NCBI RefSeq assembly: GCF_004010195.1
Contig: NC_057719.1
Location: 18,042,476-18,106,475, forward strand
DNA: 64,000 bases
Reading direction: 5' to 3'
Source of the DNA: Chiloscyllium plagiosum
Lineage: Eukaryota
Shown: positions 1 through 64,000 of the stretch, piece by piece
How the letters are laid out: each line of letters starts with the position of its first letter
Numbering within the stretch: the stretch's first letter is position 1
Notes under the pieces: generated by a model
Database searches by the model: none
Seen by the model: the letters and a program-made list of their open reading frames with translations, nothing else
Told to the model about the DNA's origin: nothing
Made by a program: the position numbers and the translations under genes

Positions 1-964
1 CATGATGGGCATGTTAGTTACCACCTCATTTGACCATGAAAGTAAAAAGAAGCTTGGGAAGGTGCAGTTTTAATATTCAGGGAAATGTGTATTTTTAGGC
101 ATATTTGCATGCGTGTATACATGTTTATGTGTTTACATGTGGACACAAAGGTGTCAGTGAATATGCATGCATGTGCATTTCTCTTAAATATGTGTGTTCA
201 GATGGATACACCACCATCTCATTCTGAATGCAAGTGTTCACATACATATATTTCAACTTGCTTGCATATAAGTAGCTTTAGTGTATAAAAGGCACACCTG
301 AGTGTTGTTAGTGCTACAGAATGTTTGGATATGTGAATATTGAAAAATAAAGTCAAAAAATAACGTTGTGTTGTTCTTAAAGGAAATTGTAATTAAGGCA
401 GTGCAGCAAGTATTGTTATTAGTTTTCATAAGCAGTATTCTCCTTTTTGTTCCAAATTCTATACTGCAAGCAAACATCGAGTGCTTATTGTTTAACTTAC
501 AGGAAGCTACTGTTCCGACAGGCCATCAATATGTACTATTGTTCAAGTATTAAGTCTGTAGGTGAGTGTATTTGTATGTTGCCCAGAAGCAACTTTTTTT
601 ATCCGGATTTGCCTAACAACTGCCTAGACTTAAAATTGTTTGAAAAGCCTATTAAAATATTTATTGAAGTAAATAATTTAATTGGTAGTTTTCAGCAAAA
701 TGCTTTTTTACTCTTGTTGCAAACAACCTTGACACGTTTACTCACAGTCAAAGAAAAGAATACAAAAAGCTCATTCTTCTGAAATCTCAAAAATAATTTG
801 AGTTTCCTTCAGCTTATTGTCATCATTTACATTTAAAATAATGTTAATTTGTGTTTTATATTTGAGATCAAGTGTCCTTACTCTCTGAATTGGAATTTGA
901 AGTCCAGACAAAAAAAATTTAAAAGCTTTTAACCAAGCAAAATGGGCACTGACCATGAGGCTGA

Positions 965-1072
965 GAGTCAATGAGTGTGTACTGGAAAAGCACAGCCAGT
1001 CAGTCAGGCAGCATCTGAGGAGCAGGACAGTCTACGATTCGGGCAGAAGCCCTTCATTAGGAATGAGGCTTG
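965..1072 (-). mobile_element. Short PLE-derived element, family A (pLTR fragment with degenerate hammerhead motif)
   Basis: Minus strand reads CCTCATTC-CTAATGA-A-GGGC-TTCT-GCCC-GAAT-CGTA..., followed by the family A body. Flanked by direct repeat GACCATGAGG(C/T)TGA at 951-964 and 1073-1086. Confidence 0.8.
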
Positions 1073-1561
1073 GACCATGAGGTTGAACAATGTGACACCA
1101 GCCTTACGATTGTATTCAGGCCTTTAGGTCAAATGGCTGGCTTTGGGGCCCACTCCAATCAAAAGCTGACTGCCTTCAGCTTAGACAAATAGAGAATTAA
1201 ATAAAATATATTTCTACAATCTAGAAAGAGATTGAATAGCTATCTCCTTTAAATTGAAGTTATTAGACTTGAGTAAGTACCTTCTTCCAAACAAAGTTAT
1301 TGAATATGTTATTGACTTCAAAGATTGGATGCATACCAACAACATTCAGGTCAATAAAGACTTGTAAATATCTTCCAGAAACCCACACCAACAGAACATA
1401 GACACACACTTTCCTTCAATTTAAAGTAGGGCATACTAAGTATATAACCTTACATTTCTCTTCAATTTAAGCCACCACAAACTGATAGACATTGGTCTCA
1501 GTCTAGGCTAGTGGGATTGCAATTATAACTCCCCAGGCCAGCAAAGTTTAGATATCATATA

Positions 1562-1775
1562 GAGGCAGAAAATACTGAGCAAACCTGTCAGAAGAGAGAG
1601 AGAAAAACAGAGTTAATGTTCCGGGGCTTTGACCCCTGGTCAGAATTGGTTTAAAGAGTCATCAATTTGAAACATGAAATCGCTCTCTCTCTCTGTCTTC
1701 CCACAGGTGCTGCCAGACTAGCTGGTTATTTCCATTATTTCCTGCTTTGATTTCAGATTTCCAGCATCTGCAGCA
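1562..1775. mobile_element. Old fold-back copy of PLE-like terminal repeat, family B
   Basis: Left part resembles 3885-4014 (...AGAAAAACAGAGTTAATGTT...GACCC...TCAGAA). Right part is the same family in reverse orientation, ending TTTCAGATTTCCAGCATCTGCAG. Confidence 0.55.
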
Positions 1776-2657
1776 ATTAATACTAAAAGCTAGATGTATT
1801 CCCTTGTCCTAACCTGGAGCAGCGAGATAAGTCCATCCCCTACTTTCCAATCCCCATGCTGGACTAATAGTATTGTGGCTCAAGGCTTTCTGCTATTGGA
1901 TCTAATAGGCAGGATTCATATAATTTAGACTTGAAGGGATAATGTACACAATATGAACAGCAAGAACAGGATGTAAAGATAATCCTCATAGACAGTCTGG
2001 ATAAACAGTCAAGTAGTGTTCCACATAACTCTGAAAACAAACCATCACAAACAAAATACACAAACATTCATGTCAAGCATGATTGAATATTTCCTACCTT
2101 GTTTGAAATACATACCTGAGAACTGCCTCCTGACCCCCCTCCCACTAGCCATCAGGATGGCGCGGATCACAGCTCAGATACATGTCTACTCTTGTCCCAC
2201 CAGACTGGATTATTATATGTTTACATCTCCAAACAGACCACCGGGGAATGGATGAAAACCTTTATCTGTGCCAAACCACCAGGAGAAATGCCACAAACCA
2301 CTAAATTACCATCATAAAAAAAACACAGGAGAGATGAAGTCATCTTGTCTGTTTGCAGACACTCCCAGGGCAGGCATGGACACTTGCTGAAGCATGAATA
2401 ATGTTCGCCCTCTTCAAACATACTCCAATGTTCTTTTCCAGTTGGAAGCACATGACTTGAAGCCCAATTGTGGATTTTCTCCTTGGATTTCTGTACAATA
2501 GTTCAAGTTTGGAATCGGCACCTTTCTTCAATAGATAGTCAAATCTTTATCGATTATATGACTTGTCCTGTCTCCAATTTGAGTAGCATGCTGGTTTAAA
2601 TGGGAAATTCAGGCTGAAAGTTCGAGCACCTTGTGTACCTCATTAGGTGAGCTTTGT

Positions 2658-3190
2658 AATTCTGGTCTCCTTCCTATCGGAAAGATGTTGTGAAACTTGA
2701 TGGGGTTCAGAAAAGATTTACAAGGATGTTGCCAGGGTTGGAGGATTTAGCTATAGGGAGAGGCTGAACAGGCTGGGGCTGTTTTCCCTGGAGCGTCGGA
2801 GGCTGAGGGAGACCTTATAGAGGTTTACAAATTATGAGGGGCATGGATAGGGTAAATAGACAAAGACTTTTCCCTGGGGTCAGGGAGTCCAGAACTAGAG
2901 GGCATAGGTTGAGGGTGAGAGTTGAAAGATAAAAAAGAGACCTACGGGGCAACTTTTTCACACAGAGGGTGGTACGTGTATAGAATGAGCTGCCAAAGGA
3001 AGTGGTGGAGGCTGGTACAATTACAACATTTAAGAAGCATTTGGATGGGTATATGAATGGGAAGGGTTTGGAGGGATATGTGCCAGGTGCTGGCAGGTGG
3101 GAACTAGATTGTTTTGGATATCTGGTCAGCATGGACGGGTTGGACCGAATGGTCTGTTGCTATGCTATACATCTCTATGACTCTATGACT
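2658..3190 (+). mobile_element. CR1 (HER1-type) LINE, 5'-truncated 3' end
   Basis: Encodes a decayed ORF2 C-terminus (VEAGTITTFKKHLDGYMN) and ends in a (CTCTATGA)n tail. Close copies at 14.3-14.8 kb and 42.1-42.6 kb. Confidence 0.95.
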
Positions 3191-3554
3191 CACTCAGTGT
3201 ATTGGACTCATGAGATACCACCACAAATTGTCTTGCGCCTTACTTCCAGCTTACCATTCGTGAATCAGAGTAGGCCATACTCTGCAGGTCAAAGTATCAC
3301 AGCTCTGCCAGAATAGCAACTTTAAACTAGAAAATAAAGATCTTAGTGTGGGCAGCAAATGGTCATTCACTCCACTCCTTTCGGCAAGAAAGTTACCTGT
3401 TTCTGGTTCAGGTGGTGATGGCTTCTGACAAGAGGATGGTTGTTACTCATGTTAATCAGTGCTAGAGTGGTCTGTGAGGCTAGTTTTCATCACCCAAGGG
3501 AGTCATTGAATAATTTTCCAGTCTCCCTCTACTTGTCCTGAAGTTTCAATTTTT

Positions 3555-4050
3555 TAATTCATTCACAAGATTTTTGATGTCACTGGCTAGACCAGTGTTT
3601 ATTGCCCTTCCCTAATTGTCCAGAGAACAGTTAAGGATCAGTTACCTTGCTGTGGGTCTGCAGTCACATGTAGGCCAGACCAGGTAAAGATGGCAGTTTC
3701 TCCCTAAACGGGGAAATCTTACACTTCCCTAAAGTGAGGTGGACTGATTTTTTTTCTTTCCTCCGACACTTTCATCGGCATCATTAGACTCTTAATTCCA
3801 GATTTTTAGCGATTTCAAGTTCCACAATCTGCTCAAGATTCAGGCTGAGGTCCCCAGCATATTTCCCGAGTCTCTAGATTAATATAAAACTAAGAACTGC
3901 AGGTGGAGGAAATCTGAAAAAAACCCATCAGAAATTGCTGGAGAAACTCAGCAGGCATCTATGGAGAGAAAGCAGAGTTAGCATAGCAGGTCCAGTGACC
4001 CTTCTTCAGAATGAATTAATAGTCGAGTGCCTCTCCTTTGCCCAGGAAAT
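3555..4050 (-). mobile_element. SINE with L2-like 3' tail, interrupted by a family B insertion
   Basis: Tail (CACTGGCTAGACCAGTGTTTATTGCCCTTCCCTAATTG) is the reverse of the tail at 9710-9770 and 41715-41780. Related copy at 18.9-19.2 kb. Confidence 0.7.
3885..4014 (-). mobile_element. Short PLE-like element, family B (hammerhead half-motif CTGAAGA plus hairpin)
   Basis: Minus strand CTGAAGA-A-GGGTC-ACTG-GACCT, with the GAAA box eroded. TSD ATTAATA at 3878-3884 and 4015-4021. Confidence 0.7.
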
Positions 4051-5377
4051 AATTTGGGTGGAGATTGGCAGTATACATTTTGTGGTAAATAAGGTACCAC
4101 ATGAAACAGGTCTCCTAGCTGGGCCCATGTGCCCTTTCCAGCCTGATATTTTTGTACCATTGCTACATCCTACATTTTGTCATGGACAAGAAATGTTTCA
4201 ATCCAACCAGACTTGCTGAGCGTGGGAGTAGTTATCCCAGAGGTGACTAATTCAGGAACAAATTGGAACACGCTAAAGATTTCTTTACACTCGGACTTGG
4301 CCAAGAATTTATTTGTGTCAGGTTTGCTTTTAAGTGGATGTGATTAAACATTTGGAAATATGTTTCCACCTATCTTGAGGGGGATTTAGTGGAGCAAGCT
4401 GCCCACACCTTAAAGTAACACAGTCTCATAAATACCCATACCAGTTTCAATAAACACTTTAAGAGCTATTTATTAGGCTGTTTAAATAAAAAGAAATAAT
4501 GATTGTACTTGAGCCTAACAATGTGCTGTTGTTGCACTCTGCAGGAAATTGTTTGCGTTAATTCTGAACAGGATTCCCTCAAAGAGTGTGTCTTCTCAGA
4601 CAGGTGACGGTAGGTATCATAAACACTGCCAAGATTCCACAATGAGAATGTCAGACTGTGGTGTCAGACTGAATGGAACTCGGGTTTGTGCCCAAGCCCT
4701 CAGGTAAAAGTCCATTACCTAGACAGCCAAATCCAAAACCCATGATTTATGGATTAAATAAACCTAAAAAGAAATTCCTTGCTGTGTTGGAAAAAAAAGG
4801 ATGGAGACGCAGCTAGAAAGAGAGAGAGAGGGAGACTTGCACATCGGCTGGGCGGGGTCTGTTCACAATGTACAATGTGAGCAGGGGCCCGGTATCTGGG
4901 TATGCACATACCAGCAATTGGAGGAGGTTCAACAGTACACACCTGAGATCTGTCATCACTAGAGATTTATTAATTTTAATAGGGCTTAGAGGTAAGTGCC
5001 AGGAAATGTGTGCTGCGATTTAAAGTGAGTTGGCGAATTCTTCAGTGCCTTCAGTTCCTAGGCCCTGTAGCTATGCCGGTACAGCAGGCCTGGCTAAGAA
5101 AGGGGGTCCTTTGTAGAGATGGGACTGCATCTGTGATGGCATTGGAGGCAGAAATCTAAGCAGCCAGCCTCTGCTAAGAAATCGAGAGGCCAAGGATGGA
5201 AGTGCTTGATATTAAATTCTATAATTTCATGATTATTGAACTTCGCTAAGAGTGAGTACTGAGCATGTCTCAGATGTTGTGGCTTCTGTTAGGTTTCCTG
5301 AGCAGAGGACCTCAAATAACCGAGATATAGCTCCAAGATTCTCCCAGATGTTTGACGTATTCCGATAGTCATTGTAT

Positions 5378-5882
5378 CATACAGGCCTACTGTACAGAGT
5401 CTGCTCCAGTCAAAAACAATCAACTGACTATTCTAATCCCATTTTCCAGTACATGGTCCATAGCTTTGTATGTTTTGGCGTCACAAGTGAAGATCTAATT
5501 ACTTCTTAAATGTTACGGGAGGTTCTGCTCTACTACCCTTCCAGACAATGAGTTCCACATTCTGACCACCCTCTGGGGAAAACAAAATCCTCACATCCCC
5601 TTTAAACCTCCAGCACCTTGTTTTAAAATTATGTCTGCAATTATTGATTCTTCCACCAAAGGGGGAAAGTCCCTCCCTCTCTCACCTTCGAACGCCCCTC
5701 ATTATTTGATACATCACAATCATGTCCCCTTTCAATCTCCTCTGCTCCAAAGAAAACAACTCAAGTCTATCTAATCTCTGCTCAAAAGTAGAACTCTCTA
5801 GCCCAGGCAACATCCTGGCAAATCTCCTCTGCACCCTTTCCAGTGCAAGCCTGGCATTGTTCCTGTAATGTGGATTCTAGTT
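5378..5882 (-). mobile_element. Older CR1 LINE 3' fragment
   Basis: Reverse-strand match to the CR1 ORF2 C-terminus (GGCAACATCCTGGCAAATCTCCTCTGCACCCTTTCC = RVQRRFARMLP). Confidence 0.85.
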
Positions 5883-5980
5883 GCGTGCAATAAAGAATCG
5901 CTACCTCTTCTGTAAATAGCCTATTGGAATTTCAAAGGTACACTACACAAGGTGGGAAACTCAATGAATCAGATTCAAAA

Positions 5981-6122
5981 AGTGTGCAGGTTAGATGGAT
6001 TGATCATGGCAAATGCGGGGATTGGGTGGAGGGTTGGATTTGGATGAGATGTTCTTCGGAGGGTCAGTGTAGACTTGATGGGCTGCATGGCCTCTTTCTG
6101 CAATGTAGGCTCTGTATGATTC
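5981..6122 (+). mobile_element. HE1-like SINE, 3' part
   Basis: Matches the 3' half of the SINEs at 19243-19565 and 63310-63650. Confidence 0.7.
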
Positions 6123-8805
6123 TGCCCAAAGTGGAATACCAACTCCATTTATCTGTTCCCAATTCACTTCTGAATTCGAGGCCTAGTGAAATTTAAGAAT
6201 GGCAGGAGAATAGTTATGACTTCTAACCATAATGGACACAAAATTGCAGAGCAACTGCTATGTTCCCAGGCTTATGCAAGTGCATAGATTTAGCCAAAAT
6301 ACTATGGTCTTTTTCAAATCCTACTGAAAACTGTGGGTGACAAATATATGCAGAGATGCAGCCCACCAGAAATGGGCAAGCAGATACACTGCTCTCTGGC
6401 AGGTTCGGTTTGGGGGGAAAGCTGCAGTGAGGTGATGAAGGAAGTGGAGGAGAGTGCCTGGAAGAGGCTGGTAACAGGCCATACTATTCGATGGGTGGGC
6501 ATGAGACACTCCTATTAATCCTGGTCCCAGCCAAATGAAACATCATCATTCATCGTCTGTGCTTGTTTCAGGTAGGAGCACTATGGTCCAGTCACAGCAG
6601 TTTTCATATATATAGTAGACTTGCGAGTCAATCACCCCATCCTTACCTCCCCAAAGAGCCCCATTTTCCAAGAATCTGAGTGTAATTTTGGTTGACTCCA
6701 TTTTATTTTTTAATTACGATATGCTGACACAAAAGCCACCTTTTATCCTTGCATGTTCAAGCAACGCAAAGAGATGTCCCTTATATCTGACTGGGAAGTA
6801 AAGAGCCCATTGTCCCTAGATTTTCATTTTTTTTCCTTTTTTCAGAAAAAAATCTTAAGGTGTGGTGATGTTGACAGACTCTTGTCTCCTTGGGGCAGAA
6901 ATGTTGTTTTCCAGAAAGCCCTTTAATCTTTCTTTTTAAAAGATTTAATTTGAGGTGTCGCATTTGAGATCTGACATAAAAATGTTGGCTTTACCCTTGT
7001 TATGAAAGTGATAGGTTATACTAATATCACAGAAAAGTAAGGCTGAGTAACTCACAGTAATGACCCATTCCAGACCAGCTTAACTCCTGCATCATGGTTT
7101 ACAGCTATTGCATCTATTTCATAACAGGCATACAGACATGAAAACCCCTTTTATTGCTTTGACTGTCACTATACAGCTATTAAATTGTGTACAGAAACAA
7201 TGGGCCAAACGGCCTCGTTAGCAGTTCATCAACCTATGAGTCTTTTGTTTGCGTTCTGCAGACCATTCAGAACTGTCCACTTTGTACATGGAAAACAATG
7301 ATTTTTGTCTATTTGTATTTTAATTACAAACTTTTCCTGTTAATATGCCATTCACTGCACATTATTAAGATGCGTGCAACGTGCCAAGACTTTTTCCTTA
7401 TCATAGCTAACCATGACCCCAGCAAACAGAAAATATTTTGATGTGACAGAGCTATTGAGTGCCATGAAAACGTGACTAGTGTAGCATTATCTTTAATAAT
7501 TTTGTTGACCAAACGGCTTTGGCATGAGTCAAACACATAGGAATGCCTTGCCCCCATTAAAACAAAATAGCTGCTTGGTGTGCAGATGGGCAAGATTTTG
7601 CTACAATGCTAAATCCCACAGCATTTCCAGGCAGTCTACTGCAGAGAGAGATACATTACCCACCAGTCTAGTAACCTCAAAATATTTTGCAACTCCTGGT
7701 GATCTAAAAGTCAGTGCATTTGTTTCTCCTGTGGGTGGAGGTGATTTGATTCTGGGACAGGATCTGTACCTAATTTCAGGCGGTTTTAGGATGCAATACA
7801 CAGCTAACTACAGGTAGTCTAATGCTTGCTGTGTCTAATTTCTCTTGTGCTCCAGATGATTTTGGCACTGTCTTGCATTATCACAGGAGGGATTTGAAGA
7901 CATTACTTCCTTTTCCATAAATCTGATCTTCCACAATCTCTGGAAGAACTGTCTGTGAATTCCCTTTATATCCTTCCTCTGACTGAGTGTTAGTGATCAA
8001 AAGATTGGACTGACCCTGCTTCTTGTATCTTGTCTGCTGCTGACTCATTACAGAATAGATGTGGCGGATAAATTGTATATCGGAAGAATGAGATGCATAA
8101 CAGGTACAAGTGATCTGAATCTTCACTGGAATTTAGGGTGTGACATGGGTCTCACATTAGACAGAGGCAGATTTAATTTTGAGTGTAGTTACGTAGAATG
8201 TGTAACACAGAAACTACATTTTCACTCACTGAGCCCAGATATTTCACGTTCTGTACAAAGCTCCTCCCAGACCACTTCACCAAGCCTGAACAGAGTCATT
8301 GTCCAGCTTTTAGAGTCTGATTTTAATTCAGCCTCAGTGTGGTGAACCTAACCTTAAAGCAGGGTTTTTGCTCCATCAATCTCAATGTATGGGAATAGTT
8401 CAGCTTCTTCCTTAATACTTCCTCATGCAGTCTCTGGCATCATTTCGCTGAAGTCGAGGAAAACATTCCTACTACTGTCCTCTGTACCATTGGATTGAAA
8501 CAATTTGTTTTGGTGTAGAAACATTGATAAGTCAGAAGCCAAAGAAGCCTACAGGAAGTAAAAAAAATCAAGAGTGATCCCTTTAGCATAATCATTCAAT
8601 GCACCACCTTGGGATGTTGCAAGGCGTTTCCCAGTGCCTGGACATTTGCCTGGATGGGTGCAGCTCCAATAACACTCAGGAAGCTGACGCTATCCAGGAC
8701 AAAGCAGTCGGCTTGATTGGCACCACATGAACAAACACTCACTCCCTCCAAATGCGCAGCGACCGTCTACTAAGTGTACTGCAGATATTCACCAAGTCTC
8801 CTTAG

Positions 8806-9459
8806 TTAAAAGTCACACACCAGACTATAGTCCAACAGATTATAATACACACTCTCTCATGTGCACTCACATGCACACACTCAAGCACACACTCACATGC
8901 CCACCCTCACATTCTCTCTCTCTCTCTCTTCCTCCCTAAATGTGCATGCACACACGTAAGTCTATGCGGTGAATTTGCATTTGCAGAATTGTATTTGCTC
9001 AAAAAGCAAACAATCTGCAGGCAGTCAATCCATGTAACATTTTATAAATTCCTACTTTGGAAACAGAACCAGTCTCACTCAAGATTGGGATTCAGAGAGA
9101 CTCCAACTCCACTCTTTCAATACATTGTCTGAGTTGAGATGTCACTTTTTTTTTATCAAACTTTAAATTATCTCAAGAATGTGACTTAAAAGAAGTTCTG
9201 GGATTTATATATTAATGAATCAAAACCTACAACCCATTCTAAAAGATGAAAGATTTAACAGCAATCTAGATTTGTTCAATATATCATTTTAATTACATGA
9301 CACTGTGATCTTTGCCTTATGATCCTGCACCATTAGTTACCTGATGAAGGAGCAGCGCTCTGAAAATTAGTACTTCCAAATAAACCAGTTGGACGATAAC
9401 CAGGTGTTATGTGATTTTTAAACTTTGTCCATCCCAATCCAACATCGACTCCTCCACAT
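8806..9459 (+). mobile_element. PLE-like non-autonomous element, family C, with short 5' inverted segment and hammerhead motif
   Basis: Perfect 13-bp TSD CAAGTCTCCTTAG (8793-8805, 9460-9472). The 3' 120 bp match 28747-28868. The first ~45 bp are an inverted copy of ~9380-9422. Internal CA/TC-rich tract. Confidence 0.85.
9338..9372 (+). ncRNA. Putative minimal type I hammerhead ribozyme (family C variant)
   Basis: UAC-CUGAUGA-A-GGAGC-agc-GCUCU-GAAA-A-UUA/GUA. Conserved core present; helix I UAC/GUA; 5-bp helix II; palindromic helix III AAUU. Confidence 0.65.
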
Positions 9460-9824
9460 CAAGTCTCCTTAGACAGCACCTTCTGAACACATGATTGTTG
9501 GCATTTAGAAAGACAAGGGCTGTCGACACCATCATGGGAGCACCACCATCTTCAAGCTTCCCTCCAACCCCACACCATCCTGACATGGAAATCTATCACT
9601 GACCTTTCAGTGTCATTAGTGCAAAGCCTTGAAACTCCTTCTTTAATGGCTTTTGGGTGCACCTACAGCACATGGACTGCAGCAGTTTACTGTTATTTTC
9701 TCAAGGGCAACTAGGGACTGATGGTAAATGCTGGCCAGACAGTGATGTCCAAGTCCTTTGAATGCATTTTAAAAATTGTTCCTTTTTAAGGATACATGCT
9801 TTTCTTGAAACCGTAATTGGGTCA

Positions 9825-10800
9825 ACATTCATGTGCTGATAAGTGGCAGGTAATCTTCATTTTGTAAAAGTGCCAGGCCAAACTGTCTCACTTGACATTT
9901 ATCATTGTTGAATCCCTCAGTATCAATGTCCTCAGGGTTATTATTGACCAGAAACTGAACTGTACCCTGAGGCTACAAGCATAGGTCAGTGTCTGAGAAA
10001 CTCACCTCTTTATTCCCAAAAGCGTGTCCACCATGGACAAGGTTCAGGTCAGGAATATGGAGCTGTGGAGAGGGGGAAGTGGGGAGACCTCTCCACTTCC
10101 CTGTGTGTGAATTTTGGACAAATTTTAAGAAGGTCAAAAAAGGCTGAATAGCCAAGGTCTTTTTCCCAGGTTAGGGGAGTCCAAAACCAGAGGGTATAGG
10201 ATTAAATTGAGAGAGGAAAGATTTTAAAAGGGACCCAAGGGGGAACCTTTTTACACAGAGAGTTGTACAAGCTGCCAGAGGAAGTGGTGGAGGCTGGTGC
10301 AATTGCAACATTTAAAAGTATGTGGATGTGAACATGAATAAGAAGGGTTTAGAGGGATATGGGCCAAATATTGGCAAATACGACTAGATCGGTTTAGGAT
10401 AGTTGGTCAGCATGGGTGAGTTAGACTGAAGGATCTGTTTTCATGTTGTAAAAGAGTAATTGACTATCACTCTATCACAGTCCAGGACAAAGCAACCGAT
10501 TTGATCAGCACCCCACCCATCATCTTAAATAATCGTTCTTTTGACTGATAGACGAGTTACCGCAGTGTGTGCCATCTGTAAGATATACTGCAGCAACTTA
10601 CCAAGGCTCCTTTGACAGTACCTTCCAAAATCATGAACTCTACCACCCAGTAGGATGAAGCCAGCTTATGCATAGGAACACCACCAACTGCAAGTTCCCT
10701 TGGAGCCACACACCAACCTGATTTGGAATTATGTCAGTGTTCCTTCACTCTGACTGAGTTAAAAACCTGGAACATGTTTCTTAGCAGCACCATGAGTGTA
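9825..10800 (+). mobile_element. L2/CR1-superfamily LINE fragment (same family as 8636-9775), interrupted by a CR1 fragment
   Basis: TCCAGGACAAAGCAACCGATTTGATCAGCACC...GGAACACCACCAACTGCAAGTTCCC matches the 8690-9640 copy. Confidence 0.7.
10140..10470 (+). mobile_element. CR1 (HER1-type) 3' fragment
   Basis: Matches 2850-3180 (GAAGTGGTGGAGGCTGGTGCAATTGCAACATTTAAA). Confidence 0.9.
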
Positions 10801-11919
10801 CCTATCTCCCCCTCACCCTCTCCACCCCTCCCCACGGCCATTTGAAAGTGATCAACATGTGCTATTTTTCTCAGTGCTGCTCACATCATGAAAGCATGCT
10901 AAAAGGAAAATACTTTTGTCAACAGTAAAAATTGCATGGATCAATATGTTAGTAGTTACTTATCACTGTGTCACTTGACATATCAATATGAATGTTATTC
11001 CAATAATATCAGTAAATTTTATCCCCTTAGCATCCCCTCAACTTCCTCCTCCCCACCTCACCAAGGTGAATACACTCAAGATGCTGCATCTCACCATTCT
11101 ACCACAAAGTTATCTACTTAAACTTGATAAAGGTTTTTTCCTTGAACAGAAAATAGCACAAAAATATATAAAAAGGATTGGATATAGAGACTTAATGTTC
11201 AGGGCATAAAGTGTAATCCAAGAGTTAAGGCTTGCAGTTCATATTACATGCTGGATACTGTCAGGATTAAGAGAACAAGAGTAATCTCAGGAGAAAAAAA
11301 CAATCATAATGTGCTCATAAAGGTGGTAAAGATGTAAAATGGCACTAAAACCAAGAGGTGTGGCAGACAACTCAGCTCTTGGAATTAAGCCATCTAGTCA
11401 AGTGAAAAGCTGGTGTTATGTGGGTGTGGACAGAAAATAGTTTGCAATTTCCAATGTCTATTCATTTAAGAGGCACCTTTACTTAACAGGCTTTCAGTTA
11501 AGTTGGATCTATTGTGCCCCTTTTTGTTCAGTTGTTTCAGCTTTTACTAATGCAAGTTCATCTCTCATAAAATCGCTTCTTTCTTACTGATTCTTTGGCA
11601 AAACAAAATTGATCTTTGAGTGTTTGACATTATTGAGAGTGTAGTTTCTTGTACTGACAAGTCTGATATCTGACATTTATAGAAACACATACATAACTGC
11701 ACTTGAAACATTTTTTTGGAGATTGGGCCACCCGTGATTCCGCTGTAAGCGAGGCTTTGACAAAGTTAGGTTTCCCCGTTGGTGGCACAGTGAGAGTTGC
11801 CAAATCCAGGTCAAGCTCATTTCTGGACATTGTAACACAAGATCTCTTACCCCTGTCTGTTCTGCCCAATGCAATAGCCATTTTCTGAATCTCCTCACGT
11901 CACAATTATACACATAATT

Positions 11920-12370
11920 CAGAAGCAGAAGATTTGACCCTTCAACCCTGCTCCACATCACAATGAGATGATGGCTGAATGGATTGAGCATTCAAATGGA
12001 CTTTTCTGCCTGCCTCCTAATCCCAGGTTCCCACATAACACTTGACTCCCTTGTTGATGAAAGACTAACTCAGCCTTGAATGTACTCAATGATGTATTCT
12101 TCATTGCTCTCTGAGAATTCCACCAACTAACGATCCAATGAGAGGAAAAAATTCTCCTTAAAACATCCCAGCCTTAAATGGGAGACCCATTTTTAAATTG
12201 TGTCTCCTTGTTTTCATGTTCTCTACAAGTGAAACATCTTCCTAGTCACCTGCCTTGCAAAGTCCTGTTAGGGTTTTAGAGGTTTCAATGAGATCACTTT
12301 TCATTTTTCTGAACTGCAATCAGTATGTTCTTCCTTCAGAAAATAAGTTCTTCATCGCAGAAATCAGTAA
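11920..12370 (-). mobile_element. Old CR1 3' fragment
   Basis: Reverse-strand similarity to the older CR1 subfamily at 15860-16150 (CTCAGCCTTGAATGTACTCAATG, GAATTCCA, CCTTAAATGGGAGACC). Confidence 0.65.
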
Positions 12371-13153
12371 ATAACTTCCAGACATCTTTCTGACTAAGTA
12401 TTCAATGAATTTGAAATTTTAAAATATTCAATTGTATACTTGTCTCTGAGGATTACTTAAGTAGCATCCAAAAGGTTAATCTTTTAGTGATTGGAGACGC
12501 CAAGACAATTCTAGAAAGTTGGAAACTTTAATGGTCTTTATTTGTCTTTAAAGATACCCTGCCAAAATCCATCAGCGAGAAACAGAGTGAATAATCTTGC
12601 TGTCTGACTGTTTGAACATTGCGGATTCCCTGAACTGTGTATGCAAAGTGGAATCTTCTCATCCAACCATATTGACATGCTATTAATGTAAATAGCATGG
12701 CTAATTTGGAAGACATAGATAAGAGAAGCTTTTGCTGCATTGGATAAAATGTGATTCATTTTGGACAATTGTCAAAGAAAATTTATTTCAATTTTGGGTT
12801 GATCCAGAAAACAAATACATATTCGAATCCAGATGAAACCTGATACAGAGAATTCAGGTCTTTATGGGGAAAAAATTGAACAGTGTTCATCAATTCACAA
12901 CTGACCGTAGCTACCTTCTGAACAGATTATGCAAATACAAACCTTTTAATGGTAAACCAATGAATGTGCCTAATGCTTAATTGAACTCTTTCAAATTCTG
13001 AATTCTTGTTTGGATTGGGACTTGTCCTCCCCTGGGAGGCATCAGGTTCTGTAGAAGGTGAGGGAGAATTAAGAAGACTTTCCGTGTTTATTGAGCAATT
13101 ATTAGACCATAGATCAAATATATAAAATATGAATGCTTGTTCAATTTGGAATA

Positions 13154-13315
13154 CAGTGCTTTCACCATAGAGTCCTATGTGCAGGGACTATTTCATTCGG
13201 TTAATCGAATGCCAGATAACATAGTTTAGCCAAGCATCGGGACCTTGCAATCTTGCCGGTTATTCTGATATTTGGATAAATATCTGATATTTGCCAGATA
13301 ATTGAGGTTCCATTG
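13154..13315. mobile_element. Possible Tc1/mariner (Tigger-type) MITE relic
   Basis: Flanked by TA on both sides (TA-CAGTG...CATTG-TA). Right end reversed reads CAATGGAACCTCAATTATC, a Tigger-like terminus. Left TIR is poorly conserved. Confidence 0.4.
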
Positions 13316-13474
13316 TAAGCTTTGGTTGAGGAATATGATAAAGATTTGTATTATTATTGAAAAATATCTTCTGTGATTTTCTGACTTTTTGCAAAAATCA
13401 GATGGATAGAAGGAATCACCTTCTCCTCCATCTGAAAACATTTTGCATATATTTGCTTGTTCAGTGAACCAAAA

Positions 13475-13845
13475 TCTTGCTCAGATATTTTTCATAAGGG
13501 CACTGGTTGCTTCGTTGCTGCTGAAACCTGCAGTAAAAAGCAAGCATCCTCATTTCTGACCTTATAATGGATAGAAGGACATTGAAGAAGCAATTGAAGA
13601 TTGTTAGGTCTAAGACACTACCCTGAAGGACTGCTGCAGATATATCCTGGGGTTGAGATAATTGGTCTTCAACCATCTTTCTTTGTGTTTGCTATGACTC
13701 TAGCCAAAAGAGTTATCTCTTGATTACAATGGGTTTCCATTATACTCGGACTCCTTGATGCTATACACTGTCAAATGTTGCCTTGACATCAATGGCAACC
13801 ATTTGCACCTTAGCTCTGGGTTTCAGTTCTTTTCAACTAAGACTA
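13475..13845 (-). mobile_element. L2/CR1-superfamily RT fragment
   Basis: ORF 13461-13676 contains AVLQGSVLDLTIFNCFFN, a decayed GVPQGSVLGP motif. Confidence 0.75.
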
Positions 13846-13854
13846 TGCAAGCAC

Positions 13855-14805
13855 TCTACTTGTTGTCATTTACATAAATGATTTGAATGCAGGCATTAGA
13901 GGTACAGTTAGTAAGTTTACAGATGACACCAAAATTGGACAGCGAAGAAAAATACCTCAGATTACAACAGGATCTTGATCAGATTGGTTAATGGGATGTG
14001 AAGTGGCAGATGGAGTTTAATTCAGATAAATGCGAGGTGCTGCATTTTGGGAAAACAAATCTTAGCAGGACTTGTACACTTAATGGTAAGGTCCTAGGGA
14101 GTGTTGCTGAAAAAAGAGATCTTGAAGTGCAGGGTCATAGCTTCTTGAAAGTGGAGTCACAGGTAGATAGGTTAGTGAAGAAGGCATTTAGTATGCTTTC
14201 CTTTATTGGCCAGAGTATTGAGTACAGGAGTTGGGAGGTCATGTTGTACAGAACATTGGAGTACAGGAGTTGGGAGGTCATGTTGTACAGAACATTGGTT
14301 AGGCCATTGTTGGAATATTGCATGTTGTGAAACTTGAAAGGGTTCAGAAAAGATTCACAAGGATGTTGCCAAGGTTGGATAATTTGAGCTATAGGGAGAG
14401 GCTGAACAGGCTAGGGCTATTTTCCCTGGAGCGGCGGAGGCTGAGGGGTGACCTTATAGAGGTTTACAAAATTATGAGGGGCTTGGGTTGGGGGAGTCCA
14501 GGACTAGAGGGCATAAGTTTAGAGTGAGAGAGGAAAGATATAAAAGAGACCTAAAGGGCAATGTTTTCACACAAAGGGTGATACGTGTATGGAATAAGCT
14601 GCCAGAGAAAGTGGTGGAGGCTGGTACAATTGCAACATTTAAGAGGCATTTGGATGGGTATATGAATAGGAAGGGTTTGGAGGGATATGGGCCAGGTGTT
14701 GGCAGGTGGGACTAAATTGGGTTGGGATATCTGGTCGGCATGGACGGGTTGGACCGAAAGGTCTGTTTCCATGCTGTACATCTCTTTGACTCTATGACTC
14801 TATGG
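13855..14805 (+). mobile_element. CR1 (HER1-type) LINE, RT C-terminal half to 3' tail
   Basis: SKFTDDTKIG, KWQMEFNSDKCEVLHFG, LERVQKRFTRMLP, and (CTCTATGA)n tail. Internal 39-bp tandem duplication at 14220-14297. Confidence 0.95.
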
Positions 14806-14892
14806 CTGAAGCCAAATGGTCCTGACAGAAATCGCATTCAAAGTACATGCCAGTGTGTGCCTTGGAAGCTATGCTTTGAAAATCTGTTGATA

Positions 14893-16160
14893 GCACAAAG
14901 ATAGACAGGAAAGTAATGTGTGAGGAAAGTATGAGGTGGCAAAAATCTTTTGAGAGATAGGCTAAGTGTGTGAAAACAGATCTGCCAAATGGAATACAAT
15001 GTGGGAAGATGAAATATTATCTATTTTGGCAGGAAGACTGAAAAAGAAACATATTAGCTAAATGGTGAGAGGTTGAGAGTTCTGAGATGAAGAGGGATTT
15101 GGGTGTTCCAGTACATGAATCACAAAAGGATAGTCTGCAGGTATGGCAAGTGATTCAGAAAGCTAATAGGATGCTATTATTAACTGTAAGAGGAATAAAA
15201 GACAACAAGAGGGAGGTCCTGTTCAGTTATAGAGAGCACTGGTGGGCACCACATCTCGGTACCATGCGCAATATTGGTCACCTTACTTATCAAAGGATGT
15301 AAATGCAATTCAGAGCAAGTTTTCCAGACTAATACCAGGTATGGGTGACTTGCATAACAAGGAGAGATTCTACAGACTCGGCTTGTATTTGCTGGCAGAA
15401 GAACGCCTCACCTTCCACCTTGGGACCCTTGAACCACCCAGCAACAACGTTGATTTCACCAGTTTCCTCATCTCCCCTCCCCCTATCTCATCCCAGATTC
15501 AAACCTCTAACTCGGCACCACCCTGTTGAACTGCCATCTTCCTTCCCATCTATCTGCTCCACCCTCTATTCCGACCTATCACCATCACCCCCACCTGCAT
15601 CCACCTATCGCCTTCCAAGCTACCTTTTATCCTAGCTCCACCCTTCTATTTATCTCACAGCCCACTTGGGCCATCCCCACATTTCTGATGAAGGGCTTAT
15701 GCCTGAAACATCAATTCTCCTACTCCCCTAATGCTGCCCAATGTGCTGTGCTTTTCCAGCACCGCACTTTTTTTGACTCTAATCTCCAGCATCTGCAGTC
15801 CTCACTTTCTCCTTGTATTTGCTCCTGTTTAAAAAGCAACAGGTTGCTTGACTGAAACATAATAAATGGGTCTTGACAGGATAGATGTAAAAATGCTGTT
15901 TTCTCACAGGAGAATCATGAAGTAGGGATTACTGTTAGAAAATAAAAGATCTCCCATTTAAAACAGAGTAAGGTGAATGTTTTTCTCAAAGAGGGCCATG
16001 AAACATTCATTCTCTCCACCTGAAAAAGCAGTGGAAGTGGACTCTTTAAATATATTTCTTGTTTAGCAAGGAAATGAATGGTTATCAGAAATAGACAGGA
16101 ATGGGGATTTGTGGTTGCAATCAGATAGCCATGACCTTATAAAATAATGGAGACAGGTGC
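14893..16160 (+). mobile_element. Older CR1 fragment interrupted by a Penelope-like insertion
   Basis: KRDLGVPVHESQK and QYWSPYLSKDVNAIQSKFSRLIPGM; the element resumes after 15812. Confidence 0.85.
15394..15811 (+). mobile_element. Penelope-like element 3' end (GIY-YIG C-terminus plus family A pLTR with hammerhead motif)
   Basis: Peptide EERLTFHLGTLEPPSNNVDFTSF resembles the C-terminus of vertebrate PLE GIY-YIG domains. A pyrimidine-rich spacer follows, then CTGATGA-A-GGGC-TTAT-GCCT-GAAA-CATC at 15685-15712. Perfect 12-bp TSD CTTGTATTTGCT (15382-15393, 15812-15823). Confidence 0.85.
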
Positions 16161-16287
16161 AACACAAGATCTTTTCTTTGGGTAGGGAATGGAGGCAGTC
16201 CCAAATCCATTCCAGATTGAAACCCATGCTGTTCAAATCAATCAGTTAGCTGAACCAATTCCTAAATATTTAAATTGCTGTGGCCAC

Positions 16288-16835
16288 ATTTACAGGACAT
16301 TAGTTAGGCCACCTTTGGAATATTGCATGAATTCTGGTCTCCCTCCTATAGGAAGAGGGTGTTGTGAAATTTGAAATAATTCAGAGAAGATTTAGGAGAA
16401 TTATGCCAGGGTTGGAGGAGTTGAGCTAGAGGGAGAGGCTGAATAAGCTGGGGCTATTTTCCCTGGAGCATTGGGGGCAGAGGGGTGACATTATAAAATC
16501 ATGAAGGGCATGAATAGGATAAATTGACAAAGTCTTTACCCTGGATTCTAGAGGAGATAGGTTTAAGATGAGAGGGGAAAGAACTAAAAGGGACCTCAGG
16601 GGCAACATTTTCATGCAAAATGTGGTGCATGTATGGCAGGAGCTGCTAAAGGAAGTGGTGGAGGCTGGTACAATGAAACATTTAAAAGGCGTCTGGATAT
16701 GCATATGAATAGGAAGGGTTTAGACAGATATTGGCCAAATTCTGTCAAATGGAACTAGATTGTGTTAGGATATCTAATCGGCATAGTTGAACTGAAGGGT
16801 CCATTTCTGTGCTGAACATCTCTATGATTCTATGA
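16288..16835 (+). mobile_element. CR1 (HER1-type) 3' fragment
   Basis: YRTLVRPPLEYC... through to the CTCTATGATTCTATGA tail. Confidence 0.9.
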
Positions 16836-16838
16836 GGA

Positions 16839-16972
16839 CCTCATTCCCGATGAAGGGCTTATGCCCGAAAGGTCGAATCTCCTGCTCCTTGGATGCTGGC
16901 TGACCTGCTGTGCTTTTCCAGCACTGCACTCTTGACTTTGATCTCCAGCATCTGCAGTCCTCACTTTCTTCC
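16839..16972 (+). mobile_element. Short PLE-derived element, family A
   Basis: ATTC-CCGATGA-A-GGGC-TTAT-GCCC-GAAA-G-GTC-GAAT (helix I ATTC/GAAT; core U4 mutated), then the family body ending GCAGTCCTCACTTTC. Confidence 0.85.
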
Positions 16973-17099
16973 GTACTAGAAATGTCCAGATTGCTTGAAG
17001 TGAGCACATTGAGGAAAATAGAATGGGTAGGATTCCATGCTCATAAGAAAGTTTTGGGTAATTTGGTGGTTCATTTATATGGATGAGGGATCAGGCAAT

Positions 17100-17500
17100 A
17101 TCACTTATAGCCATGTCATCCTCACGACATCTGACTGAGATGTTCCATTTCATGAGGGGAGTATAGATCAAACAGGGAGAAAATAAAAATCTAATGCTAA
17201 AAGGATCAAGAAATCGGACGTACAGATGCACAGTAATTGGCAAAAGAAACAGTGGAAACATGAGGGAAAGCATGTTCACATGGTGAGGAGTCAAATCTGG
17301 AGGGCACTGCCTGAAAGTGTGGAGGCAGCAGACTCAATTGAGGCTTTCAAAAGGGATGTGGATGATTATCTAATAAAAAACTAATTTGCAGGGCTACAGG
17401 GAAAAGGCTGGGAGTGGCATGGGCTGAATTACCCCTCCAGAGGACTAGCACCGACAGTCTGCCAAATGACCTCCTTATCTGCTGTAACTATTCTGTGACT
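17100..17500 (+). mobile_element. Old CR1 3' fragment
   Basis: TGGAGGGCACTGCCTGAAAGTGTGGAGGCAGCAGACTCAATTGAGGCTTTCAAAAGG (W.ALPE.V..A.SI.AFKR), with tail CTGTAACTATTCTGTGACT. Confidence 0.7.
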
Positions 17501-18059
17501 CATCATATATCAACCAACTTTTCTATAAGTAATCCTCTGCAGTTCTTCCATTTCATCAGCTCTATTACTAGTCACCTTATGGTATTGAACAGTAGCTTTA
17601 ACATCAATCCAGAAGACCATTAAACCAAGTCAGCAGTTGAAAACATGGAACTCACTGCCACTTCTCTCACATTAGTGTCAAGTACCATCCAATATGTAGG
17701 TCTCCTCTAATTTGGGTTGACAATGTCTATGAAAATAATACTGCCATAATGAACACAATCTCATGTGTCCTGCTAAAAATGGCAAGTGCCTGGTAAGCTG
17801 CCAATCAAATGAACCATTCTCTTTCCAGTGAATATGATTCTATGGTACAAACAATCTTGAATAACTGGTGAGCAAGGGGTTATATTCCAATAACAGGAGG
17901 ATTTGGGACGTTGGCTCAGTTCCCAGATTAGCAAGGCCAGGTCCTCTGGTAAATTGTCAAGTTTTATTTTGTCTGGACTACAGTTCAAAGTATGCTAATT
18001 TCTGAATGTTACTATCTGCTTTGCGCTTCTTGAGTTAAAAATTTTCTTTCTGTGTGAAT

Positions 18060-18450
18060 GTCCGCTTGGTTGTCTGCCTGTCTGATTGTCTACCTAATAT
18101 GTTTTCAGGCATTTTACATTGCTCCATTTGTTAAAAACAGACAGATGAATAATTGCCAACATTCTGCCAGTAGCGTTCTTGACCTGATTGATGGCTGTCC
18201 TAGGTTGGCCAAGGGTGATTTGCTTGCTGATTTCCACTACCCCTTGAGTGGGGACCTGCCTGATCCCATTCACCATTTCCCCTTGATAGAACATTTGAGG
18301 TCAGGAATTCATGGTGAGGGATATAACATTGTCATTCTGGTGCAGCTCCATAAAAGGGTCTTGAAGAGCTGCCAACTTTCAGAGCTGACGATTGTCAGGT
18401 CTTCGGGGAATTCTCATTCATTTACAATGGTACACATATTCAAATAGGTG
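18060..18450 (-). mobile_element. Possible highly decayed RTE-type LINE C-terminal fragment
   Basis: Minus-strand translation PQMFYQGEMVNGIRQ...WK loosely resembles the RTE motif PK.llyGel..G.R..GRP..RWK. Several stops. Confidence 0.25.
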
Positions 18451-18894
18451 AGACCACGATATCAGCCTCATGAATTAGCTTTCAATGTGCACAGTTATTG
18501 TGGGTAATAGCAAAATTAAACTCAGATACTTAATCAGATTCTGTATGCATATGAAGTAACACAGAAATCAACAGCAGGTTAATCAGCATGTGAAATGGAA
18601 TGAAATTGGTCCCTTCAGATCTATCATTTCCTCAATACTATGTCAGACATGGACCATGCAAAGTAGCAGAACAGGAGAAACATAACAATTATGCTTCTTC
18701 AGAGTGTTGAAAGGAAAAAAAATCATTAATGCATGAACAAGAATTCATGGAGGAACTCTTAATGAGATTGAACAAAGCGCATGCCACTCATCCAGAGAAG
18801 AGGCAAGCTTTGTTGTAACCTACAGGACAAACATAAACTCAAGAGGCGTGAATGGCCTCCTCTGTGTTATGCATGACCTTATTTACCTTAAACT

Positions 18895-19235
18895 TACATG
18901 GGATGCTGTTGCCACTGGCAAGCCGGTGTTGCCTAACTGAGTGAATTGCTGGGCCATTTCAGAGGGCACTTAAGAGTGAAACACATTGCTATGGTTCTGA
19001 AGTCACCTGTAGGCCTGACCAAGGATATCAGATGTCCTTCCCTGAGGGAATTAGTGAATTAAATGGGTTTTGTACAACAGTCAATGACAGGTTCATGCTC
19101 ACAATCAGTGAGTCTAACTTTACATTCCGGCATTATTAATTGAATTTAAATTCCACAGGCTGTTGTGGGAGGATTTGCATCAGAACTATGAACATTAGCT
19201 TCAATGGGCTTCTGGATTTCTAATTCAGTTACATT
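18895..19235 (-). mobile_element. SINE with L2-like tail (family of 3555-4050)
   Basis: TTAAGAGTGAAACACATTGCTATGGTTCTGAAGTCACCTGTAGGCC matches 3630-3680. Confidence 0.7.
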
Positions 19236-19242
19236 GCACTGT

Positions 19243-19565
19243 GCCTCAGTGGTTAGTACTGCTGCCTCACAGCACCAGGGATCCTGGGTTCGATTCCAGC
19301 CTTGGGTAACTGTCTGTGTGAAGTTTGCACATTCTCCCTGTGTCTGTGTGGGTTTCCTCTGGGTGGTTGGATTTCCTCCCACAGGGTAGGTGGATTGGCC
19401 ATGCTAAATTGCCCATAGTGTCCAGGGATGTGCAGGCTAGGTGGAGTAGCCATGGGAAATGCAGGGATATAGGGATAGGGGTAGGGGTGTGGGTCTGGGT
19501 GGGATGGTCTTCAGAGGGCTGGTATGGGCTGAATGGCCTACTTCCACACTGTAAGGATTCTATTG
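19243..19565 (+). mobile_element. HE1-like tRNA-derived V-SINE
   Basis: Pol III A/B-box head (CAGTGGTTAGTACT...GGTTCGATTCC), V-domain (TGTGTGAAGTTTGCACATTCTCCCTGTGTCTG) and CR1-like tail (GGATTCTAT). Confidence 0.9.
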
Positions 19566-19759
19566 CATGACTATATTCCTTACAGTAACTCAGTGACTAG
19601 CTCCCATTGTCAGCGATAGACAATATGATAGGTGGAAATAGGAAGAATACTCAAAACATGTTACCAGCTCAGAGTGAGAACTAAACTGTCAGCAACGTCT
19701 CTCTAGTCTTTTCTTTCGACTCAACAAAAACAACAAGGAGCCATTTCCACTGCCATGAC

Positions 19760-20030
19760 AATTGACGGACAAAGATTACAGATTGAAGGTGAGCAGCAAA
19801 AAAAATCAAAAGAAAGATGAGGATTTTTTTACAAAAGGATTTGTTTTCATCTGGAATGCACAGCCTTAAAGATTGGTGGATACAAATTCAAAAGTGGTAT
19901 TTAAAGAGGAATTGGCAAATTAATTAATTAAGAATATGTTCCGGGGAAGGGTGGGGTCTGGGACTAATTGAATAGTTCGACCAAAAGGCCAACAAAGACA
20001 CCGTGGACAGTATGGTGTTGCTTTACCATC
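19760..20030 (+). mobile_element. Old CR1 3' fragment
   Basis: TCTGGAATGCACAGCCT...TTTAAAGAGGAATTGG, the WNALP...FKREL region. Confidence 0.6.
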
Positions 20031-20604
20031 GTTTGATTTTTGTTGTTGAATGACCTGTTGTAAATTGCTGGCATTTTTCTTCCATCAGAACTTCAGCTGT
20101 CACAGACTTCTTTTTAATACCTGAACATGTGAGCTGGAAGGTGAAATGTTCATGTTGAATGCCTTCTCTAGGGAAGTGAGAATAGGTCTCACATTACAGT
20201 AAGCATGTGCTAAACCTGTCCTAAGATTTATTGTATCTATCTTTCACAAAGAAGGAAAACCCTCTAATTTCCCACACTGCGATGGCTCACCTTAATGATG
20301 CTGAATGCCTGAATTCAAACCTTTACCTGATTCCCACGTAAGGGTTGGTTATCTGTAACAGTTGGCTCACTTATGGGGAGTGAATCATAACTCCTGGAAG
20401 ATGAGTAAGCACAAACAATCTCCAAGTTTTTGGCACAAGACCATTAAGAAACGAAGTGTGTAAGAATGAGTCAGAGCCTGATTATGACAGGATGACGGCT
20501 GCACTATTGTATTGAAATACCATTGAAGCAAACAGGTGGCTAAATGCGAATTAGTGTCCCTCCTTTCAAATGTCTCAGTTGACCACAATAAAGATTTATG
20601 CTTG

Positions 20605-21050
20605 AGTCATGGAGTTATACAACACAGAAACAGACCCTTTGGTCCAACTCATCCGCGCCGATTAGCTATCTTAATCTGATCTAGTCCCATTGGCCCATAT
20701 TCCTCCAAATTCTTCCTACTCAAGCAGCTATCAAGATGCCTTTTAAAAGTTGTAATTGTACCTACCTCCACCACCTCCTCTGACAGCTTGTTTCATACAC
20801 TCATCACCCTCTGTATGAAAATGTTGCTTCTCAGGTCCATTTAAATCATTCCCCTCTCACCTTAAACCTATGCTCTCTAGTTTTGGACGCCTCCCTCTCT
20901 GGGTAAAGGACCTTGGATACTCACCCTATCCATGGCCTTCATGATTTTATAAATCTTTATAAGGTTAACCCTTAGTCTCCGATGCTCTAGAGAAAAAGCC
21001 CTAACCTATTCAGTCTGACCCTGTAGTTCAAACCGTCCAATCCCAGCTTT
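20605..21050 (-). mobile_element. CR1 (HER1-type) 3' fragment
   Basis: Reverse complement of the 2740-3190 sequence. Confidence 0.9.
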
Positions 21051-22496
21051 GTTTTCAGCACAAACAGAAGCTAAAATGACATCCAATTTAAAGTAATTAA
21101 GTATCATTCGAGATAGAACAAAGAACAATACACCTTTCAGCCCTCCAAGCCTGCACTGACACATTTTGACTTACCATACTAAAATTCCACTTATGGGATC
21201 CATATCACCCTATTCCTTTCCTATTCATGTATTCTTCCAGGTGCTTCTTGAATGCTGCTATTGTGTCTCCTTCCCACCATCTCCTCTTGCAGCGCGTTCC
21301 AGGCATTCACCACCCTTGGCGTGAAAAACATGCCTCGCACATCTCTTTTAAATGTGCCCCCCCGAACCTTGAACCTGTGTCTCCTAGTTTCCCTGGGAAA
21401 AAGCCTCATACTTCCCACTCTATCCATGCCATTCACAATCTTATAAACTTCTACCAGGTCGCCCCTCAATGCCCTGCATTCCAGTGAAAAGAAGTCCAGT
21501 CTATCCAACCCTTCTTCATAGTAAAAATCCCCTATACTCGGCAACATCCTGGTGAATCTTTTCTGTGAATCCTCTCCAAAGCATCCATATCTTTCTAGTA
21601 GTGTGGTGACCAGAACTGTACACAATATTCCAAGTGTGGCCTAATTAAAGTTCTATAAAGCTGCAGCATAACTCAATGCCCCTTCAAATGAAGGCAAGAA
21701 TGCCATAGGCCTTTGTTACAACCTTATCTGTCTACACTACTAAGGGATCCTTGGACCAGCACACTCAGATCCCGCTGCATATCAAGGCTCCTAAGGGTTC
21801 TGCTATTCACTGTATAATTTCCATCTGTATTTGACCTTTCAAAATGCATCACCTCACATTTGTTTAGATTAAACTCCGTCTGCCATTTTTCTGCCCATGC
21901 CTCCAACTGATCTATACCCTGCTGTATCCTCTGACAATCCTCCTCATCAATCTTTGCATCATTTGCAAACTTACTAATTAGATCAACTACATTTTCCTCC
22001 AAATCACTTATGTAGACCATGAACAGCAGAGGTCCCAGCACTGATCCCTGTGGAACACCACTAGTCATAGCCCTCCATTCCAAAAAGCATCCTTCCACTA
22101 CTACCCATGACTAAGCCAGTTCTGTATCCATCTTGCCAGCTCACCCTTGATACCATGTGACTTCACCTTTTGTACCAGTCTGCCATGAGGGAACTTGTCA
22201 AAGATTTTGTTGAAGTCCAAGTAGACAACGTCAACCGTTTTTCCCTTATCAATCCTTTACATCACCTCAAACAAGTTAGTGAGGCATGACCTCCCTCCCA
22301 CAATTAAATTCTGCCTATCACTAGTCAGTCTACTTACTTCTAAATGTGTATAGATCTTATCCCTGAGAATCTTTTCCAATAATTTCCCTACCACTGATGT
22401 AACGCTCTCAGGCATGTCACTTCCTGGATTATCACTGTTACCCTTTTAAACAATGGGACAATATTATATATTCTCCAGTTCTCTCTGACCTCACTT

Positions 22497-24110
22497 ACAT
22501 AGAACATAGAACATAGAAGAATACAGCGCAGTACAGGCCCTTCGGCCCTCGATGTTGCGCCGATCCAAGCCCACCTAACCTACACTAGCCCACTATCCTC
22601 CATATGCCTATCCAATGCCCGCTTAAATGCCCATAATGAGGGAGAGTCCACCACTGCTACTGGCAGGGCATTCCATGAACTCACGACTCGCTGAGTAAAG
22701 AACCTACCCCTAACATCTGTCCTATACCTACCCCCCCTTAATTTATAAAGCTATGCCCCCTTGTAATAGCTGACTCCATACGTAGCAAAAGATTCTCACT
22801 GTCGACCCTATCTAAACCCCTAATCATCTTGTACACCTCTATCAAGTAACCCCTACACCTTCTTTTCTCCAATGAAAACAACCCCAAGTGCCTCAGCCTC
22901 TCCTCATACGATCTTNNNNNNNNNNNNNNNNNNNNNNNNNNNNNNNNNNNNNNNNNNNNNNNNNNNNNNNNNNNNNNNNNNNNNNNNNNNNNNNNNNNNN
23001 NNNNNNNNNNNNNNNNNNNNNNNNNNNNNNNNNNNNNNNNNNNNNNNNNNNNNNNNNNNNNNNNNNNNNNNNNNNNNNNNNNNNNNNNNNNNNNNNNNNN
23101 NNNNNNNNNNNNNNNNNNNNNNNNNNNNNNNNNNNNNNNNNNNNNNNNNNNNNNNNNNNNNNNNNNNNNNNNNNNNNNNNNNNNNNNNNNNNNNNNNNNN
23201 NNNNNNNNNNNNNNNNNNNNNNNNNNNNNNNNNNNNNNNNNNNNNNNNNNNNNNNNNNNNNNNNNNNNNNNNNNNNNNNNNNNNNNNNNNNNNNNNNNNN
23301 NNNNNNNNNNNNNNNNNNNNNNNNNNNNNNNNNNNNNNNNNNNNNNNNNNNNNNNNNNNNNNNNNNNNNNNNNNNNNNNNNNNNNNNNNNNNNNNNNNNN
23401 NNNNNNNNNNNNNNNNNNNNNNNNNNNNNNNNNNNNNNNNNNNNNNNNNNNNNNNNNNNNNNNNNNNNNNNNNNNNNNNNNNNNNNNNNNNNNNNNNNNN
23501 NNNNNNNNNNNNNNNNNNNNNNNNNNNNNNNNNNNNNNNNNNNNNNNNNNNNNNNNNNNNNNNNNNNNNNNNNNNNNNNNNNNNNNNNNNNNNNNNNNNN
23601 NNNNNNNNNNNNNNNNNNNNNNNNNNNNNNNNNNNNNNNNNNNNNNNNNNNNNNNNNNNNNNNNNNNNNNNNNNNNNNNNNNNNNNNNNNNNNNNNNNNN
23701 NNNNNNNNNNNNNNNNNNNNNNNNNNNNNNNNNNNNNNNNNNNNNNNNNNNNNNNNNNNNNNNNNNNNNNNNNNNNNNNNNNNNNNNNNNNNNNNNNNNN
23801 NNNNNNNNNNNNNNNNNNNNNNNNNNNNNNNNNNNNNNNNNNNNNNNNNNNNNNNNNNNNCTTCTCTACATGCCTCAAAGCCATCCATTCTACTTAATTG
23901 TGTCTCAGTACTCACATTGACAACAATGTCCTGTTCCTGATTGAATACTGACGAAAAGTATTCATTCAGTGTCTCCCCAATCTCTTCAGCCTCCACACGC
24001 AACTTCCCACTACTATCCTTGACTGGACCTATTCCTACCCTAGTCATTCATTTATTCCTGACATACCTATAGAAAGCCTTAGGGTTTTCCCTAACCCTAC
24101 CAACTAAGGA
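22497..24110 (-). mobile_element. Younger CR1 LINE, nested, spanning the assembly gap
   Basis: (CATAGAA)n tail at 22498-22519 and a CpG-rich 3' end related to 40050-40137. Beyond the gap, GPVKDSSGKLRVEAEEIGETLNEYFSSVF matches ORF2 at 38390-38500. Confidence 0.9.
22916..23860. other. Assembly gap (945 N)
   Basis: Run of N. Confidence 1.
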
Positions 24111-26559
24111 CCTTTGTGGCCAAAGAGGATACAAAGATGTCTGTCAATGCTCTAGCAATTTGTTATCTTGCCTCCCTCAATATTCTGGGATAGACCGCAA
24201 GAGAACCCAGGGACTTATCTGTCTTAATACCTTTTAAGATGCACAACACCTCTTCCTTTTTAATAACAACTTGACTTGGAAATTAGACACTTCCTTCCCT
24301 GAGATCATCCTCCACCAATTCCTTTTCTTTGGAAAATTTGGTCATTTAAGAACTCACCTACCTTTTCTGGCTCCACAGTAAGGTTTTAAACTGAGACTGT
24401 GGTTGTTAATTGATGTCTCATATTCTCAGGATTAGTAAATATTTCAGTTGTCCTTTAACTTCTTGGTGGCCAGAAGTTTAGCTCCAATTTGTTCCCAGGT
24501 GCTTTGTCCTTTGAGAGAGTTTTAGAGAGCTTTCTCCAGTGTTTTTTCATTCACAGAATTACCTCCTCTGCTTTGACAGCAGCAGTTGCCTGAAAAACAG
24601 AAGGATTGTGTATTCCAATGTCTGAGCTCCTTGTTCCCAAGTTTTATACTCTAGTAGGCAAAATCTTACTTCTCCAACATATGAAACTTATCAAACAGGT
24701 GTAAATTAAAATAGGAGAAAAGAAAGTCTTCATGCCTGAGTTTCAGTACCTTTTGATGAAAAGTTAATTTCAGTTCTGGTGAGTTTATTGCACTTTGGCT
24801 TTATAAAGCTCATCTAATGTATGTGGTCAGCTGTTCATGCTGACCATCTTAAATCTGTAGTTATTTTCCTTTTTAAAAATACTTTCATCCATCAAGGTCA
24901 GTGTACTAAAATTGGATCACATAATTTTAAAATCAACAATCAATTTTTATATCACTGTTATGACACCATAAAAAAGTTTCAGAAATCATCATCTTTCACA
25001 GTTAGCATGCATGGCTGGTATGTAGCAGAAAAATATCACATTTCTTGACTTCATCTTGCATTTATTGTAAACCATCCCTAGACACCTTTCAGGAATATAA
25101 TCAGACAAAACAAAAATGACATTAGGATAGATAAGTAACAGCTTACTCAACGTGATAGCTTTCAAGGAGAGATAGATATTAAGGAGAATTTTAATCAAGG
25201 AAGGAAGCAGAGAGTTGGAGATCTTCAGGGAGAAATTTACAAAAAAAAACTACCACAAGACCACTATGGTGAAGGATATAGGAGGAACATTATTATTATT
25301 GGACTGAAACCTGTTTTTTCTTATTTCTGTTGTCATTGCTTTACACTGGAATTGCAAGTGGAATTGTCTCTACACTATCCTTGTCCTTCTAAGTAATAAA
25401 ACACTCTACTTGAATGTTTTATTAATTATTCTGTACAAACTATGCAGAAAACTGAAGACATATTGATTCTTGAGGATCAAGGTATGGCAGTTAGAGATGC
25501 TTAATAGCGAACTTTTGTTTTTTTCTCATGGAAATGAAAGTAAGCTTATGCTTCATCAGAAAGAACTCAATCATAAAATAGTTCTTCACAGGTAGAACTG
25601 AACTGAATTGAAAGACTAATGTCTGCTCTTTGTTGGATTTTCTCGTGTAAATGTAATATTGATCTTTCTTTCCCCTTAAGAAATATTCAACACCCGAACA
25701 TCACTGATATTTCTACATTGATTAGGGAAATTGAGAAATGTTTTGATCTTTGAGATGCTGATGAATCTATGAAACAGCATTTCTATTTTTGTTTTAAACT
25801 ATGTCCCCATCCCAGAATTGTCCCAGTTCAATACTCAGCTTGCAATAGATTATAGACAGAAAAAGATTTTTAAACAAAAAACAAATGCTCTCTAGAGAAA
25901 ATACATAGGTGTGCAGCATACACGCAGGTAAGATTAAAATGAAGTTTGTCACAAAAATGAACCAATTGAGGGGAATTCACTGTGAAATATTAGCTATTGT
26001 GCGCAGTCACGATGCACTTCTAATTGTAATATACTTAAGTCTATGTAATGCTAAGAAGACTACAACCAAAGCTTTTGCCAGATGGGACAACCTAGTAAAG
26101 ATGAAGTGATCCCAATTATTAAATCATTGACATTAAGCAAAATGATGTTGCACTGATTAAAGAACATTGTGGATTAATTGATACTTCAAAATATATCCTT
26201 TTATTAAGGAATATTCAATGTATTCCGATTTCTATTGATGTCAACTTTAATTTGATTTTTGGACTCATTGTATTAATTGAAAAATATTTGAAGAATACAT
26301 ATCTGAGAGTTGAAATGGCTGTGCAATTTGCAAATTGTTAAAATATTGATTGTTTAAACTCTGTGCAATCTTTCAAGTAACAGAACATTAATCATCCCAC
26401 AGGAACAATAGCAAGTGAGACAACGGACAAAAAAAAAATCAAGCTCATTACAAAACTTTAATCCTACTTTTATTAAATATCCTGCAGGTACAGTGCTGGA
26501 ATCTTCATTCTACTAATTGTTTAGGGAAATGCGATATTTTTTCTAGCTGCTATTTCTGC

Positions 26560-26705
26560 AATTTGAATTTGATTATTTGATTTGATTTGATTTAACTTGA
26601 TTTATTATTATCACATGTACCTAAGTAAAGTGAAAAGTTTTGTTTCGTGCTCAGTATAGACAGATCATAGCATAAAAGGACATGCAAATCTTAGAGTAAC
26701 TAAAC
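26560..26705 (-). mobile_element. LINE 3' tail with (TCAAA)n microsatellite (Rex1/Babar-like)
   Basis: Minus strand ...CTTTTCACTTTACTTAGGTACATGTGATAATAATAAATCAAG(TCAAA)n. Same architecture as 50330-50430. Confidence 0.55.
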
Positions 26706-26848
26706 AGTGAGGCTTACAAAGTACAGACTTAGAATAGAGGTTTAAATGGACGATTGCGAGAAATGCGACAATAAGACCTGCTACAGAGACCTCTCAAAGA
26801 GTCACCCTCTGTCAGCACCAACTTGAACCGCTCCCTTTTATTTTGTTG

Positions 26849-27048
26849 GTAGAAAGTGAGGACTGCAGATGCTGGAGATCAGAGTCGAGAGTGTGGTGCT
26901 GGAAAAGCACAACAGGTCAGGCAGCACCCAAGGAGCAGGAGAGTTGACATTTCAGGAATCCTGATGAAGGGCTTATGCCTGAAATCTCTGTTCTCCTCTC
27001 CTGTTGCCTGACCTGCTGTGCTTTTCCAGCACCACACTCTTGACCCCA
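26849..27048. mobile_element. Family A element, fold-back form
   Basis: Reverse arm 26851-26955 is joined to a forward arm starting GAATC-CTGATGA-A-GGGC-TTAT-GCCT-GAAA. TSD TTTATTTTGTTG (26837-26848, 27049-27060). Confidence 0.9.
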
Positions 27049-28650
27049 TTTATTTTGTTGTCTGCATTTCAAACTTACACATTGATCAGGAACAAAGAAT
27101 GCATTGCAATTAAAGTTATAGGTATTGGTGTCTGCACAACACACTGAACACGTTACAAACATTTTACAAAAATAGACCCTGAATTTCCTGCAAATGCTTT
27201 GTATGAGCTCACACAAATCTCTATTTCAATCCACCTCACTCCTGAAAACAGCTGTGAAATAAATAATCAAACACCTGGCTTTCTTAGTGGTAGCTGTTGA
27301 TCTGGATTCCAGATTTGCTCATTGGTTCTTCCTCAAAATAGTTCCCTGGAATTTTTTTTACATCATTCTGAACGGACAATGATTGCTTGTTTTAAATGTG
27401 CTGTAACCCAGTGAGGGAGGATGAACCAGCTCCCCGCTTTTCAAACTCCTTGGTTGACTACAATAGATTTGGCTCACTTCAGTTAACAAAAAATGGCCTT
27501 AATTAGTTCACCTGAAACAATCTAACAGCTAATTTCAAGGTTTTCTTCAGTGAAAGAAATGTGACTTTTATAACTTACTAACCTTGGGAAAAAGTATTAA
27601 AGATGCGACATCAAATGCACGCACAGACAATGGTACAATGCGGGAAAGAAAAGGAAAGACTATAACATGGAACTTAAAGTCTTTAGTGTGCACTGGATGT
27701 GTAAGGTGTTATCCTTAGAGCAGAGTTGGTCAGCAGTGTTTTGGATTAGCAGCAGCTGTGAATTTTACAAATAACTTTGAGTGCTTGGTATTAAGATGCT
27801 TCTCCAGTTTGTGCTGTCAGTGATTGCTTTGTACTTGTTGAGTGAAAGCAGATAAAGAGTGAGAGAAAGCAAGGGAGAGACCTTCTCCCTGTACCAGTTA
27901 TAAATCCATCTCACTTCCTTCTGTCAAAAGCAGTTGTTTGAAACACAGTTGATTCACATGTTCCCATGTTTGGGTTTATTGTCTCCAAACTGGATAACTG
28001 TAGATGATTATTTGATATCCAATGTATGAACTTTTGATAAAATTATAATCATGGAAGAGGTACAGATCTCTGTTATCAATTTCTTTGAAAACATATTAAT
28101 TTCAGTTCAGACTGATTCTAGTTTATTGCTGGTTTCATGAAACTTGACACAACCAGTGGTCAGATGATTATTGCGGCCATTTTTAATCCAGTACCTTTCT
28201 CTATCTGAAATGATTTCACAAAGACCAGTACTTGGGCCTTAGCTGGCCACTATATATATCAATAATTTGGATAATCAGGCTAATTATAATCTTTCTCAAT
28301 TTCCAGGTGACTCCATAAGACTGAGGAGTAGAAGTAGTCCATTCAGCCCATTGTGTTTTCTCCACCATTCAATGAGAGCATGACTGATCTGATATTCTTC
28401 AATTCCATTCCTGCCTTTTCCCCATTACCCATGATTCCCTTACTGATACAAAGTTGAATGGGAATGATTGGTGGGGTAGACTGATGGACTGAAAAATCTA
28501 CTCTTGTTCTTATATTCCCAAGTTGCAATTGCAGTCCGTGAATGTCCGATGATGTTTATCAAAAATTCGTTGTCTGTATTGCATCACTATTGTAACAAAT
28601 ATCACGGTCGAGAGACAGCAACTCCAAAATTGCAGCAGTCTTTCAGCAGT

Positions 28651-28868
28651 TAAAAAATCACACAACACCAAGTTATAGTCCAACAGGTTTAATTGGAAGC
28701 ACACTAGCTTTCGGAGCGACGCACCTTCATCAGGTGGTTCCACAAGCACCTGATGAAGGAGCGGTGCTCCAAAAGCTAGTGTGCTTCCAAATAAACCTGT
28801 TGGACGATAACCTGGTGTTGTGTGATTTTTAACTTTGTACACCCCAGTCCAGCATCGGCATCTCCAAA
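28651..28868. mobile_element. Family C element, fold-back form with hammerhead motifs on both strands
   Basis: ~85-bp inverted arms (28651-28736 and 28747-28832) with a ~10-nt spacer. Perfect 12-bp TSD TCTTTCAGCAGT (28639-28650, 28869-28880). Confidence 0.9.
28702..28736 (-). ncRNA. Putative minimal hammerhead ribozyme (family C)
   Basis: CAC-CUGAUGA-A-GGUGC-guc-GCUCC-GAAA-G-CUA/GUG. Core intact; helix I CAC/GUG; palindromic helix III AGCU; one mismatch in helix II. Confidence 0.7.
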
Positions 28869-31765
28869 TCTTTCAGCAGTGTATTACTCCTTTATCCAGT
28901 TGTAAGAATGTTCAAGTCACTGCCAGGGAGATTGAGTGAAATGAATGCCATATCACACATATATTGAAAAGAAAATCAAACACAAATATGAATAAGAAGG
29001 GAATAGTTGGTTTCAAAGCTACATTTTGTTAAAGAAAGTGGGAGGCAGCAGTGGAACGTAAACTTTGACATGGACTCAATGATCTTTTCTTGTCCTATAT
29101 TTCCAATTTCCAAGTGCAGCAGTGATGCACTTGTTAATCTGCTCAAGTCTTTGGAGTGGAGTTTAAACCCATTCTTCTTAACCTTTCATCAGGAGTCTTA
29201 CCATAGAGCAACAACTGGCAGAATAGAATCTTAACCCTGAGATTCAGGAGTTCACACCTGGCTTCATACTCAAGGATGACCTGAGTTGAAAGTTCATATT
29301 GATGCTGGCTGACTTGCTCAAAATTGCCATTTGCTGCTCTGGCCAAATGCAGTAATATGTAATCATGTTAATCCTTGATATTTCTTGAGTAGAAGTAAAG
29401 GTAACAGTGAAGTCAGCACCAACCTACTGCTCTCCCATTAGAGAGAGGTAATTGGTGGTGACTTCATCTTAGGGTTACCACAGGTCAGGCTAAGGGGGAG
29501 GTTGAGAAGGAGAGCTCTTGCTGGTAACCTCAGGCAGTGCAAGAATTGAACCCATACTGTTGGTATCACTGCACTGCAAACCAGCCAGCTAAGCTAGTGA
29601 ACTCCTTCAATTCCTGCTTTAAAGACCTCCGACTGGCCACTGTTCCAAACCTCAGTCATGATGTTGCTGTGGAAGTGGTGTGGAGTGAGGTGAAGCCGGC
29701 CTACTCTGTCCACTGGTGCAGTATTGAATTCCAACTCAAGGTCCTGATCCCTGTAAAATCTAAATAAACACATTGTCATTTGGTTCTATTACAAAGCAAA
29801 GTGTACACGCGCACACACACTTCCAGAGTGGGTGGAGCAATAGGAATTTCAGACTACTGATTTAGGGATTATTCTTGTTTAAGAAAAGCAACTCAGTCAA
29901 ATACACAATGCTTTGGCGAGTCTTGGCATATGTTTTAAAAGTATTCTGTATAATTCAGTTTTGATCATTTTGAAATAAAGTGTAGTTTAGAAGACAAAGG
30001 GAGAGAGTAACTCTTTAATCTGTGTGAGAGAATTAATTCAACGGTGTCTGGTTAGTTAATTACTTTATCCAAGATGCTTGCAAAAAGTAAAATATCAACA
30101 AGAGAATACAGTTGATGCTGGCAAGGGAGGGGTTGAATTGGCCTTTCATCAATGATTCTTGGCTTTTTCTGAAGGGCAAGTGTCTAGAGATGTGGAATCG
30201 TTCCTTTTAAGTATACTGTACTGTGGAGCTTTCTAACCTAAATATGCCCCAAGCAAGGCTTTTATCCAGACTTTCAGCCACAAGACAGCCACTGAAATAT
30301 TCATACAAAGTTAAGTGTGCCACGGATGTTTTTCCCTCCATTCGTCCACCACAATGGATTTCACATCAAGGTCAGTAAGGAGAGTAATGCAGAACTATAA
30401 AAGTTCTAGTCTCAAAAGAATTAAACAAAGTAAGTGAAGTCTTATTCTCTTAGCCTGGCTAAGGATTGTACAAGCCTTTATAGAGAAAAATCTGTTAATG
30501 CATTAAACTTTTGAGATTATGCCTTCAATTTGAAATGACTGTAATGGAGAGGACATCAGCAGTAAAAATTCTCAGCTTATTTTTTAGTAACTTGTGACAT
30601 TCTTGCAAAGTAGTAAAGGGTTCCTGGTGAGCATCTAACTAATGTTTCCCAGTCACGTATCCATATAGGTAATGGCAGCAGACAAAAAAAAACAAAGATA
30701 TTTCAGGATCTCAACTAATTTACTCAGCAAATTGCAATGTCACTTTCTTTTCAATAGAACAATTTTCAAGAGGTTTAGCAGCTTATAGTTTGACATTCAC
30801 ATTGGCTTGACTTGAGGCATTAGTAATAAGAGAAGTTGGCATGAATGAGGGCATTAAGTTCCAATTAACTTTGGTTTAAATAGTTCCATTGACTCATTCA
30901 ATAATCCTTTGGTCAGTTTCAATTCTTGAAACAGTCACTCAACCCTGGAAACCCCCAGGTTGAAATATTCACACCATAATAGCTAACATGACCTTGAAAG
31001 TATATCATACAATATTATGGGCCGAATATTTCATCCTTTCATGTGAAATTTCTTCATGTGCTATTTTAAGGGACGTCTTAATCCACTTGTATGAAACCAG
31101 TCAAATGCTGCACCAAAGAATTTCATGTGAAGGCATCCAGCACCCATATGCAACTCCTACATTACACAATCTGTTGATGCATATTTCAATTCAAATATGG
31201 TTCAATGTTTTATTTAACAGCATCCCTACTAGATATAGGATCAATTGAATGTCCCCTTTTGTACCCCACAGATATGCATAACTATATTACAGTTCAAATT
31301 GCACACCTCAACTCTGAGCAAGCCCCCCCTCAACAGTGCCACCATTACCAACGACCTCCCAACTGGGAGTGGGCTAGCAAATTTGGGGGTGGGGATCAGT
31401 GGCATTAAATTGAACATGATAATAAGGGAGTTGGAGGTGGGGTGATAGTGGTGATGGTTCCTTACCACAGCCTTCCTGCAACTTACTGACATTTTACTGG
31501 CTACAAACGACTTAGAAAGCAACCCACTGAATTTAGGCCAATTGATGGTGTTACGTGGCTAATTCACCATCTGCAGAGGTCATCTCGCAGGTTCAGACTG
31601 GGTCTCTCCTGACCAGGTAGTGCTCACGGCCCATGGAGGCATCCCTCAGCGTAAAAGGGCTGACCCCTTGGGACGGTCACCCCACCTCTCCCACTATACT
31701 CTTGAGGTCATTACCTCCTCTGTTGCAGAGACCTACCTCATTGGTCCCAATGATTCCCACTTACA

Positions 31766-32235
31766 GCATAGTGGTTCGGTTAGCACTGTTGTCTCACAGC
31801 ACCAGGGACCCAGGTTTGATTCCAGCCTCAGGTGACTGTCTGTGTGGAGTTTGCACATTCTCCCAGTGTCTGTGTAGCCATGCTCTGGTTTCCTCCCACA
31901 GTCCAATATGCAGATTAAGTGAATTGACTATGCTAAATTGCCCATAGTGTTCAGGGATGTGTAGGTTGGTGCATTAGTCATGGGTAAATGTAGAGTAATA
32001 GGGAATGGGTTTCCTGATGAAGGGCTTTTGCCCGAAATGTCGTATTTCTTGCTCCTTGGATGCTGCCTGACCTGCTGTGCTTTTCCAGCCCCACTCTAAT
32101 CTCGACTCTGGTTTCCAGCATCTGCAGTCCTCACTTTTGCCTAATGGGTTTGGATGGGCTACTTTTCGGAGGGTCAGTGTGGACTTGTTGAGCTGAAAGG
32201 CCTGTTTCCACCCTGCAGGGATTCTATTCTATTCG
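31766..32235 (+). mobile_element. HE1-like V-SINE interrupted by a family A element
   Basis: tRNA-like head, V-domain and (ATTCT)n tail; split at 32013-32142. Confidence 0.9.
32013..32142 (+). mobile_element. Short PLE-derived element, family A, starting at the hammerhead core
   Basis: C-CTGATGA-A-GGGC-TTTT-GCCC-GAAA-T-GTC. TSD AATGGGTTT (32004-32012, 32143-32151). Confidence 0.9.
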
Positions 32236-34237
32236 GACCCTTATCCTTGCTGATATGAGGGCTGCTGCAGTCCCAGCAGTGACCATAGCTCCCAGTGGCG
32301 CCTCTGAGACTGAAGAGCTGCCAGTTCGCTGATTGACTGGCTGCTCCGAGAGGAGGGACATCCTGCCTCAAAGGAGTGGAACAGACAGCATGACAACAGG
32401 AAAATAATTGCCTGAGGGCCACAACATCTGTTTGTGCATTCCAGGGCCCAATGAGGTGAGCCTACCGCTGAAATGCCTAGTGGTAATATGCAGTACCACT
32501 AGGTCTTCAGGCAATACATCAACGCTTTGAACACCCCTGTTTCCAGATCTAAGGAGATGATGGATGCACTGACAGTGAGCTGTTTGTTCATTTTTCAAAT
32601 AAACAACTTATAGTTAGAATTGAAACAGGATATCGTGGAATATCACCAAACATTAATTTGCTCAAGTGGCATCAGTAGATTCTAAGCTGAAGATAGTTTT
32701 TGATGCCAGTGCACTTTCGATAGTGAATTATGGGCACCAATATATTTAATCTGCACAGCAAAAAGGTTTATTTCAGACTTACCAAATTAACAAACCACAA
32801 TGGCATATCATAGCCGAATCTATTGGATGCAAAACACTTTGGGATTTCTGAAACAAAGACACATTGCGCTCTATAAATCTAAACTTCTCCAATGGATTTC
32901 CCGTTGCTCTGGGAAAGAGGAAGGCACAATTGTTCTGATATTATAGACCAACACTTATCTCTCAATCAAGATTACAAACAAGGTACCTTACCTTGCAGCT
33001 CACAAACTAGTTCCATCTTTTGTCACTTGGCAAAGGACATTATGTTCTGAAAAGTACCTTGTGGCTTGTGGTTTTGGGAGATCACAGGTTATTGAGAGGT
33101 ATGATGTTAATACTTGCTGTTCAGCCTTTACTTTGTGCCATTTTGAGACAACTGATTGCAATCTGTCAGCAAACCTCTTAACCTTGGTGAATCCCAGTGT
33201 TTATTTGTAGATCATAGTTGCTTGAGATCCATGTGCTGGGAATCTGCCTCTTGATAAGGACAGTTTGAAATGTGTGCAAATTTATAAAAATGTAGATATA
33301 AAAGATCGCCATCACGGTGTGGAATGTAATTTCAATTATCTAGTCAAAGAAAACACTTCTCTCAGAAACAAGACAAGCCTTTCCAAGAATTGACTGAGAA
33401 ATTGTGCAAGATTATTCTAGATCAACATATTCTCATGGCAACTCTGAACAAGACCAGAGACTGGCAGGGTGGGAAGATCAGAGGCATGAATCAGTATTCA
33501 ATTCCGTGGCACTAGACACTCATACTGCATTCCACTGTCTCAGCTCAGAACAGAACATGTAGCACAAAGAAACATAAATAACCTTTATTCAGCCTATTCT
33601 AACCTGGAAGACTGTAGCCATAAGGGAGACCCATTGCTCCCAGGTCCCTGCTCCCTACAGTGAGTAACAACTTTCTCAGCAAGATTATTCAAGACCTCCT
33701 GAGTTACAATGGGCTGTATTAGTAATAGTGAAGTCTAATAAGATCTGAAATGTCACTTCCCAAATTCTTCGATCAATGTTCTCAAAGTTTTCGTAGTTGA
33801 GATCAGTGGAATTCACAAATAGTTAGCACAAGCTGCTTCATGACTAACTGTGATGAATGCAAATGGTATATTTTGTGGAGACTGCATCAAAAAATCCTAC
33901 TAAAAAAATCGATTTTATTTTTAATTCTAATTTGAATACCAACACGGTCTCTGCTTTTCTCTCCGTCTCTTTTGGGTCTACGTAAGCCTAAAATGTGTGT
34001 AAGCATCAAAGACTTGGATCTACTGAGGAATGCATCATACCCTCAGAATTACCTTGCAGTTCATCGGTGATAGACATGAAATTACTTTGAAGAGTACAGT
34101 GGGTAAAGCAAACATTGCAGTCAATGTATTCACAGTAAGAACCCACAAGTGGCAAGGAAATAGGATTGACCGTCTGTTTTTCAACAAAGTTGACACATTG
34201 GATAGCAGTGAACCCATTGTTCTTCAAATGAGTCATA

Positions 34238-34548
34238 GCATCATAGAATCTCCACAGTGTGGAAAGACACCATTTGGCCCATTTTGTCCACATCAACCAT
34301 CTGAAGAGAATCCCACCCAGAGCCATTCTCCCACCTTGTCCCCATAACCCTGCATTTACCATGGCTAATCCACCTAGCCTGTTCATCGCTGGACTGTGGG
34401 AGGAAACTGGTGTACCTGACGGAAACCCACGCAGACATAGGGAGAACATGCAAACTCCACACAGACAGTCACCTGAGGCTGGAATAAAACATGGGCCCCT
34501 TGCACTTTGGGGTTGTCACTGTTAGCCACTTAGCCACTGTGCCACCCC
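34238..34548 (-). mobile_element. HE1-like V-SINE
   Basis: Reverse V-domain GGGAGAACATGCAAACTCCACACAGACAGTCACC, with head GTGGCACAGTGGCTAAG on the minus strand. Confidence 0.9.
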
Positions 34549-36248
34549 TGGTACTTTGATCCTTATCCAAACCACTACATTCGATGGACTCTCTGTTTTA
34601 GGTTAAGCAATGCAGCCATACCCCGGATTAAGGTTTTAACCCATGAATTTTTAACTTAGAAGTGAGAATACTATGAACTGAGCCAAGTTGATGAGAATGA
34701 TGTAAAACAACCTAGCAGGCCAGTGAGAGATAGCAACTGGTTCTACATAAAAAAGAAAATGCTCTCTTTGGAGAACGAAGCCTGCAGGTCATGTTTCCTG
34801 GGTTGGATTTCCCTGTCAACAATTGCAATAGCAGATTCCAGGTGCAGTGATAGTTCTGCATATGTTAATATTAACGGTAAAAAGAGGTGTATGCCAGAGC
34901 CTGGACTTGTTTATTTTGATGAGCACAAAGGGTGAAATTCATTTCTGAAAACCCTTTTATTTTGCCCTTCTTGTGTCAGTACTAATTGTGATGTCTGTTC
35001 TTAGGTCACTGGTTGTCATAATGGTGTTTGGAAGCCGTATTCTCAGGAATGATAAAACCTCTAACAGTCAGGACCCAATATTCTGAGCCCATGGTTGCCT
35101 AGATTCTGGCACACTACTCTCGATGTTTGTATATGTCTGAATCATTTCTCACTATCTCTCAATGAATGATTCCCTTCCCAATATTTAAATTCCACAACAC
35201 ACTTGCACTCTCACCCCATTTGTAATGCACTCCTTTTGATTCTCTTACCAAGATTGATGCATTTCTGGTTCTTTTGCAGAAATTCACCAATCACTACACA
35301 GGCATAGTAAATTATAAGAAGAGCTTAATTTATTTGCAGCTTCCAACTGAAGTTATCTATTCTTACACACACATTAAATTATGCATTAATCTACTACATC
35401 CTGGTTCCTCAATGATATGGCTACATCATTGGAATATTTTCTTCATGTGATATTACAAAAAGACTATCCTGTCACCACTACAAAGTTACATCATCACCTC
35501 TCCTACATCTCCCATGCTTCTCTAGTTTTCCAACGCTGGAGGATAGGGGTGGGAATGTTCCCAAGATGATCTAATCATGTAGGTTCGGATTGTCCAGTCT
35601 TGCTGCACCCTTAATTGCAACAGGGAACATCCTCCTCATCATCTTCCTTTGTTTTTAGAGTCTTATGTTTTGATTGTACATATAAGAAATAACTATCAGT
35701 GTTTTAATCATTCACAACAAACATTTATGTAGTGTGAAGGGTCCAGTGGTATTGTCTGCACTCCTAGGCCAGGAAGTCCAGTCTCAAGCCCCAACTGTCC
35801 AGGAATTGTGTCAGAACAGGCTTGTTAAAAATACTTAGGTGGAAAGTATTTTGCATTGCATTTTACCAAAGCATCGAGGAGAGAAGGAGTGGTGAAGCGA
35901 GGGCTGTCAGGAAGGGGGAGTTTTCCTGCATTAAAAGGGGACTTACCTCGGGAGTCAGGCCTCCATTTTATCAGAGTGGCGAGGAGAGAACGAGCGGTGA
36001 AGCGAGGGCTGCCGGGAAGGGGGAGTTTTCCCATGTTAAAAGGTGCGAGGGAGGAGTGAAGGACTTCTGGGAAGTCATATATTTGTGTGGTTATGTTACC
36101 CGAAACACTACTCGGGTGGTGTCTCCCACCCATCCTCCTCCTCTAACCAAAAAAGAAAGGTTCTGTGTGCCAGATTGGTAAGGTAACGAGTTTATTTTTT
36201 TATTCCTTATTTTTTCACCAGTCTCTTTGGGAATTTAGAATAGTGGGA

Positions 36249-37160
36249 ATGGAGGTTAGGGCAGTTGAATGTTCCTCCTGCAGAATGTGGGAGGTAAGGG
36301 TCACCACTAGTGTCCCTGCTGACTACATCTGCGGGAAGTGCACCCAACTCCAGCTCCTCGAAAACCGCGTTAGGGAACTGGAGCTGGAGCTGAATGAACC
36401 TCGGATCATTTGGGAGACGGATGGAGTTATTGAGAGGAGTTACAGGGATGTAGTCACTCCTAAGGTACAAGAAAAAGGCAGATGGGTTATGGTCAGGGGA
36501 TGGAAAGGGAACTGGCAGGCAGTGCAGGGATCCCCTGTGGTCATTCCCCTCAACAATACTGTTGGGAGGGATGACTTACCAGGGGAAAGCAGTGGGGCAC
36601 AGGGCTCTGCACAGAGTCTGTCCCTGCTGCTCAGAAGGGAAGGGGGAATAAGAGCAGAGCAGTAGTCGTTGGGGACTCCATAGTTAGGGGGACAGATAGG
36701 AGGTTCTGTGGGGACGAGAGAGACTCATGGTTGGTGTGTTGCCTCTCGGGTGCCAGGGTTTGTGATGTCTCTGATCGTGTTTTTGGGATCCTTAAGGGTG
36801 AGGGGGAGCAGCCCCAAGTCGTGGTCCACATAAGCACCAACGACATAGGTCGGAAGAGAGATGGGAATTTAAGGCAGACATTCAGGGAGTTAGGATGGAA
36901 GCTTAGAGCTAGAATGAACAGAGTTGTTGTCTCTGGTTTGTTGCCCGTGCCACATGCGAGTGAGGTGAGGAATTGGGAGAGAGAGGTGTTGAACACGTGG
37001 CGACAGGGATGGTGCAGGAGGGAGGATTTTGGATTCTTGGATAATTGGGGCTCTTTCTGGGGTAGTTGGGACCTCTACAAGCAGGATAGTCTTCATCTGA
37101 GTCAGAGGGGTACCAATATCTTGGGGGGGGGTATTCGCTAAGGCATTGGGGTGGATTTAA
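36249..37160 (+). pseudogene. CR1 ORF1: CxxC...CxxC zinc finger, coiled coil, SGNH/GDSL esterase (frameshifted)
   Basis: CSSC-x16-CGKC; LENRVRELELEL; then VVVGDSIVRG, VVVHISTND and DSLHL esterase blocks in a shifted frame. Confidence 0.9.
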
Positions 37161-37281
37161 ACTAATCCAGCAGGGGAATGGGAACCAAAATTGTAGTTCG
37201 AGTGTAGAAAAGATTGAGAGTAGGGAGGTCCAAAATCAAGTTTCAGGGACGCAAGATGGCACCGGCAAGCAAGAAGTTGGT

Positions 37282-40047
37282 TTGAAGTGTGTCTTCTTCA
37301 ATGCCAGGAGCATCCAGAATAAGGTGGGTGAACTTGCAGCATGGGTTGGTACCTGGGACTTCGATGTTGTGGCCATTTCGGAGACGTGGATAGAGCAGGG
37401 ACAGGAATGGTTGTTGCAGGTTCAGGATGTAGATGTTTCAGTAAGAACAGAGAAGATGGTAAAAGGGGGTGGGGGGGTGGGGGGTGGCATTGTTGTCAAG
37501 GACAGTATTACAGTTGCAGAAAGGATGTTTGTGGACTCGTTAACGGAGGTAGTATGGGCTGAGGTTAGAAACAGGAAAGAAGAGGTCACCCCTTTGGGAG
37601 TTTTCTATAAACCTCCGAATAGTTCCAGAGATGTAGAGGAAAGGATAGCAAAGATGATTCTTGAAAGGAGTGAGAGAGATAGGGCAGTTGTCATGGGGGA
37701 CTTCAACTTTCTAAATATTGACTGGGAACACTATAGTACGAGTACTATAGATGGGTCAGTTTTTGTCCAGTGTGTGCAGGAGGGCTTCCTGACACAGTAT
37801 GTAGACAGGCCAACAAGGGGCGAAGCCATATTAGATTTAGTCCTGGGTAATGGGCCTGGCCAGGTGTTAGACTTGGAAGTAGGTGAGCACTTTGGTGATA
37901 GCGATCACAATTCTGTTATGTTCACTTTAGTGATAAAAAGGGATAGGTACATAACACTGGGCAAGAGTTACAGCTGGGGGAAAAGGCAATTACGATGCAA
38001 TTAAGCAAGATTTATGAAGCATAGGATGGAGAAGGAAATTTCATGGGATGGCCACCTTAGAAATGTGGAGCTTATTCAAAGAAAAGCTCCTGTGTGTCCT
38101 AGATAAGTATGTACCTGTCAGACAGGGAGGAAGCTGTAGAGCGCGGGAGCCATGGTTTACGAAGGAAGTGGAATCCCTGGTCAAGAGGAGGAAGAAGGCT
38201 TATGTTAGGATGAGATGTGAAGGCTCAGTTAGGGCACTTGAGGGTTACAAAGTAGCCAGCAATGACCTAAAAAGAGAGCTCAGAAGAGCCAGGAGGAGAC
38301 ATGAGAAGTTGTTGGCGATAGGATCAGGGTAAACCCTAAGGCTTTCTATAGGTATTTAAGGAATAAAAGAGTGACGAGTGTAAGATTAGGGCCAATCAAG
38401 GATAATAGTGGGAAGTTGTGTGTGGAGTCAGAGGAGATAGGGGGTGGAGTCAGAGGAGATAGGGGAAGCACTTAATGAATATTTTTCGACGGTATTCACT
38501 CTAGAAAGTGACAACGTTGTCGAGGAGAATACTGAGATACAGGCTACTAGACGAGGTGGGATTGAGGTTCACAAGGAAGAGGTGTTAGAAATCCTGCAGA
38601 GTGTGAAAATAGATGGGATTTATCCTAGGATCCTCTGGGAAGCCAGGGAGGAGATTGCCGAGCCTTTGGCATTGATCTTTAAATCGTCATTGTGTGCAGG
38701 AATAGTGCCAGAAGACTGGAGGATAGCAAATGTGGTTCTCTTGTTCAAGAAGGGGAGTAGAGACAACCCTGGTAATGATAGACCAGTGAGCCTTACTTCA
38801 GTTGTTGGTAAAGTATTGGAAAAGGTTATAAGAGATAGGATTTATAATCATCTAGAAAGGAATCATTTGATAAGGATAGTCAGCACGGTTTTGTGAAGGG
38901 TAGGTCATGCCTCACAAACCTTATTGAGTTCTTTGAGAAGGTGACCAAACAGGTAGATGAGAGTAAACGGGGTGATGTGGTGTATATGGATTTCAGCAAG
39001 GCGTTCGATAAGGTTCCCCACAGTAGGCTATTGTACAAAATGCGGAGGAATGGGATTGTGGGAGGTATAGCAGTTTGGATCAGTAATTGGCTTGCTGAAA
39101 GAAGACAGAGGGTGGTGGTTGATGGGAAATATTCATCCTGGAGTCCAGTTACAGAGGTGTACCGCAAGGGTCGGTGTTGGGTCCACTGCTGTTCGTCATT
39201 TTTATAAACGACCTGGATGAGGGCGTAGAACGGTGGGTTAGTAAATATGCAGACGACACTAAGGTCAGTGGAGTTGTGGATAGTGACAAAGGATATTGTA
39301 GGTTACAGAGAGACATAGATAAGCTGCAGAGCTGGTCTGAGAGGTGGCAAATGGAGTTTAATGCGGACAAGTGTGAGGTGATTCACTTTGGTCGGAGTAA
39401 CCGGAATGCAAAGTACTGGTAAGATTCTTGGTAGTGTAGATGAGCAGAGAGATCTCGGTGTCCAGGTACACAGATCCTTGAAAGTTGCCACCCAGGTTGA
39501 CAGGGTTGTTAAGAAGGCATACAGTGTTTTAGCTTTTATTAACAGAGGGATTGAGTTCCGGAACCATGAGGTTATGCTACAGCTGTACAAAACTCTAGTG
39601 CGGCCGCACTTGGAGTATTGTGTACAGTTCTGGTCACCGCATTATAAGAAGGACGTGGAAACTTGGGAAAGGATGCAGAGGAGATTTACTAGGATGTTGC
39701 CTGGTATGGAGGGAAGGTTTTACGAGGAAAGGCTGAGGGACTTGAGGCTGTTTTCGTTAGAGAGGAGAAGGTTGAGAGGTGACTTAATAGAGACATATAA
39801 GATAATAAGAGGGTTGGATAGGGTGGACAGGGAGAGCCTTTTTCCAAGTATGGGGACAGCAAACATGAGGGGACATAGCTTTAAATTGAGGGATGATAGA
39901 TATAGGACAGTTGTCAGAGGTAGTTTCTTTACTCAGAGAGTAGTAGGGGTATGGAATGCTTTGCCTGCAACGGTAATAGATTCGCCAACTTTAAGTACAT
40001 TTAAGTCGTCATTGGACAAGCATATGGACGTACATGGAATAGTGTAG
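37282..40047 (+). pseudogene. CR1 ORF2: AP endonuclease plus reverse transcriptase (disrupted)
   Basis: NARSI, ISETW, MGDFN, LDLVL and SDHN endonuclease motifs; RPVSLTS, DFSKAFDKVPH, LGPLLF and YADDTK RT motifs; split over six or more ORFs. Confidence 0.95.
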
Positions 40048-41404
40048 GTTAGATGGGCTTCAGGTTGGTATGACAGGTCGGTGCAACATTGAGGGCCGAA
40101 GGGCCTGTACTGTGCTGTAATGTTCTATGTTCTATGTATAGTCTTGAGTGCTTCTTGATTATCTCCTGTAAATTTTGGGAAGTTTTTTTTCAAAAAGGCT
40201 GAGACAGATTTTGATGGAGACTTTTTGCATCATAGCCTAGAGACTGCTTAAACAATGAAACCGAGTCTGGGGGAGACTGAGATTGGAGTGATGATTTTAA
40301 TAGCTGAAATGAGGTGGAGGCATGTACAGTCCTACTCATACATAACGTAAGTTAAATCTTGAAATTGACCAGCTGCAGTAGGACCCTGAGGTTGTGGTCT
40401 GCTGAGCTACAATAGACTCTTAACTTGTTTCTTATCACTGGTGCAGAGGATTGAAAGATGTGCATCAGAAATCCCAAAACAGTCACTGCACTCTAATTTC
40501 TCGGGATGTTTGAACTTTCAATGACGATTTACTTGGTGTCAGGAACCCTCCCATAAATCTCTTCACTTAGGGTTGGAGACTTCGGTGGGTTTTGACTAAC
40601 TTACCCAAAGAGTTACCTGAGAAAAATTGTTAACTCATCCTCACTGCAAACATTAATATTTACTTCAGTCAATATTATCAGCCTTGAGTTAGGCAACATG
40701 AGCCAAACGCCCAAGAGAACAAATGACAATAGCTGCCATGAAGTTTATGACCACCTTCAGTAGACTCTTATTGTTTCAAAAGGCAAATAACATTCTAAAA
40801 TCCTCCATAAATATATCAGAGTCTTAGTCAGACCACATGGTTTGGAAGACAGGAATAAGCATCTCTTTTAATTAAAGCAAAAGGCTCTAATTAAAAGGCA
40901 GGTGTTTCACAGAACATGCAAAGTCCAGTTCTTGGTGGCTGAACTTAGAATGCAACTTCTCATCATATCCCAGGGCTAAAACATTTAGGAAAACAAGTCC
41001 TGCCATGACTTTCGAAATCAAAGCGCCACAAAAAACCAGCATTTAAAAAAAGCTTTGTTTGTGTAATTTTGATTGCTTTCATTTTTTTTAAATTGAATTT
41101 TGGTCATGTTCTCTCACAGTTTATGGTAAATATCCACAGTCCCCACCTATCAGAATTCACTGCCACTTTCAGTGAAGTTTGATCTGATAACATGAGTGAT
41201 AGCAGAAAGGCTTGTCTCAATAAAATATTCAGCCACATTAGGGATTGAGGCCTAAATTTCTTGTAAGATAGACAATTAATGCACCCAATAAGGTAAGTGG
41301 CACATTGTACCCATTATGTACCATAAGATTTCTACATGCCACATTGTATTGGGCTCCTCCATTGACATTCAGGATGTGCTTCATTTGTGTACCCCACAAC
41401 AGGA

Positions 41405-41780
41405 GAGATAGTAGCATGATGGTAACATCACTGACCACATAATCGAGTGACCCTAGTCAATATTCTTGGGTCATGGGTTCAAGGCCCACAATGATGGCTG
41501 TTGGCATTTAAATTGAATTAATAAAAATCTGGAATTGAAGGCAAGAGTCAGTAGTAGTGACATGAAACTATCATGGGTTGTTGTAAAAAGCCATTTTGTG
41601 CACTCATGTTCCAAGCAAATTGGCCATCCTTACATTGTTTGAACTAAAAGTGACTCCAATATGATTGATTCTCAACTGCCCTTTGAAATGGATTAATGAC
41701 CTGCTCAGTCCAAGGCTAATTAGGGATGGGTGTAAAATGCTGCCTTATCAAGGATGCCCACATACCGTCAAGCAATGAAA
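41405..41780 (+). mobile_element. Old tRNA-derived SINE with L2-like tail
   Basis: Head GTAGCATGATGGTAACATCACTG...GGGTTCAAGGCCC; tail AATTAGGGATGGGTGTAAAATGCTGCC...GATGCCCACAT. Confidence 0.7.
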
Positions 41781-43818
41781 AGACCATGACATTATTTAAG
41801 TGAGGGTCAATCAATTGAGAAAGCTCTTTTATGAAAGCTGTCCACTCAGAGTCTGCCACATCATGCAAAAAACTTGATCAACAACATATTGCACGAGTAG
41901 ACAGCATGGTCCTCTATGACTTTAAAGGGCTCACCCAATACACAGAGGTTAGTTGCAAGTTTGTTGTTTTAGGCTAATGGTTAACCATTGAATGTGTTTG
42001 CTCAATATTTACCAAATGGTTTCCCAGTATGATTGCATTTTAATGTCTCAGATGTCACGTGATAGAGTCATAGAGTCACAGACAAGTACAGCACGGAAAC
42101 AGACTCTTCGGTCCAACTCATCCATGTCAACCAGATATCCTAACCTAATCAAATCCCATTTGTCAGCACTTTGCACATATCCCTCTAAACTCTTCTTATT
42201 CATATACCCATCTAGATGCCTTTTAAATCGTACAACTGTAGTAGTCTTCACCACGTCCTCTGGCAGCTCATCCCATATATGGACCATCCTCTGTGTGCAA
42301 GAGTTTCCTCTTAGGTCCCTTTTATATCTTTCCACTCTCACCCTAAATCTATGCCCTCTTGTTCGGGACTCCCCCACCCCAGGGAAAAGTCTTTGTCTAT
42401 TTATCCTATCCATGCCGCTCATGATTTTGTAAACCTCTATAAGGTCCACCCGCAGCCCCCGACGCTCCAAGAAAAACAGCCCCAGCCTATTCAACCTCTC
42501 CCTGTAGCTCAATTCCTCCAACCCTGACAACATCCTTGTAAATTCTTTCTGAACCCTTTTAAGTTTCACAACATCCTTCCGATAGGAAGGAGACCAGAAT
42601 TGCACGCTATTCCAAAAGTGGCCTAACCAATGTCCTGTACAGCCACAACTTGACCTCCTAATTCCTATACTCAATGCTCTGACCAATAAAGGAAAGCATA
42701 CCCAACGCCCTCTTCACTGTCCTGTCTACCTATGACTCTACTTTCAAGGAGCTATGAACCTGCATTCCAAGGTCCTTTGTTCAGCAAAACCCCCAAAGAC
42801 GTTACCACTAAGTGTAGAAGTCCTGATCTGATTTTGCTTTTCCAAAATGCAGCACCTCACATTTATCTAAATTAAACTCTATCTGCCACTTCTCAGCCCA
42901 TTGGCCCACCTGATCAAGGTCCCGTTGTGCTCTGAGGTAACCTTCTTTGCTAACCATTAGACCTCCAATTTTGGTGTCATCTGCAAATTTACTAACTATA
43001 CTTCTTATGTTCACATTCAAATCATTTATATAAATGACAAAAAGTAGAGGACCCAACACTGATCCTTTTGGCACTCCACTGGTCACGGGCCTCCAGTCTG
43101 AAAAGCTCTCCACCACCACCACCTCTTCTACCTTTGAGCCAGTTCTATATCCAAATGGCTAGTTGTCCCTGTATTCCATGAGACCTAACCTTGCTAACCA
43201 GTCTCCCATGGGGAACCTTGTTGAACGCCTTACTGAAGTCTATATAGATCACATCTACCATTCTGGCCTTGTCAATCCTCTTTATTACTTCCTCAAAAAA
43301 CTCAATCAAGTTTGTGAGACATGATTTCCAATGCATAAAGCCATGTTGACTACCCCTAATCAGTCCTTGCTTTTCCAAATACATGTAAATCCTCTCTCTT
43401 AGGATTCCCTCCAACAACTTGTCCACCACCGACATCAGGCTCACTGGTCTATAGTTCCCTGGTTCTTCCTTACCACTTTTTAAATAGTGGCACCACGGTA
43501 GCCAACCTGCAGTCTTCCAGCACCTCACCTGTGACTATCAATTAACAAATATCTCTGTAAGAGGTCTAGCAATCACTTCCCTAGCTTCCCACAGTGTTCT
43601 CAGGTACACCCAATCAGGTCCACTTTTATGCATTTCAATACATCCAGCATCTCCTCCTCTGTAATATGGACATTTTTCAAGAGTTCACCATCTATTTCCC
43701 TACATTCTATATCTTCCATGCCCTTTTTCACAGTAAATACTTATGCAAAATACTCATTTAGTATCTCCCCCATCTCCTGTGGCTCCACACAAAGGCCGCC
43801 TTGCTGATCTTTGAGGGG

Positions 43819-43910
43819 ATTCTGGATCAGTGGTGCTGGAAGAGCACAGCAATTCAGACAGCATCCGATGAGCAGGAAAATCGACGTTTCAGGCAAAAGC
43901 CCTTCATCAG
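43819..43910 (-). mobile_element. 92-bp family A element inserted in CR1 ORF2
   Basis: Perfect 13-bp TSD GATCTTTGAGGGG (43806-43818, 43911-43923). Explains the foreign peptide PDEGLLPETSIF...LIQN between two PLKD copies in ORF 43741-44196. Confidence 0.95.
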
Positions 43911-43916
43911 GATCTT
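43877..43916 (-). ncRNA. Putative minimal type I hammerhead ribozyme (family A, best-preserved copy)
   Basis: AAGAUC-CUGAUGA-A-GGGC-uuuu-GCCU-GAAA-C-GUC/GAUUUU. All core nucleotides and a GUC triplet present; 6-bp helix I with one G-U; palindromic helix III ACGU. Confidence 0.75.
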
Positions 43917-45645
43917 TGAGGGGCCCCATTCTCTCCCTAGTTACCCTTTTGCCCTTCATGTATTTATAAAAACTCTTTGGAATCTCCTTAACCCTATTTG
44001 CCAAAGCTGTCTCATGTCCTCTTTTTGCCCTTCTGATTTCCCTCTTAAGTATACTCCTACTGCATTTATACTCTTCTAAGGATTCTCTTGATCTCTCCTG
44101 TCTATACCTGACATATGCTTCCTTCTTTTTGTTAACCAAAACCTCAATTTCTCTAGTCATCCAGCATTCCCTACAACTACCAGACTTTCCTTTCACACTA
44201 ACAAGAATATACTGTCTCTAGACTCTTGTGATCTCTTTTCTGAAGGCTTCTCATTGTTCAGCCCTCCCTTTACCTGCGAACATCTGCCCCCAGTCAGCTT
44301 TTGAAAGTTCTTGCATAATACTGTCAAAATTAGCCTTCCTCCTATTTAGAACTTCAACTTTTAGATCTGGTTCATCCTTTTCCATCACTATTTTAAAACT
44401 AATATAACTATGGTCATTGGTCCCAAAGTGCTCCCCCACTGACACCTCAGTCACCTGCCCTGCCTTATTTCCCAAGAGTAGGTCAAGTTTTGCACCTTCT
44501 CTCGTAGGTACATCCACATACTGAATCAGAAAGTTTTCTTGTACACACAACACATTTCTCTCCGTCTAAACCCTTAACACTATGGCAGTCCCAGTCTATG
44601 TTTGGAAAGTTAAAATCCCCTACTAGAACCACCCTATTATTCTTACAGATAATTGAAATTTCCTTGCAAATTTGTTTCTCAATTTCCCGCTGACTATTAG
44701 AGGGTCTATAATACAATCCCAATCAGGTGATCATCCCTTTCTTATTTCTCAGTTCCACCCAAATAACTTCCCTGGATGTATTCCCAGGAATATCCTCCCT
44801 AAGTACAGCAGTAATGCTGTCTCTTATCAAAAACGCTACCTCTCTCCTGCCCACCCCACCCCACCCCACCCCACCCCTCCCTGTCTATCCTGGAGCATTA
44901 ATATCCTGAAACATTAAGCTGCCAGTTTTGGTCAAACCTGAGCCATGTTTCTGCAATTGCTATGATATTCCAGTCCCATATTCCTATCCATGCCCTGAGT
45001 TGCTTGAGATTCTACAGATCTGGTCAGCTTAGAATATTTCCCATGAGTCATTTATCTTATCCCCAATACACATTTAGCCCTAAAATGTAATCACCACACT
45101 TACCTACTTCCATCTTCACCCTAGCCGATCAGCCCTTCACTTTAGTTGAAATATAATCACAGTACCAAACCCAGAGGCAAAATTAAATTTATTGAAAAAG
45201 CAAAGTCCATCTTTTTCTAATATTTAATAGAAATGGTTATGAATTGCTCTTGTACAATCTCTTGGTGCCTATCGTCTGCACTTGTTTCCCATTCTACTAT
45301 TCCTATAAAGTGTTGCCCCAATGACTATAACTGATTATTTCCTCTAAGGGCAGTTCAGTGGCCTTACTGGGTGTCTGTATGCAGCTGAGGACCTTGAGAA
45401 CTGACCTTAAATTGTGGTATGGTAACACTGTTTAAGTAGGTACTGGTTCTGGTGGGCAAAGGGATGGTTGTCATCCCAAGGAAATATTCTCCAGGCGTTG
45501 CAATCAAAGTCACTTTGCCGGAACTGACCTTCACATTTGCAGAGATTCAGGATAAAGTGTCAACACTGACCCCAGAATGAAGCTAATTGAGCAATGGTGT
45601 GAACTGTTATGGAAGTTTCCAACTAATTAGGTGCTCTCTACATTT

Positions 45646-45838
45646 GCATCAAAAAGTGTGGTGCTGGAAAAGCACAGCTGGTCAGGCAGCATGCGAGGAG
45701 CACATTCCTGATGAAGAGCTTACATTCAAACCATCAACTCTCCTGCTTCTCAGATGCTGCCTGACCGGTTGTGTTTTTCCAGCACCACACTTTTTGACTC
45801 TGATCTCCAGCATCTGCAGTCCTCACTTTCCCCTACTG
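45646..45838. mobile_element. Family A element, fold-back form
   Basis: Reverse arm 45649-45711, then CACATTC-CTGATGA (helix II eroded) and the full body. TSD TCTACATTT (45637-45645, 45839-45847). Confidence 0.85.
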
Positions 45839-46220
45839 TCTACATTTCTGTGGAGGTGATCAACGACTCCACATTAGACAGAATGGTGTCTATACTCAAC
45901 GTAATATGGCATCAGAAAATAGAGATGCCAGAGAATTGGTCAGCTTAGGATTCTTCCCATGAGTCATCCATCCCACCCCAGTGCACCTTTAATCCTACAA
46001 TATTGTCAGCACTATCACCCCTAGTTCATGCTCTGCACCATTGTGGGAAGGCTTGTTGGTAGTGTAGTACAGTATCTGGAAGTTCCTGTTGTAAGCTTTC
46101 CTCAGTAGTCCAGTCCCTCAAAGTCAGCCTCTGAGTTCTGCCAAACACATTTAGAAATAAGCCCTTTGACCTCTGTTGCCAGACACACTGACCAAAGAGA
46201 CAACCATATTGCAACAAGTA

Positions 46221-46951
46221 CAGGTGGCTCTCGTTTAAAGCATGTTTCGGTAGCATGATTTGGCTATAACGTTGCTGAAGAATTAGGGAATGATATTTTC
46301 GAGAACGCTTACCTCTATTTGCAAATGTGCATTTCCAGCTGTGATGGTTTTGCATGCTTCATTCTGCATATGCGCCGATGTCAGCTGCTGTCTGAGCATG
46401 TGAGAGGTACAGTACTATACATTGAGTAGCCTCATCTCAAAAATTAAATTGATGAATGTTAGTTGCTGTCTCTCTGAGACAAAAATATTCTTGTATAATT
46501 CCTGTATAAGCCCTGTGTAATTCCTGCAGGACTGCATTACTTTTATAATACCATTTGCCTTTCTAATTTGTTCTGGTATCTGCGTATTCCACAATCTAAA
46601 CCAACCGCTAAGAAACAGCCAGAAGACAATCAACCACAACCACCCACTTCTGCAACCACAATTGCACCTGAAGTTGGTGACGGTGATGACCCTTTGTCCC
46701 TGCATTAACAATATTTCTTCAATGTTAAATTTACTTTTGTTTAATTAAGAAACATGATTTAAACCTTCATTCAGGTTGTGCTATACTTTGTGTTAGGCTT
46801 TTGGGCAATTTTTGAGTGATTGTGAGTGATATTTTTTGCTGGTCTGCCCCAACCCCACTTTTCCCATAGGCCGCATTATTTTTATTACGTGATTTTGTAT
46901 TAAGCGAGGTTCCACTGGAATGCAGCTATGGTGTTATAGGAGAACTACAAG
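46221..46951 (+). mobile_element. Tigger/pogo-like DNA transposon, internally deleted relic
   Basis: TA on both flanks; degenerate TIRs (CAGGTGGCTCTCGTTTAAA vs reverse CTTGTAGTTCTCCTATAAC). Remnant peptide KKQPEDNQPQPPTSATTIAPEVGDGDDPLSLH* (ends 46708) resembles the acidic tail of Tigger transposases. Confidence 0.6.
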
Positions 46952-49152
46952 TATTTATTTCTAGCTCAGATTTAAAGAAAGTTGAAAAGCTGGGCTCCAA
47001 AAACCTCTACCCACTGGATGATGAAATAGCTCAAGAATGAAGTCTCCTCACTGAAGAGGGATGGCGATATCATACACCTCACACATGTCCCAGATGTAAT
47101 CAAAGAAATCCAAGCATGAGCAAGGGACTGACCCCAAAAGGATGCAAGCTGGAATGAAGCAAACCTTGGTCCAATCTAGAAACCATGTAAATGGAGGCAA
47201 CACAACATCTGGCAAATCTTCAGATTTTGTTGTGGTATACTGTAAAAATTATCTTGTCATTTGCATAATAAAAACAGTTATAACATATAATATAGAATAA
47301 CATGGTTTAGATGCTAATAGCACATTGCAAATTATATAACAACATACACATCTTATTGTCTACTACTAAATTTGTTCAGATGAAGTCCACATAGAATAAT
47401 GTCCTTGGTACTTAATGCTCCTCAAATGGTGAGCTGCCCATGTTTGTGCAAGTAATTGCCACACCATTGTAAAGGGTTCTTCTAGTCTAAATCTTAACTG
47501 AAAATAAGTTTAATTTTGTAGAGTGCTCCAGAGCAAAGCATTCCTTGGTGAAGGTATTGTTGGCCTGTGTCAGAAAGAAAAGAAGAAAATATACAAACAT
47601 GTGAAACTGATAGGATGGAAAGAACCAGTTGGTCCTTCATGCTGACCATACGAAGGGATCAATCTAAAGAAGTTGGATTTGAAAACACTGTGTGTAAGAT
47701 AAATTAAGCTTCTAGAGATGGAAGAGGCAAAAGGTGGAACATGCTGTTTTAAATAGTTGCTTTTCCAACCGTTAAATATGGAGGAATATAGCAGCACAGT
47801 AGTCCTCTCTTTAACCAGTCCAGAAGGAGGTAGGATTTGTTTCAGGCCTCAGGGGGTTGCATAAACTGCTGTCCACAAGTTTCAAGTGGTATATACTTTT
47901 AACATCAAAATAAACAACTCAGACAAGCGATGTATAGTCTAGCTCACTGTTAATGGCTAACTTGATGTGGCAGCCAATCTCATTTGCAGTTTATTGCCGA
48001 CACTCAGATCATGTTGGAGTTACCTAATGGGCTTGTTAGGACCTTCTCATATAATTAGGTGAAGATTCTTGCATCTTCATCCAAAATGTTTACTTTTGAA
48101 TTTTATTATAAAGTAGGTAATAGTTGTTCAGCACCAATGTTAATCCTTCAGTTTTGCAGTAAGGGTAAGGTGTAATGTGACATTTAACCCTGACCAAGTT
48201 GTTTGATTTATTCTCTTCATTATGTCTTTCTGTGATCATCCTTAAATGAATCGCATTGTGCACCATCGATGCTGTGACTCAAAGGAATTTCCTTGCAATG
48301 TACTTCCTCCACTAACCCAGGACTGTATATTTATTATTGTTATAATATTCCATTGCGGAACCAATTCAGCCTTGTTTTTCTCTACGTCACTGCTATGTTT
48401 TACTATTTTTTAAATAATCGGCATGCCATGCTGTAGAATAGATTGTGATACAAGAGAATCCTTTTCTCCTATATCATTCCAGCAGATTCACTCCATTAAA
48501 CCTGTGATCACACTAAGCGGTTTCTACAGTGCTGCCAAAAGCTTGGAAGGTGCCAGAGACAGGCTATCACTGTGCACAGTGAGTTCAGCTATGCTTTCCT
48601 TCAACATGTTTTTCCCCATTCCATGCCATGTTGACGATTTGCTAAATCATTGCTGACTTCACCAAGAGTGACAACTGCCTTTTCTTGCTAATATTGGCAG
48701 GGAAAGATATCCTTCACTTCTTGAACAGTATTTGAAAACAATGGCATTTAAAAAAGAAAAGGAAAATAATGCAGCCAACTGGTACAATTTAGAAGTTATT
48801 TACAACATGCTTCTGGAGCAGATGTCTGGTATGACCATCTTTAACAGTGAGATATCTGGTAACTGATGAGCAATCACAGTCCAGAGGTTTATTATGTAAC
48901 CTCCTATTCCTGCGATGGCCAATAGATAATATATTATTAAAATATTATTCAATCTAGAGTTGTGTGACTCTGTAAGAGTCAGAACAGAAAAAATAGCACT
49001 CCCTTGACAGTTTTCATGGATTGCAAAATTATGTTTTTAGATCCCTTTAGTCATAAATGTACACTTGCTATTTTCCAACTAATCTTTGCACAATAACGCT
49101 GTAACTTTAGTGCATTTTTGTGTCTGTTTTCATCTTAACTATTACTGATGAA

Positions 49153-49166
49153 GTTGCTATGGTAAC
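49153..49166. promoter_or_regulatory. RFX X-box motif
   Basis: GTTGCTATGGTAAC fits the palindromic X-box consensus GTNRCC/T-AT-GGYAAC and lies in repeat-free sequence. Confidence 0.5.
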
Positions 49167-49719
49167 AACCTCAGCTGTTCTATCTGACATTGACATCCTG
49201 CTGCTGTCTTTCCCTCTCTACAAGACATCGTACCTCTCATTTCATTAATGTAATTAATTTCAAACAAAATTGATTGCGACAGATTAGAATGTAAGTTACT
49301 ACAGATTTAAAATAATGGAGGTTAAACTGTTATTTAATGGCAACTTCAATTAAACTTGCATCCCACAACATAAGTATTCCTTATAGTTTTATTAAATATT
49401 TGAACCTTGATCCTTTTGCTTGTGTAATGTTATTGGTACTTATTTTGAATGATGTGATATTGTTATCTAAATTAGCCCTAGACTTAGACAAACCTTCTTC
49501 TTTATAGAGCAACGTTTTAACTTGAACTTCGAGATGACAGATGCTAAGTTTAGTTTCTCAGGTGAGTGACGACAACAGTCTTACTTTTTTCCCCTCAGCT
49601 TACTGTATACTTTACTGGACAAGAGTCCTTAAGTGTGATATCATCTGCAAAAGCATAAATGTTTTTCTCCCACTGGTGCTAAGCGTTACATTACAGATGA
49701 TGAACAGAGGAAATGGTCA

Positions 49720-49901
49720 GAGCTGAAAAATGTGTTGCTGGAAAAGCGCAGTAGGTCAGGCAGCATCCAAGGAGCAGGAGAATCGACGTTTCGGGCATAA
49801 GCCCTTCCTGCTCCTTGGATGCTGCCTGACCTGCTGCACTTTTCCAACAACACATTTTTCAGCTCTGATCTCCAGAATCTGCAGTCCTCACTTTCTCCCA
49901 G
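49720..49901. mobile_element. Family A element, fold-back form
   Basis: Arms 49717-49780 and 49806-49868 are near-perfect reverse complements. The loop holds the hammerhead 3' half (minus: GGGC-TTAT-GCCC-GAAACGTC). Perfect 13-bp TSD GAGGAAATGGTCA (49707-49719, 49902-49914). Confidence 0.9.
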
Positions 49902-50129
49902 GAGGAAATGGTCACTCAATGTAATCATGCTTTAAGGTCGTTTGTCCAGCTTCTGTACACTCTGTCAAGTTCCAGTTGACAAGGGTTACTTTGGTGATCT
50001 TTTGTGGTTAAATCCATTAAAAAAATGTTTGTGGAATAATAAATGATTGTCTTTTTAGGGCAGAACTGGAGTATTGCTGAACAAGATTGAATCCTTGTAG
50101 GAAGCGTGGTCCCAGCATGGCTAAACACT

Positions 50130-50430
50130 TAATAAGACTACAATGTTTGAACTTTTAGCTTTACTTCTTTAGTTTTCAACTTAATATTAAGAAGGACTGT
50201 AACATTTAACTTTTAACTTTATTTCTTTTTTTTACACTATACTAAGAATGACTGTAATGTTGAATTTTTAACTTTGTTCTTTATTCTACTTACTTTGTTC
50301 CTAAGTTTTTGTATGCAGATACTTGTACCTCAAATGGCGCTGTGTGTGGCGACATTGAAAACTTTTCATTGGACTCTTGTGCTTTTGTACTTGAGTAAAT
50401 GTGACAATAAAATATGAATCTAAATCTAAC
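50130..50430 (+). mobile_element. LINE 3' UTR (Rex1/Babar-like) with ~56-bp tandem subrepeats
   Basis: Three copies of TAAGAA(T/G)GACTGTAA...TTTTAACTTT; ends GTGACAATAAAA...(ATCTAA)n. Confidence 0.5.
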
Positions 50431-50439
50431 ATTCTGTTA

Positions 50440-50792
50440 TAGATTCGCTTCTTGCATGCATCAGGAAAGATGCACGAATGTTATCTTTCAAAGAGGACAA
50501 CCATTTATACAGCAGGAGGAAAGGGTACTGATTGGTCTGTAAGTCGACTCTTAGAGCTAAGTCATATCCAGGTATTGAATCCTTTTTGAATTAAACAAAA
50601 TATAGTAGACAGTAGCTTCCTAGTGCATTCTCCATGGCAATACCTCAACCAATGATAGTCTAATTTGTCAACCAATCAGCATCGCATTCTCATGTGGTAC
50701 ATATTACTGCTCCCTTTGAAATTTAGCACTTTTACATCATGACAAATGAAAGGCAAAAAAAGCTTTGTTAGCATGTCTCTTTTCTCAGCAAT
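50440..50792. repeat. Ancient fold-back element (possible fifth PLE-like family)
   Basis: 50445-50550 and 50655-50765 are diverged reverse complements (TTTCAAAG..., CTGATTGGT / ACCAATCAG, ...CTTTGAAA). Confidence 0.6.
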
Positions 50793-51290
50793 AAACTTGT
50801 CTTTCCTGTAAGCTCTAAAAACTTAAATAATCAAGAGTAAAACGGGAGTGGCTAAAAGTTCAAACATTGCATTCTTTCTTAATATGCCAACACCATGGGC
50901 TTGTAAGTACCTTACAAGACATCTTGAGGTACAGTTAAGAAAAATAATAATGGTATGGTTGATGGAGCAATAGAGACAGGTTGGGACAGCATAATGAAAG
51001 TTAGGTGGAGAAGATAGATTTTGAAAAAGTTTGCTGTCAAGGAGGACAGAGAATTAGAGAGGCTCAGAGGTTTATTTTGGGTATTCAATTAGTAAGACTG
51101 AGATTTCTGGACATTCTGTCATGAATGGTAAAATAAAACAGTAGAGGTAATGCACCCCTGGAGTCAGAAGGAATGATGGTGCAGAAGGGGATGTAGAAAG
51201 TGGCAGAAGTAGGCTATAGACAGCTCTGTTCTGGAAAGATTGAGGTTTATGAAGTATGAACCCTGGAAGATCAATGAGAAAGAGGATATG

Positions 51291-51526
51291 GGGCTGGACT
51301 TTACACACCCCACCACGCATGTTTTCAGTAGTGACCATAAAATTAGGTTAGGTGGCTGGCTTACCACCTTCCCATACATTGCTAAAGCTCATCTCCATAA
51401 TTCGCTAAAAGTCTAAGCTCTGAAATGAGTTGCCCACCTGCCATGCTTAAATAATCAATGATCAGTTAAGTTACTAAATACACCCTCTTCCCATCATCCT
51501 CACCAACCCCATGTAAAATCAAGCCC
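51291..51526. mobile_element. MITE with 15-bp TIRs (PIF/Harbinger-like ends)
   Basis: GGGCTGGACTTTACA (51291-51305) vs TGTAAAATCAAGCCC (51512-51526), 13/15 complementary. No clear TSD. Confidence 0.55.
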
Positions 51527-52274
51527 TTTGTTTCTAGCCCCAATGGGAGGTACGAGCACACTGTGAAATAGAATCTTTTGCTGGGATTCCCAGACATTGC
51601 TGCATGAGAAATCCTCTCGGCTGATCGCCATGTGGTTTGAGGCTGTCTGCAACATGTACTGTAATCTTTCTCTTCCAGAATGGGGATCTGCTTAGTCTGG
51701 CATGTTGTCCTTGTCTTAAATATGATGTAGTTAGCATGTTAGCAACTAAGTACAGTTTACACTTGTGTGATAGACATTGTTACAGAGACGATAAGAGAAC
51801 CTGGGAGGTAGGTATTATGCCTTCAAGATTCTGAGTTATTCTCCCATAAAGTCTGAACGACATTATGATGAGTGGTGCTTAAGGCAATCCACTCCATTAA
51901 CCTTTCACACCGTTGCACAATTCTCAACAACAATCAGTGGAAACTCCAATGCAAAGGCAGATAAGGCTTCAGTTTGGTATCACATATGAGAAGCTGTTCC
52001 TCTGTCAGTGCAGCAATCCCTCAGTGCTGCACTGTGGCATTAGTCTTGGTTACATGCTCAGGTTAAGCAGTCATTATAATAGATCAGTAGAATCCCACAT
52101 GATGCATGTTTCTTGAGACTTCAGTACAGTATTGTGAAAGCAAAAAAATGTGAAAATCTGTAAAACTAAAATAAGAATAAAGGAAAATGTTGGAGTTGTG
52201 CAGCAGATCCATGCGCATTTGTGAAGAGAAGAGACAAATTAATAACTAGATGAAAATATTGCATTGTGACTCAA

Positions 52275-52610
52275 AAGCTGAGCGTTGAGGCAATGCTACA
52301 TGTTCAGAGTTGTCATTCTTCATTTGAGACAATAAACCAAGGAACTGACTGATCCAGTGATTAAGGTGGGCCTCATGGATCTTGTGGCACTATTCAGGGA
52401 AGGGAGCCAATATTACATCCTAAACCAAATTCACCATCAAGCACATTACCTTACCATACACCTCATGGCCTTTTGGGGAAAACATGTACAATATGGCTCT
52501 TGAATGAATCTGCTCCTGAATTAACACTGATCCAAGCTTCAAACTACTCAAAATGTGTCCTTTGAAACTTTTCTAAGAAGCAATATAATGTTTGGTAATT
52601 GCAAGCTTTT
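52275..52610 (+). mobile_element. Ancient Deu-domain SINE relic (SacSINE1/AmnSINE1-like)
   Basis: TTGAGACAATAAACCAAGG...AGGTGG...GATCTTGTGGCACTATTC...GCCAATATT resembles the DeuSINE core as I recall it. Further fragments near 27310-27400, 32900-33120, 51990-52065 and 61920-62070. Confidence 0.55.
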
Positions 52611-53379
52611 TTGTGTGTTTCTGTTCTCTCATTCGTAAAAGGTCTATTGAGCTGTCTCATTGCTATCATGTCCTCACATGGCTTTCAGAGTTAATTTACT
52701 CCATATGCCGAATCCCTTTGTATTACAGAACTCCATGAAACTGCCTTATTGTCTCGTTTTAAAATTACATTCCCTGGCTTTTGAAACCTTCATAAACTTG
52801 AACAATTTGTCCAGATCAGTTTTACTAATTTCTGCTCTGATCTTGAAAACTTTTTATTAAATCACTTCAAGTTCAATGCATCCTGTTTTTAACCTTAGTA
52901 TTTTTCTTGGGTTCTCTGAAGTGTTGCTTCTTCCTCATTTCCGTTTGGTACACGATTCTCTCTTCTTCAATTCCAGCAGAGACAAAGCCAGCCTCATTAA
53001 TAAAGGTCAAACGATTCATTTGCAACTGTTAAGGTGGTGAGTTATCCACTCTCCTATCACATTACATGAGTTAGCATTATAGATAATGTGCCATCTGAAA
53101 GAGTATGGTGTTGATAGACCAGTGGTAAGTGTTCATATTTACCATCAAAAGTGATCAACCTGTCACCCCATACAGACCACTTGCCTCAAATTTTAAGTCC
53201 ACTCCATTGTGTTTGCCAGAGATATTTTCAAACGATATAATAATGTTGCAAAAATGATAAATGGCCCAACATAAATGCACATGCATGTAATGTGGGATGT
53301 ATGATTGAAGCAAACGAAATGGGAGAGAATTAAGCAGCCAGAGTCTAAATGAATAGTTTTAAATCTGGTGCAAACATCT

Positions 53380-53729
53380 TCATAGAATCTCTATAGTGTG
53401 GAAGCAGGCCATTCGGCCCATCGAATCCACACTGATCCTCTGAAAAGTATCCCACTCAGACCCACACTTTATCCCTGTAACCTTGCATTTCCAATGGTTA
53501 ATCCACCTAGCCTGCACATCCCTGAACACTACAGACAATTTAACATGACCAATTCACCTAACCTGCACATCTTCAGACTGTGGGAGGATACCGGAGCACC
53601 CAGAGGAAACCCATGCAGACATATGGAGAATGTGCAAACTCCACACAGACAGTCACCTGAGGGTGAAATTGAATTGAGGTCCCAGGAATTGTGAGGTAGA
53701 AGTGCTAACCACTGAGCCACTGTGCCACA
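53380..53729 (-). mobile_element. HE1-like V-SINE, full length
   Basis: Head GTGGCACAGTGGCTCAGTGGTTAGCACT on the minus strand, V-domain, and GATTCTATGA tail. Confidence 0.92.
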
Positions 53730-53882
53730 CTGTAGCACATAAGCATTCTTACAGCCTTTGTTTTAAGAAGGCAGTGACCAATTTAAAATTGATAGCTAAC
53801 TTTGATATTCTGATGAGTACTGAAAATGCCATGGCATTGAATGTTATGAACCAAGTGTATGGGATGATTATAGTCGGGTGTT

Positions 53883-54186
53883 AGTGAGCTTTGAGAAGAT
53901 TTGTAGCTTAAGTTGAGGTTCTGGATGTGGGTTTACTCGCTGAGCTGGAAGGTTCATTTCCAGACATTTCGTCTCCTTACTAGGTAACATTTTCAGTGGG
54001 CCTCAGACGAAGCACTGCTGAAAATTCCTGCTTTCTATTTGTATGTTTTTAAAATATATTTACATATAAATAGAAAGCAGGAATTTTCAGCAGTGCTTCG
54101 CCTGTGGCCCACTGAAGGTGTTACCTAGTAGGGTGACAAAACGTCTGGAAATGAACCTTCCAGCTCAGCAAGCAAACCTACATCCA
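53883..54186. mobile_element. Fold-back dimer of the family D Penelope pLTR (two degenerate hammerhead motifs)
   Basis: Arms 53922-54046 and 54062-54186 are reverse complements and match 57431-57590. Degenerate TSD TAGT(CG/TT)GGTGTT (53871-53882, 54187-54198). Confidence 0.9.
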
Positions 54187-55169
54187 TAGTTTGGTGTTTC
54201 TTTGTCAGCACTGTTACGATGTGCTAAAGGGCCTGTTTCTTGCTGTACAACTCTATGACCCTTTGACTAAAATTGTAGAAAATAGAACATCATGGAAACA
54301 ATAAAATGATACAATTTCACTACATGGAAGTAACTAATCATTCAAAAATACAAGGCTCAGATGCAGTTCACAGGTTCTGAATTTATGATTGCAAAGCTGA
54401 CCAAACCCAGAACAGAAACAGGAAAGACAAGAAGCATCCACATGCTACACTCGCACAAGCCACGTCATAAAAATGTGCAATGGCTTTATTAGGTTATATA
54501 GACATATGCAAACACTTGGGAAAAAAGGCAAACTTTAAACAATTGCATTTTGTTTATTGCCATTCATAACATGGTAGTGTGGGAATTGTAGCTGGCAGTT
54601 TTTAATGGAGTGAAAAAGAGACAAAATGTTTAAGAAACAGAACTACACAGGATTATTTCCATCTATACCAGCAGGGACAGCACAACCCCCACTCCCCCCC
54701 AATTCAAACAGAGCAAGGGTTGGAGTTTGAGCTTCAGTACTGTGGTACTGATCATTTGACCTGCCTGCCCTTCACACACAGTTCCCCCTGGGAGTATGGG
54801 ACTAGTGACTATCCCCTTGTGTGTGGTATGCAACTGTTTGTTTAGTTCAGTTTGGTGATGTCATTGGTAATTAAATCATATGCTAATTAATCACAGAACA
54901 GCAGCTTTCAACAGAGAACCACCAAGTTGGAAACGAAGAGTTCTCTATTCAATACATCAGTGGACTTTGAGGGGCAAGATACCTCTCCCAAGTAATAGGA
55001 GCCCAAGCCTCAACTAGGTCAGGTGATACCATAAGGTCAAATCTTTATCTCATACTTTGACCAAAGGGAGTCTCAGCCTGTAAAATCTATCCTGAGTTTC
55101 GCAGTTATAATGGTAGAGAATTGTAGGCAAAGTTTATTATGAGTTTTTGCTTACAGCATTCTTTTAATC

Positions 55170-55372
55170 GTAGAATCCCTACAATATGGAAGCAGACCAT
55201 TCAGCCCATCAAGTCCACACTGACCCTCCAAAGAGCTTCCCACCCCTCTACCCTATCACCTTGTATGGGGAGAACATGCAAATTTCACACAGATAGTTCC
55301 CCAAGGCTAGAATCAAACCTATGTCCTTAGCACTGCTGAAGCAGCAGTGCGAACCACTGGGCCCCAGTGCCA
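55170..55372 (-). mobile_element. HE1-like SINE, internally deleted
   Basis: GGGAGAACATGCAAATTTCACACAGA and GCAGCAGTGCGAACCACTG match 53380-53729. Confidence 0.8.
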
Positions 55373-55824
55373 GCCACCACACTGCCCAAGTATGTTAGCA
55401 TCTTCTGGCAGAGTCACTCAATCATTAAATCTACAGGTAATGGAATCACTATTTCAAAGAAATTTTTGTTTCATTTAAAAAACAACCTTTGTTTGCCATG
55501 GGAGAGCAAGTTTCTTTTACCTTGCCATGGTTTTAGTGTTGCTGTTGATCCATGTCTTTGAACAAAGGATATCAGTTTAACAATGTCTCCAATAAGAACC
55601 CAGCTCCTGGGATTTTCCACTGGGTGATGGATACAGTCTTACAGTGACTATTCCCCACCACTGTTACTTAAAATAAACAAAATCCTTCAAACCAATAGTT
55701 TGTTGCTTTGGTCCTTAAAATAAAAAGTTTTTCCAGGAGTAAACAGAGAGAAAAGAAATTAATTTGAACAATCAATGGTCAACCAGGAAAACATTTTTAT
55801 TTAATGTCTTCAAATCCCAGATGG

Positions 55825-56150
55825 AGAATGAGGTGATCTCAGAGAAACAGAGGTCTTGACCAAATAGGTATGAAGAGGCTATTTTCCTGGTTGCAGGGCT
55901 TAAAATTAGGGGACAAAGTTTTAGGGCAATCTATCAGCCACTGAGGGGTGAGACAAGATGAAATTTCTTCACTCACAGATGTTGAATCTTTGTTCTACAT
56001 CATTTAAAGCTCAGATTGATTGATTTTTGATCTGGCATGAAAGCAGGGAATGTGCAGAATAGGCAGGAAAGTGAAGGTAAGGTACAAGTTCAGCTGTAAT
56101 CTGACTGACAGACACAAATTAGAGTCTACTTTTCATTTTATTTTTATGTG
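55825..56150 (+). mobile_element. Old CR1 3' fragment
   Basis: GAGGTGATCTCAGAGAAAC...AGGGGACAAAG...AATTTCTTCACTCACAG (RGDL.E, RG, NFFT.R). Confidence 0.6.
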
Positions 56151-56794
56151 CCTATAGTCTTTATTTTACAAAAATGTAACATCGTTTTCTGTTGAAGTAT
56201 TGTGTTTAATTCTTTTTAAACTTGGAAGACAAAATGGTTAAAGAACACTTCCCTTAAAATTGTTTTTTGAAGACATGGAGTGAACTAAGGCAGTAATTCT
56301 CCTGCTAACTACTGATTGCCCCATGTCACTTGCTGCATTACTAGAAAAGTATGGGAACCAAGTGACAGAGTTGGCACTTGTTCGTCAAACCTATCACTCA
56401 GTGGTATTACCATATGAAGCAGGGAAAAAGAAAATTGCTGGAATATCTTCATTACAATGTGTAAAGTAACATTGCACAAGAATTATTTAATGTTTCCAGC
56501 ACAAGAGGCAGATTTAGTCTATTGTGTCTGTGCTGGTTTTCTGAAGAATACCTCACCGAGTCCCACTCCTCCACCTTTCTCGGTAGACCTGCACATGATT
56601 TCACTGCAGATTTAGTTCTTTCAACCAACACCTCAATCAAGTCTACCTTTCTCACATCTCAGTACCTAACCACATACTACATAAACAGACTTGATTCATG
56701 ACACTGTTGCTACTTCTGTGAATCACTTTAAGCTATTAAGCTCTGCTTACTAATCTTCCAACCAGCTTCTCCCTATCTAGTCTGTCTTGATCTT

Positions 56795-57002
56795 TTTTAA
56801 AATTCACTCATGGGATGTGGCCTTTGCTGACTAGACCAAAATTTATTGTCCATCCAGAGTTGGCCTTGACAAGGTGGTGGTGAGCTGCCTTCTTGTACTG
56901 GTGCAGTCCATGTGCTGTAGGAACCCAGGATGCTGCTAGGGAGGGAACTCCAGGTTTTTAACCCCATGACAGTGAATGAACAGTGATATATTTCCAAGGC
57001 AG
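56795..57002 (-). mobile_element. L2/CR1-superfamily LINE 3' tail
   Basis: Reverse complement of the 9590-9775 sequence. Confidence 0.8.
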
Positions 57003-57007
57003 GAAAC

Positions 57008-57430
57008 ATTGTAATTGTACCCACATTCACCACTTTCATTCGATATGTGAACCACCCTCTGTGTAAAAGAATTTCCTCAAATGTCTTTATTATATTTTTC
57101 TCTTTTCACCTTAAAAATGTGTCCCTTAGCCTTGAAACCCCCCCATCTTCATTAAAAGACAGCTACCATTGACTATACCTCTCATTATTTTATAAACTTC
57201 TATCAGGAGATTGCCTCTCAACCTCCTACACTCCAGTGAGAAAAAGTCCCAGCCTATCCAGCCTTTCTTCATAAGTTAAACCTTCCCTATCCAGCAACAT
57301 CCTGGTAAATCTATTCTGAACCCTTTCCAGCTTGATACTATCGTTCCTATAATTGGCAACCTGAACTAGACACAGTATTCCAGAAGAAGCCTCACCAATG
57401 TCCTGTACAACTTCAGCATCCCAACTTGAC
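57008..57430 (-). mobile_element. CR1 fragment (CR1-like sequence also at 58360-58560)
   Basis: CAACATCCTGGTAAATCTATTCTGAACCCTTTCCAGCTT = KLERVQNRFTRML on the minus strand. Confidence 0.85.
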
Positions 57431-58340
57431 TAGTTTTGAGAAGATTTGTAGCTCAGGTTGAGGTTCCGGATGTAGGTTTTCTCGCTGAGCTGGAAGGTTC
57501 ATTTTCAGACGTTTCGTCACCATACTAGGTAACATGTTCAGTGAGCCTCCAGATGAAGCATTGTTGATGATTCATGCTTTCTATTTATATGTTTGGGTTT
57601 CTTTGGGTTGGTGATGTCATTTCCTATGGTGATGTCATTTCCTGTTCTTTTTCTCAAGGGGTAGTAAATTGGGTCCAAGTCAATATGTTTGTTGATAGAG
57701 TTCCGGTTGGAATGCCATGTTTCTAGGAACTCTCGTGTATGTCTCTGTTTGGTTTGTCCTAGGATGGTTGTGTTGTCCCAGTCGAAGTGGTGTCCTTCTG
57801 CATCTGTATGTAAGGATATTAGTGAGAGAGGGTCATGTTGTTTTGTGGCTAGTTGATGTTCATGTATTCTGGTGGCTAGTTTTCTACCTGTTTGTCCAAT
57901 GTTGTGTTGTTACAGTCCTTGCACGGTATTTTGTAAATGACATTAGTTTTGCTTGTTGTCTGTATTGGGTCTTTCAAGTTCATTATCTGCTATTTTAGTG
58001 TTTTGGTGGGTTTGTGGGCTACCAATGATGCCCAAGGGTCTGAGTAGTCTGGAAGTCATTTCCAATATGTCTTTGATGTAGGGGAGAGTGGTTAGGGTTT
58101 CTGGACATGTTTTGTCTGCTTGTTTGGGTTTGTTGCTGAGAAATCTGTGGACTGTGTTCATTGGGTACCCGTTCTTTTTGTATACACTATATAGGTGATT
58201 TTCTTCTGTTCTTCGTAGTTCCTCTGTGCTGCAGTGTGTGGTGGCTTGTTGGAATAATGTTCTAATGTGGCTCTGTTCGTGGATGTTGGTGGGGTGATTG
58301 CTTCTGTAGTTCAATATTTGGTCCATATGTATTGTTATCT
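57431..58340 (-). mobile_element. Penelope-like retroelement, 5'-truncated (RT thumb/linker, GIY-YIG endonuclease, family D pLTR)
   Basis: DQILNYRSNHP...KNGYP...LPYIKDI, then KTNVIYKIPCKDC / IGQTGRKLATRIHEH / REFLETWHS across frameshifts, then a terminal repeat with a hammerhead motif. Confidence 0.92.
57505..57544 (-). ncRNA. Hammerhead ribozyme motif in the family D pLTR (one core mutation)
   Basis: UCA-CUGAACA-U-GUUACC-uaguau-GGUGAC-GAAA-C-GUC/UGA. G8 is changed to C, so this copy is probably inactive. Confidence 0.6.
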
Positions 58341-60341
58341 ACAGGAAAGGTTAATCAAGGCCTCCTTGTTTCGTACTATATGTTCTGGTTTATAAAGGCT
58401 AGGATGTTGCGTGCTTTATTAACAGTTTTCTGAACGTGCCCTGCCACTTTCACACATTTCCACAGGTCTCCATTCCTGATCTTCTTATAGCATTGTATCC
58501 TTTATTTTCTGTTGCACTTCTTCATTATTCCCACCAAAATGAATCACTTCATGAAGCCCCATTGCACTCAGGTTAGTTGCCAGAATTGGATACTCTGAGA
58601 TATAATGTGAGGAAAAGACACATTTTATGTAATGTATGAAATGGCTTGAAGCAGTCATTGTGCTCATTAAGTTAAGAATGGTGCATGTGGAGATTTCCAT
58701 TGTTCAGTAGTGGCCTAACAGTGTGATTATATATCCATTCTGCCTAAATGAGCTTGGAAAGATGGTGGAATATTAAATCTTCAGAGCTTTCCTTGTGAAA
58801 TAATTTTCCTCCTATCAGAAAAAAAACAAGGCTTGGTAACCATTTTAAGTTTTCATGTTTCACTGGTCAACCGCAATTTTTCACTTTAGTGTAACTAGTA
58901 GCTTCACAAAAATACTGAACATTGTTGGAAAAGTAATACATTTGTAGCAGTCAACAGAGTATATTTTCAAATGAGCTAAACCAAACAAAAATACAGAACT
59001 CCTGAGAAACTGAAGCAAACCTTGTGGCAACCACAAACTAATTGCTAGTGAGGGAAATTGTAACTGTTACAAATTTTGAATATAAGAGGCAAATTTGCTT
59101 GTAACTGGTGCCAATTCCTTGTACTGTCTGCAAACTATTCATTACCGTTTTGGCAGAGGCTTTGCTGCTTCTGTTGTAATTCTGCCGCTCTCCGGAATGA
59201 GTGTCATCCCTTTGTCAGGGGGCCAAATAGCAGCTCCACCACTGAATACACTCTGTGTGCATTTTAACTGGACCCATTAACTGCCTATGCTTTCCTGAGA
59301 ATGAGCACTTTACTGAGCTCCCAGCTAAAATCACTGGCCTTTGAACAGCGAAGAGGGCAAGAGGAATCATCGGCATTGACTCGGTTTAGCTGTGGTAGGT
59401 TCTTGTCAAACGCACTTCTTCAGGACCGCCTCTGTGAAGTGCTATGCCCAGCAGGAGTGTGGAACGTAGTTGCTCTTTAATCGTGCTCCTGAGCTCATGT
59501 TCCTCACTTTTTAAAGGAGGGCTGAGTGCATCACATCAATGAGAAGAGCTAGCGCAGAACTTGGTTGCAGACTTTCTCCTGTGCCCTATGCTGAGCATGG
59601 TACCATATATTTTCTATATCTATATGTCATTTATTCTTTGTTTCTTGCTAGCATTAGCAGCTAATTGCTATCACAATTGTCTCCTTGCCACACAAATACG
59701 GAGACTATTCTTCTTGTTGAAATTATGAGTGTTCAATGTTAATGATATCAAACCATAAACACAGATGTTTTCAAGTTGCATTCCACAGTGCCATCAAAGG
59801 AAGCAATCTGTTGACATTCTCAGAGTCTAATGAACTACCAGCCCCAATATTATGACTAATGGCCAAAGCTATACATGTGCACATGCATGGGATTTATGAA
59901 TGTCGAAATTACAGTAGAAATCTGAACGTTATTTTCAAGATTCTGTGGCTGACATTAATGTCTTCTATTGCATAGGCTATTGAGAATAAATCTGTAACTC
60001 GCTGCCTGTTTCATACCAGCAACAAAGAGCTACCCAGGCAATCCCGATTTTAGTGCTTTGTGGAATTCTTTTTTTAAAGATTTGCTCAATCTCTGCCTGT
60101 GAACACCACTCACCTTTGGCTCTGATTGAACATCACCTCAAAATGAGGGCAAGGTGGTGAGAGCCATGGAAAGAAAGCTGAGAATCGGAGGATGGAGAAA
60201 GACTGGTCCTGTTCAAATTACCTTCCAACAATCAATTCTCAGAGAGTTAAAATGTTACTGCTCATCAGAAGGCCATTTGACTCATCGCATTTGTACCAAC
60301 TCTTTGGTAGAATCATTGGTTAATCCCACTCCCCTGCTCGC

Positions 60342-61712
60342 CTGTTGAGTTTCTGCCACACTCTCTGTTGTTCTTTCAAATTTCCAATGTCCGCAGTTAT
60401 TTGTGCTTACTGTACTGAAGTGTTGTTTAGGCTTCTGAAGCTGGGCCTGAACACTGAATTTCCTGACGTAGAATTAACGGTGTTACCAACATGGAGTGAA
60501 TGAGGACTGCAGATACTGGAGATCAGGGTCAAAAAGCACAGCAGGTCAGGCAGCATCTGAGGAGCAGGAGAGTCGACATTCTGGGCATAAGCCCTTCATC
60601 AAAATAGACAAGTTGGCAATACACGTCAACCAAAACAATTCCATGCCACATTCAAGGGTATTTGATACTTATTGCTATTTATTTAAAATCAAGGATTTAA
60701 ATCACAAGTTGATATAAAAAAGAGTATTTCCTCATGGCCCCTATGATTCTTTTCGCAATTACCTTGAGTTGAGGCTGGGCAGCAGCTAACTACAAGCACA
60801 ACTTGCTAGATTGCCAGTCCAATAAGATGTACCTTAGATGGCTTAAGGCAATGATTTCAAAATGCTATTGTATGGATCACACTGTCCCATCTGAAAATCT
60901 AGATACATTCCAAGCAACCACCCTGCCCTGGCATGTTTGCATGATGAAAAGCATAAAAACTTGGCTGACCAGAGAGAAATGGTGCATTTGGCAGAAACAA
61001 TTTGATAATAGTACATGAAGTGACAGAAATAAAAGCTAGCAAGTCACAGTCTGAAAATGGAAGGTAGAATTCTAACGGTATTGTACTAGTGCTGTGTGAT
61101 ATTCCTGGCCCAGTACTGACACACTGTAAACCCGTTGAGGATCCTTTTGGGATCTGCTCTGCAAAGCTAGTTTGAAAACCACAAAATCAATGAACTTAAA
61201 AAATGACGACTAGCTTTATTTTGTGTTTAAACCAAAAGGCTAATGATCCAGGGAAAGGATCATTTAATAGATTTTTTTTAATATAAGCTTGGAAGGACTT
61301 GCCTGCATTAACTAAATATCACACACATGTTATATTCAGCTCCAAACAACAGGCTATATAAAAAAAAGGATAGGCAGCAAACACCCCTAAATGTGGCATG
61401 GATTGTTTTAGTTGATTTGTATTGCCAACTTGTCTATGTTGGTGAAGAGCTTATGCCAAAATGTCGAATCTCCTGCTCCTCAGATGCTTCCTGACCTGCT
61501 GTGTTCTTCCGGTGCCACACCTTTTGACCCTGATCTCCAGTATCTGCAGTCCTCATTCCCTCCATGTTGGTAACACCGTTAGTTCTACATCAGGAAATTC
61601 AATGTTCAGGCCCACCTTCAGAAGTCTAACCAACGCTTCAGTACAGTAAGGACAAATAACTGTGGACATTGGAAATCTGAAAGAACAACAGAGTGTGGCA
61701 GAAACTCAACAG
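60342..61712. repeat. ~330-bp inverted duplication (arms 60342-60672 and 61370-61712, ~700-bp spacer)
   Basis: Unique sequence and an embedded family A element align in reverse complement, e.g. TAGACAAGTTGGCAATACA / TGTATTGCCAACTTGTCTA and AACGGTGTTACCAACATGGAG / CTCCATGTTGGTAACACCGTT. Confidence 0.92.
61444..61563 (+). mobile_element. Family A element (mirrored at 60493-60600 on the minus strand)
   Basis: GAAGAGCTTATGCCAAAATGTCGAATC... body; TSD ATGTTGGT (61436-61443, 61564-61571). Confidence 0.85.
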
Positions 61713-61760
61713 AAACTGGCAGTGTGTGTAGACAGAGAAACAGAGTTAATGTTTTGAGTC
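61665..61760 (-). mobile_element. Family B PLE-like terminal fragment
   Basis: GGAAATCTGAAAG...GAAACTCAACAG...AGAGAAACAGAGTTAATGTTTTGAGTC matches 3908-3990. A more eroded copy lies at ~52140-52245. Confidence 0.65.
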
Positions 61761-63309
61761 AAAATTGGTGTGCTGAGGCTACTGGCAATGCTGACATTCA
61801 ACAATCTCAATTCACCCAGTAACTTGGATAGTAAAAACTCCATTGCACACTTTGTAAAGGATTAGTGAATTAACAAGGCCCACATTCCTTCATCATCCAA
61901 GGACAGATTAACAGCTCACTCACATTAGTGCTACTTGTGGGGTCCTGCTGTTTGCAAACTGGCAGCTGAGTTTGCCTTCACTGCAAATGTGCAGTTATTG
62001 TAATGCAAAGTCTTTAATTGTTGTTATGTTTTTGGTAAAAAGTGAGATATGACTGCTTGTGAATGTATTCCTAAGAAATAACTACAATCTTCTGTTCAGA
62101 TTTTTTTTTTGCTAGGAAGTCTCCCTATTAAGTATCACCTTCAGAGGGCCTTTTATATCAATGCATAGAATTGAATCGTAGATGGTTTTGACATAGAGTC
62201 CCACTCCCTGGCTCTTTCTCAGTAGCCATTCAGTTTTTCTTCCCCTTCAGATCTCTAATCAATATATTCTCAAATATAATATCATTAAATTTGCTTAGGG
62301 AAAAAAAATATTATGTCATACCCATGTTAGAATTTCACCTTTCTCTTGTTACTATAGAATTAAAATGACCCCAAATTTGGTGACCAATCTGAGTTTATTC
62401 TGAATTGTCACAGCGTTTGAAGTTTTAGAACAAAAATAATTTGTCTTTGTGTAGCATCCTTATTGTCCAGGAGCTGTTAATTATGGTTTAGGTTGTGATG
62501 TCACTAGTGGTCAAAGTGACATCAAAGTGTAGGCCCCCAACAACTACCAGAGCTAGAGGAGGGACTGAACTCATGTTGTTGGTATTACACATTACGCATA
62601 CACTCACCATCTAGCTAACCAACATCTCTCCAAGAGTCATTAAACTAAACAAACCCATCCCTTTTTGATTGATAACAATTACCTCATCTCACTGTCTTTC
62701 ACAATGCCATTACTTTCCAGAAATACATCTGTTATCTCTTAAAGTCATTTATAAAGTTTCACTGTTTACTTTGGTGGTTTTTCTCATTAATTCAATCCAA
62801 CTGTCTATTACCCGTTGTAAGATAGTTTTTTTCTCCTGATTTCCCTGCTGACTCCCAATTCTAAAGTTATCCCCTTTCGTTTATGAACCCTTTGACATCC
62901 AGAACAATTTGACTGAATCAAGCCTGTTCATAAATTCTGAAAACTTCTAATAGTTCCTCTCAAACATTTTTTTTGTTCAGATAATAAGAAGCCTATGCAA
63001 TTCCTCATGATAAATTGGATTGGATTTTATGTTTTCTTTTGGGAGGGTGAAGAATGCAGAAGGGAGACTATATGGTCCACTCACTCCCGCCTCCATTGTT
63101 TCTGCTTGTCCAATCGGGCACTGGTTGGCCAGTGAGAAAGAGGCCAATTAGAGATGTAGAAAAAGGGCCTAAGAATGATTGCTGACAAGAGCATCATATG
63201 TTATAGGGCTAAGATCATGACTATCAGTTCATGAGCCTCCTGTTGTCAGAGTCTCTTTTATGGAGGCAAAATGAGGCTATAATGATAATGTAATTGTCAT
63301 ACAGTATAA

Positions 63310-63650
63310 GGTATCGTAGCTCTGTGGTTCACACTGCTACCTCATCGCATCAGGGACCCATGTTTGATTCTAATCATGGGCGACTTTTGGTGTGGAATTT
63401 GCAAATTCTCCCCATGTCTATGTAAGTTTCTTCCAGGTGCTCCAGTTTCCTCCCACAGTCAAAAGACATGAAGGTTAGGTAGATTGGCCATGCTAAATTG
63501 CCCCATGATGTGTAGACTAGGTAAGTTAGCCATGATAAATGTGGGGTTTCAGGGAAAGCTGGGGGTGGATCTGGGTAATATGTTCTTCAGAGGGTTGGTG
63601 CAGACGCAATAAGCCAAATGATCTCTCCCTGCACTTTAGGGATTCTACAA
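63310..63650 (+). mobile_element. HE1-like V-SINE
   Basis: tRNA-like head, V-domain (GTGTGGAATTTGCAAATTCTCCCCATGTC) and GGATTCTA tail. Confidence 0.88.
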
Positions 63651-64000
63651 TGAAATTAAAAACATGTGCAAATACTACCACCTTCGCCAACACAGTCTGC
63701 TGCTATACTCAACCATGGTCCTGGTGGCAGAACCATTCTTCTGCCCTTGTCCTGCCCTGCCACAGCTGTTAGGAACATTTATTTTTTGTGTCTGGCACCT
63801 GAAAAAAAATGTAGCCAGCAATGAGAAATTTGCAGACCTTATTAGTCATTTCAGAATGGCAAGCAGACTGCAGCTATCCACGTTCACTTACCTTCTGTAA
63901 TTTCAGAGAATGGCATGATGAACCAATCTAATATCAACGCACACTGTTTTACATTCATTGTGAGATAGGGCCCACCCAATTCACGGCTGTGAAGTTCAAC

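Follow-up and report, generated by a model that had tools for sequence, protein, structure and literature searches.

The short hammerhead-bearing repeats of the window (the whole 64,000-nucleotide stretch of Chiloscyllium plagiosum DNA analysed here) are very probably 5'-truncated, often inverted insertions of the terminal module of four endonuclease-bearing Penelope-like element (PLE) lineages, the module being a pseudo-LTR with a promoter, a minimal hammerhead and the region where RT starts. Judged by their sequences, the repeats are best read as end modules left from protein-coding PLEs that carry a known minimal hammerhead, and not as a new SINE-like class.

About 16 insertions lie at approximately the places proposed in the first-pass annotation (nine of family A, three of B, two of C and two of D), and they are as dense as it had claimed, together making up 6.8% of the window (about 4.3 kb). 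Short copies of family A are found at 964 to 1068 (minus strand; 5' start about 8 nt upstream of core position C3 at 1060, core decayed to CUAAUGA and GAAU, tail absent, 14-bp TSD), 16839 to 16969 (plus strand; tail present, core CCGAUGA, TSD not found), 32011 to 32137 (plus strand; tail, intact core at 32014, 9-bp TSD) and 43819 to 43910 (minus strand), the last of which sits within a CR1-type LINE, starts at C3, has the best-preserved hammerhead of the window and is flanked by a 13-bp TSD (43806 to 43818 and 43911 to 43923). Head-to-head pairs of family A, with arms on both strands, occupy 26851 to 27041 (one arm with tail, core at 26961, 16-bp TSD), 45649 to 45830 (broken helix II, 12-bp TSD) and 49717 to 49897 (CUGANGA lost at the junction, 13-bp TSD). 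The long A copy at 15392 to 15811 (plus strand, 12-bp TSD) carries the final codons of the GIY-YIG domain (EERLTFHLGTLEP...), followed by the 3' UTR, the hammerhead at 15685 and the tail.

Family B is represented by an eroded head-to-head pair at 1562 to 1773 (minus-strand arm about 1562 to 1640, plus-strand arm 1672 to 1773, TSD not found) and by a minus-strand short copy at 3886 to 4015, which starts about 6 nt upstream of C3 (4009), has lost the GAAA box and has a weak 7-bp TSD. The family C copy at 8804 to 9460 (plus strand) consists of a short inverted arm (8804 to 8841), a CA-rich 3' UTR, a hammerhead at 9341 with an intact core and an AAUU palindrome, and the tail, with a 16-bp TSD; a C head-to-head pair lies at 28648 to 28870 (cores at 28733 on the minus and 28750 on the plus strand, one arm with tail, 14-bp TSD). 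The family D pair at 53883 to 54186 has arms on both strands, each reaching to about 52 nt upstream of C3, with one tail, decayed cores and no clear TSD. The long D copy at 57433 to 58340 (minus strand, TSD not found) contains a broken C-terminal RT region and GIY-YIG-type coding sequence, then the tail; the coding sequence ends in a TGA that belongs to the hammerhead core (C3 at 57541, G8 mutated). At about 910 bp, coding sequence included, this copy (57431 in the first-pass annotation) exceeds the size range of 90 to 650 bp given there. A local inverted duplication (60342 to 60672 versus 61370 to 61712, 86%) doubles one A and one B copy (60493/61444 and 60341/61665): the minus-strand unit at 60342 to 60672 holds an A copy at 60501 to 60601 and a partial B copy at 60341 to 60404, and the other unit (61370 to 61760) holds an A copy at 61440 to 61555 (plus strand, 11-bp TSD) and an eroded B copy at 61652 to 61760 (minus strand).

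Most window copies are decayed, though the insertions and the four motifs are real. Of the 19 motif sites there, only 6 (9341, 15685, 26961, 28733, 32014 and 43910) retain CUGANGA, GAAA and NUH together, and only 2 sites pass the full strict minimal-hammerhead descriptor, compared with none in 200 dinucleotide-preserving shuffles. An Rfam scan of the window gave no hammerhead at E ≤ 5; it returned 19 weak matches, all below gathering scores and mostly miRNA models on the palindromes of inverted pairs. A U6 match at 16341 to 16392 (E 0.28) was rejected, as it lies within LINE sequence.

The family motifs had been written correctly, and the intact form of family B is CUGAAGA-A-GGGUC-ACUG-GACCC-GAAA-CG-UU. 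Genome-wide, the exact intact motifs number 86,254 for A, 105 for B, 16,739 for C and 924 for D (about 104,000 together), with no match for the reversed-pattern control of any family. A pattern with the old A UTR before the core (464 of 86,254) was dropped as uninformative because young subfamilies carry their own UTRs. The reading of the motifs as minimal type I hammerheads of the PLE kind is supported by CUGANGA, GAAA, NUH, the extra base after A9, the G10.1-C11.1 pair and the palindromic 15.2-16.2, a set that most individual window copies no longer have in full. Helix I has 2 to 4 bp and helix II 4 to 6 bp in 10 examples; the core is unchanged across families while the helices differ, and helix I covaries within family D (CCA/UGG at 16 and UCA/UGA at 5 of 32 sites).

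Minimal hammerheads (min-HHR) in the pseudo-LTRs of metazoan PLEs were described by Cervera and De la Pena 2014 (PMC4209133). As far as the available text of that study goes, they share with the shark motifs the type I form without loop 3, the palindromic 15.2-16.2, the extra base between 9 and 10.1 and the G10.1-C11.1 pair, as well as the occurrence of several consensus families per genome, a prevalence of single motifs (ascribed there to truncated PLEs) and opposite-strand pairs 100 to 700 bp apart. The shark motifs differ in a helix II of only 4 to 6 bp and in copy number, the roughly 104,000 exact motifs here comparing with about 4,000 in coelacanth and 9,000 in Xenopus by the descriptor of that study. 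No shark is named in the parts of its text and supplement available to us.

The first-pass annotation had described four unrelated families of separate, non-autonomous, SINE-like elements, a description that is not supported on either count. Families A and B are homologous, their tails being 79% identical over 72 nt (E 1.5e-13; none of 500 shuffles reaches the score); the tail alignment detected no similarity for the remaining five family pairs. In each family, longer copies share a common 3' end, have staggered 5' ends and extend upstream into GIY-YIG endonuclease/RT coding sequence, broken in all four but recognisable. The RT and GIY-YIG assignments follow characteristic motifs in the translated frames. 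In family A, 30 loci have 3' ends at fixed positions and 5' ends scattered across more than 1 kb, and the long copies translate to an RT thumb, a Cys-rich linker and an endonuclease of the form C..C.LLYIGET...EERLIFRLG, which B loci L141, L143 and L144 match (tblastn, best E 5e-17). Coding sequence upstream of the C hammerhead is found at L071 and L105, the latter a near-complete element in the order hammerhead, reading frame, hammerhead, with 2,517 bp between the hammerheads and the endonuclease part deleted. L105 is the only element whose reading frame lies between two pseudo-LTRs; no flanking pair was found for A, B or D, and no intact full-length master was recovered. A candidate for a full B element, L104 (two B motifs 3.3 kb apart), was rejected as a segmental tandem duplication of host DNA. 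Family D coding sequence lies at 57538 to 58338 of the window, and its peptide has 82,846 first-look candidate sites in the genome. Pfam matched none of five window peptides from D, A and C and gave L105 one weak, sub-threshold RVT_1 match (1 of 3), and a PDB search with the L105 frame gave a single match at E 0.7.

The linker between RT and endonuclease is Cys-rich and Zn-finger-like in A (PCHRKRCKPC), degenerate in B (TCNRRRFNTC) and only partial in C; D lacks it, and its reading frame starts within the hammerhead. A Cys-rich linker is the Neptune rule in the accessible part of Craig 2021 (PMC8557442), and by this rule and the coding motifs A, B and C are classed as putatively Neptune-type and D as putatively Poseidon-type.

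The insertion footprint matches the PLE pattern, as far as described in the available text of Arkhipova 2013 (PMC3846280) and Craig 2021 (PMC8557442), in its TSDs, its bimodal 3' ends and its one-arm tail. TSDs of 9 to 16 bp were identified at 10 of the 16 insertions in the window (that of 43819 read by eye). Among short insertions from the window and the sampled loci, 22 of 60 have a TSD of at least 10 bp, compared with 8 of 180 swapped-flank controls, which bears out the earlier claim of insertion with TSDs. The tail (30 to 40 bp) is present on one arm only in 33 of 36 head-to-head pairs, and the 3' ends are bimodal in A, C and D and broader in B. Endonuclease-bearing PLEs (EN+; Neptune and Penelope/Poseidon) are likewise described in these sources with strong 5' truncation, an adjacent head-to-head inverted copy, a 30- to 40-bp tail on one end, TATA and Inr-like sequences in the pseudo-LTR and, in Neptune, the Cys-rich linker. 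Here, however, the TSDs are longer (9 to 16 bp versus 8 to 10 bp), and a large share of insertions comprises the final 90 to 130 bp only.

Family D resembles in its sequence the biochemically characterised Anolis Poseidon PAc (Frangieh et al. 2024, PMC11167929). As reported in the portion of that paper available to us, both have the AUG at the start of stem II, a cut site shortly after it (predicted at 28 nt in D, 26 in PAc), a tail between two RT starts and uncut RNA as the template (apparently so in D); the two 3' ends of D fall roughly 70 and 102 nt after the frame begins, and the PAc RT starts at 111 to 118. The D frame that starts at the AUG within CUGAAGAUG runs on through the tail for at least 39 codons in 7 of 20 sampled copies; in most of the others it is interrupted by a stop following codon 16 or the copy itself ends. 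Families A, B and C, unlike PAc, carry the AUG elsewhere (in C, right after the tail).

Many short copies begin almost at the same point. We sampled intact copies (20 each for A, C and D, 14 for B, taking every fifth intact-core copy in A, B and C), and the 5' start lies 0 to 19 nt upstream of the core in 10 of 20 A, 12 of 14 B, 10 of 20 C and 7 of 20 D copies. The piled-up copies start within about 10 nt of C3 in A, 13 nt in B and 16 nt in C, the other sampled copies of these families extending at least 36 nt into the family UTR; the pile-up departs from random truncation with P of about 3e-9 for A and 3e-8 for C. Its position is approximately -4 in A, -4 in B, -8 in C and -18 in D, and TATA-like boxes, absent from the short copies themselves, lie about 30 nt upstream of it in B, C and D. 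In family A an initiator-like sequence, TCATTCC, is present, whereas the TATA candidate, TATTTA at -38, is a poor match. For D, the start had been predicted beforehand at -18 ± 6, and 4 of 20 copies begin at -16 to -19, a weak test since about 2 of 20 are expected by chance; other D copies start at -2 to -7 (3 of 20) or -53 to -67 (3 of 20). No pile-up of 5' ends was seen at the cleavage site (+28) in the insertion catalogue.

The pile-up at TATA-like box spacing suggests that the short insertions are run-off copies of the uncleaved mRNA leader. In L105 the AUG lies 121 nt after C3, at the long 3' end, so that short C copies equal the mRNA leader. A partial-tandem master would be transcribed from the promoter in its upstream pseudo-LTR, and its mRNA would thus carry two modules, one at the 5' end and one behind the reading frame. 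By analogy with PAc (PMC11167929, in its available part), whose footprint is matched here, the RT-endonuclease would nick both target strands and reverse transcription would begin at either of two internal sites separated by about 35 nt; the outcome would be a TSD, 3' ends at two fixed positions and head-to-head pairs in which one arm has the tail. Priming on the 3' module would give long copies with random 5' ends, and priming on the 5' module would run off at the mRNA start after 90 to 130 nt, leaving mini-copies whose 5' ends lie slightly upstream of the hammerhead. The template was apparently uncut at copying, because the copies retain both ribozyme halves, and the genomic mini-copies would be decaying passengers. 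We put at about even chances the full proposal that the mini-copies are "strong-stop-like" cDNAs, primed internally on the 5' module of uncut mRNA and copied to the cap site, with the hammerhead as the foremost structure of the transcript, positioned so as to decap and silence the mRNA or to keep translation apart from copying. The transcription start of each lineage would then be recorded in tens of thousands of junctions. We found no PLE literature that uses the term "strong-stop", and a pile-up at the mRNA start is not described for PAc in the text of PMC11167929 available to us.

A PLE origin is also compatible with a pile-up caused by RT stalling, template switching or fold-back at the structured hammerhead, or by a splice acceptor there, a possibility we consider rather unlikely. 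An inverted arm is joined at the pile-up point in many short copies, including all 3 of the 20 D copies that stop at -2 to -7, and junction palindromes are attributed to self-priming in the available part of Arkhipova 2013 (PMC3846280); arm-less short copies (L086, L089, L096, L101 and those at 32011 and 43819 in the window) nevertheless begin at the same place. In Drosophila virilis, the mapped Penelope promoter lacks a TATA box and has its start 46 nt before a 75-nt intron that ends at helix I, so starting at the edge of the hammerhead is not a general rule, and family B has a pyrimidine run and CAG just upstream of its hammerhead. Against splicing, A has no AG at the pile-up, and the short copies share no upstream exon, as spliced templates should. 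Moreover, the pile-up moves with the TATA-like box between families, which favours run-off at the mRNA start.

Whether the hammerhead cleaves bears on its purpose. Helix III cannot close alone, with two bases between A15.1 and U16.1, and on this model the hammerhead would need a partner copy or protein help to close it. Dimeric PLE hammerheads have reportedly been described by Lunse et al. The active dimer fold was never the lowest-energy cofold (0 of 10 examples) in an energy model that does not score the catalytic core. RNA reads from a poly(A) single-cell library, which may miss such ends, contain no point where many molecules begin or end, including the cut site; they come from both strands and 93% continue into dissimilar sequence, the pattern expected of passengers within host transcripts. 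It is doubtful that the motif keeps its hammerhead shape for another purpose, such as protein binding, promoter function or translation start, with no useful cleavage rate. The uncut templates and silent cut site would fit this, as would the D core that doubles as stop and start codon, the poor cleavage of published minimal PLE hammerheads alone, and PAc, which cleaves only with its protein and whose insertion in vitro does not require cleavage (PMC11167929, available part). However, lineages with unrelated flanks retain all the catalytic positions, the NUH and a helix III that is self-complementary (ACGU or AGCU), and the PAc C3G/G8C rescue in the same source is real hammerhead chemistry in a homologous setting.

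The view of the first-pass annotation, that these are independent non-autonomous mini-elements (SINE- or retrozyme-like) with their own short masters, mobilised in trans, is improbable: the uniform length, TSDs, very high copy number, a short-copy share of half or more of intact copies, the precedent of non-autonomous PLE derivatives and one A subfamily with short copies only (3 of 3: L085, L086 and L089; no long copy among 20 samples) speak for it, but long and short copies share subfamily-specific hammerheads and tails in A2, A3, B, C and D, the short copies lack the upstream box, the reads run through both strands, and the inverted junctions differ from copy to copy, so that the palindromes are not inherited units. 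The consensus sequences have neither a tRNA-type head nor a poly(A) or simple-repeat tail, Rfam gave no tRNA, 5S or 7SL match on the insertions, and the tandem head-to-tail hammerhead units typical of retrozymes are absent from the window and 164 loci. Non-LTR retrozymes, reported from one cartilaginous fish (Li et al. 2026, bioRxiv 10.64898/2026.07.22.740005), share type I hammerheads and short non-coding PLE-related units with the shark repeats; in the available texts (PMC7229834; Li et al.) they are tandem repeats (with canonical hammerheads and circular RNAs in PMC7229834), in contrast to the dispersed monomers and inverted pairs with minimal hammerheads seen here.

As a discovery, the shark repeats are a modest one, a very abundant new example of a published kind. 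The literature already covers hammerheads at the ends of PLEs, their dispersal as single motifs and a shark rich in PLEs. Our literature searches found no publication on these families, which the cartilaginous-fish table of Li et al., Lunse et al., Dfam or Repbase may already contain. These hairpins also mimic miRNA precursors, a warning for annotation. The value of the finding lies in its size: with about 104,000 exact motifs, a single genome offers a large natural record of PLE insertion, a process still only partly understood, and the young A and C subfamilies provide clean material for studying the role of the hammerhead. Should the pile-up coincide with the start of the mRNA, this would explain short PLE debris and join promoter, ribozyme and RT start in one 130-nt module.

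Repeats that carry a minimal hammerhead are real and abundant in this genome. BLAST with family references grouped 24 arms into 16 insertions in the window (nine of family A, three of B, two of C and two of D), the weak minus arm at 1562 (family B) being taken from separate searches, and the count agrees with the first-pass annotation, as do the family-level hammerhead motifs. Exact patterns that require the core, helix II and NUH all to be intact number 86,254 (A), 105 (B), 16,739 (C) and 924 (D) in the 3.56-Gb assembly, with no match to any reversed control. The window copies are mostly decayed and keep the full core at 6 of 19 motif sites; two window sites pass a strict hammerhead descriptor, which had no match across 200 shuffles. 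Target-site duplications (TSDs) of 9 to 16 bp flank 10 of the 16 insertions, and TSDs of at least 10 bp were found at 22 of 60 short insertions versus 8 of 180 controls. Through a local inverted duplication (60342-60672 and 61370-61712, 86% identical over 347 columns), one A copy and a stretch of one B copy are present twice, together with their flanks. A copies also sit within other repeats, at window 43819 and in three genomic loci outside the window (L069:1218-1345, L103 and L096), among them further copies of Penelope-like elements (PLEs) and a C element, which is interrupted in its CA-rich UTR.

The four families had been called unrelated, which does not hold for A and B, whose hammerhead and tail regions align at 79% over 72 nt (E 1.5e-13); the five remaining family pairs score no better than shuffles. 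They had also been taken for separate non-autonomous families, and here the coding sequence found upstream in each of A, B, C and D indicates instead that all four are the ends of protein-coding PLEs. The D copy at 57433-58340 runs on into coding sequence, the last peptide of which gave 82,846 first-look genome candidates, with 150 scored. A search with the A copy at 15390-15700, which selects copies at least that long, gave 30 loci in which the 3' end is fixed and the 5' end varies, lying as much as 1.2 kb upstream, and the five longest translate, with breaks, into an RT thumb, a Cys-rich linker and a GIY-YIG-type domain. Among five C loci examined, L071 extends to an endonuclease end; in L105 two hammerheads flank an RT frame as direct repeats, and the endonuclease has been lost by deletion. 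For B, an upstream UTR is shared by 2 of 14 intact copies, and a search with it gave 40 scored matches, three of the four examined loci matching the A endonuclease. Throughout A to D, the domain names are putative and follow characteristic motifs and the linker rule of Craig 2021 (PMC8557442); Pfam gave almost no support for RT or endonuclease domains in the peptides tried. L163, L104:3640-3851 and L103 contain fragments of a further D-like lineage whose hammerhead helix II differs (CUGAGGAUGUCACC-N6-GGGGAC), so the genome has more than four families.

The window is also rich in CR1-type LINE pieces. A near-complete but broken element at about 35800-40050 comprises endonuclease-RT pieces and a putative ORF1-like part with Cys motifs and a GDS esterase-like motif. 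More LINE pieces lie at 2655-3190, 13900-14800, 21200-24050 and 42000-44600, and an assembly gap of 945 N falls within a LINE at 22916-23860. Another repeat with several copies (19288, 31814, 34354, 53536, 55168 and 63362; repeat groups D13, D15, D16 and D19) is probably a SINE of tRNA origin whose tail resembles that of a LINE.

Measured from the hammerhead core C (C3), the 3' ends are bimodal, at about +88 and +122 in A, +83 and +118 in C, and +74 and +107 in D, and broader in B, the longer end coinciding with the stop of the family reference used. Among 36 adjacent head-to-head pairs, the longer end is on one arm only in 33, on both in 2 and on neither in 1. The same footprint, an inverted copy with an optional 30-40 bp tail and a TSD, is described for PLEs (PMC3846280, PMC8557442), and it is consistent with the two internal start sites from which the Poseidon PLE of Anolis (PAc) extends both strands (PMC11167929). 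In D, the core TGA closes the upstream frame and an overlapping AUG opens the next, both inside CUGAAGAUG (window 57538-57543, minus strand, and D loci), as in PAc; in C, an AUG immediately follows the tail. In the features tested, the repeats work like ends of endonuclease-bearing PLEs with minimal hammerheads. Class tests placed them with neither SINEs nor tandem retrozymes.

Core positions are invariant between families and the helices vary, helix I having 2-4 bp and helix II 4-6 bp. Helix III is a palindrome, ACGU or AGCU, for which closure within one strand is impossible. Helix I of D reads CCA/UGG at 16 of 32 sites, UCA/UGA at 5 and wobble UCA/UGG at 3, and is mismatched or other at 8, which shows a compensatory change. 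Judged by its sequence, the motif is the minimal hammerhead of Cervera and De la Pena, which is reported to cleave weakly as dimers (PMC4209133). Folding energies favoured the active dimer fold in none of 10 examples. The PAc hammerhead requires its own protein and is dispensable for in vitro insertion (PMC11167929).

The 5' ends cluster near the hammerhead in samples for which an intact core was the sole criterion. For A, C and D, one in five of the listed matches was taken, largely on the first contigs; the B sample consists of 14 scattered matches. In A, 10 of 20 begin at most about 10 nt from C3, mostly at 0 to -4, and the other 10 extend at least 36 nt into subfamily-specific UTR; 12 of 14 B copies begin at most 13 nt from C3, and C copies divide equally between at most 16 nt and at least 79 nt (10 of 20 each). 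Under a constant truncation rate fitted on long copies, such a pile-up has P of about 3e-9 (A) and 3e-8 (C). The insertion catalogue has no pile-up at the predicted cut site, indicating uncut templates. An initiator-like sequence has its A at -4 in A and B, and a TATA-like box lies about 32 (B), 39 (C) and 48 nt (D) upstream of C3. For D, starts at -18±6 were predicted in advance, and 4 of 20 copies start at -16 to -19, about 2 being expected by chance, in weak agreement; 3 start at -2 to -7, 3 at -53 to -67, and 10 are long. In D, 5' ends also gather at a second position, about -51 to -67, just 5' of the TATA-like box (window 53883-54186, L155, L157, L158 and L011). Loop II (UUAU, UUUU, CUGU, UCAU) varies between young A subfamilies, as does the entire upstream UTR, with TTATCT conserved about 33-36 nt before the pile-up; in a UUUU subfamily the end of the tail differs as well.

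Some of the 5' junctions can be accounted for by fold-back at the hairpin (Arkhipova 2013, PMC3846280). The pile-up may otherwise mark the transcription start of the element, in which case the mini-copies would be run-off products of the uncut mRNA leader. The Penelope promoter of D. virilis, TATA-less and more than 100 nt upstream of the hammerhead, counts against this start-site reading. About 2% of an RNA sequencing run of a relative gave 2,047 reads. The only upstream loose-end site among those listed is -4 (99 reads), and coverage increases some sevenfold over the hammerhead; the reads are on both strands, and 93% continue into unlike sequence. They show short copies with the same start within host transcripts and are evidence of neither a transcription start nor cleavage.

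Li et al. 2026 (bioRxiv 10.64898/2026.07.22.740005) describe PLE derivatives with hammerheads from one cartilaginous fish, and a PLE expansion has been reported in the whale shark. Our literature search, with subscription papers and bioRxiv supplements outside its scope, found no account of a 5' pile-up at a PLE mRNA start and, with Repbase and Dfam also outside it, none of families A to D.

Head-to-head transcripts should make long hairpins, which are predicted to block the hammerhead fold. The inverted pairs at 54012-54096, 49748-49837 and 28709-28774 score as miRNA-like, below Rfam thresholds, and such pairs could be mis-annotated or enter double-stranded RNA pathways.

What the first reader, a model, noticed from the sequence alone, without database searches (positions are those of the whole stretch)
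965..61563. 5' ends and inversion points of the short elements cluster at the hammerhead core, not at the cleavage site
Seen: distance from the 5' boundary or inversion junction to CUGANGA is about 12 nt (1072), 8 (16839), 5 (26956), 1 (32013), 0 (43910), 7 (45711), inside the core (61444), 4 (family B, 4014) and 3-4 (both arms at 28736/28747). Four longer copies and the 49720 copy are exceptions. Self-cleavage would leave a 3' product without the core, so it cannot directly explain these ends. Inference: either the folded ribozyme stalls reverse transcription or triggers template switching, or a dedicated short RNA starts just upstream of the core.
Basis: partly seen in the sequence, partly recalled or inferred. 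Interest (0 to 1): 0.7.

Follow-up and report, generated by a model that had tools for sequence, protein, structure and literature searches.

The report
Penelope copies end at capped start
Most short copies of two Penelope-type jumping-gene families in this shark-like genome stop a few letters in front of a small self-cutting RNA motif, often with one extra G, which likely marks the capped start of the element's messenger RNA and hints that these elements may copy themselves more like retroviruses than was thought.

Summary
The pile-up is real. The short elements are terminal-repeat (pLTR, with or without tail) pieces of Penelope-like elements (PLEs). Positions count from the C of CUGANGA. In 1.35 Mb of random genome, 108 of 153 family-A arms that reach +6 stop in +6..-9, 7-19 times the rate elsewhere; a simulation shows no alignment artefact. 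Few stop at the cleavage bond (+27/28). Ribozyme stalling fits poorly: the stop lies beyond the helices, and family D, which also has a hammerhead, shows no such peak. The wall is family-specific: -4 in A, and -8 in B, 30 nt below a TATAAA. An extra G precedes it in 60 of 100 (A) and 77 of 100 (B) listed copies, against 22 of 100 one base inside: likely a cap mark. One RNA run shows family-B poly(A) at +57/+60, upstream of both inferred priming sites (+91, +123). Best reading: internally primed reverse transcription runs off the capped 5' end, giving strong-stop-like cDNA that integrates alone or head-to-head. No RNA start was observed directly. The scan already noted the cap reading on other DNA of this genome; the notes as shown do not mention the poly(A) site.

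The parts
965..1072 (-). Family A solo pLTR copy, -12 to +91, no tail, 14-bp TSD with one mismatch
3892..4014 (-). Family C (third hammerhead family) copy, about -5 to +122; core C at 4009
9176..9460 (+). Long family B copy, about -181 to +120; core at 9341
15385..15812 (+). Long family A copy: decayed end of the GIY-YIG endonuclease ORF, 3' UTR, pLTR and tail; core at 15685
16839..16969 (+). Family A solo copy with tail, -8/-6 to +123; no TSD found
26851..27044 (.). Family A head-to-head pair: tail arm +14/+17 to +123 on minus, tail-less arm -2 to +89 on plus; 16-bp TSD
28648..28872 (.). Family B head-to-head pair: -6 to +84 on minus, -11 to +122 on plus; junction at 28739
32011..32142 (+). 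Family A solo copy with tail, -3/-1 to about +128; 9-bp TSD overlapping the start by 2 nt
43829..43912 (-). Family A solo copy without tail, -2/0 to +81; 13-bp TSD
45649..45833 (.). Family A head-to-head pair: +36 to +89 on minus, -7/-5 to +125 on plus; 12-bp TSD
49717..49898 (.). Family A head-to-head pair: +5 to +95 on minus, +32 to +125 on plus; 13-bp TSD
53896..54186 (.). Family D (Poseidon-like) head-to-head pair joined at -53/-51, well above the core: an exception to the rule
57441..58338 (-). Long family D copy with decayed GIY-YIG endonuclease ORF, pLTR and tail
60493..60601 (-). Family A copy starting at +1; local inverted duplicate of the copy at 61440 (shared flanks)
61440..61563 (+). 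Family A copy starting at +1, with tail

Best explanation
The short elements are pLTR pieces of Neptune-type Penelope-like elements whose 5' ends pile up 4-8 nt above the hammerhead core, likely because reverse transcription starts inside the mRNA leader and runs off the capped start of the RNA. SHOWN here: identity and orientation (the ORF ends upstream of the pLTR on the same strand and starts again after pLTR plus tail); two fixed 3' ends near +90 and +123; a sharp family-specific 5' wall; an extra G at the wall; poly(A) addition at +57/+60 in family B RNA; 52 of 60 inverted pairs have one tailed and one tail-less arm. INFERRED: the wall is the transcription start (TATA-like box 30-35 nt above it); the G is the copied cap; the enzyme primes at about +90 or +123 in the 5' pLTR, as shown in vitro for the anole element, and makes a 95-130-nt strong-stop-like cDNA. 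That cDNA is joined to the target alone, or annealed at its 3' end to a second cDNA primed on the other target strand; trimming at this step would give the shoulder from -3 to +60. LESS SURE (about 0.45): long copies arise when this cDNA transfers to the repeated region at the RNA 3' end, as in LTR elements. The hammerhead marks the place only because it lies at the very start of the transcript.
For: Peak and controls. Genome-wide exact patterns: family A start at -4 after a non-consensus base, 6,615 matches, first 100 listed G60/A27/T13 (counted by eye); family B start at -8, 1,427 matches, G77/T14/A9; one base inside in B, 823 matches, G22/C21/T57; family A starts at -3, G in 1 of about 21; expected G 26% (B Fisher p = 4e-15). 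In B loci with context the G follows unrelated flanks: 11 of 12 arms at -8, and 6 of 7 not abutting an inverted arm. An extra G marks capping at full-length L1 junctions (PMC11702581, passage). TATAAA at -38 in B; CATTTAT or TTTTAT at -39..-36 in the five family-A references examined. ORF-bearing copies start at -3, -4, -4, -5. RNA run X19: 330 and 416 reads continue in poly(A) after +57 and +60, 12-15 nt below A(A/T)TAAA at +40..+45; none of 165 genomic family-B hits ends there in poly(A). Internal priming at two sites that define the tail, both strands extended, hammerhead not needed in vitro: PMC11167929. Arms of pairs L239, L241 and L246 differ by subfamily-type variants, pointing to two RNA templates.
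Against: No RNA start was seen directly: both lays list no place where many molecules begin, and the run is a 3' poly(A) library. The peak is 16 nt wide; only 16 of 225 random family-A arms start exactly at -4. In the older copies of my loci the family-A G signal is weak: 8 of 20 at -4 against 29 of 115 elsewhere. Some Gs can be templated by the inverted arm (3 such overlapping pairs on contig 1). Family D has TATA-like boxes at -48/-53 but no wall 30 nt below; one young D subfamily has 5 of 30 ends in -8..+5, another 7 of 30 in -81..-64. No poly(A) site was found for family A among the 6 of 90 loose ends shown. The poly(A) reads come from one run and may be host transcripts ending in embedded copies. 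Long copies could come from read-through RNA with no strand transfer.
Confidence: 0.77

Rival explanations
1. A separate short capped RNA (SINE-like, non-autonomous) starts at the wall and is mobilised in trans; short copies beget short copies.
For: It would give the same wall and the same G. Short arms outnumber long ones 104 to 49. Non-autonomous PLE derivatives are known (bioRxiv 10.64898/2026.07.22.740005).
Against: No short-only sequence type: all five family-A types occur in both classes. 56 distinct junction coordinates among 60 pairs. Short copies lack the upstream TATA box. ORF-bearing copies start at the same place. A family-B RNA ending at +57/+60 would lack both priming sites.
Confidence: 0.11
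2. The folded hammerhead, or a protein bound to it, stalls reverse transcriptase on a longer RNA and triggers truncation or template switching.
For: In family A the wall coincides with the 5' strand of helix I (-4..-1). The stop rate is already raised 2-3 fold over +32..+7. The protein assists hammerhead folding in the anole element (PMC11167929). One young D subfamily has 5 of 30 ends near the core.
Against: The stop is on the far side of the helices. The B wall is 5 nt above helix I. Family D with its own hammerhead: 1 of 31 random arms and 1 of 30 in the other young subfamily. Hammerhead regions fold weakly and similarly in A, B and D, -7 to -12 kcal/mol; z-scores +0.4 to -1.5 on five A and B copies. 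A stall does not predict an extra G at one position only.
Confidence: 0.07
3. The template 5' end is made by hammerhead self-cleavage, or the template is a ligated circle, and the wall is secondary.
For: 15 of 194 arms stop in +32..+24, a few exactly at +28/+29. Circular intermediates were proposed by Cervera and De la Pena.
Against: The stop rate there (0.009; 0.006 with strict filters) is not above the neighbouring bin. Several of these arms belong to other families, are inverted partners or carry deletions. A circle has no reason to stop at -4 or -8.
Confidence: 0.03

Closest known systems
Canonical EN+ Penelope-like elements: pLTR, adjacent inverted 5'-truncated copy, 30-40-bp tail (Craig et al. 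2021, PMC8557442; Arkhipova et al. 2013, PMC3846280; passages seen)
   Same: RT plus C-terminal GIY-YIG ORF, hammerhead in the pLTR, optional tail of about 33 nt, head-to-head inverted copies, TSDs of 9-20 bp.
   Different: The passages describe truncation as variable and explain head-to-head palindromes by self-priming, possibly on an antisense template. Here most ends sit at one wall with a cap-like G, and 52 of 60 pairs have exactly one tail.
Poseidon element of the anole, PAc (Frangieh et al. 2024, PMC11167929; parts 1-2 of 4 read; supplement text searched without hits; its figures S1-S2 were not visible and may bear on RNA ends)
   Same: Internal priming at two adjacent sites near the ORF start that define the tail; both target strands nicked and extended; hammerhead overlapping the ORF start.
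   Different: The parts read do not map the start or poly(A) site, and assume a multi-copy transcript. Family D, the closest match to PAc here, lacks the wall; families A and B have it.
Minimal hammerheads of metazoan PLEs (Cervera and De la Pena 2014, PMC4209133; parts 1-2 of 4 read)
   Same: Type I minimal core, palindromic stub of helix III, thousands of solo motifs, some close pairs on opposite strands.
   Different: Solo motifs are called probably truncated PLEs, without a mapped breakpoint; cleavage and circles are proposed as the route, which these ends do not fit.
Minus-strand strong-stop DNA and first strand transfer of LTR retroelements (recalled, no call)
   Same: Priming near the RNA 5' end, run-off at the cap, and in family B a U3-R-U5-like order: TATA -38, start -8, poly(A) +57/+60, priming +91/+123.
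   Different: Primer is nicked target DNA, not tRNA; GIY-YIG endonuclease, no integrase; the short product itself integrates. Strand transfer is not shown here.
Full-length L1 insertions with a cap-derived G, and R2 snap-back junctions (PMC11702581, PMC11371274; passages seen)
   Same: An extra G at complete 5' ends; inverted sequence joined after full-length cDNA synthesis.
   Different: Those elements prime at the RNA 3' end, so a capped end means a full-length copy; here it gives a 95-130-nt copy.

Membership tests
EN+ Penelope-like element | Single ORF with PLE-type RT and C-terminal GIY-YIG endonuclease, on the pLTR strand | tested here: met
   Family A: RT and YIG motifs read in aligned long copies; B and D: endonuclease region upstream of the pLTR. 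Motifs named from recall; Pfam gave no hit on two short decayed window pieces.
EN+ Penelope-like element | pLTR with hammerhead at the ORF start and end, optional 30-40-nt tail | tested here: met
   3' ends cluster at +87..+93 and +122..+126; ORF continues from pLTR plus tail.
EN+ Penelope-like element | Adjacent inverted 5'-truncated copy inside one TSD | tested here: met
   63 pairs in sample plus window, TSD found for 28.
Neptune clade (A, B) and Poseidon clade (D) | Position in an RT tree; cysteine linker before the endonuclease in Neptune | tested here: inconclusive
   Cysteine linker seen in A and B, not in D; no tree was built.
Minimal type I hammerhead | CUGANGA, helix II, GAAA, NUH and helix I | tested here: met
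   Motif scan grouped 116 of 128 hits into five families. Rfam did not detect them.
Minimal type I hammerhead | Self-cleavage | not testable with these tools
   Needs an in vitro assay.
Non-LTR retrozyme | Head-to-tail tandem units, each with a hammerhead | tested here: not met
   No such array in the window; copies are solo or head-to-head.
PLE-dependent SINE | Short-only master lineage with its own promoter | tested here: not met
   Sequence types shared by short and long arms; promoter activity itself not testable here.
LTR-type strong-stop and strand transfer (works-like, not membership) | Capped start upstream of an internal priming site | tested here: inconclusive
   Strong indirect support from the extra G and TATA spacing; no direct RNA start.
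LTR-type strong-stop and strand transfer (works-like, not membership) | Poly(A) site inside the repeat, upstream of the priming site | tested here: met
   Family B only, one RNA run; not seen for family A.
LTR-type strong-stop and strand transfer (works-like, not membership) | Transfer of the short cDNA to the RNA 3' end | not testable with these tools
   Needs marked templates in vitro or in cells.

The most novel reading that the evidence does not exclude
Neptune-type Penelope elements replicate like retroviruses without being LTR elements. The pLTR is a true U3-R-U5, the enzyme primes from both nicked target strands inside the mRNA leader, makes strong-stop cDNA up to the cap, and must transfer to the R region at the RNA 3' end to copy the ORF. 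The hundreds of thousands of hammerhead mini-elements in shark-like genomes are failed strand transfers, and the hammerhead sits in R as a switch that removes the cap and, in family A, the first in-frame AUG.
Probability: 0.4. Interest if true: 0.8.

Novelty: new variant of a known kind. Interest (0 to 1): 0.6.

Why it matters
How Penelope-like elements, the closest retroelement relatives of telomerase, turn internal priming into pseudo-LTRs, tails and inverted copies is an open question. The genomic record here fixes a probable start site, two priming sites and, for one family, a poly(A) site, in an order that predicts a short run-off cDNA and a required template jump. Each is testable with the existing in vitro system. 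It also accounts for a large class of repeats: about 0.18 family-A arms per kb, or roughly 650,000 if the sample is typical (extrapolated).

Tried and rejected
The first family-B count (hazard) was wrong because single-copy references carried inverted arms; it was redone, whose numbers are used. Splicing as the cause of the wall (as at the D. virilis intron end): no AG at -4 or -8, and no shared exon upstream of short copies. The A/T difference at +88 between family-B arms was not used as evidence for two templates, because the query selected for it. Rfam miRNA hits are the palindromic pairs, and the weak U6 hit at 16341 is a dispersed repeat. A short family-A DNA query returned nothing. RNA: no holder on record as RNA was listed; X20 gave no reads; the family-A lay only mirrors genomic copy structure. 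Literature searches that found no report of cap-marked or strong-stop PLE ends, by titles, abstracts and the passages read. Subscription papers, such as the 2005-2006 PLE reviews, were not searchable.
Full report
What it is. The window lies in a 3.56-Gb genome; 'shark-like' rests on my recall of its repeats and on earlier scan notes. The short elements are the terminal repeat of Penelope-like elements. [quoted passage not shown] In copies that hold the ORF start, the frame is open from the hammerhead through pLTR and tail into the ORF; the first in-frame AUG is in loop II at +13 in most subfamilies. A motif scan grouped 116 of 128 hits into five families: A, B, C and two D subfamilies. A and B have a cysteine linker typical of Neptune; D resembles the anole Poseidon element. 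No tree was built. Positions count from the C of CTGANGA.

The observation. Two corrections: the pair at 28739 measures -11 and -6, and 60601/61440 are one duplicated event. I then sampled 140 evenly spaced 10-kb stretches (1,352,701 non-N bases). Of 277 family-A alignments in sample plus window, 225 random arms passed the filters (identity at least 80%, 3' end at or beyond +70, not at an edge or gap). 153 reach +6 and 108 stop between +6 and -9: 0.065 per nt against 0.003-0.009 elsewhere. The cleavage region is not raised over its neighbour (0.0090 against 0.0092). Uniformly cut real copies gave no pile-up: 25 true against 23 measured, of 226 recovered. Family B repeats the pattern (31 of 55); family D does not (1 of 31).

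Why not a stall. A polymerase coming from the 3' side meets helix I at +28..+31 first, and by -4 it has copied through every helix. The wall differs by family: mode -4/-3 in A, and -8 in B, where helix I begins at -3. D has an equally stable hammerhead region and no wall, although one young D subfamily has 5 of 30 ends near the core.

The wall looks like a capped start. In B a TATAAA begins at -38, 30 nt above the wall; the five family-A references examined keep a CATTTAT or TTTTAT at -39..-36 while the spacer diverges (promoter spacing rules recalled). Exact patterns over the whole genome list the base before the wall. A at -4: G in 60 of the first 100 of 6,615. B at -8: G in 77 of the first 100 of 1,427. 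One base inside in B: G in 22 of the first 100 of 823. A at -3: G in 1 of about 21. Chance is 26%. These counts were made by eye. Where flanks are visible, the G follows unrelated sequence. The excess of T at B -8 fits two cDNAs, each ending in a cap-derived C, annealed at their tips (inference). An extra G is the accepted cap mark at full-length L1 junctions (PMC11702581, passage). Against this: older A copies in my loci show only 8 of 20, and no read pile marks the start.

The 3' side. Copies end near +90 or +123, as expected from two internal priming sites (PMC11167929). In RNA run X19, of which about 2 in 100 was read, 330 and 416 family-B reads continue in poly(A) after +57 and +60, below A(A/T)TAAA at +40..+45 and above a GU-rich tract. 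None of 165 genomic hits ends there in poly(A). So an RNA ending at this site holds the priming sites only in its 5' pLTR, 100-130 nt from the cap. This is one run, and the reads may come from host transcripts. No such site was visible for A.

Inverted pairs. Of 60 random pairs, 52 have one tailed and one tail-less arm and none has two tails, while 52 of 97 solo arms are tailed. The farther arm ends in -9..+6 in 46 pairs; 19 junctions overlap, 3 are blunt and 38 have short inserts; 56 junction coordinates are distinct. In 3 of 13 young B pairs the arms differ by subfamily-type variants. This fits two cDNAs primed on opposite target strands, sometimes from two RNAs, and joined at their 3' ends. 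Snap-back of a single cDNA (PMC11371274, passage) is not excluded for the rest.

Model. Shown: the element, the wall, the extra G, two 3' ends, the family-B poly(A) site and the one-tail rule. Inferred: capped start, internal priming, run-off and joining with trimming. Speculative: strand transfer through an R region for long copies, against read-through templates. Unexplained: family D has TATA-like boxes but no wall 30 nt below them.

Novelty. The element class, minimal hammerheads, tails, inverted copies and internal priming are published. My searches found no report of cap-marked or strong-stop PLE ends, but older subscription reviews were not searchable. I had written this reading down before looking at earlier scan notes, several of which reach the same one on other DNA of this genome. 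They are not independent evidence.

Noticed in passing
L233:1533-1553 (family B pLTR); window 28750-28810 is the same family: The family B repeat carries a working poly(A) site in sense orientation, so intronic copies could end host transcripts early.
   Followed up: partly
family A +50..+77, e.g. window 16893-16921: A branch-point-like CTGAC, a pyrimidine tract and CAG resemble a 3' splice site inside the pLTR; no splice joints were listed, which used a 30% threshold.
   Followed up: no
L211-L230, family A ORF start (+13 onward): The peptide read from the loop-II AUG begins with a hydrophobic, signal-peptide-like stretch; subfamilies with TTTTG or CTGTG in the loop lack this AUG.
   Followed up: no
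window 60489-60650 and 61390-61567: Local inverted duplication that includes a family A copy and its flanks.
   Followed up: partly
L261-L290 (family D2): 7 of 30 young copies end between -81 and -64, near a CCGGAAG motif: a possible start site further upstream in this family.
   Followed up: partly
L109:5081-5108; L088:7110-7130: Templated inserts at 5' junctions: a direct repeat of +5..+29 before a -4 start, and a short inverted copy of the target flank.
   Followed up: no
window 21221-24047, 36147-40047, 42048-44217: Decayed LINE (CR1/L2-like, by recalled motifs) ORF fragments; the copy at 43829-43912 is inserted into one of them.
   Followed up: no
   Followed up: no

Follow-up and report, generated by a model that had tools for sequence, protein, structure and literature searches.

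The window, a stretch of 64,000 nucleotides of Chiloscyllium plagiosum DNA that was analysed as a whole, contains three hammerhead motifs, located at 9338-9372 (+), 28702-28736 (-) and 28747-28781 (+). Each motif begins with three helix I bases and CUGAUGA, followed by an additional A, a helix II of 5 bp, GAA, a palindrome of four bases, H17 as the cleavage base and the closing three bases of helix I, with positions named according to the standard hammerhead numbering. The first motif reads TAC, CTGATGA, A, helix II, GAA, AATT (9365-9368), A and GTA, while the other two both combine CAC/GUG with AGCU; the minus-strand copy has an intact core and one helix II mismatch, and the plus-strand copy carries a G12>A change of the catalytic guanine at 28771. 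These letters, on which a preliminary description of the window had been based, were confirmed from the sequence. The four differences it listed between the first motif and the other two are all transitions (C>T or G>A), AATT corresponding to 9366 G>A plus 9367 C>T. Over the full 35-nt motifs, 8 of 35 positions differ, compared to the four listed earlier, the additional ones including G12>A (28771), C11.1>T (9361) and the helix II mismatch of the minus-strand copy.

The first motif lies within a 5'-truncated 3' end of a Penelope-like element (PLE), comprising pseudo-LTR and tail, which spans about 8845..9462 (+) and belongs to an old subfamily, S4. This insertion matches 12 listed loci over 560-664 nt at 74-81% identity, and its locus (tree row L031) falls within the old clade. 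Upstream of it, with approximate edges, an inverted short piece of the element 3' tail without a hammerhead is found at 8801..8838 (-), corresponding in reverse complement to the tail at the 9338 element. The other two motifs belong to an inverted pair of element ends, with a young-type left arm (28648..28739, -) bearing a TG insertion after the cleavage site and a right arm with a long tail (28744..28873, +). As these two motifs occupy the two arms of a single inverted repeat (87 nt, spacer of 4 nt), predicted to fold as a long hairpin, they are probably not independent insertions. Divergent inverted pairs of this kind are common (64 among 246 loci). Similarity among copies extends upstream for up to about 1 kb, and their 3' ends fall into two classes, about 57-61 or 96-105 nt downstream of the motif. 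Of the features of EN+ PLEs, 5' truncation, an inverted 5' copy and an optional tail are present. Two of three stop-free stretches scanned gave weak matches to the GIY-YIG profile (PF01541): that in L140 (E 2e-4, 22.1 bits, just under the Pfam cut-off of 22.6) is on the same strand as the motif and 486 nt upstream of it, and that in L102 has no motif downstream within its locus. The profile scan of L133 gave no match, and a stretch in L091 with two stops within it is presumably GIY-YIG-like, judging by its motif.

Each of the three is a minimal type I hammerhead located at an end of a Penelope-like retrotransposon, a kind already published, and on the basis of its sequence a predicted ribozyme. 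The core elements CUGANGA, GAAA and UH, together with helices I and II, are found in the majority sequences of all six element subfamilies (S6 to S1, see below). Other characteristics were assessed in a tail-selected sample, for which 100 copies were chosen by the tail alone and 65 with an ungapped motif were retained, the remaining 35 being excluded for indels, truncation or a TG insertion. The extra nucleotide between A9 and 10.1 is A in 62 of these 65 motifs, and the G10.1-C11.1 pair is present, with C11.1 changed to T at a CpG in 18. A degenerate 35-letter pattern gave 17,342 matches in the 3.56-Gb genome and none when reversed as a control; the palindrome at 15.2-16.2 is AGCT in 16,549 of these copies. 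In another hammerhead family the palindrome is ACGT (21 of 34 descriptor matches), and such a difference between families follows the published pattern. The Rfam hammerhead models gave no match at gathering score within the window. The ATG inside the core opens a frame that is closed by a stop after eight codons.

Many genomic copies have decayed, the core being intact in 21 and broken in 44 of the 65 tail-selected motifs. G12>A was found in 2,883 copies genome-wide, and C11.1>T at the same CpG is similarly frequent (20 of the first 100 pattern matches, corresponding to about 3,500). If there was selection, it acted on the source elements and not on the inserted copies. The preliminary description had also pointed to the unchanged CUGAUGA, but its constancy is an ascertainment effect and no evidence in this regard, because the copies were selected by CUGAUGA.

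Covariation was evaluated at the outer helix I pair, 2.3/1.3, which among the 17,342 copies is C-G in 15,535, U·G in 1,173, U-A in 320 and C·A in 314. The 320 U-A copies compare to 54.6 expected (odds ratio 13.5), although hundreds of these copies descend from one or two events and the tiny p-values therefore overstate the case for helix I; the C·A mismatch, at 2.0%, is close to the background G>A rate of 2.2%. Two disjoint sets, tallied by hand, gave the same association: U-A, U·G, C·A and C-G numbered 5, 9, 6 and 80 in the first 100 listed of the 2,883 G12>A copies (odds ratio 7.4, p=0.007), and 41, 7, 3 and 49 in the first 100 listed of 899 copies with H17=U (odds ratio 96). In the tail-selected sample the association was weak (5, 15, 4 and 33; odds ratio 2.75, p=0.25).

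Among 83 TAC copies, chosen regardless of their 3' base, GTA was found in 8 of 12 with an S4 flank, 5 of 20 with an S3 flank, none of 16 with an S1 or S2 flank and 5 of 35 that were unassigned. The A at 1.3 was shared by the neighbouring arm in 11 of 16 cases for UAC/GUA, 1 of 6 for CAC/GUA and 3 of 22 for UAC/GUG, where pairs with both arms matching were counted twice. The sharing of GUA along flanks and between neighbouring arms indicates that the older subfamilies carried it in their source RNA. A hypermutable CpG as the origin of GTA was ruled out, as the G is preceded by T in every majority. Three marks of a compensatory change are accordingly found at 2.3/1.3, namely enrichment of the double change, a mismatch at background level and inheritance from the source, with the tail-selected sample giving a weak signal. 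The predicted duplex energy of UAC/GUA is near 0 kcal/mol. The helix I swap had been proposed to represent the state of active source elements and not a private variant of the 9338 copy, and this is borne out: UAC/GUA is a source-element state common to hundreds of copies that covaries genome-wide.

The helix III palindrome, for which the same had been proposed, behaves differently. Besides the AGCT copies, the pattern matches comprise 373 AACT, 406 AGTT and 14 AATT, so that 779 single mutants breaking the pairing stand against 14 AAUU copies, where 9.4 would be expected under independence (odds ratio 1.5, p=0.13). The same excess of 1.5-fold was seen at unpaired control sites (7 copies among the first 100 listed, against 4.5%), as would be expected from a mixture of copy ages. 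L098 and L101, two of the 14 copies, are duplicates. Six AATT rows, scattered across subfamilies, need six changes on a 102-row tree, which was built with the test sites masked from those of 352 copies that had at least 130 nt of upstream element. None of six divergent neighbouring arms of AATT copies carries AATT (five have AGCT and one AGTT), one of these arms being of another subtype and one lying 412 nt away, and AATT was found in 0 of 65 tail-selected motifs. At 15.2/16.2 the combination of marks seen at 2.3/1.3 was not found, and these two positions show no covariation.

It could still be argued that both pairs are compensatory and that an active source element carried UAC/GUA together with AAUU, given that Watson-Crick pairing is kept in both pairs at 9338, that AAUU reaches 1.5 times its independent expectation, that all four states recur in one further copy (L103) and that a second species has identical letters. 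We regard this as very improbable. Copies with all four states number 2, against about 1.1 expected among the 320 UAC/GUA copies, 11 of the 14 AAUU copies carry CAC/GUG, and all six subfamily majorities have AGCU. Furthermore, the AAUU self-duplex is predicted to be unstable (+2.2 kcal/mol, compared to -2.5 kcal/mol for AGCU), and shared letters are to be expected between two species that are about 97% alike at the 9338 locus (9 differences in 322). AAUU is thus likely to represent two chance transitions that followed insertion of the 9338 copy. Dating of the change from other individuals was attempted and abandoned, as matching runs do not time it; a run from organism A is identical to the window over 9357-9459, and two from organism B, each with a 40-nt piece, are identical over 9347-9386. 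We infer that the 9338 copy combines a subfamily state, UAC/GUA, with the post-insertion changes AAUU and C11.1>U (9361). The overall proposal that the fold was under selection is consequently supported for helix I, where covariation is above chance, and not supported for helix III, where the count is at chance level and the AAUU variants have scattered, private origins.

The history of the helix I pair was followed through the subfamilies. Of 524 copies, 255 could be placed by markers in their flanks (in S6, S4/5, S3, S2 or S1, with S4 and S5 then split on H17); the 524 copies were pooled from targeted searches and their numbers do not represent frequencies. Downstream divergence is 1.9% in S1, 5.7% in S2, 7.2% in S3 and 6.9% in S4, and the end branches of S6 are 0.19-0.27, while the ages of S2-S5 on a quick tree (9.9-16%) are noisy and not separated. 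From S6 to S1, the majorities at 2.3/1.3 are C-G, U-A, U-A, U·G, C-G and C-G, and never C·A, with S3 being a mixture of U·G and U-A. Across the six majorities, a single one of 28 constrained motif positions is variable (a CpG site), compared to 6 of 7 free motif positions, 49 of 74 upstream positions, for which the S6 majority rests on four copies, and 16 of 90 downstream positions, the downstream DNA being conserved too (p=0.07 against the motif). A fourth helix I pair in S6 was not retained. S6 and S5 were found by motif-bearing patterns, which could miss lineages with an altered core.

When the test sites are masked, the best tree has S6, a C-G subfamily, next to S5, a U-A subfamily, and implies two swaps of the pair. 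Placements with one swap gave p-AU values of at most 0.006, the nearest of them having p-KH 0.069 and p-SH 0.21, and placements of S6 with S3 or with S4 were not rejected. AU tests on a 42-row quick tree rejected nothing and were uninformative, the free search having missed better trees. The small number of independent events, the moderate support for the two-swap tree and the terminal, weak nature of the 2.3/1.3 pair would all fit a simpler account, in which two neutral changes in one source lineage happen to pair and the covariation is due to shared descent; chance would also give a U·G intermediate half the time. This account nevertheless appears unlikely, since pairing at 2.3/1.3 is kept in six of six majorities, the S6 placements not rejected by the AU test all require at least three pairing-compatible changes, and other source changes in the motif are confined to loop II, H17 and N7. 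We slightly favour a reading of the six subfamilies as successive source lineages in which the outer helix I pair was swapped twice and only tolerant positions changed. Taken together they would then form a dated fossil record of a single ribozyme, pointing to lineage-resolved, continuing selection in vivo on Penelope hammerheads, although these were dispensable for insertion in vitro.

Source elements probably succeeded one another from S6 to S1, the outer pair walking from C-G through U-A and U·G back to C-G without a C·A lineage. By analogy with what has been proposed for this motif class (PMC4209133; PMC6765202), two motifs in a source transcript probably pair via the AGCU palindrome into a dimer that is cut after H17, and sources in which the outer helix I pair is mismatched would be under-represented among the successful lineages. 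Neither insertion in the window would permit such dimer cleavage, one carrying a single motif and the other two motifs in opposite orientation. Counting against this mechanism are the very weak pairing predicted for UAC/GUA, an alternative stem formed with the flank that is predicted to compete with helix I in S3-S5, and the unimpaired insertion in vitro of hammerhead mutants of an anole element (PMC11167929). The alternative stem also raises the question of whether part of the walk was mutational: in S4/S3 the 5' flank (CACUAGCU) and the cleavage region are complementary to each other, and template switching within the resulting quasi-palindrome could have driven the changes U>A at H17 and A>G at 1.3 in the absence of any selection on helix I. 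Both changes perfect the complementarity of the flank, and the alternative stem of 7-8 bp is the predicted lowest-energy fold of L133 and L228 and is calculated to exceed helix I in strength in S3-S5. Template switching however leaves unexplained both the difference between S6 and S5 and the restoring change at 2.3, a U>C that makes the alternative stem weaker, and we consider this origin quite unlikely. With good confidence, the three motifs in the window can be described as decayed copies, in which UAC/GUA is an older helix I likely kept paired by selection on the source and AAUU likely arose by chance after insertion.

The motif class and compensatory variation within it had already been published, and half of the earlier claim for this locus is real. 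A general caution follows for families whose decaying copies number in the tens of thousands, where chance yields seemingly compensated double transitions that can be exposed by counting single mutants and neighbouring arms. Minimal hammerheads (min-HHR) have been described in the pseudo-LTRs of metazoan PLEs by Cervera and de la Pena (2014; PMC4209133), and, as far as the available part of that paper goes, the motifs studied here agree with them in the type I layout, the extra base between A9 and 10.1, the G10.1-C11.1 pair, the palindromic 15.2-16.2 positions and the occurrence mostly as lone copies with some opposite-strand pairs. Helices I and II are 3-4 and 5 bp here, compared to 4-5 and 7-8 bp in the Schistosoma example of the same paper, whose available part follows no base pair from subfamily to subfamily and names no shark. 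A literature search, with most subscription papers and supplements outside its reach, found no work dealing with changes in helix I at subfamily resolution or with the PLE hammerheads of sharks.

The insertion anatomy resembles that of EN+ PLEs in the accessible portion of Craig et al. (2021; PMC8557442), with 5' truncation, an inverted truncated 5' copy and a tail of 30-40 bp, and no difference from that account was found. Whether hammerheads help or parasitise PLEs is left open in the same portion; the subfamily series bears on whether the hammerheads serve the element, and it provides natural variants that could be compared by cleavage assay. Poseidon PAc of Anolis carolinensis, according to the sections available of PMC11167929, has an ORF starting at stem II and a hammerhead shown to cleave, whereas the hammerhead described here is predicted from its sequence, and hammerhead mutants of the anole element were not impaired in insertion in vitro. 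The two elements are alike in carrying a hammerhead in the pLTR and in having two alternative 3' ends that differ by the tail.

The oldest subfamily of the Penelope-like element, S6 in the inferred succession of source elements from S6 (old) to S1 (young), had the hammerhead core CUGACGA. C at the variable core base N7 was retained in 9 of 25 S6 copies, and in some of the remaining copies the CpG that it forms had instead undergone the G>A change (loci bearing on this core: L368, L385, L387-L389 and L391). In subfamilies S3-S5, the 5' flank is predicted to pair with helix III and the cleavage region over 7-8 bp, forming a stem stronger than helix I, as exemplified by the stretch at 9330-9372 in the window and by the genomic loci L133 and L228. 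On the basis of this predicted pairing, the ribozyme would be shut off in the monomer.

Subfamily markers were discordant between the two arms in 9 of the 36 inverted pairs among the loci analysed, to be read against the roughly half of random pairs that differ at each marker. The arms of the window pair (28648-28873) were unlike in loop II and at one tail base. Arm discordance would be explained by two RNA templates per insertion or by a later insertion into an old copy. Some young-subfamily copies with helix I UAC/GUG (L147, L151, L135 and similar loci) lie at inversion junctions with 1-nt spacers, and their U may therefore be a junction product. The window also holds near-perfect inverted repeats at 53922-54186 (125 nt, 90%, 15-nt spacer) and 60359-61697 (176 nt, 93%).

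Further hammerheads in the window, at 15685, 26961, 32014 and 45708 (+) and at 43910 (-), belong to a second family, in which helix II has 4 bp and the palindrome is of the ACGT type. A third, small family, seen at genomic loci (5 matches), has a longer helix II, lacks the extra A and has CCA/UGG as helix I.

The branch-like run of the element tail lies close to the end point of many copies. At 9415-9440 and 28825-28850, this tail has an apparent likeness to a branch point, a pyrimidine run and a CAG 3' splice site.

Follow-up and report, generated by a model that had tools for sequence, protein, structure and literature searches.

The window, by which we mean the whole 64,000-nucleotide stretch of Chiloscyllium plagiosum DNA that was analysed, carries on its minus strand a LINE (42061-45001) into which a second, much shorter element has been inserted. 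The host LINE, which we take to be a CR1, has several broken reading frames, is 82-93% identical to its paralogues and has a short 8-nt repeat at its 3' end. Fragments of reverse transcriptase (RVT_1, E about 1e-12) and of an AP-endonuclease (E 5e-6, just under the cut-off) lie in separate frames, which marks the host as a broken LINE. Read along the minus strand, the order is host LINE, a 13-bp block (43923-43911), a 92-bp insert (43910-43819), the block again (43818-43806) and host LINE once more. The two blocks are identical and make up an exact target-site duplication. A search of the shark's own genome with the upstream flank found 40 places, and the 20 that were fetched comprise this locus and 19 paralogues (L032-L050). 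In 19 of 19 paralogous LINE loci the site is empty, with the block present once and the host sequence running on uninterrupted, and this single block without an insert establishes both the duplication and the order of events, namely insertion into a pre-existing site. The original prediction of a 92-bp insertion with a 13-bp duplication is thereby confirmed, as is its sense orientation relative to the host, with LINE and motif both on the minus strand. That the element starts exactly at CUGAUGA, as was also claimed, is more than the sequence can settle: the boundary is ambiguous over 43910-43912, because the family's own bases at -2 and -1 (T, C) match the last two bases of the duplication. 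One further base (43818), the first of the downstream duplication copy, is common to element and host at the 3' junction and doubles as the element's next base. Between 43741 and 44217 on the minus strand, insert and duplication together amount to 105 nt (35 codons) and the LINE frame stays open with no stop; this is probably chance, the host being broken elsewhere.

The insert opens with a hammerhead motif. On the minus strand, its parts are the core box CUGAUGA (43904-43910), followed by one extra A (43903) in the pattern given in the part of PMC4209133 consulted; a helix II of 4 bp with a 4-nt loop (43891-43902) closed by a G-U pair; GAAA, a palindromic ACGU without a helix III loop and C17 (43883-43890), with the cut predicted between 43883 and 43882; and an element-derived 3' strand of helix I, GA and then four U's (43877-43882). 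In the predicted helix I, the 5' strand is made up of the last six nucleotides of the upstream duplication copy (43911-43923); the helix has six pairs between AAGAUC and GAUUUU (43916-43911 with 43882-43877), five Watson-Crick and one G-U. Our reading of the motif agrees with the earlier one on CUGAUGA, the G-U-closed helix II and the cut between 43883 and 43882, and has GAAA-CG-UC after helix II. The core had also been called intact, which is correct for the CUGAUGA, GAAA and ACGU boxes but not for the G-U, which falls on the conserved G10.1-C11.1 pair and departs from the family pattern. Position 11.1 (43891) is a U where the family has C (118 of 133 cores), and helix II comes to -4.8 versus -6.5 kcal/mol. 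The site of the G-U reads CG in 112 of those 133 cores and TG in 14; the U likely stems from CpG decay, and this copy is a decayed family member. Relative to the majority base in 57 young copies, it differs at three positions, +19, +34 and +52 (C3 = 0).

Measured against the minimal hammerhead, the locus has the CUGANGA, GAAA and UH boxes, the extra base after A9 and the palindromic 15.2-16.2 (ACGU) for a dimer helix III, whereas the G10.1-C11.1 pair is present in the family and absent from this copy (G-U). The features of a canonical type I hammerhead active as a monomer are absent, there being no helix III loop and no Rfam match; even at E values as high as 10, the Rfam search gave no hammerhead match. 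We class the motif as a minimal hammerhead of dimer type and of the metazoan Penelope-like kind. Among the 11 copies in the window with a readable core region, it is the only one with core, helix II and ACGU all intact, and to that extent it is the window's best candidate for a ribozyme, as had been proposed; better cores nonetheless number about 37 per Mb (28 in 765 kb). In random sequence (133 copies) the core is intact in 30, of which 28 keep G10.1-C11.1. When 14 diverse copies were aligned, a set that includes this locus and from whose sequences the structure had been named, pairing was 94.6% in helix II, where one pair had changes in both strands, and 73% in helix I, whose third pair was broken in 12 of 14.

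The closest genomic relatives of the insert are 96-98% identical to it and have different flanks, and many relatives reach upstream into a frame that ends in a GIY-YIG-type region. In L265 and L266, reverse transcriptase motifs and then GIY-YIG lie in one frame upstream of the same hammerhead motif. Pfam scored GIY-YIG at 23.0, 22.5 and 19.8 bits in three proteins against a cut-off of 22.6, which L265 (23.0) passes, and the RVT_1 match of the parent is weak (E 0.022). The link from parent to motif runs through L015, L025 and L029; no intact full-length parent frame was recovered among the longer family loci. The 3' ends are bimodal, with 37 of 97 young arms ending at +89..+93 and 41 at +125 (C3 = 0), and these classes about 34 nt apart point to an optional tail that is present in the family and missing from this copy. 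An optional tail is tied to two RT start sites in the part of PMC11167929 consulted. An inverted arm, which the consulted portions of PMC3846280 and PMC8557442 give as a known Penelope trait, is found in 32 of 85 young events (counted per event). By its sequence relationships, the insert is a truncated copy of an EN+ Penelope-like element, a 5'-truncated, tail-less 3' fragment (pLTR) at 43819-43910 on the minus strand. In a sample of eighty 10-kb stretches taken at even spacing, with 765 kb of called bases, there were 133 copies, or about 170 per Mb, a density that extrapolates to several hundred thousand stubs genome-wide and some 600,000 copies. Such a copy number, together with a short discrete size, would also suit an insert templated by RNA that the ribozyme had cleaved, or else an independent element of SINE or retrozyme type in place of a truncated Penelope copy, and retrozymes do derive from pLTRs according to the portion of bioRxiv 10.64898/2026.07.22.740005 consulted. 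We give that origin practically no credence, since this copy spans the cut site, the upstream extents run continuously into the GIY-YIG frame, and the locus is a solo copy, not a tandem array. Nor do 5' ends pile up at the cleavage site, where just 4 of 146 random or window copies start (+26..+30).

Several other features of the window were recorded along the way. Older-subfamily stubs of the same element, inverted head to head, lie at 26861-27035, 45658-45821 and 49732-49886 and cause weak Rfam matches to microRNA families. A long near-perfect inverted repeat with an AT-rich centre at 54005-54103 matches a microRNA model at 57.6 bits (gathering score 90) and does not belong to the Penelope family by BLAST. 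The stretch at 16341-16392 weakly matches the front half of U6 snRNA (22.7 bits, E 0.28) and is possibly a fragment of a retrocopy. At 22001-24000, G+C falls to 0.23 with a GC skew of -0.39, and no tandem repeat was called.

The original prediction has the target site supply the upstream helix I strand. Whose bases form the helix was assessed over 248 copies, some from random loci and others selected by search, in which a CUGANGA start could be read; the start is preceded by native upstream sequence in 95, an inverted arm in 89, a gap in 4 and host flank in 60. The 95 native copies have C at -1 in 91, T at -2 in 93, T at -3 in 92 and A at -4 in 89; the family's native helix I thus reads C-G, U-A, mismatch, A-U and has just two contiguous pairs in 78 of the 95. 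Here, the six-pair match is real, but its inner two pairs are native, as 43912-43911 (TC) equal the element's own bases, and the host alone accounts only for 43916-43913, the four outer pairs. Opposite these host bases stand four U's, with which any purine can pair; purines make up 64% of the host strand, and within 500 nt on either side four purines precede 9 of 26 TC sites. We consider the four outer pairs likely to be chance. The stronger statement that the junction rebuilt a complete fold goes too far, because the motif has no helix III and so needs a dimer partner, and a directed rebuilding of helix I is not supported.

Whether flanks complementary to the post-GUC strand are over-represented, part of the refuting test that the original prediction set itself, was addressed with the host-flank copies. 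Seven of the 60 were dropped as element-derived (L011, L244, L248 twice, L217, L213 and L253), and the four positions outside the native match were scored for pairing and compared with control flanks from the same copy giving the same junction. In this small sample of 53 copies, 22 of them with junctions within 3 nt, the result was null: 98 of 212 cells paired versus 91.4±6.3 in the junction-matched controls (p 0.16), or 94 of 208 versus 88.4 (p 0.20) once this locus was removed. At least 6 bp were found in 2 of 53 copies versus 1.4 expected and at least 4 bp in 7 versus 5.0 (p 0.09), and control flanks from this LINE itself gave 6 bp at 14 of 36 overlapping positions. A weak bias towards flank pairing is possible, given that every statistic leans slightly positive. 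An unconditioned flank control (p 0.048) was biased, its first non-native base being forced towards purine, and was replaced by the junction-matched one. These numbers bear on a mechanism in which the 3' end of the target pairs at insertion with the RNA after GUC, so that flanks able to complete helix I are favored. The 6-bp match at this locus, the slight and non-significant family excess and a purine at -3 in 5 of 5 clean junctions at -2 are all in its favor; yet priming there would, we infer, copy the core as an inverted arm, which is absent at the locus, and the flank test found no significant excess, so that we regard this mechanism as very unlikely.

Helix I and its surroundings vary elsewhere in the family. 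In a distant subfamily, L248 (9495, 9718) has a fully paired 4-bp helix I; the upstream sequence differs in this subfamily (L248 at 9495 and 9718, L244). A distal extension of helix I in native copies was tried and rejected, as cognate pairs showed no folding advantage over swapped ones (8 types, p 0.42; 13 representatives, p 0.17). The 5-8 bases that follow the helix I 3' strand, at about +34..+41, vary strongly among otherwise near-identical young subfamilies (L263, L264, L267, L268, L275, L276 and L278). Several of these variants could pair with segments within -31..-16; swapping the +34..+41 variants against -31..-16 revealed no significant cognate pairing.

The 5' junction has 2 nt of microhomology (43912-43911). 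Across the family, duplications of 8-14 nt fix the host end in 16 of 53 direct copies, and in 8 of these 16 the duplication shares 2 nt or more with the element's own sequence, versus 16-26% expected (p 0.001-0.03, depending on the assumed match rate; 7 of 15 without this locus, p 0.005-0.06). The proposal that the junction formed by microhomology is therefore fairly supported. For the young subfamily, every exact match (91) to a pattern whose first base is +20 was listed, and 5' ends per base and copy come to 0.004 at +11..+20, 0.023 at +1..+10, 0.043 at -9..0 and 0 at -19..-10. Among 31 direct insertions, 16 have their 5' ends in -9..+10 and none in -29..-10 (p 3e-5). Because 5' ends pile up at -9..+10, a start at CUGAUGA is the family's commonest outcome. 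The sharp upstream edge of the pile-up can be seen, for example, in L002, L017, L020, L023, L027, L130 and L157 and in inverted copies. The pile-up may mark the start of the template RNA, an RT stop or an endonuclease cut. Around -4 the sequence fits an initiator consensus. In Drosophila Penelope an internal promoter lies within the pLTR, as stated in the consulted parts of PMC2377424 and PMC8557442. These two points lead us to prefer a transcription start, a guess that could as easily prove wrong as right. Its rivals are a stop of the RT or endonuclease cleavage at ATT, which PMC11167929, as far as consulted, gives as the motif that is cut. An upstream hairpin at about -20..-7 was considered as an RT block and rejected, being only 69% paired.

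In a 54-nt piece, the helix I pair probability is 0.86-0.92 here versus at most 0.03 for a native copy, so this copy's helix is predicted to be the stronger one. The probability in longer contexts is 0.24 (70 nt), 0.33 (165 nt) and 0.07 (350 nt). As a monomer, the RNA is more stable by 2.2 kcal/mol (-11.3 versus -9.1) as a rod in which the core is buried by pairing with CGUC, a preference shared by the native copy, and the ACGU dimer helix is worth only -1.7 kcal/mol, all in nearest-neighbor energies that ignore tertiary contacts in the core. In a two-copy cofold, helices I and II form partly between strands. The local fold has no extra stability relative to shuffles (z +1.03, -1.03, -0.27 and +1.49). 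The motif at the locus is likely inactive or very slow. In the part of PMC4209133 consulted, single minimal hammerheads did not cleave, dimers cleaved weakly and G10.1-C11.1 is listed as highly conserved; the anole motif needed protein (PMC11167929, as far as consulted), and the consulted part of PMC544870 gives no rate for G10.1-U11.1. A comparison with three sets of contigs and with 2% of a single-cell run yielded only family or paralogue reads; none of the listed pieces spanned a junction and read starts did not pile up, and this check is uninformative on expression and on presence in other individuals.

The strong form of the original prediction is that the host strand completes the fold and yields a working ribozyme in read-through RNA, acting as a trans-dimer with other family transcripts. 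Six contiguous helix I pairs versus two in 78 of 95 native copies, the high probability of the helix in the short piece, and the intact core boxes and ACGU speak for it, and family-like reads in an RNA run mean that partners may exist. Against these stand the U at 11.1, which breaks the conserved G10.1-C11.1 pair, the fall of helix I probability in the 70-, 165- and 350-nt contexts, the broken host LINE and the window's lack of a second intact copy, and we judge a working ribozyme here to be improbable. As a separate observation, L180 (2796-3747; G000:C37, about 25.712 Mb) contains a 277-bp unit repeated 3.4 times at 97% identity. Each unit consists of one Penelope stub and a CA-rich flank, giving three same-strand tandem hammerhead motifs with a G-U in helix II of each. 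Either L180 is a better dimer candidate than the 43819-43910 locus or it is an assembly artefact.

The reading that we prefer, and hold to be very probable, is that of a 92-bp Penelope-like 3' stub in an older broken LINE, with a helix I that likely consists of two native pairs and four chance ones. In this scenario, the element's endonuclease would have nicked the LINE, and reverse transcription would have set off from +91/92, the first of two start sites used by the family, leaving out the 34-nt tail. Since the copy continues past the cleavage site, it was likely made on uncut RNA. The cDNA would have ended just upstream of CUGAUGA, as in most family copies, and would have been joined to the target via the 2-nt overlap. 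A broader idea builds on the pile-up, which falls inside the helix I 5' strand and possibly reflects an RNA start at the initiator-like site. Host DNA would then supply that strand in many of the approximately 600,000 copies, and a chance subset including this locus would gain a stronger helix I and cleave host read-through RNA as trans-dimers. We doubt that this is so; if true, it would amount to a genome-wide lottery of host-completed ribozymes. The single locus matters little, being by extrapolation one of several hundred thousand Penelope stubs. It does offer a natural construct for asking if minimal hammerheads of the dimer type, which are poor cleavers in vitro, can be rescued by strengthening helix I, and the 5'-end pile-up bears on where Penelope template RNA starts and how cDNA synthesis ends.

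The comparisons with known systems that follow are drawn from the consulted portions of each source. The closest counterpart is the type I minimal hammerhead of metazoan Penelope-like elements (Cervera & de la Pena 2014, PMC4209133), which shares CUGANGA, the extra base between 9 and 10.1, a palindromic 15.2-16.2 without loop 3 and a short helix I, and which occurs mostly as solitary motifs from truncated elements. The locus differs in having G10.1-U11.1 rather than G-C, a 4-bp helix II and target-derived outer pairs in helix I, and the family differs in a native helix I of only C-G, U-A, mismatch and A-U. No paper linking helix I of this hammerhead with target-site microhomology was found in our literature search. 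Poseidon of the green anole (Frangieh et al. 2024, PMC11167929) likewise has 3' end classes about 34 nt apart (tail), uncut-RNA templates and a hammerhead in the pLTR. Its ORF starts inside the hammerhead, whereas the shark family's ATG at +3 meets a stop, and in contrast to Poseidon the target at the 3' junction here is not AT-rich. Non-LTR retrozymes (bioRxiv 10.64898/2026.07.22.740005) are also non-coding and carry a type I hammerhead related to pLTRs, but they are tandem arrays with at least two complete motifs, and this locus is a solo truncated copy with a duplication. Insertions of EN+ Penelope-like elements (Arkhipova 2013, PMC3846280; Craig 2021, PMC8557442) resemble the present case in 5' truncation, microhomology at 5' junctions, head-to-head inversions in sister copies and a non-LTR element as target. 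Duplications in the shark family are 8-14 bp versus 8-10 bp in the known EN+ examples, and the shark family's sharp pile-up of 5' ends at the front edge of the hammerhead goes unmentioned in those two papers as far as consulted.
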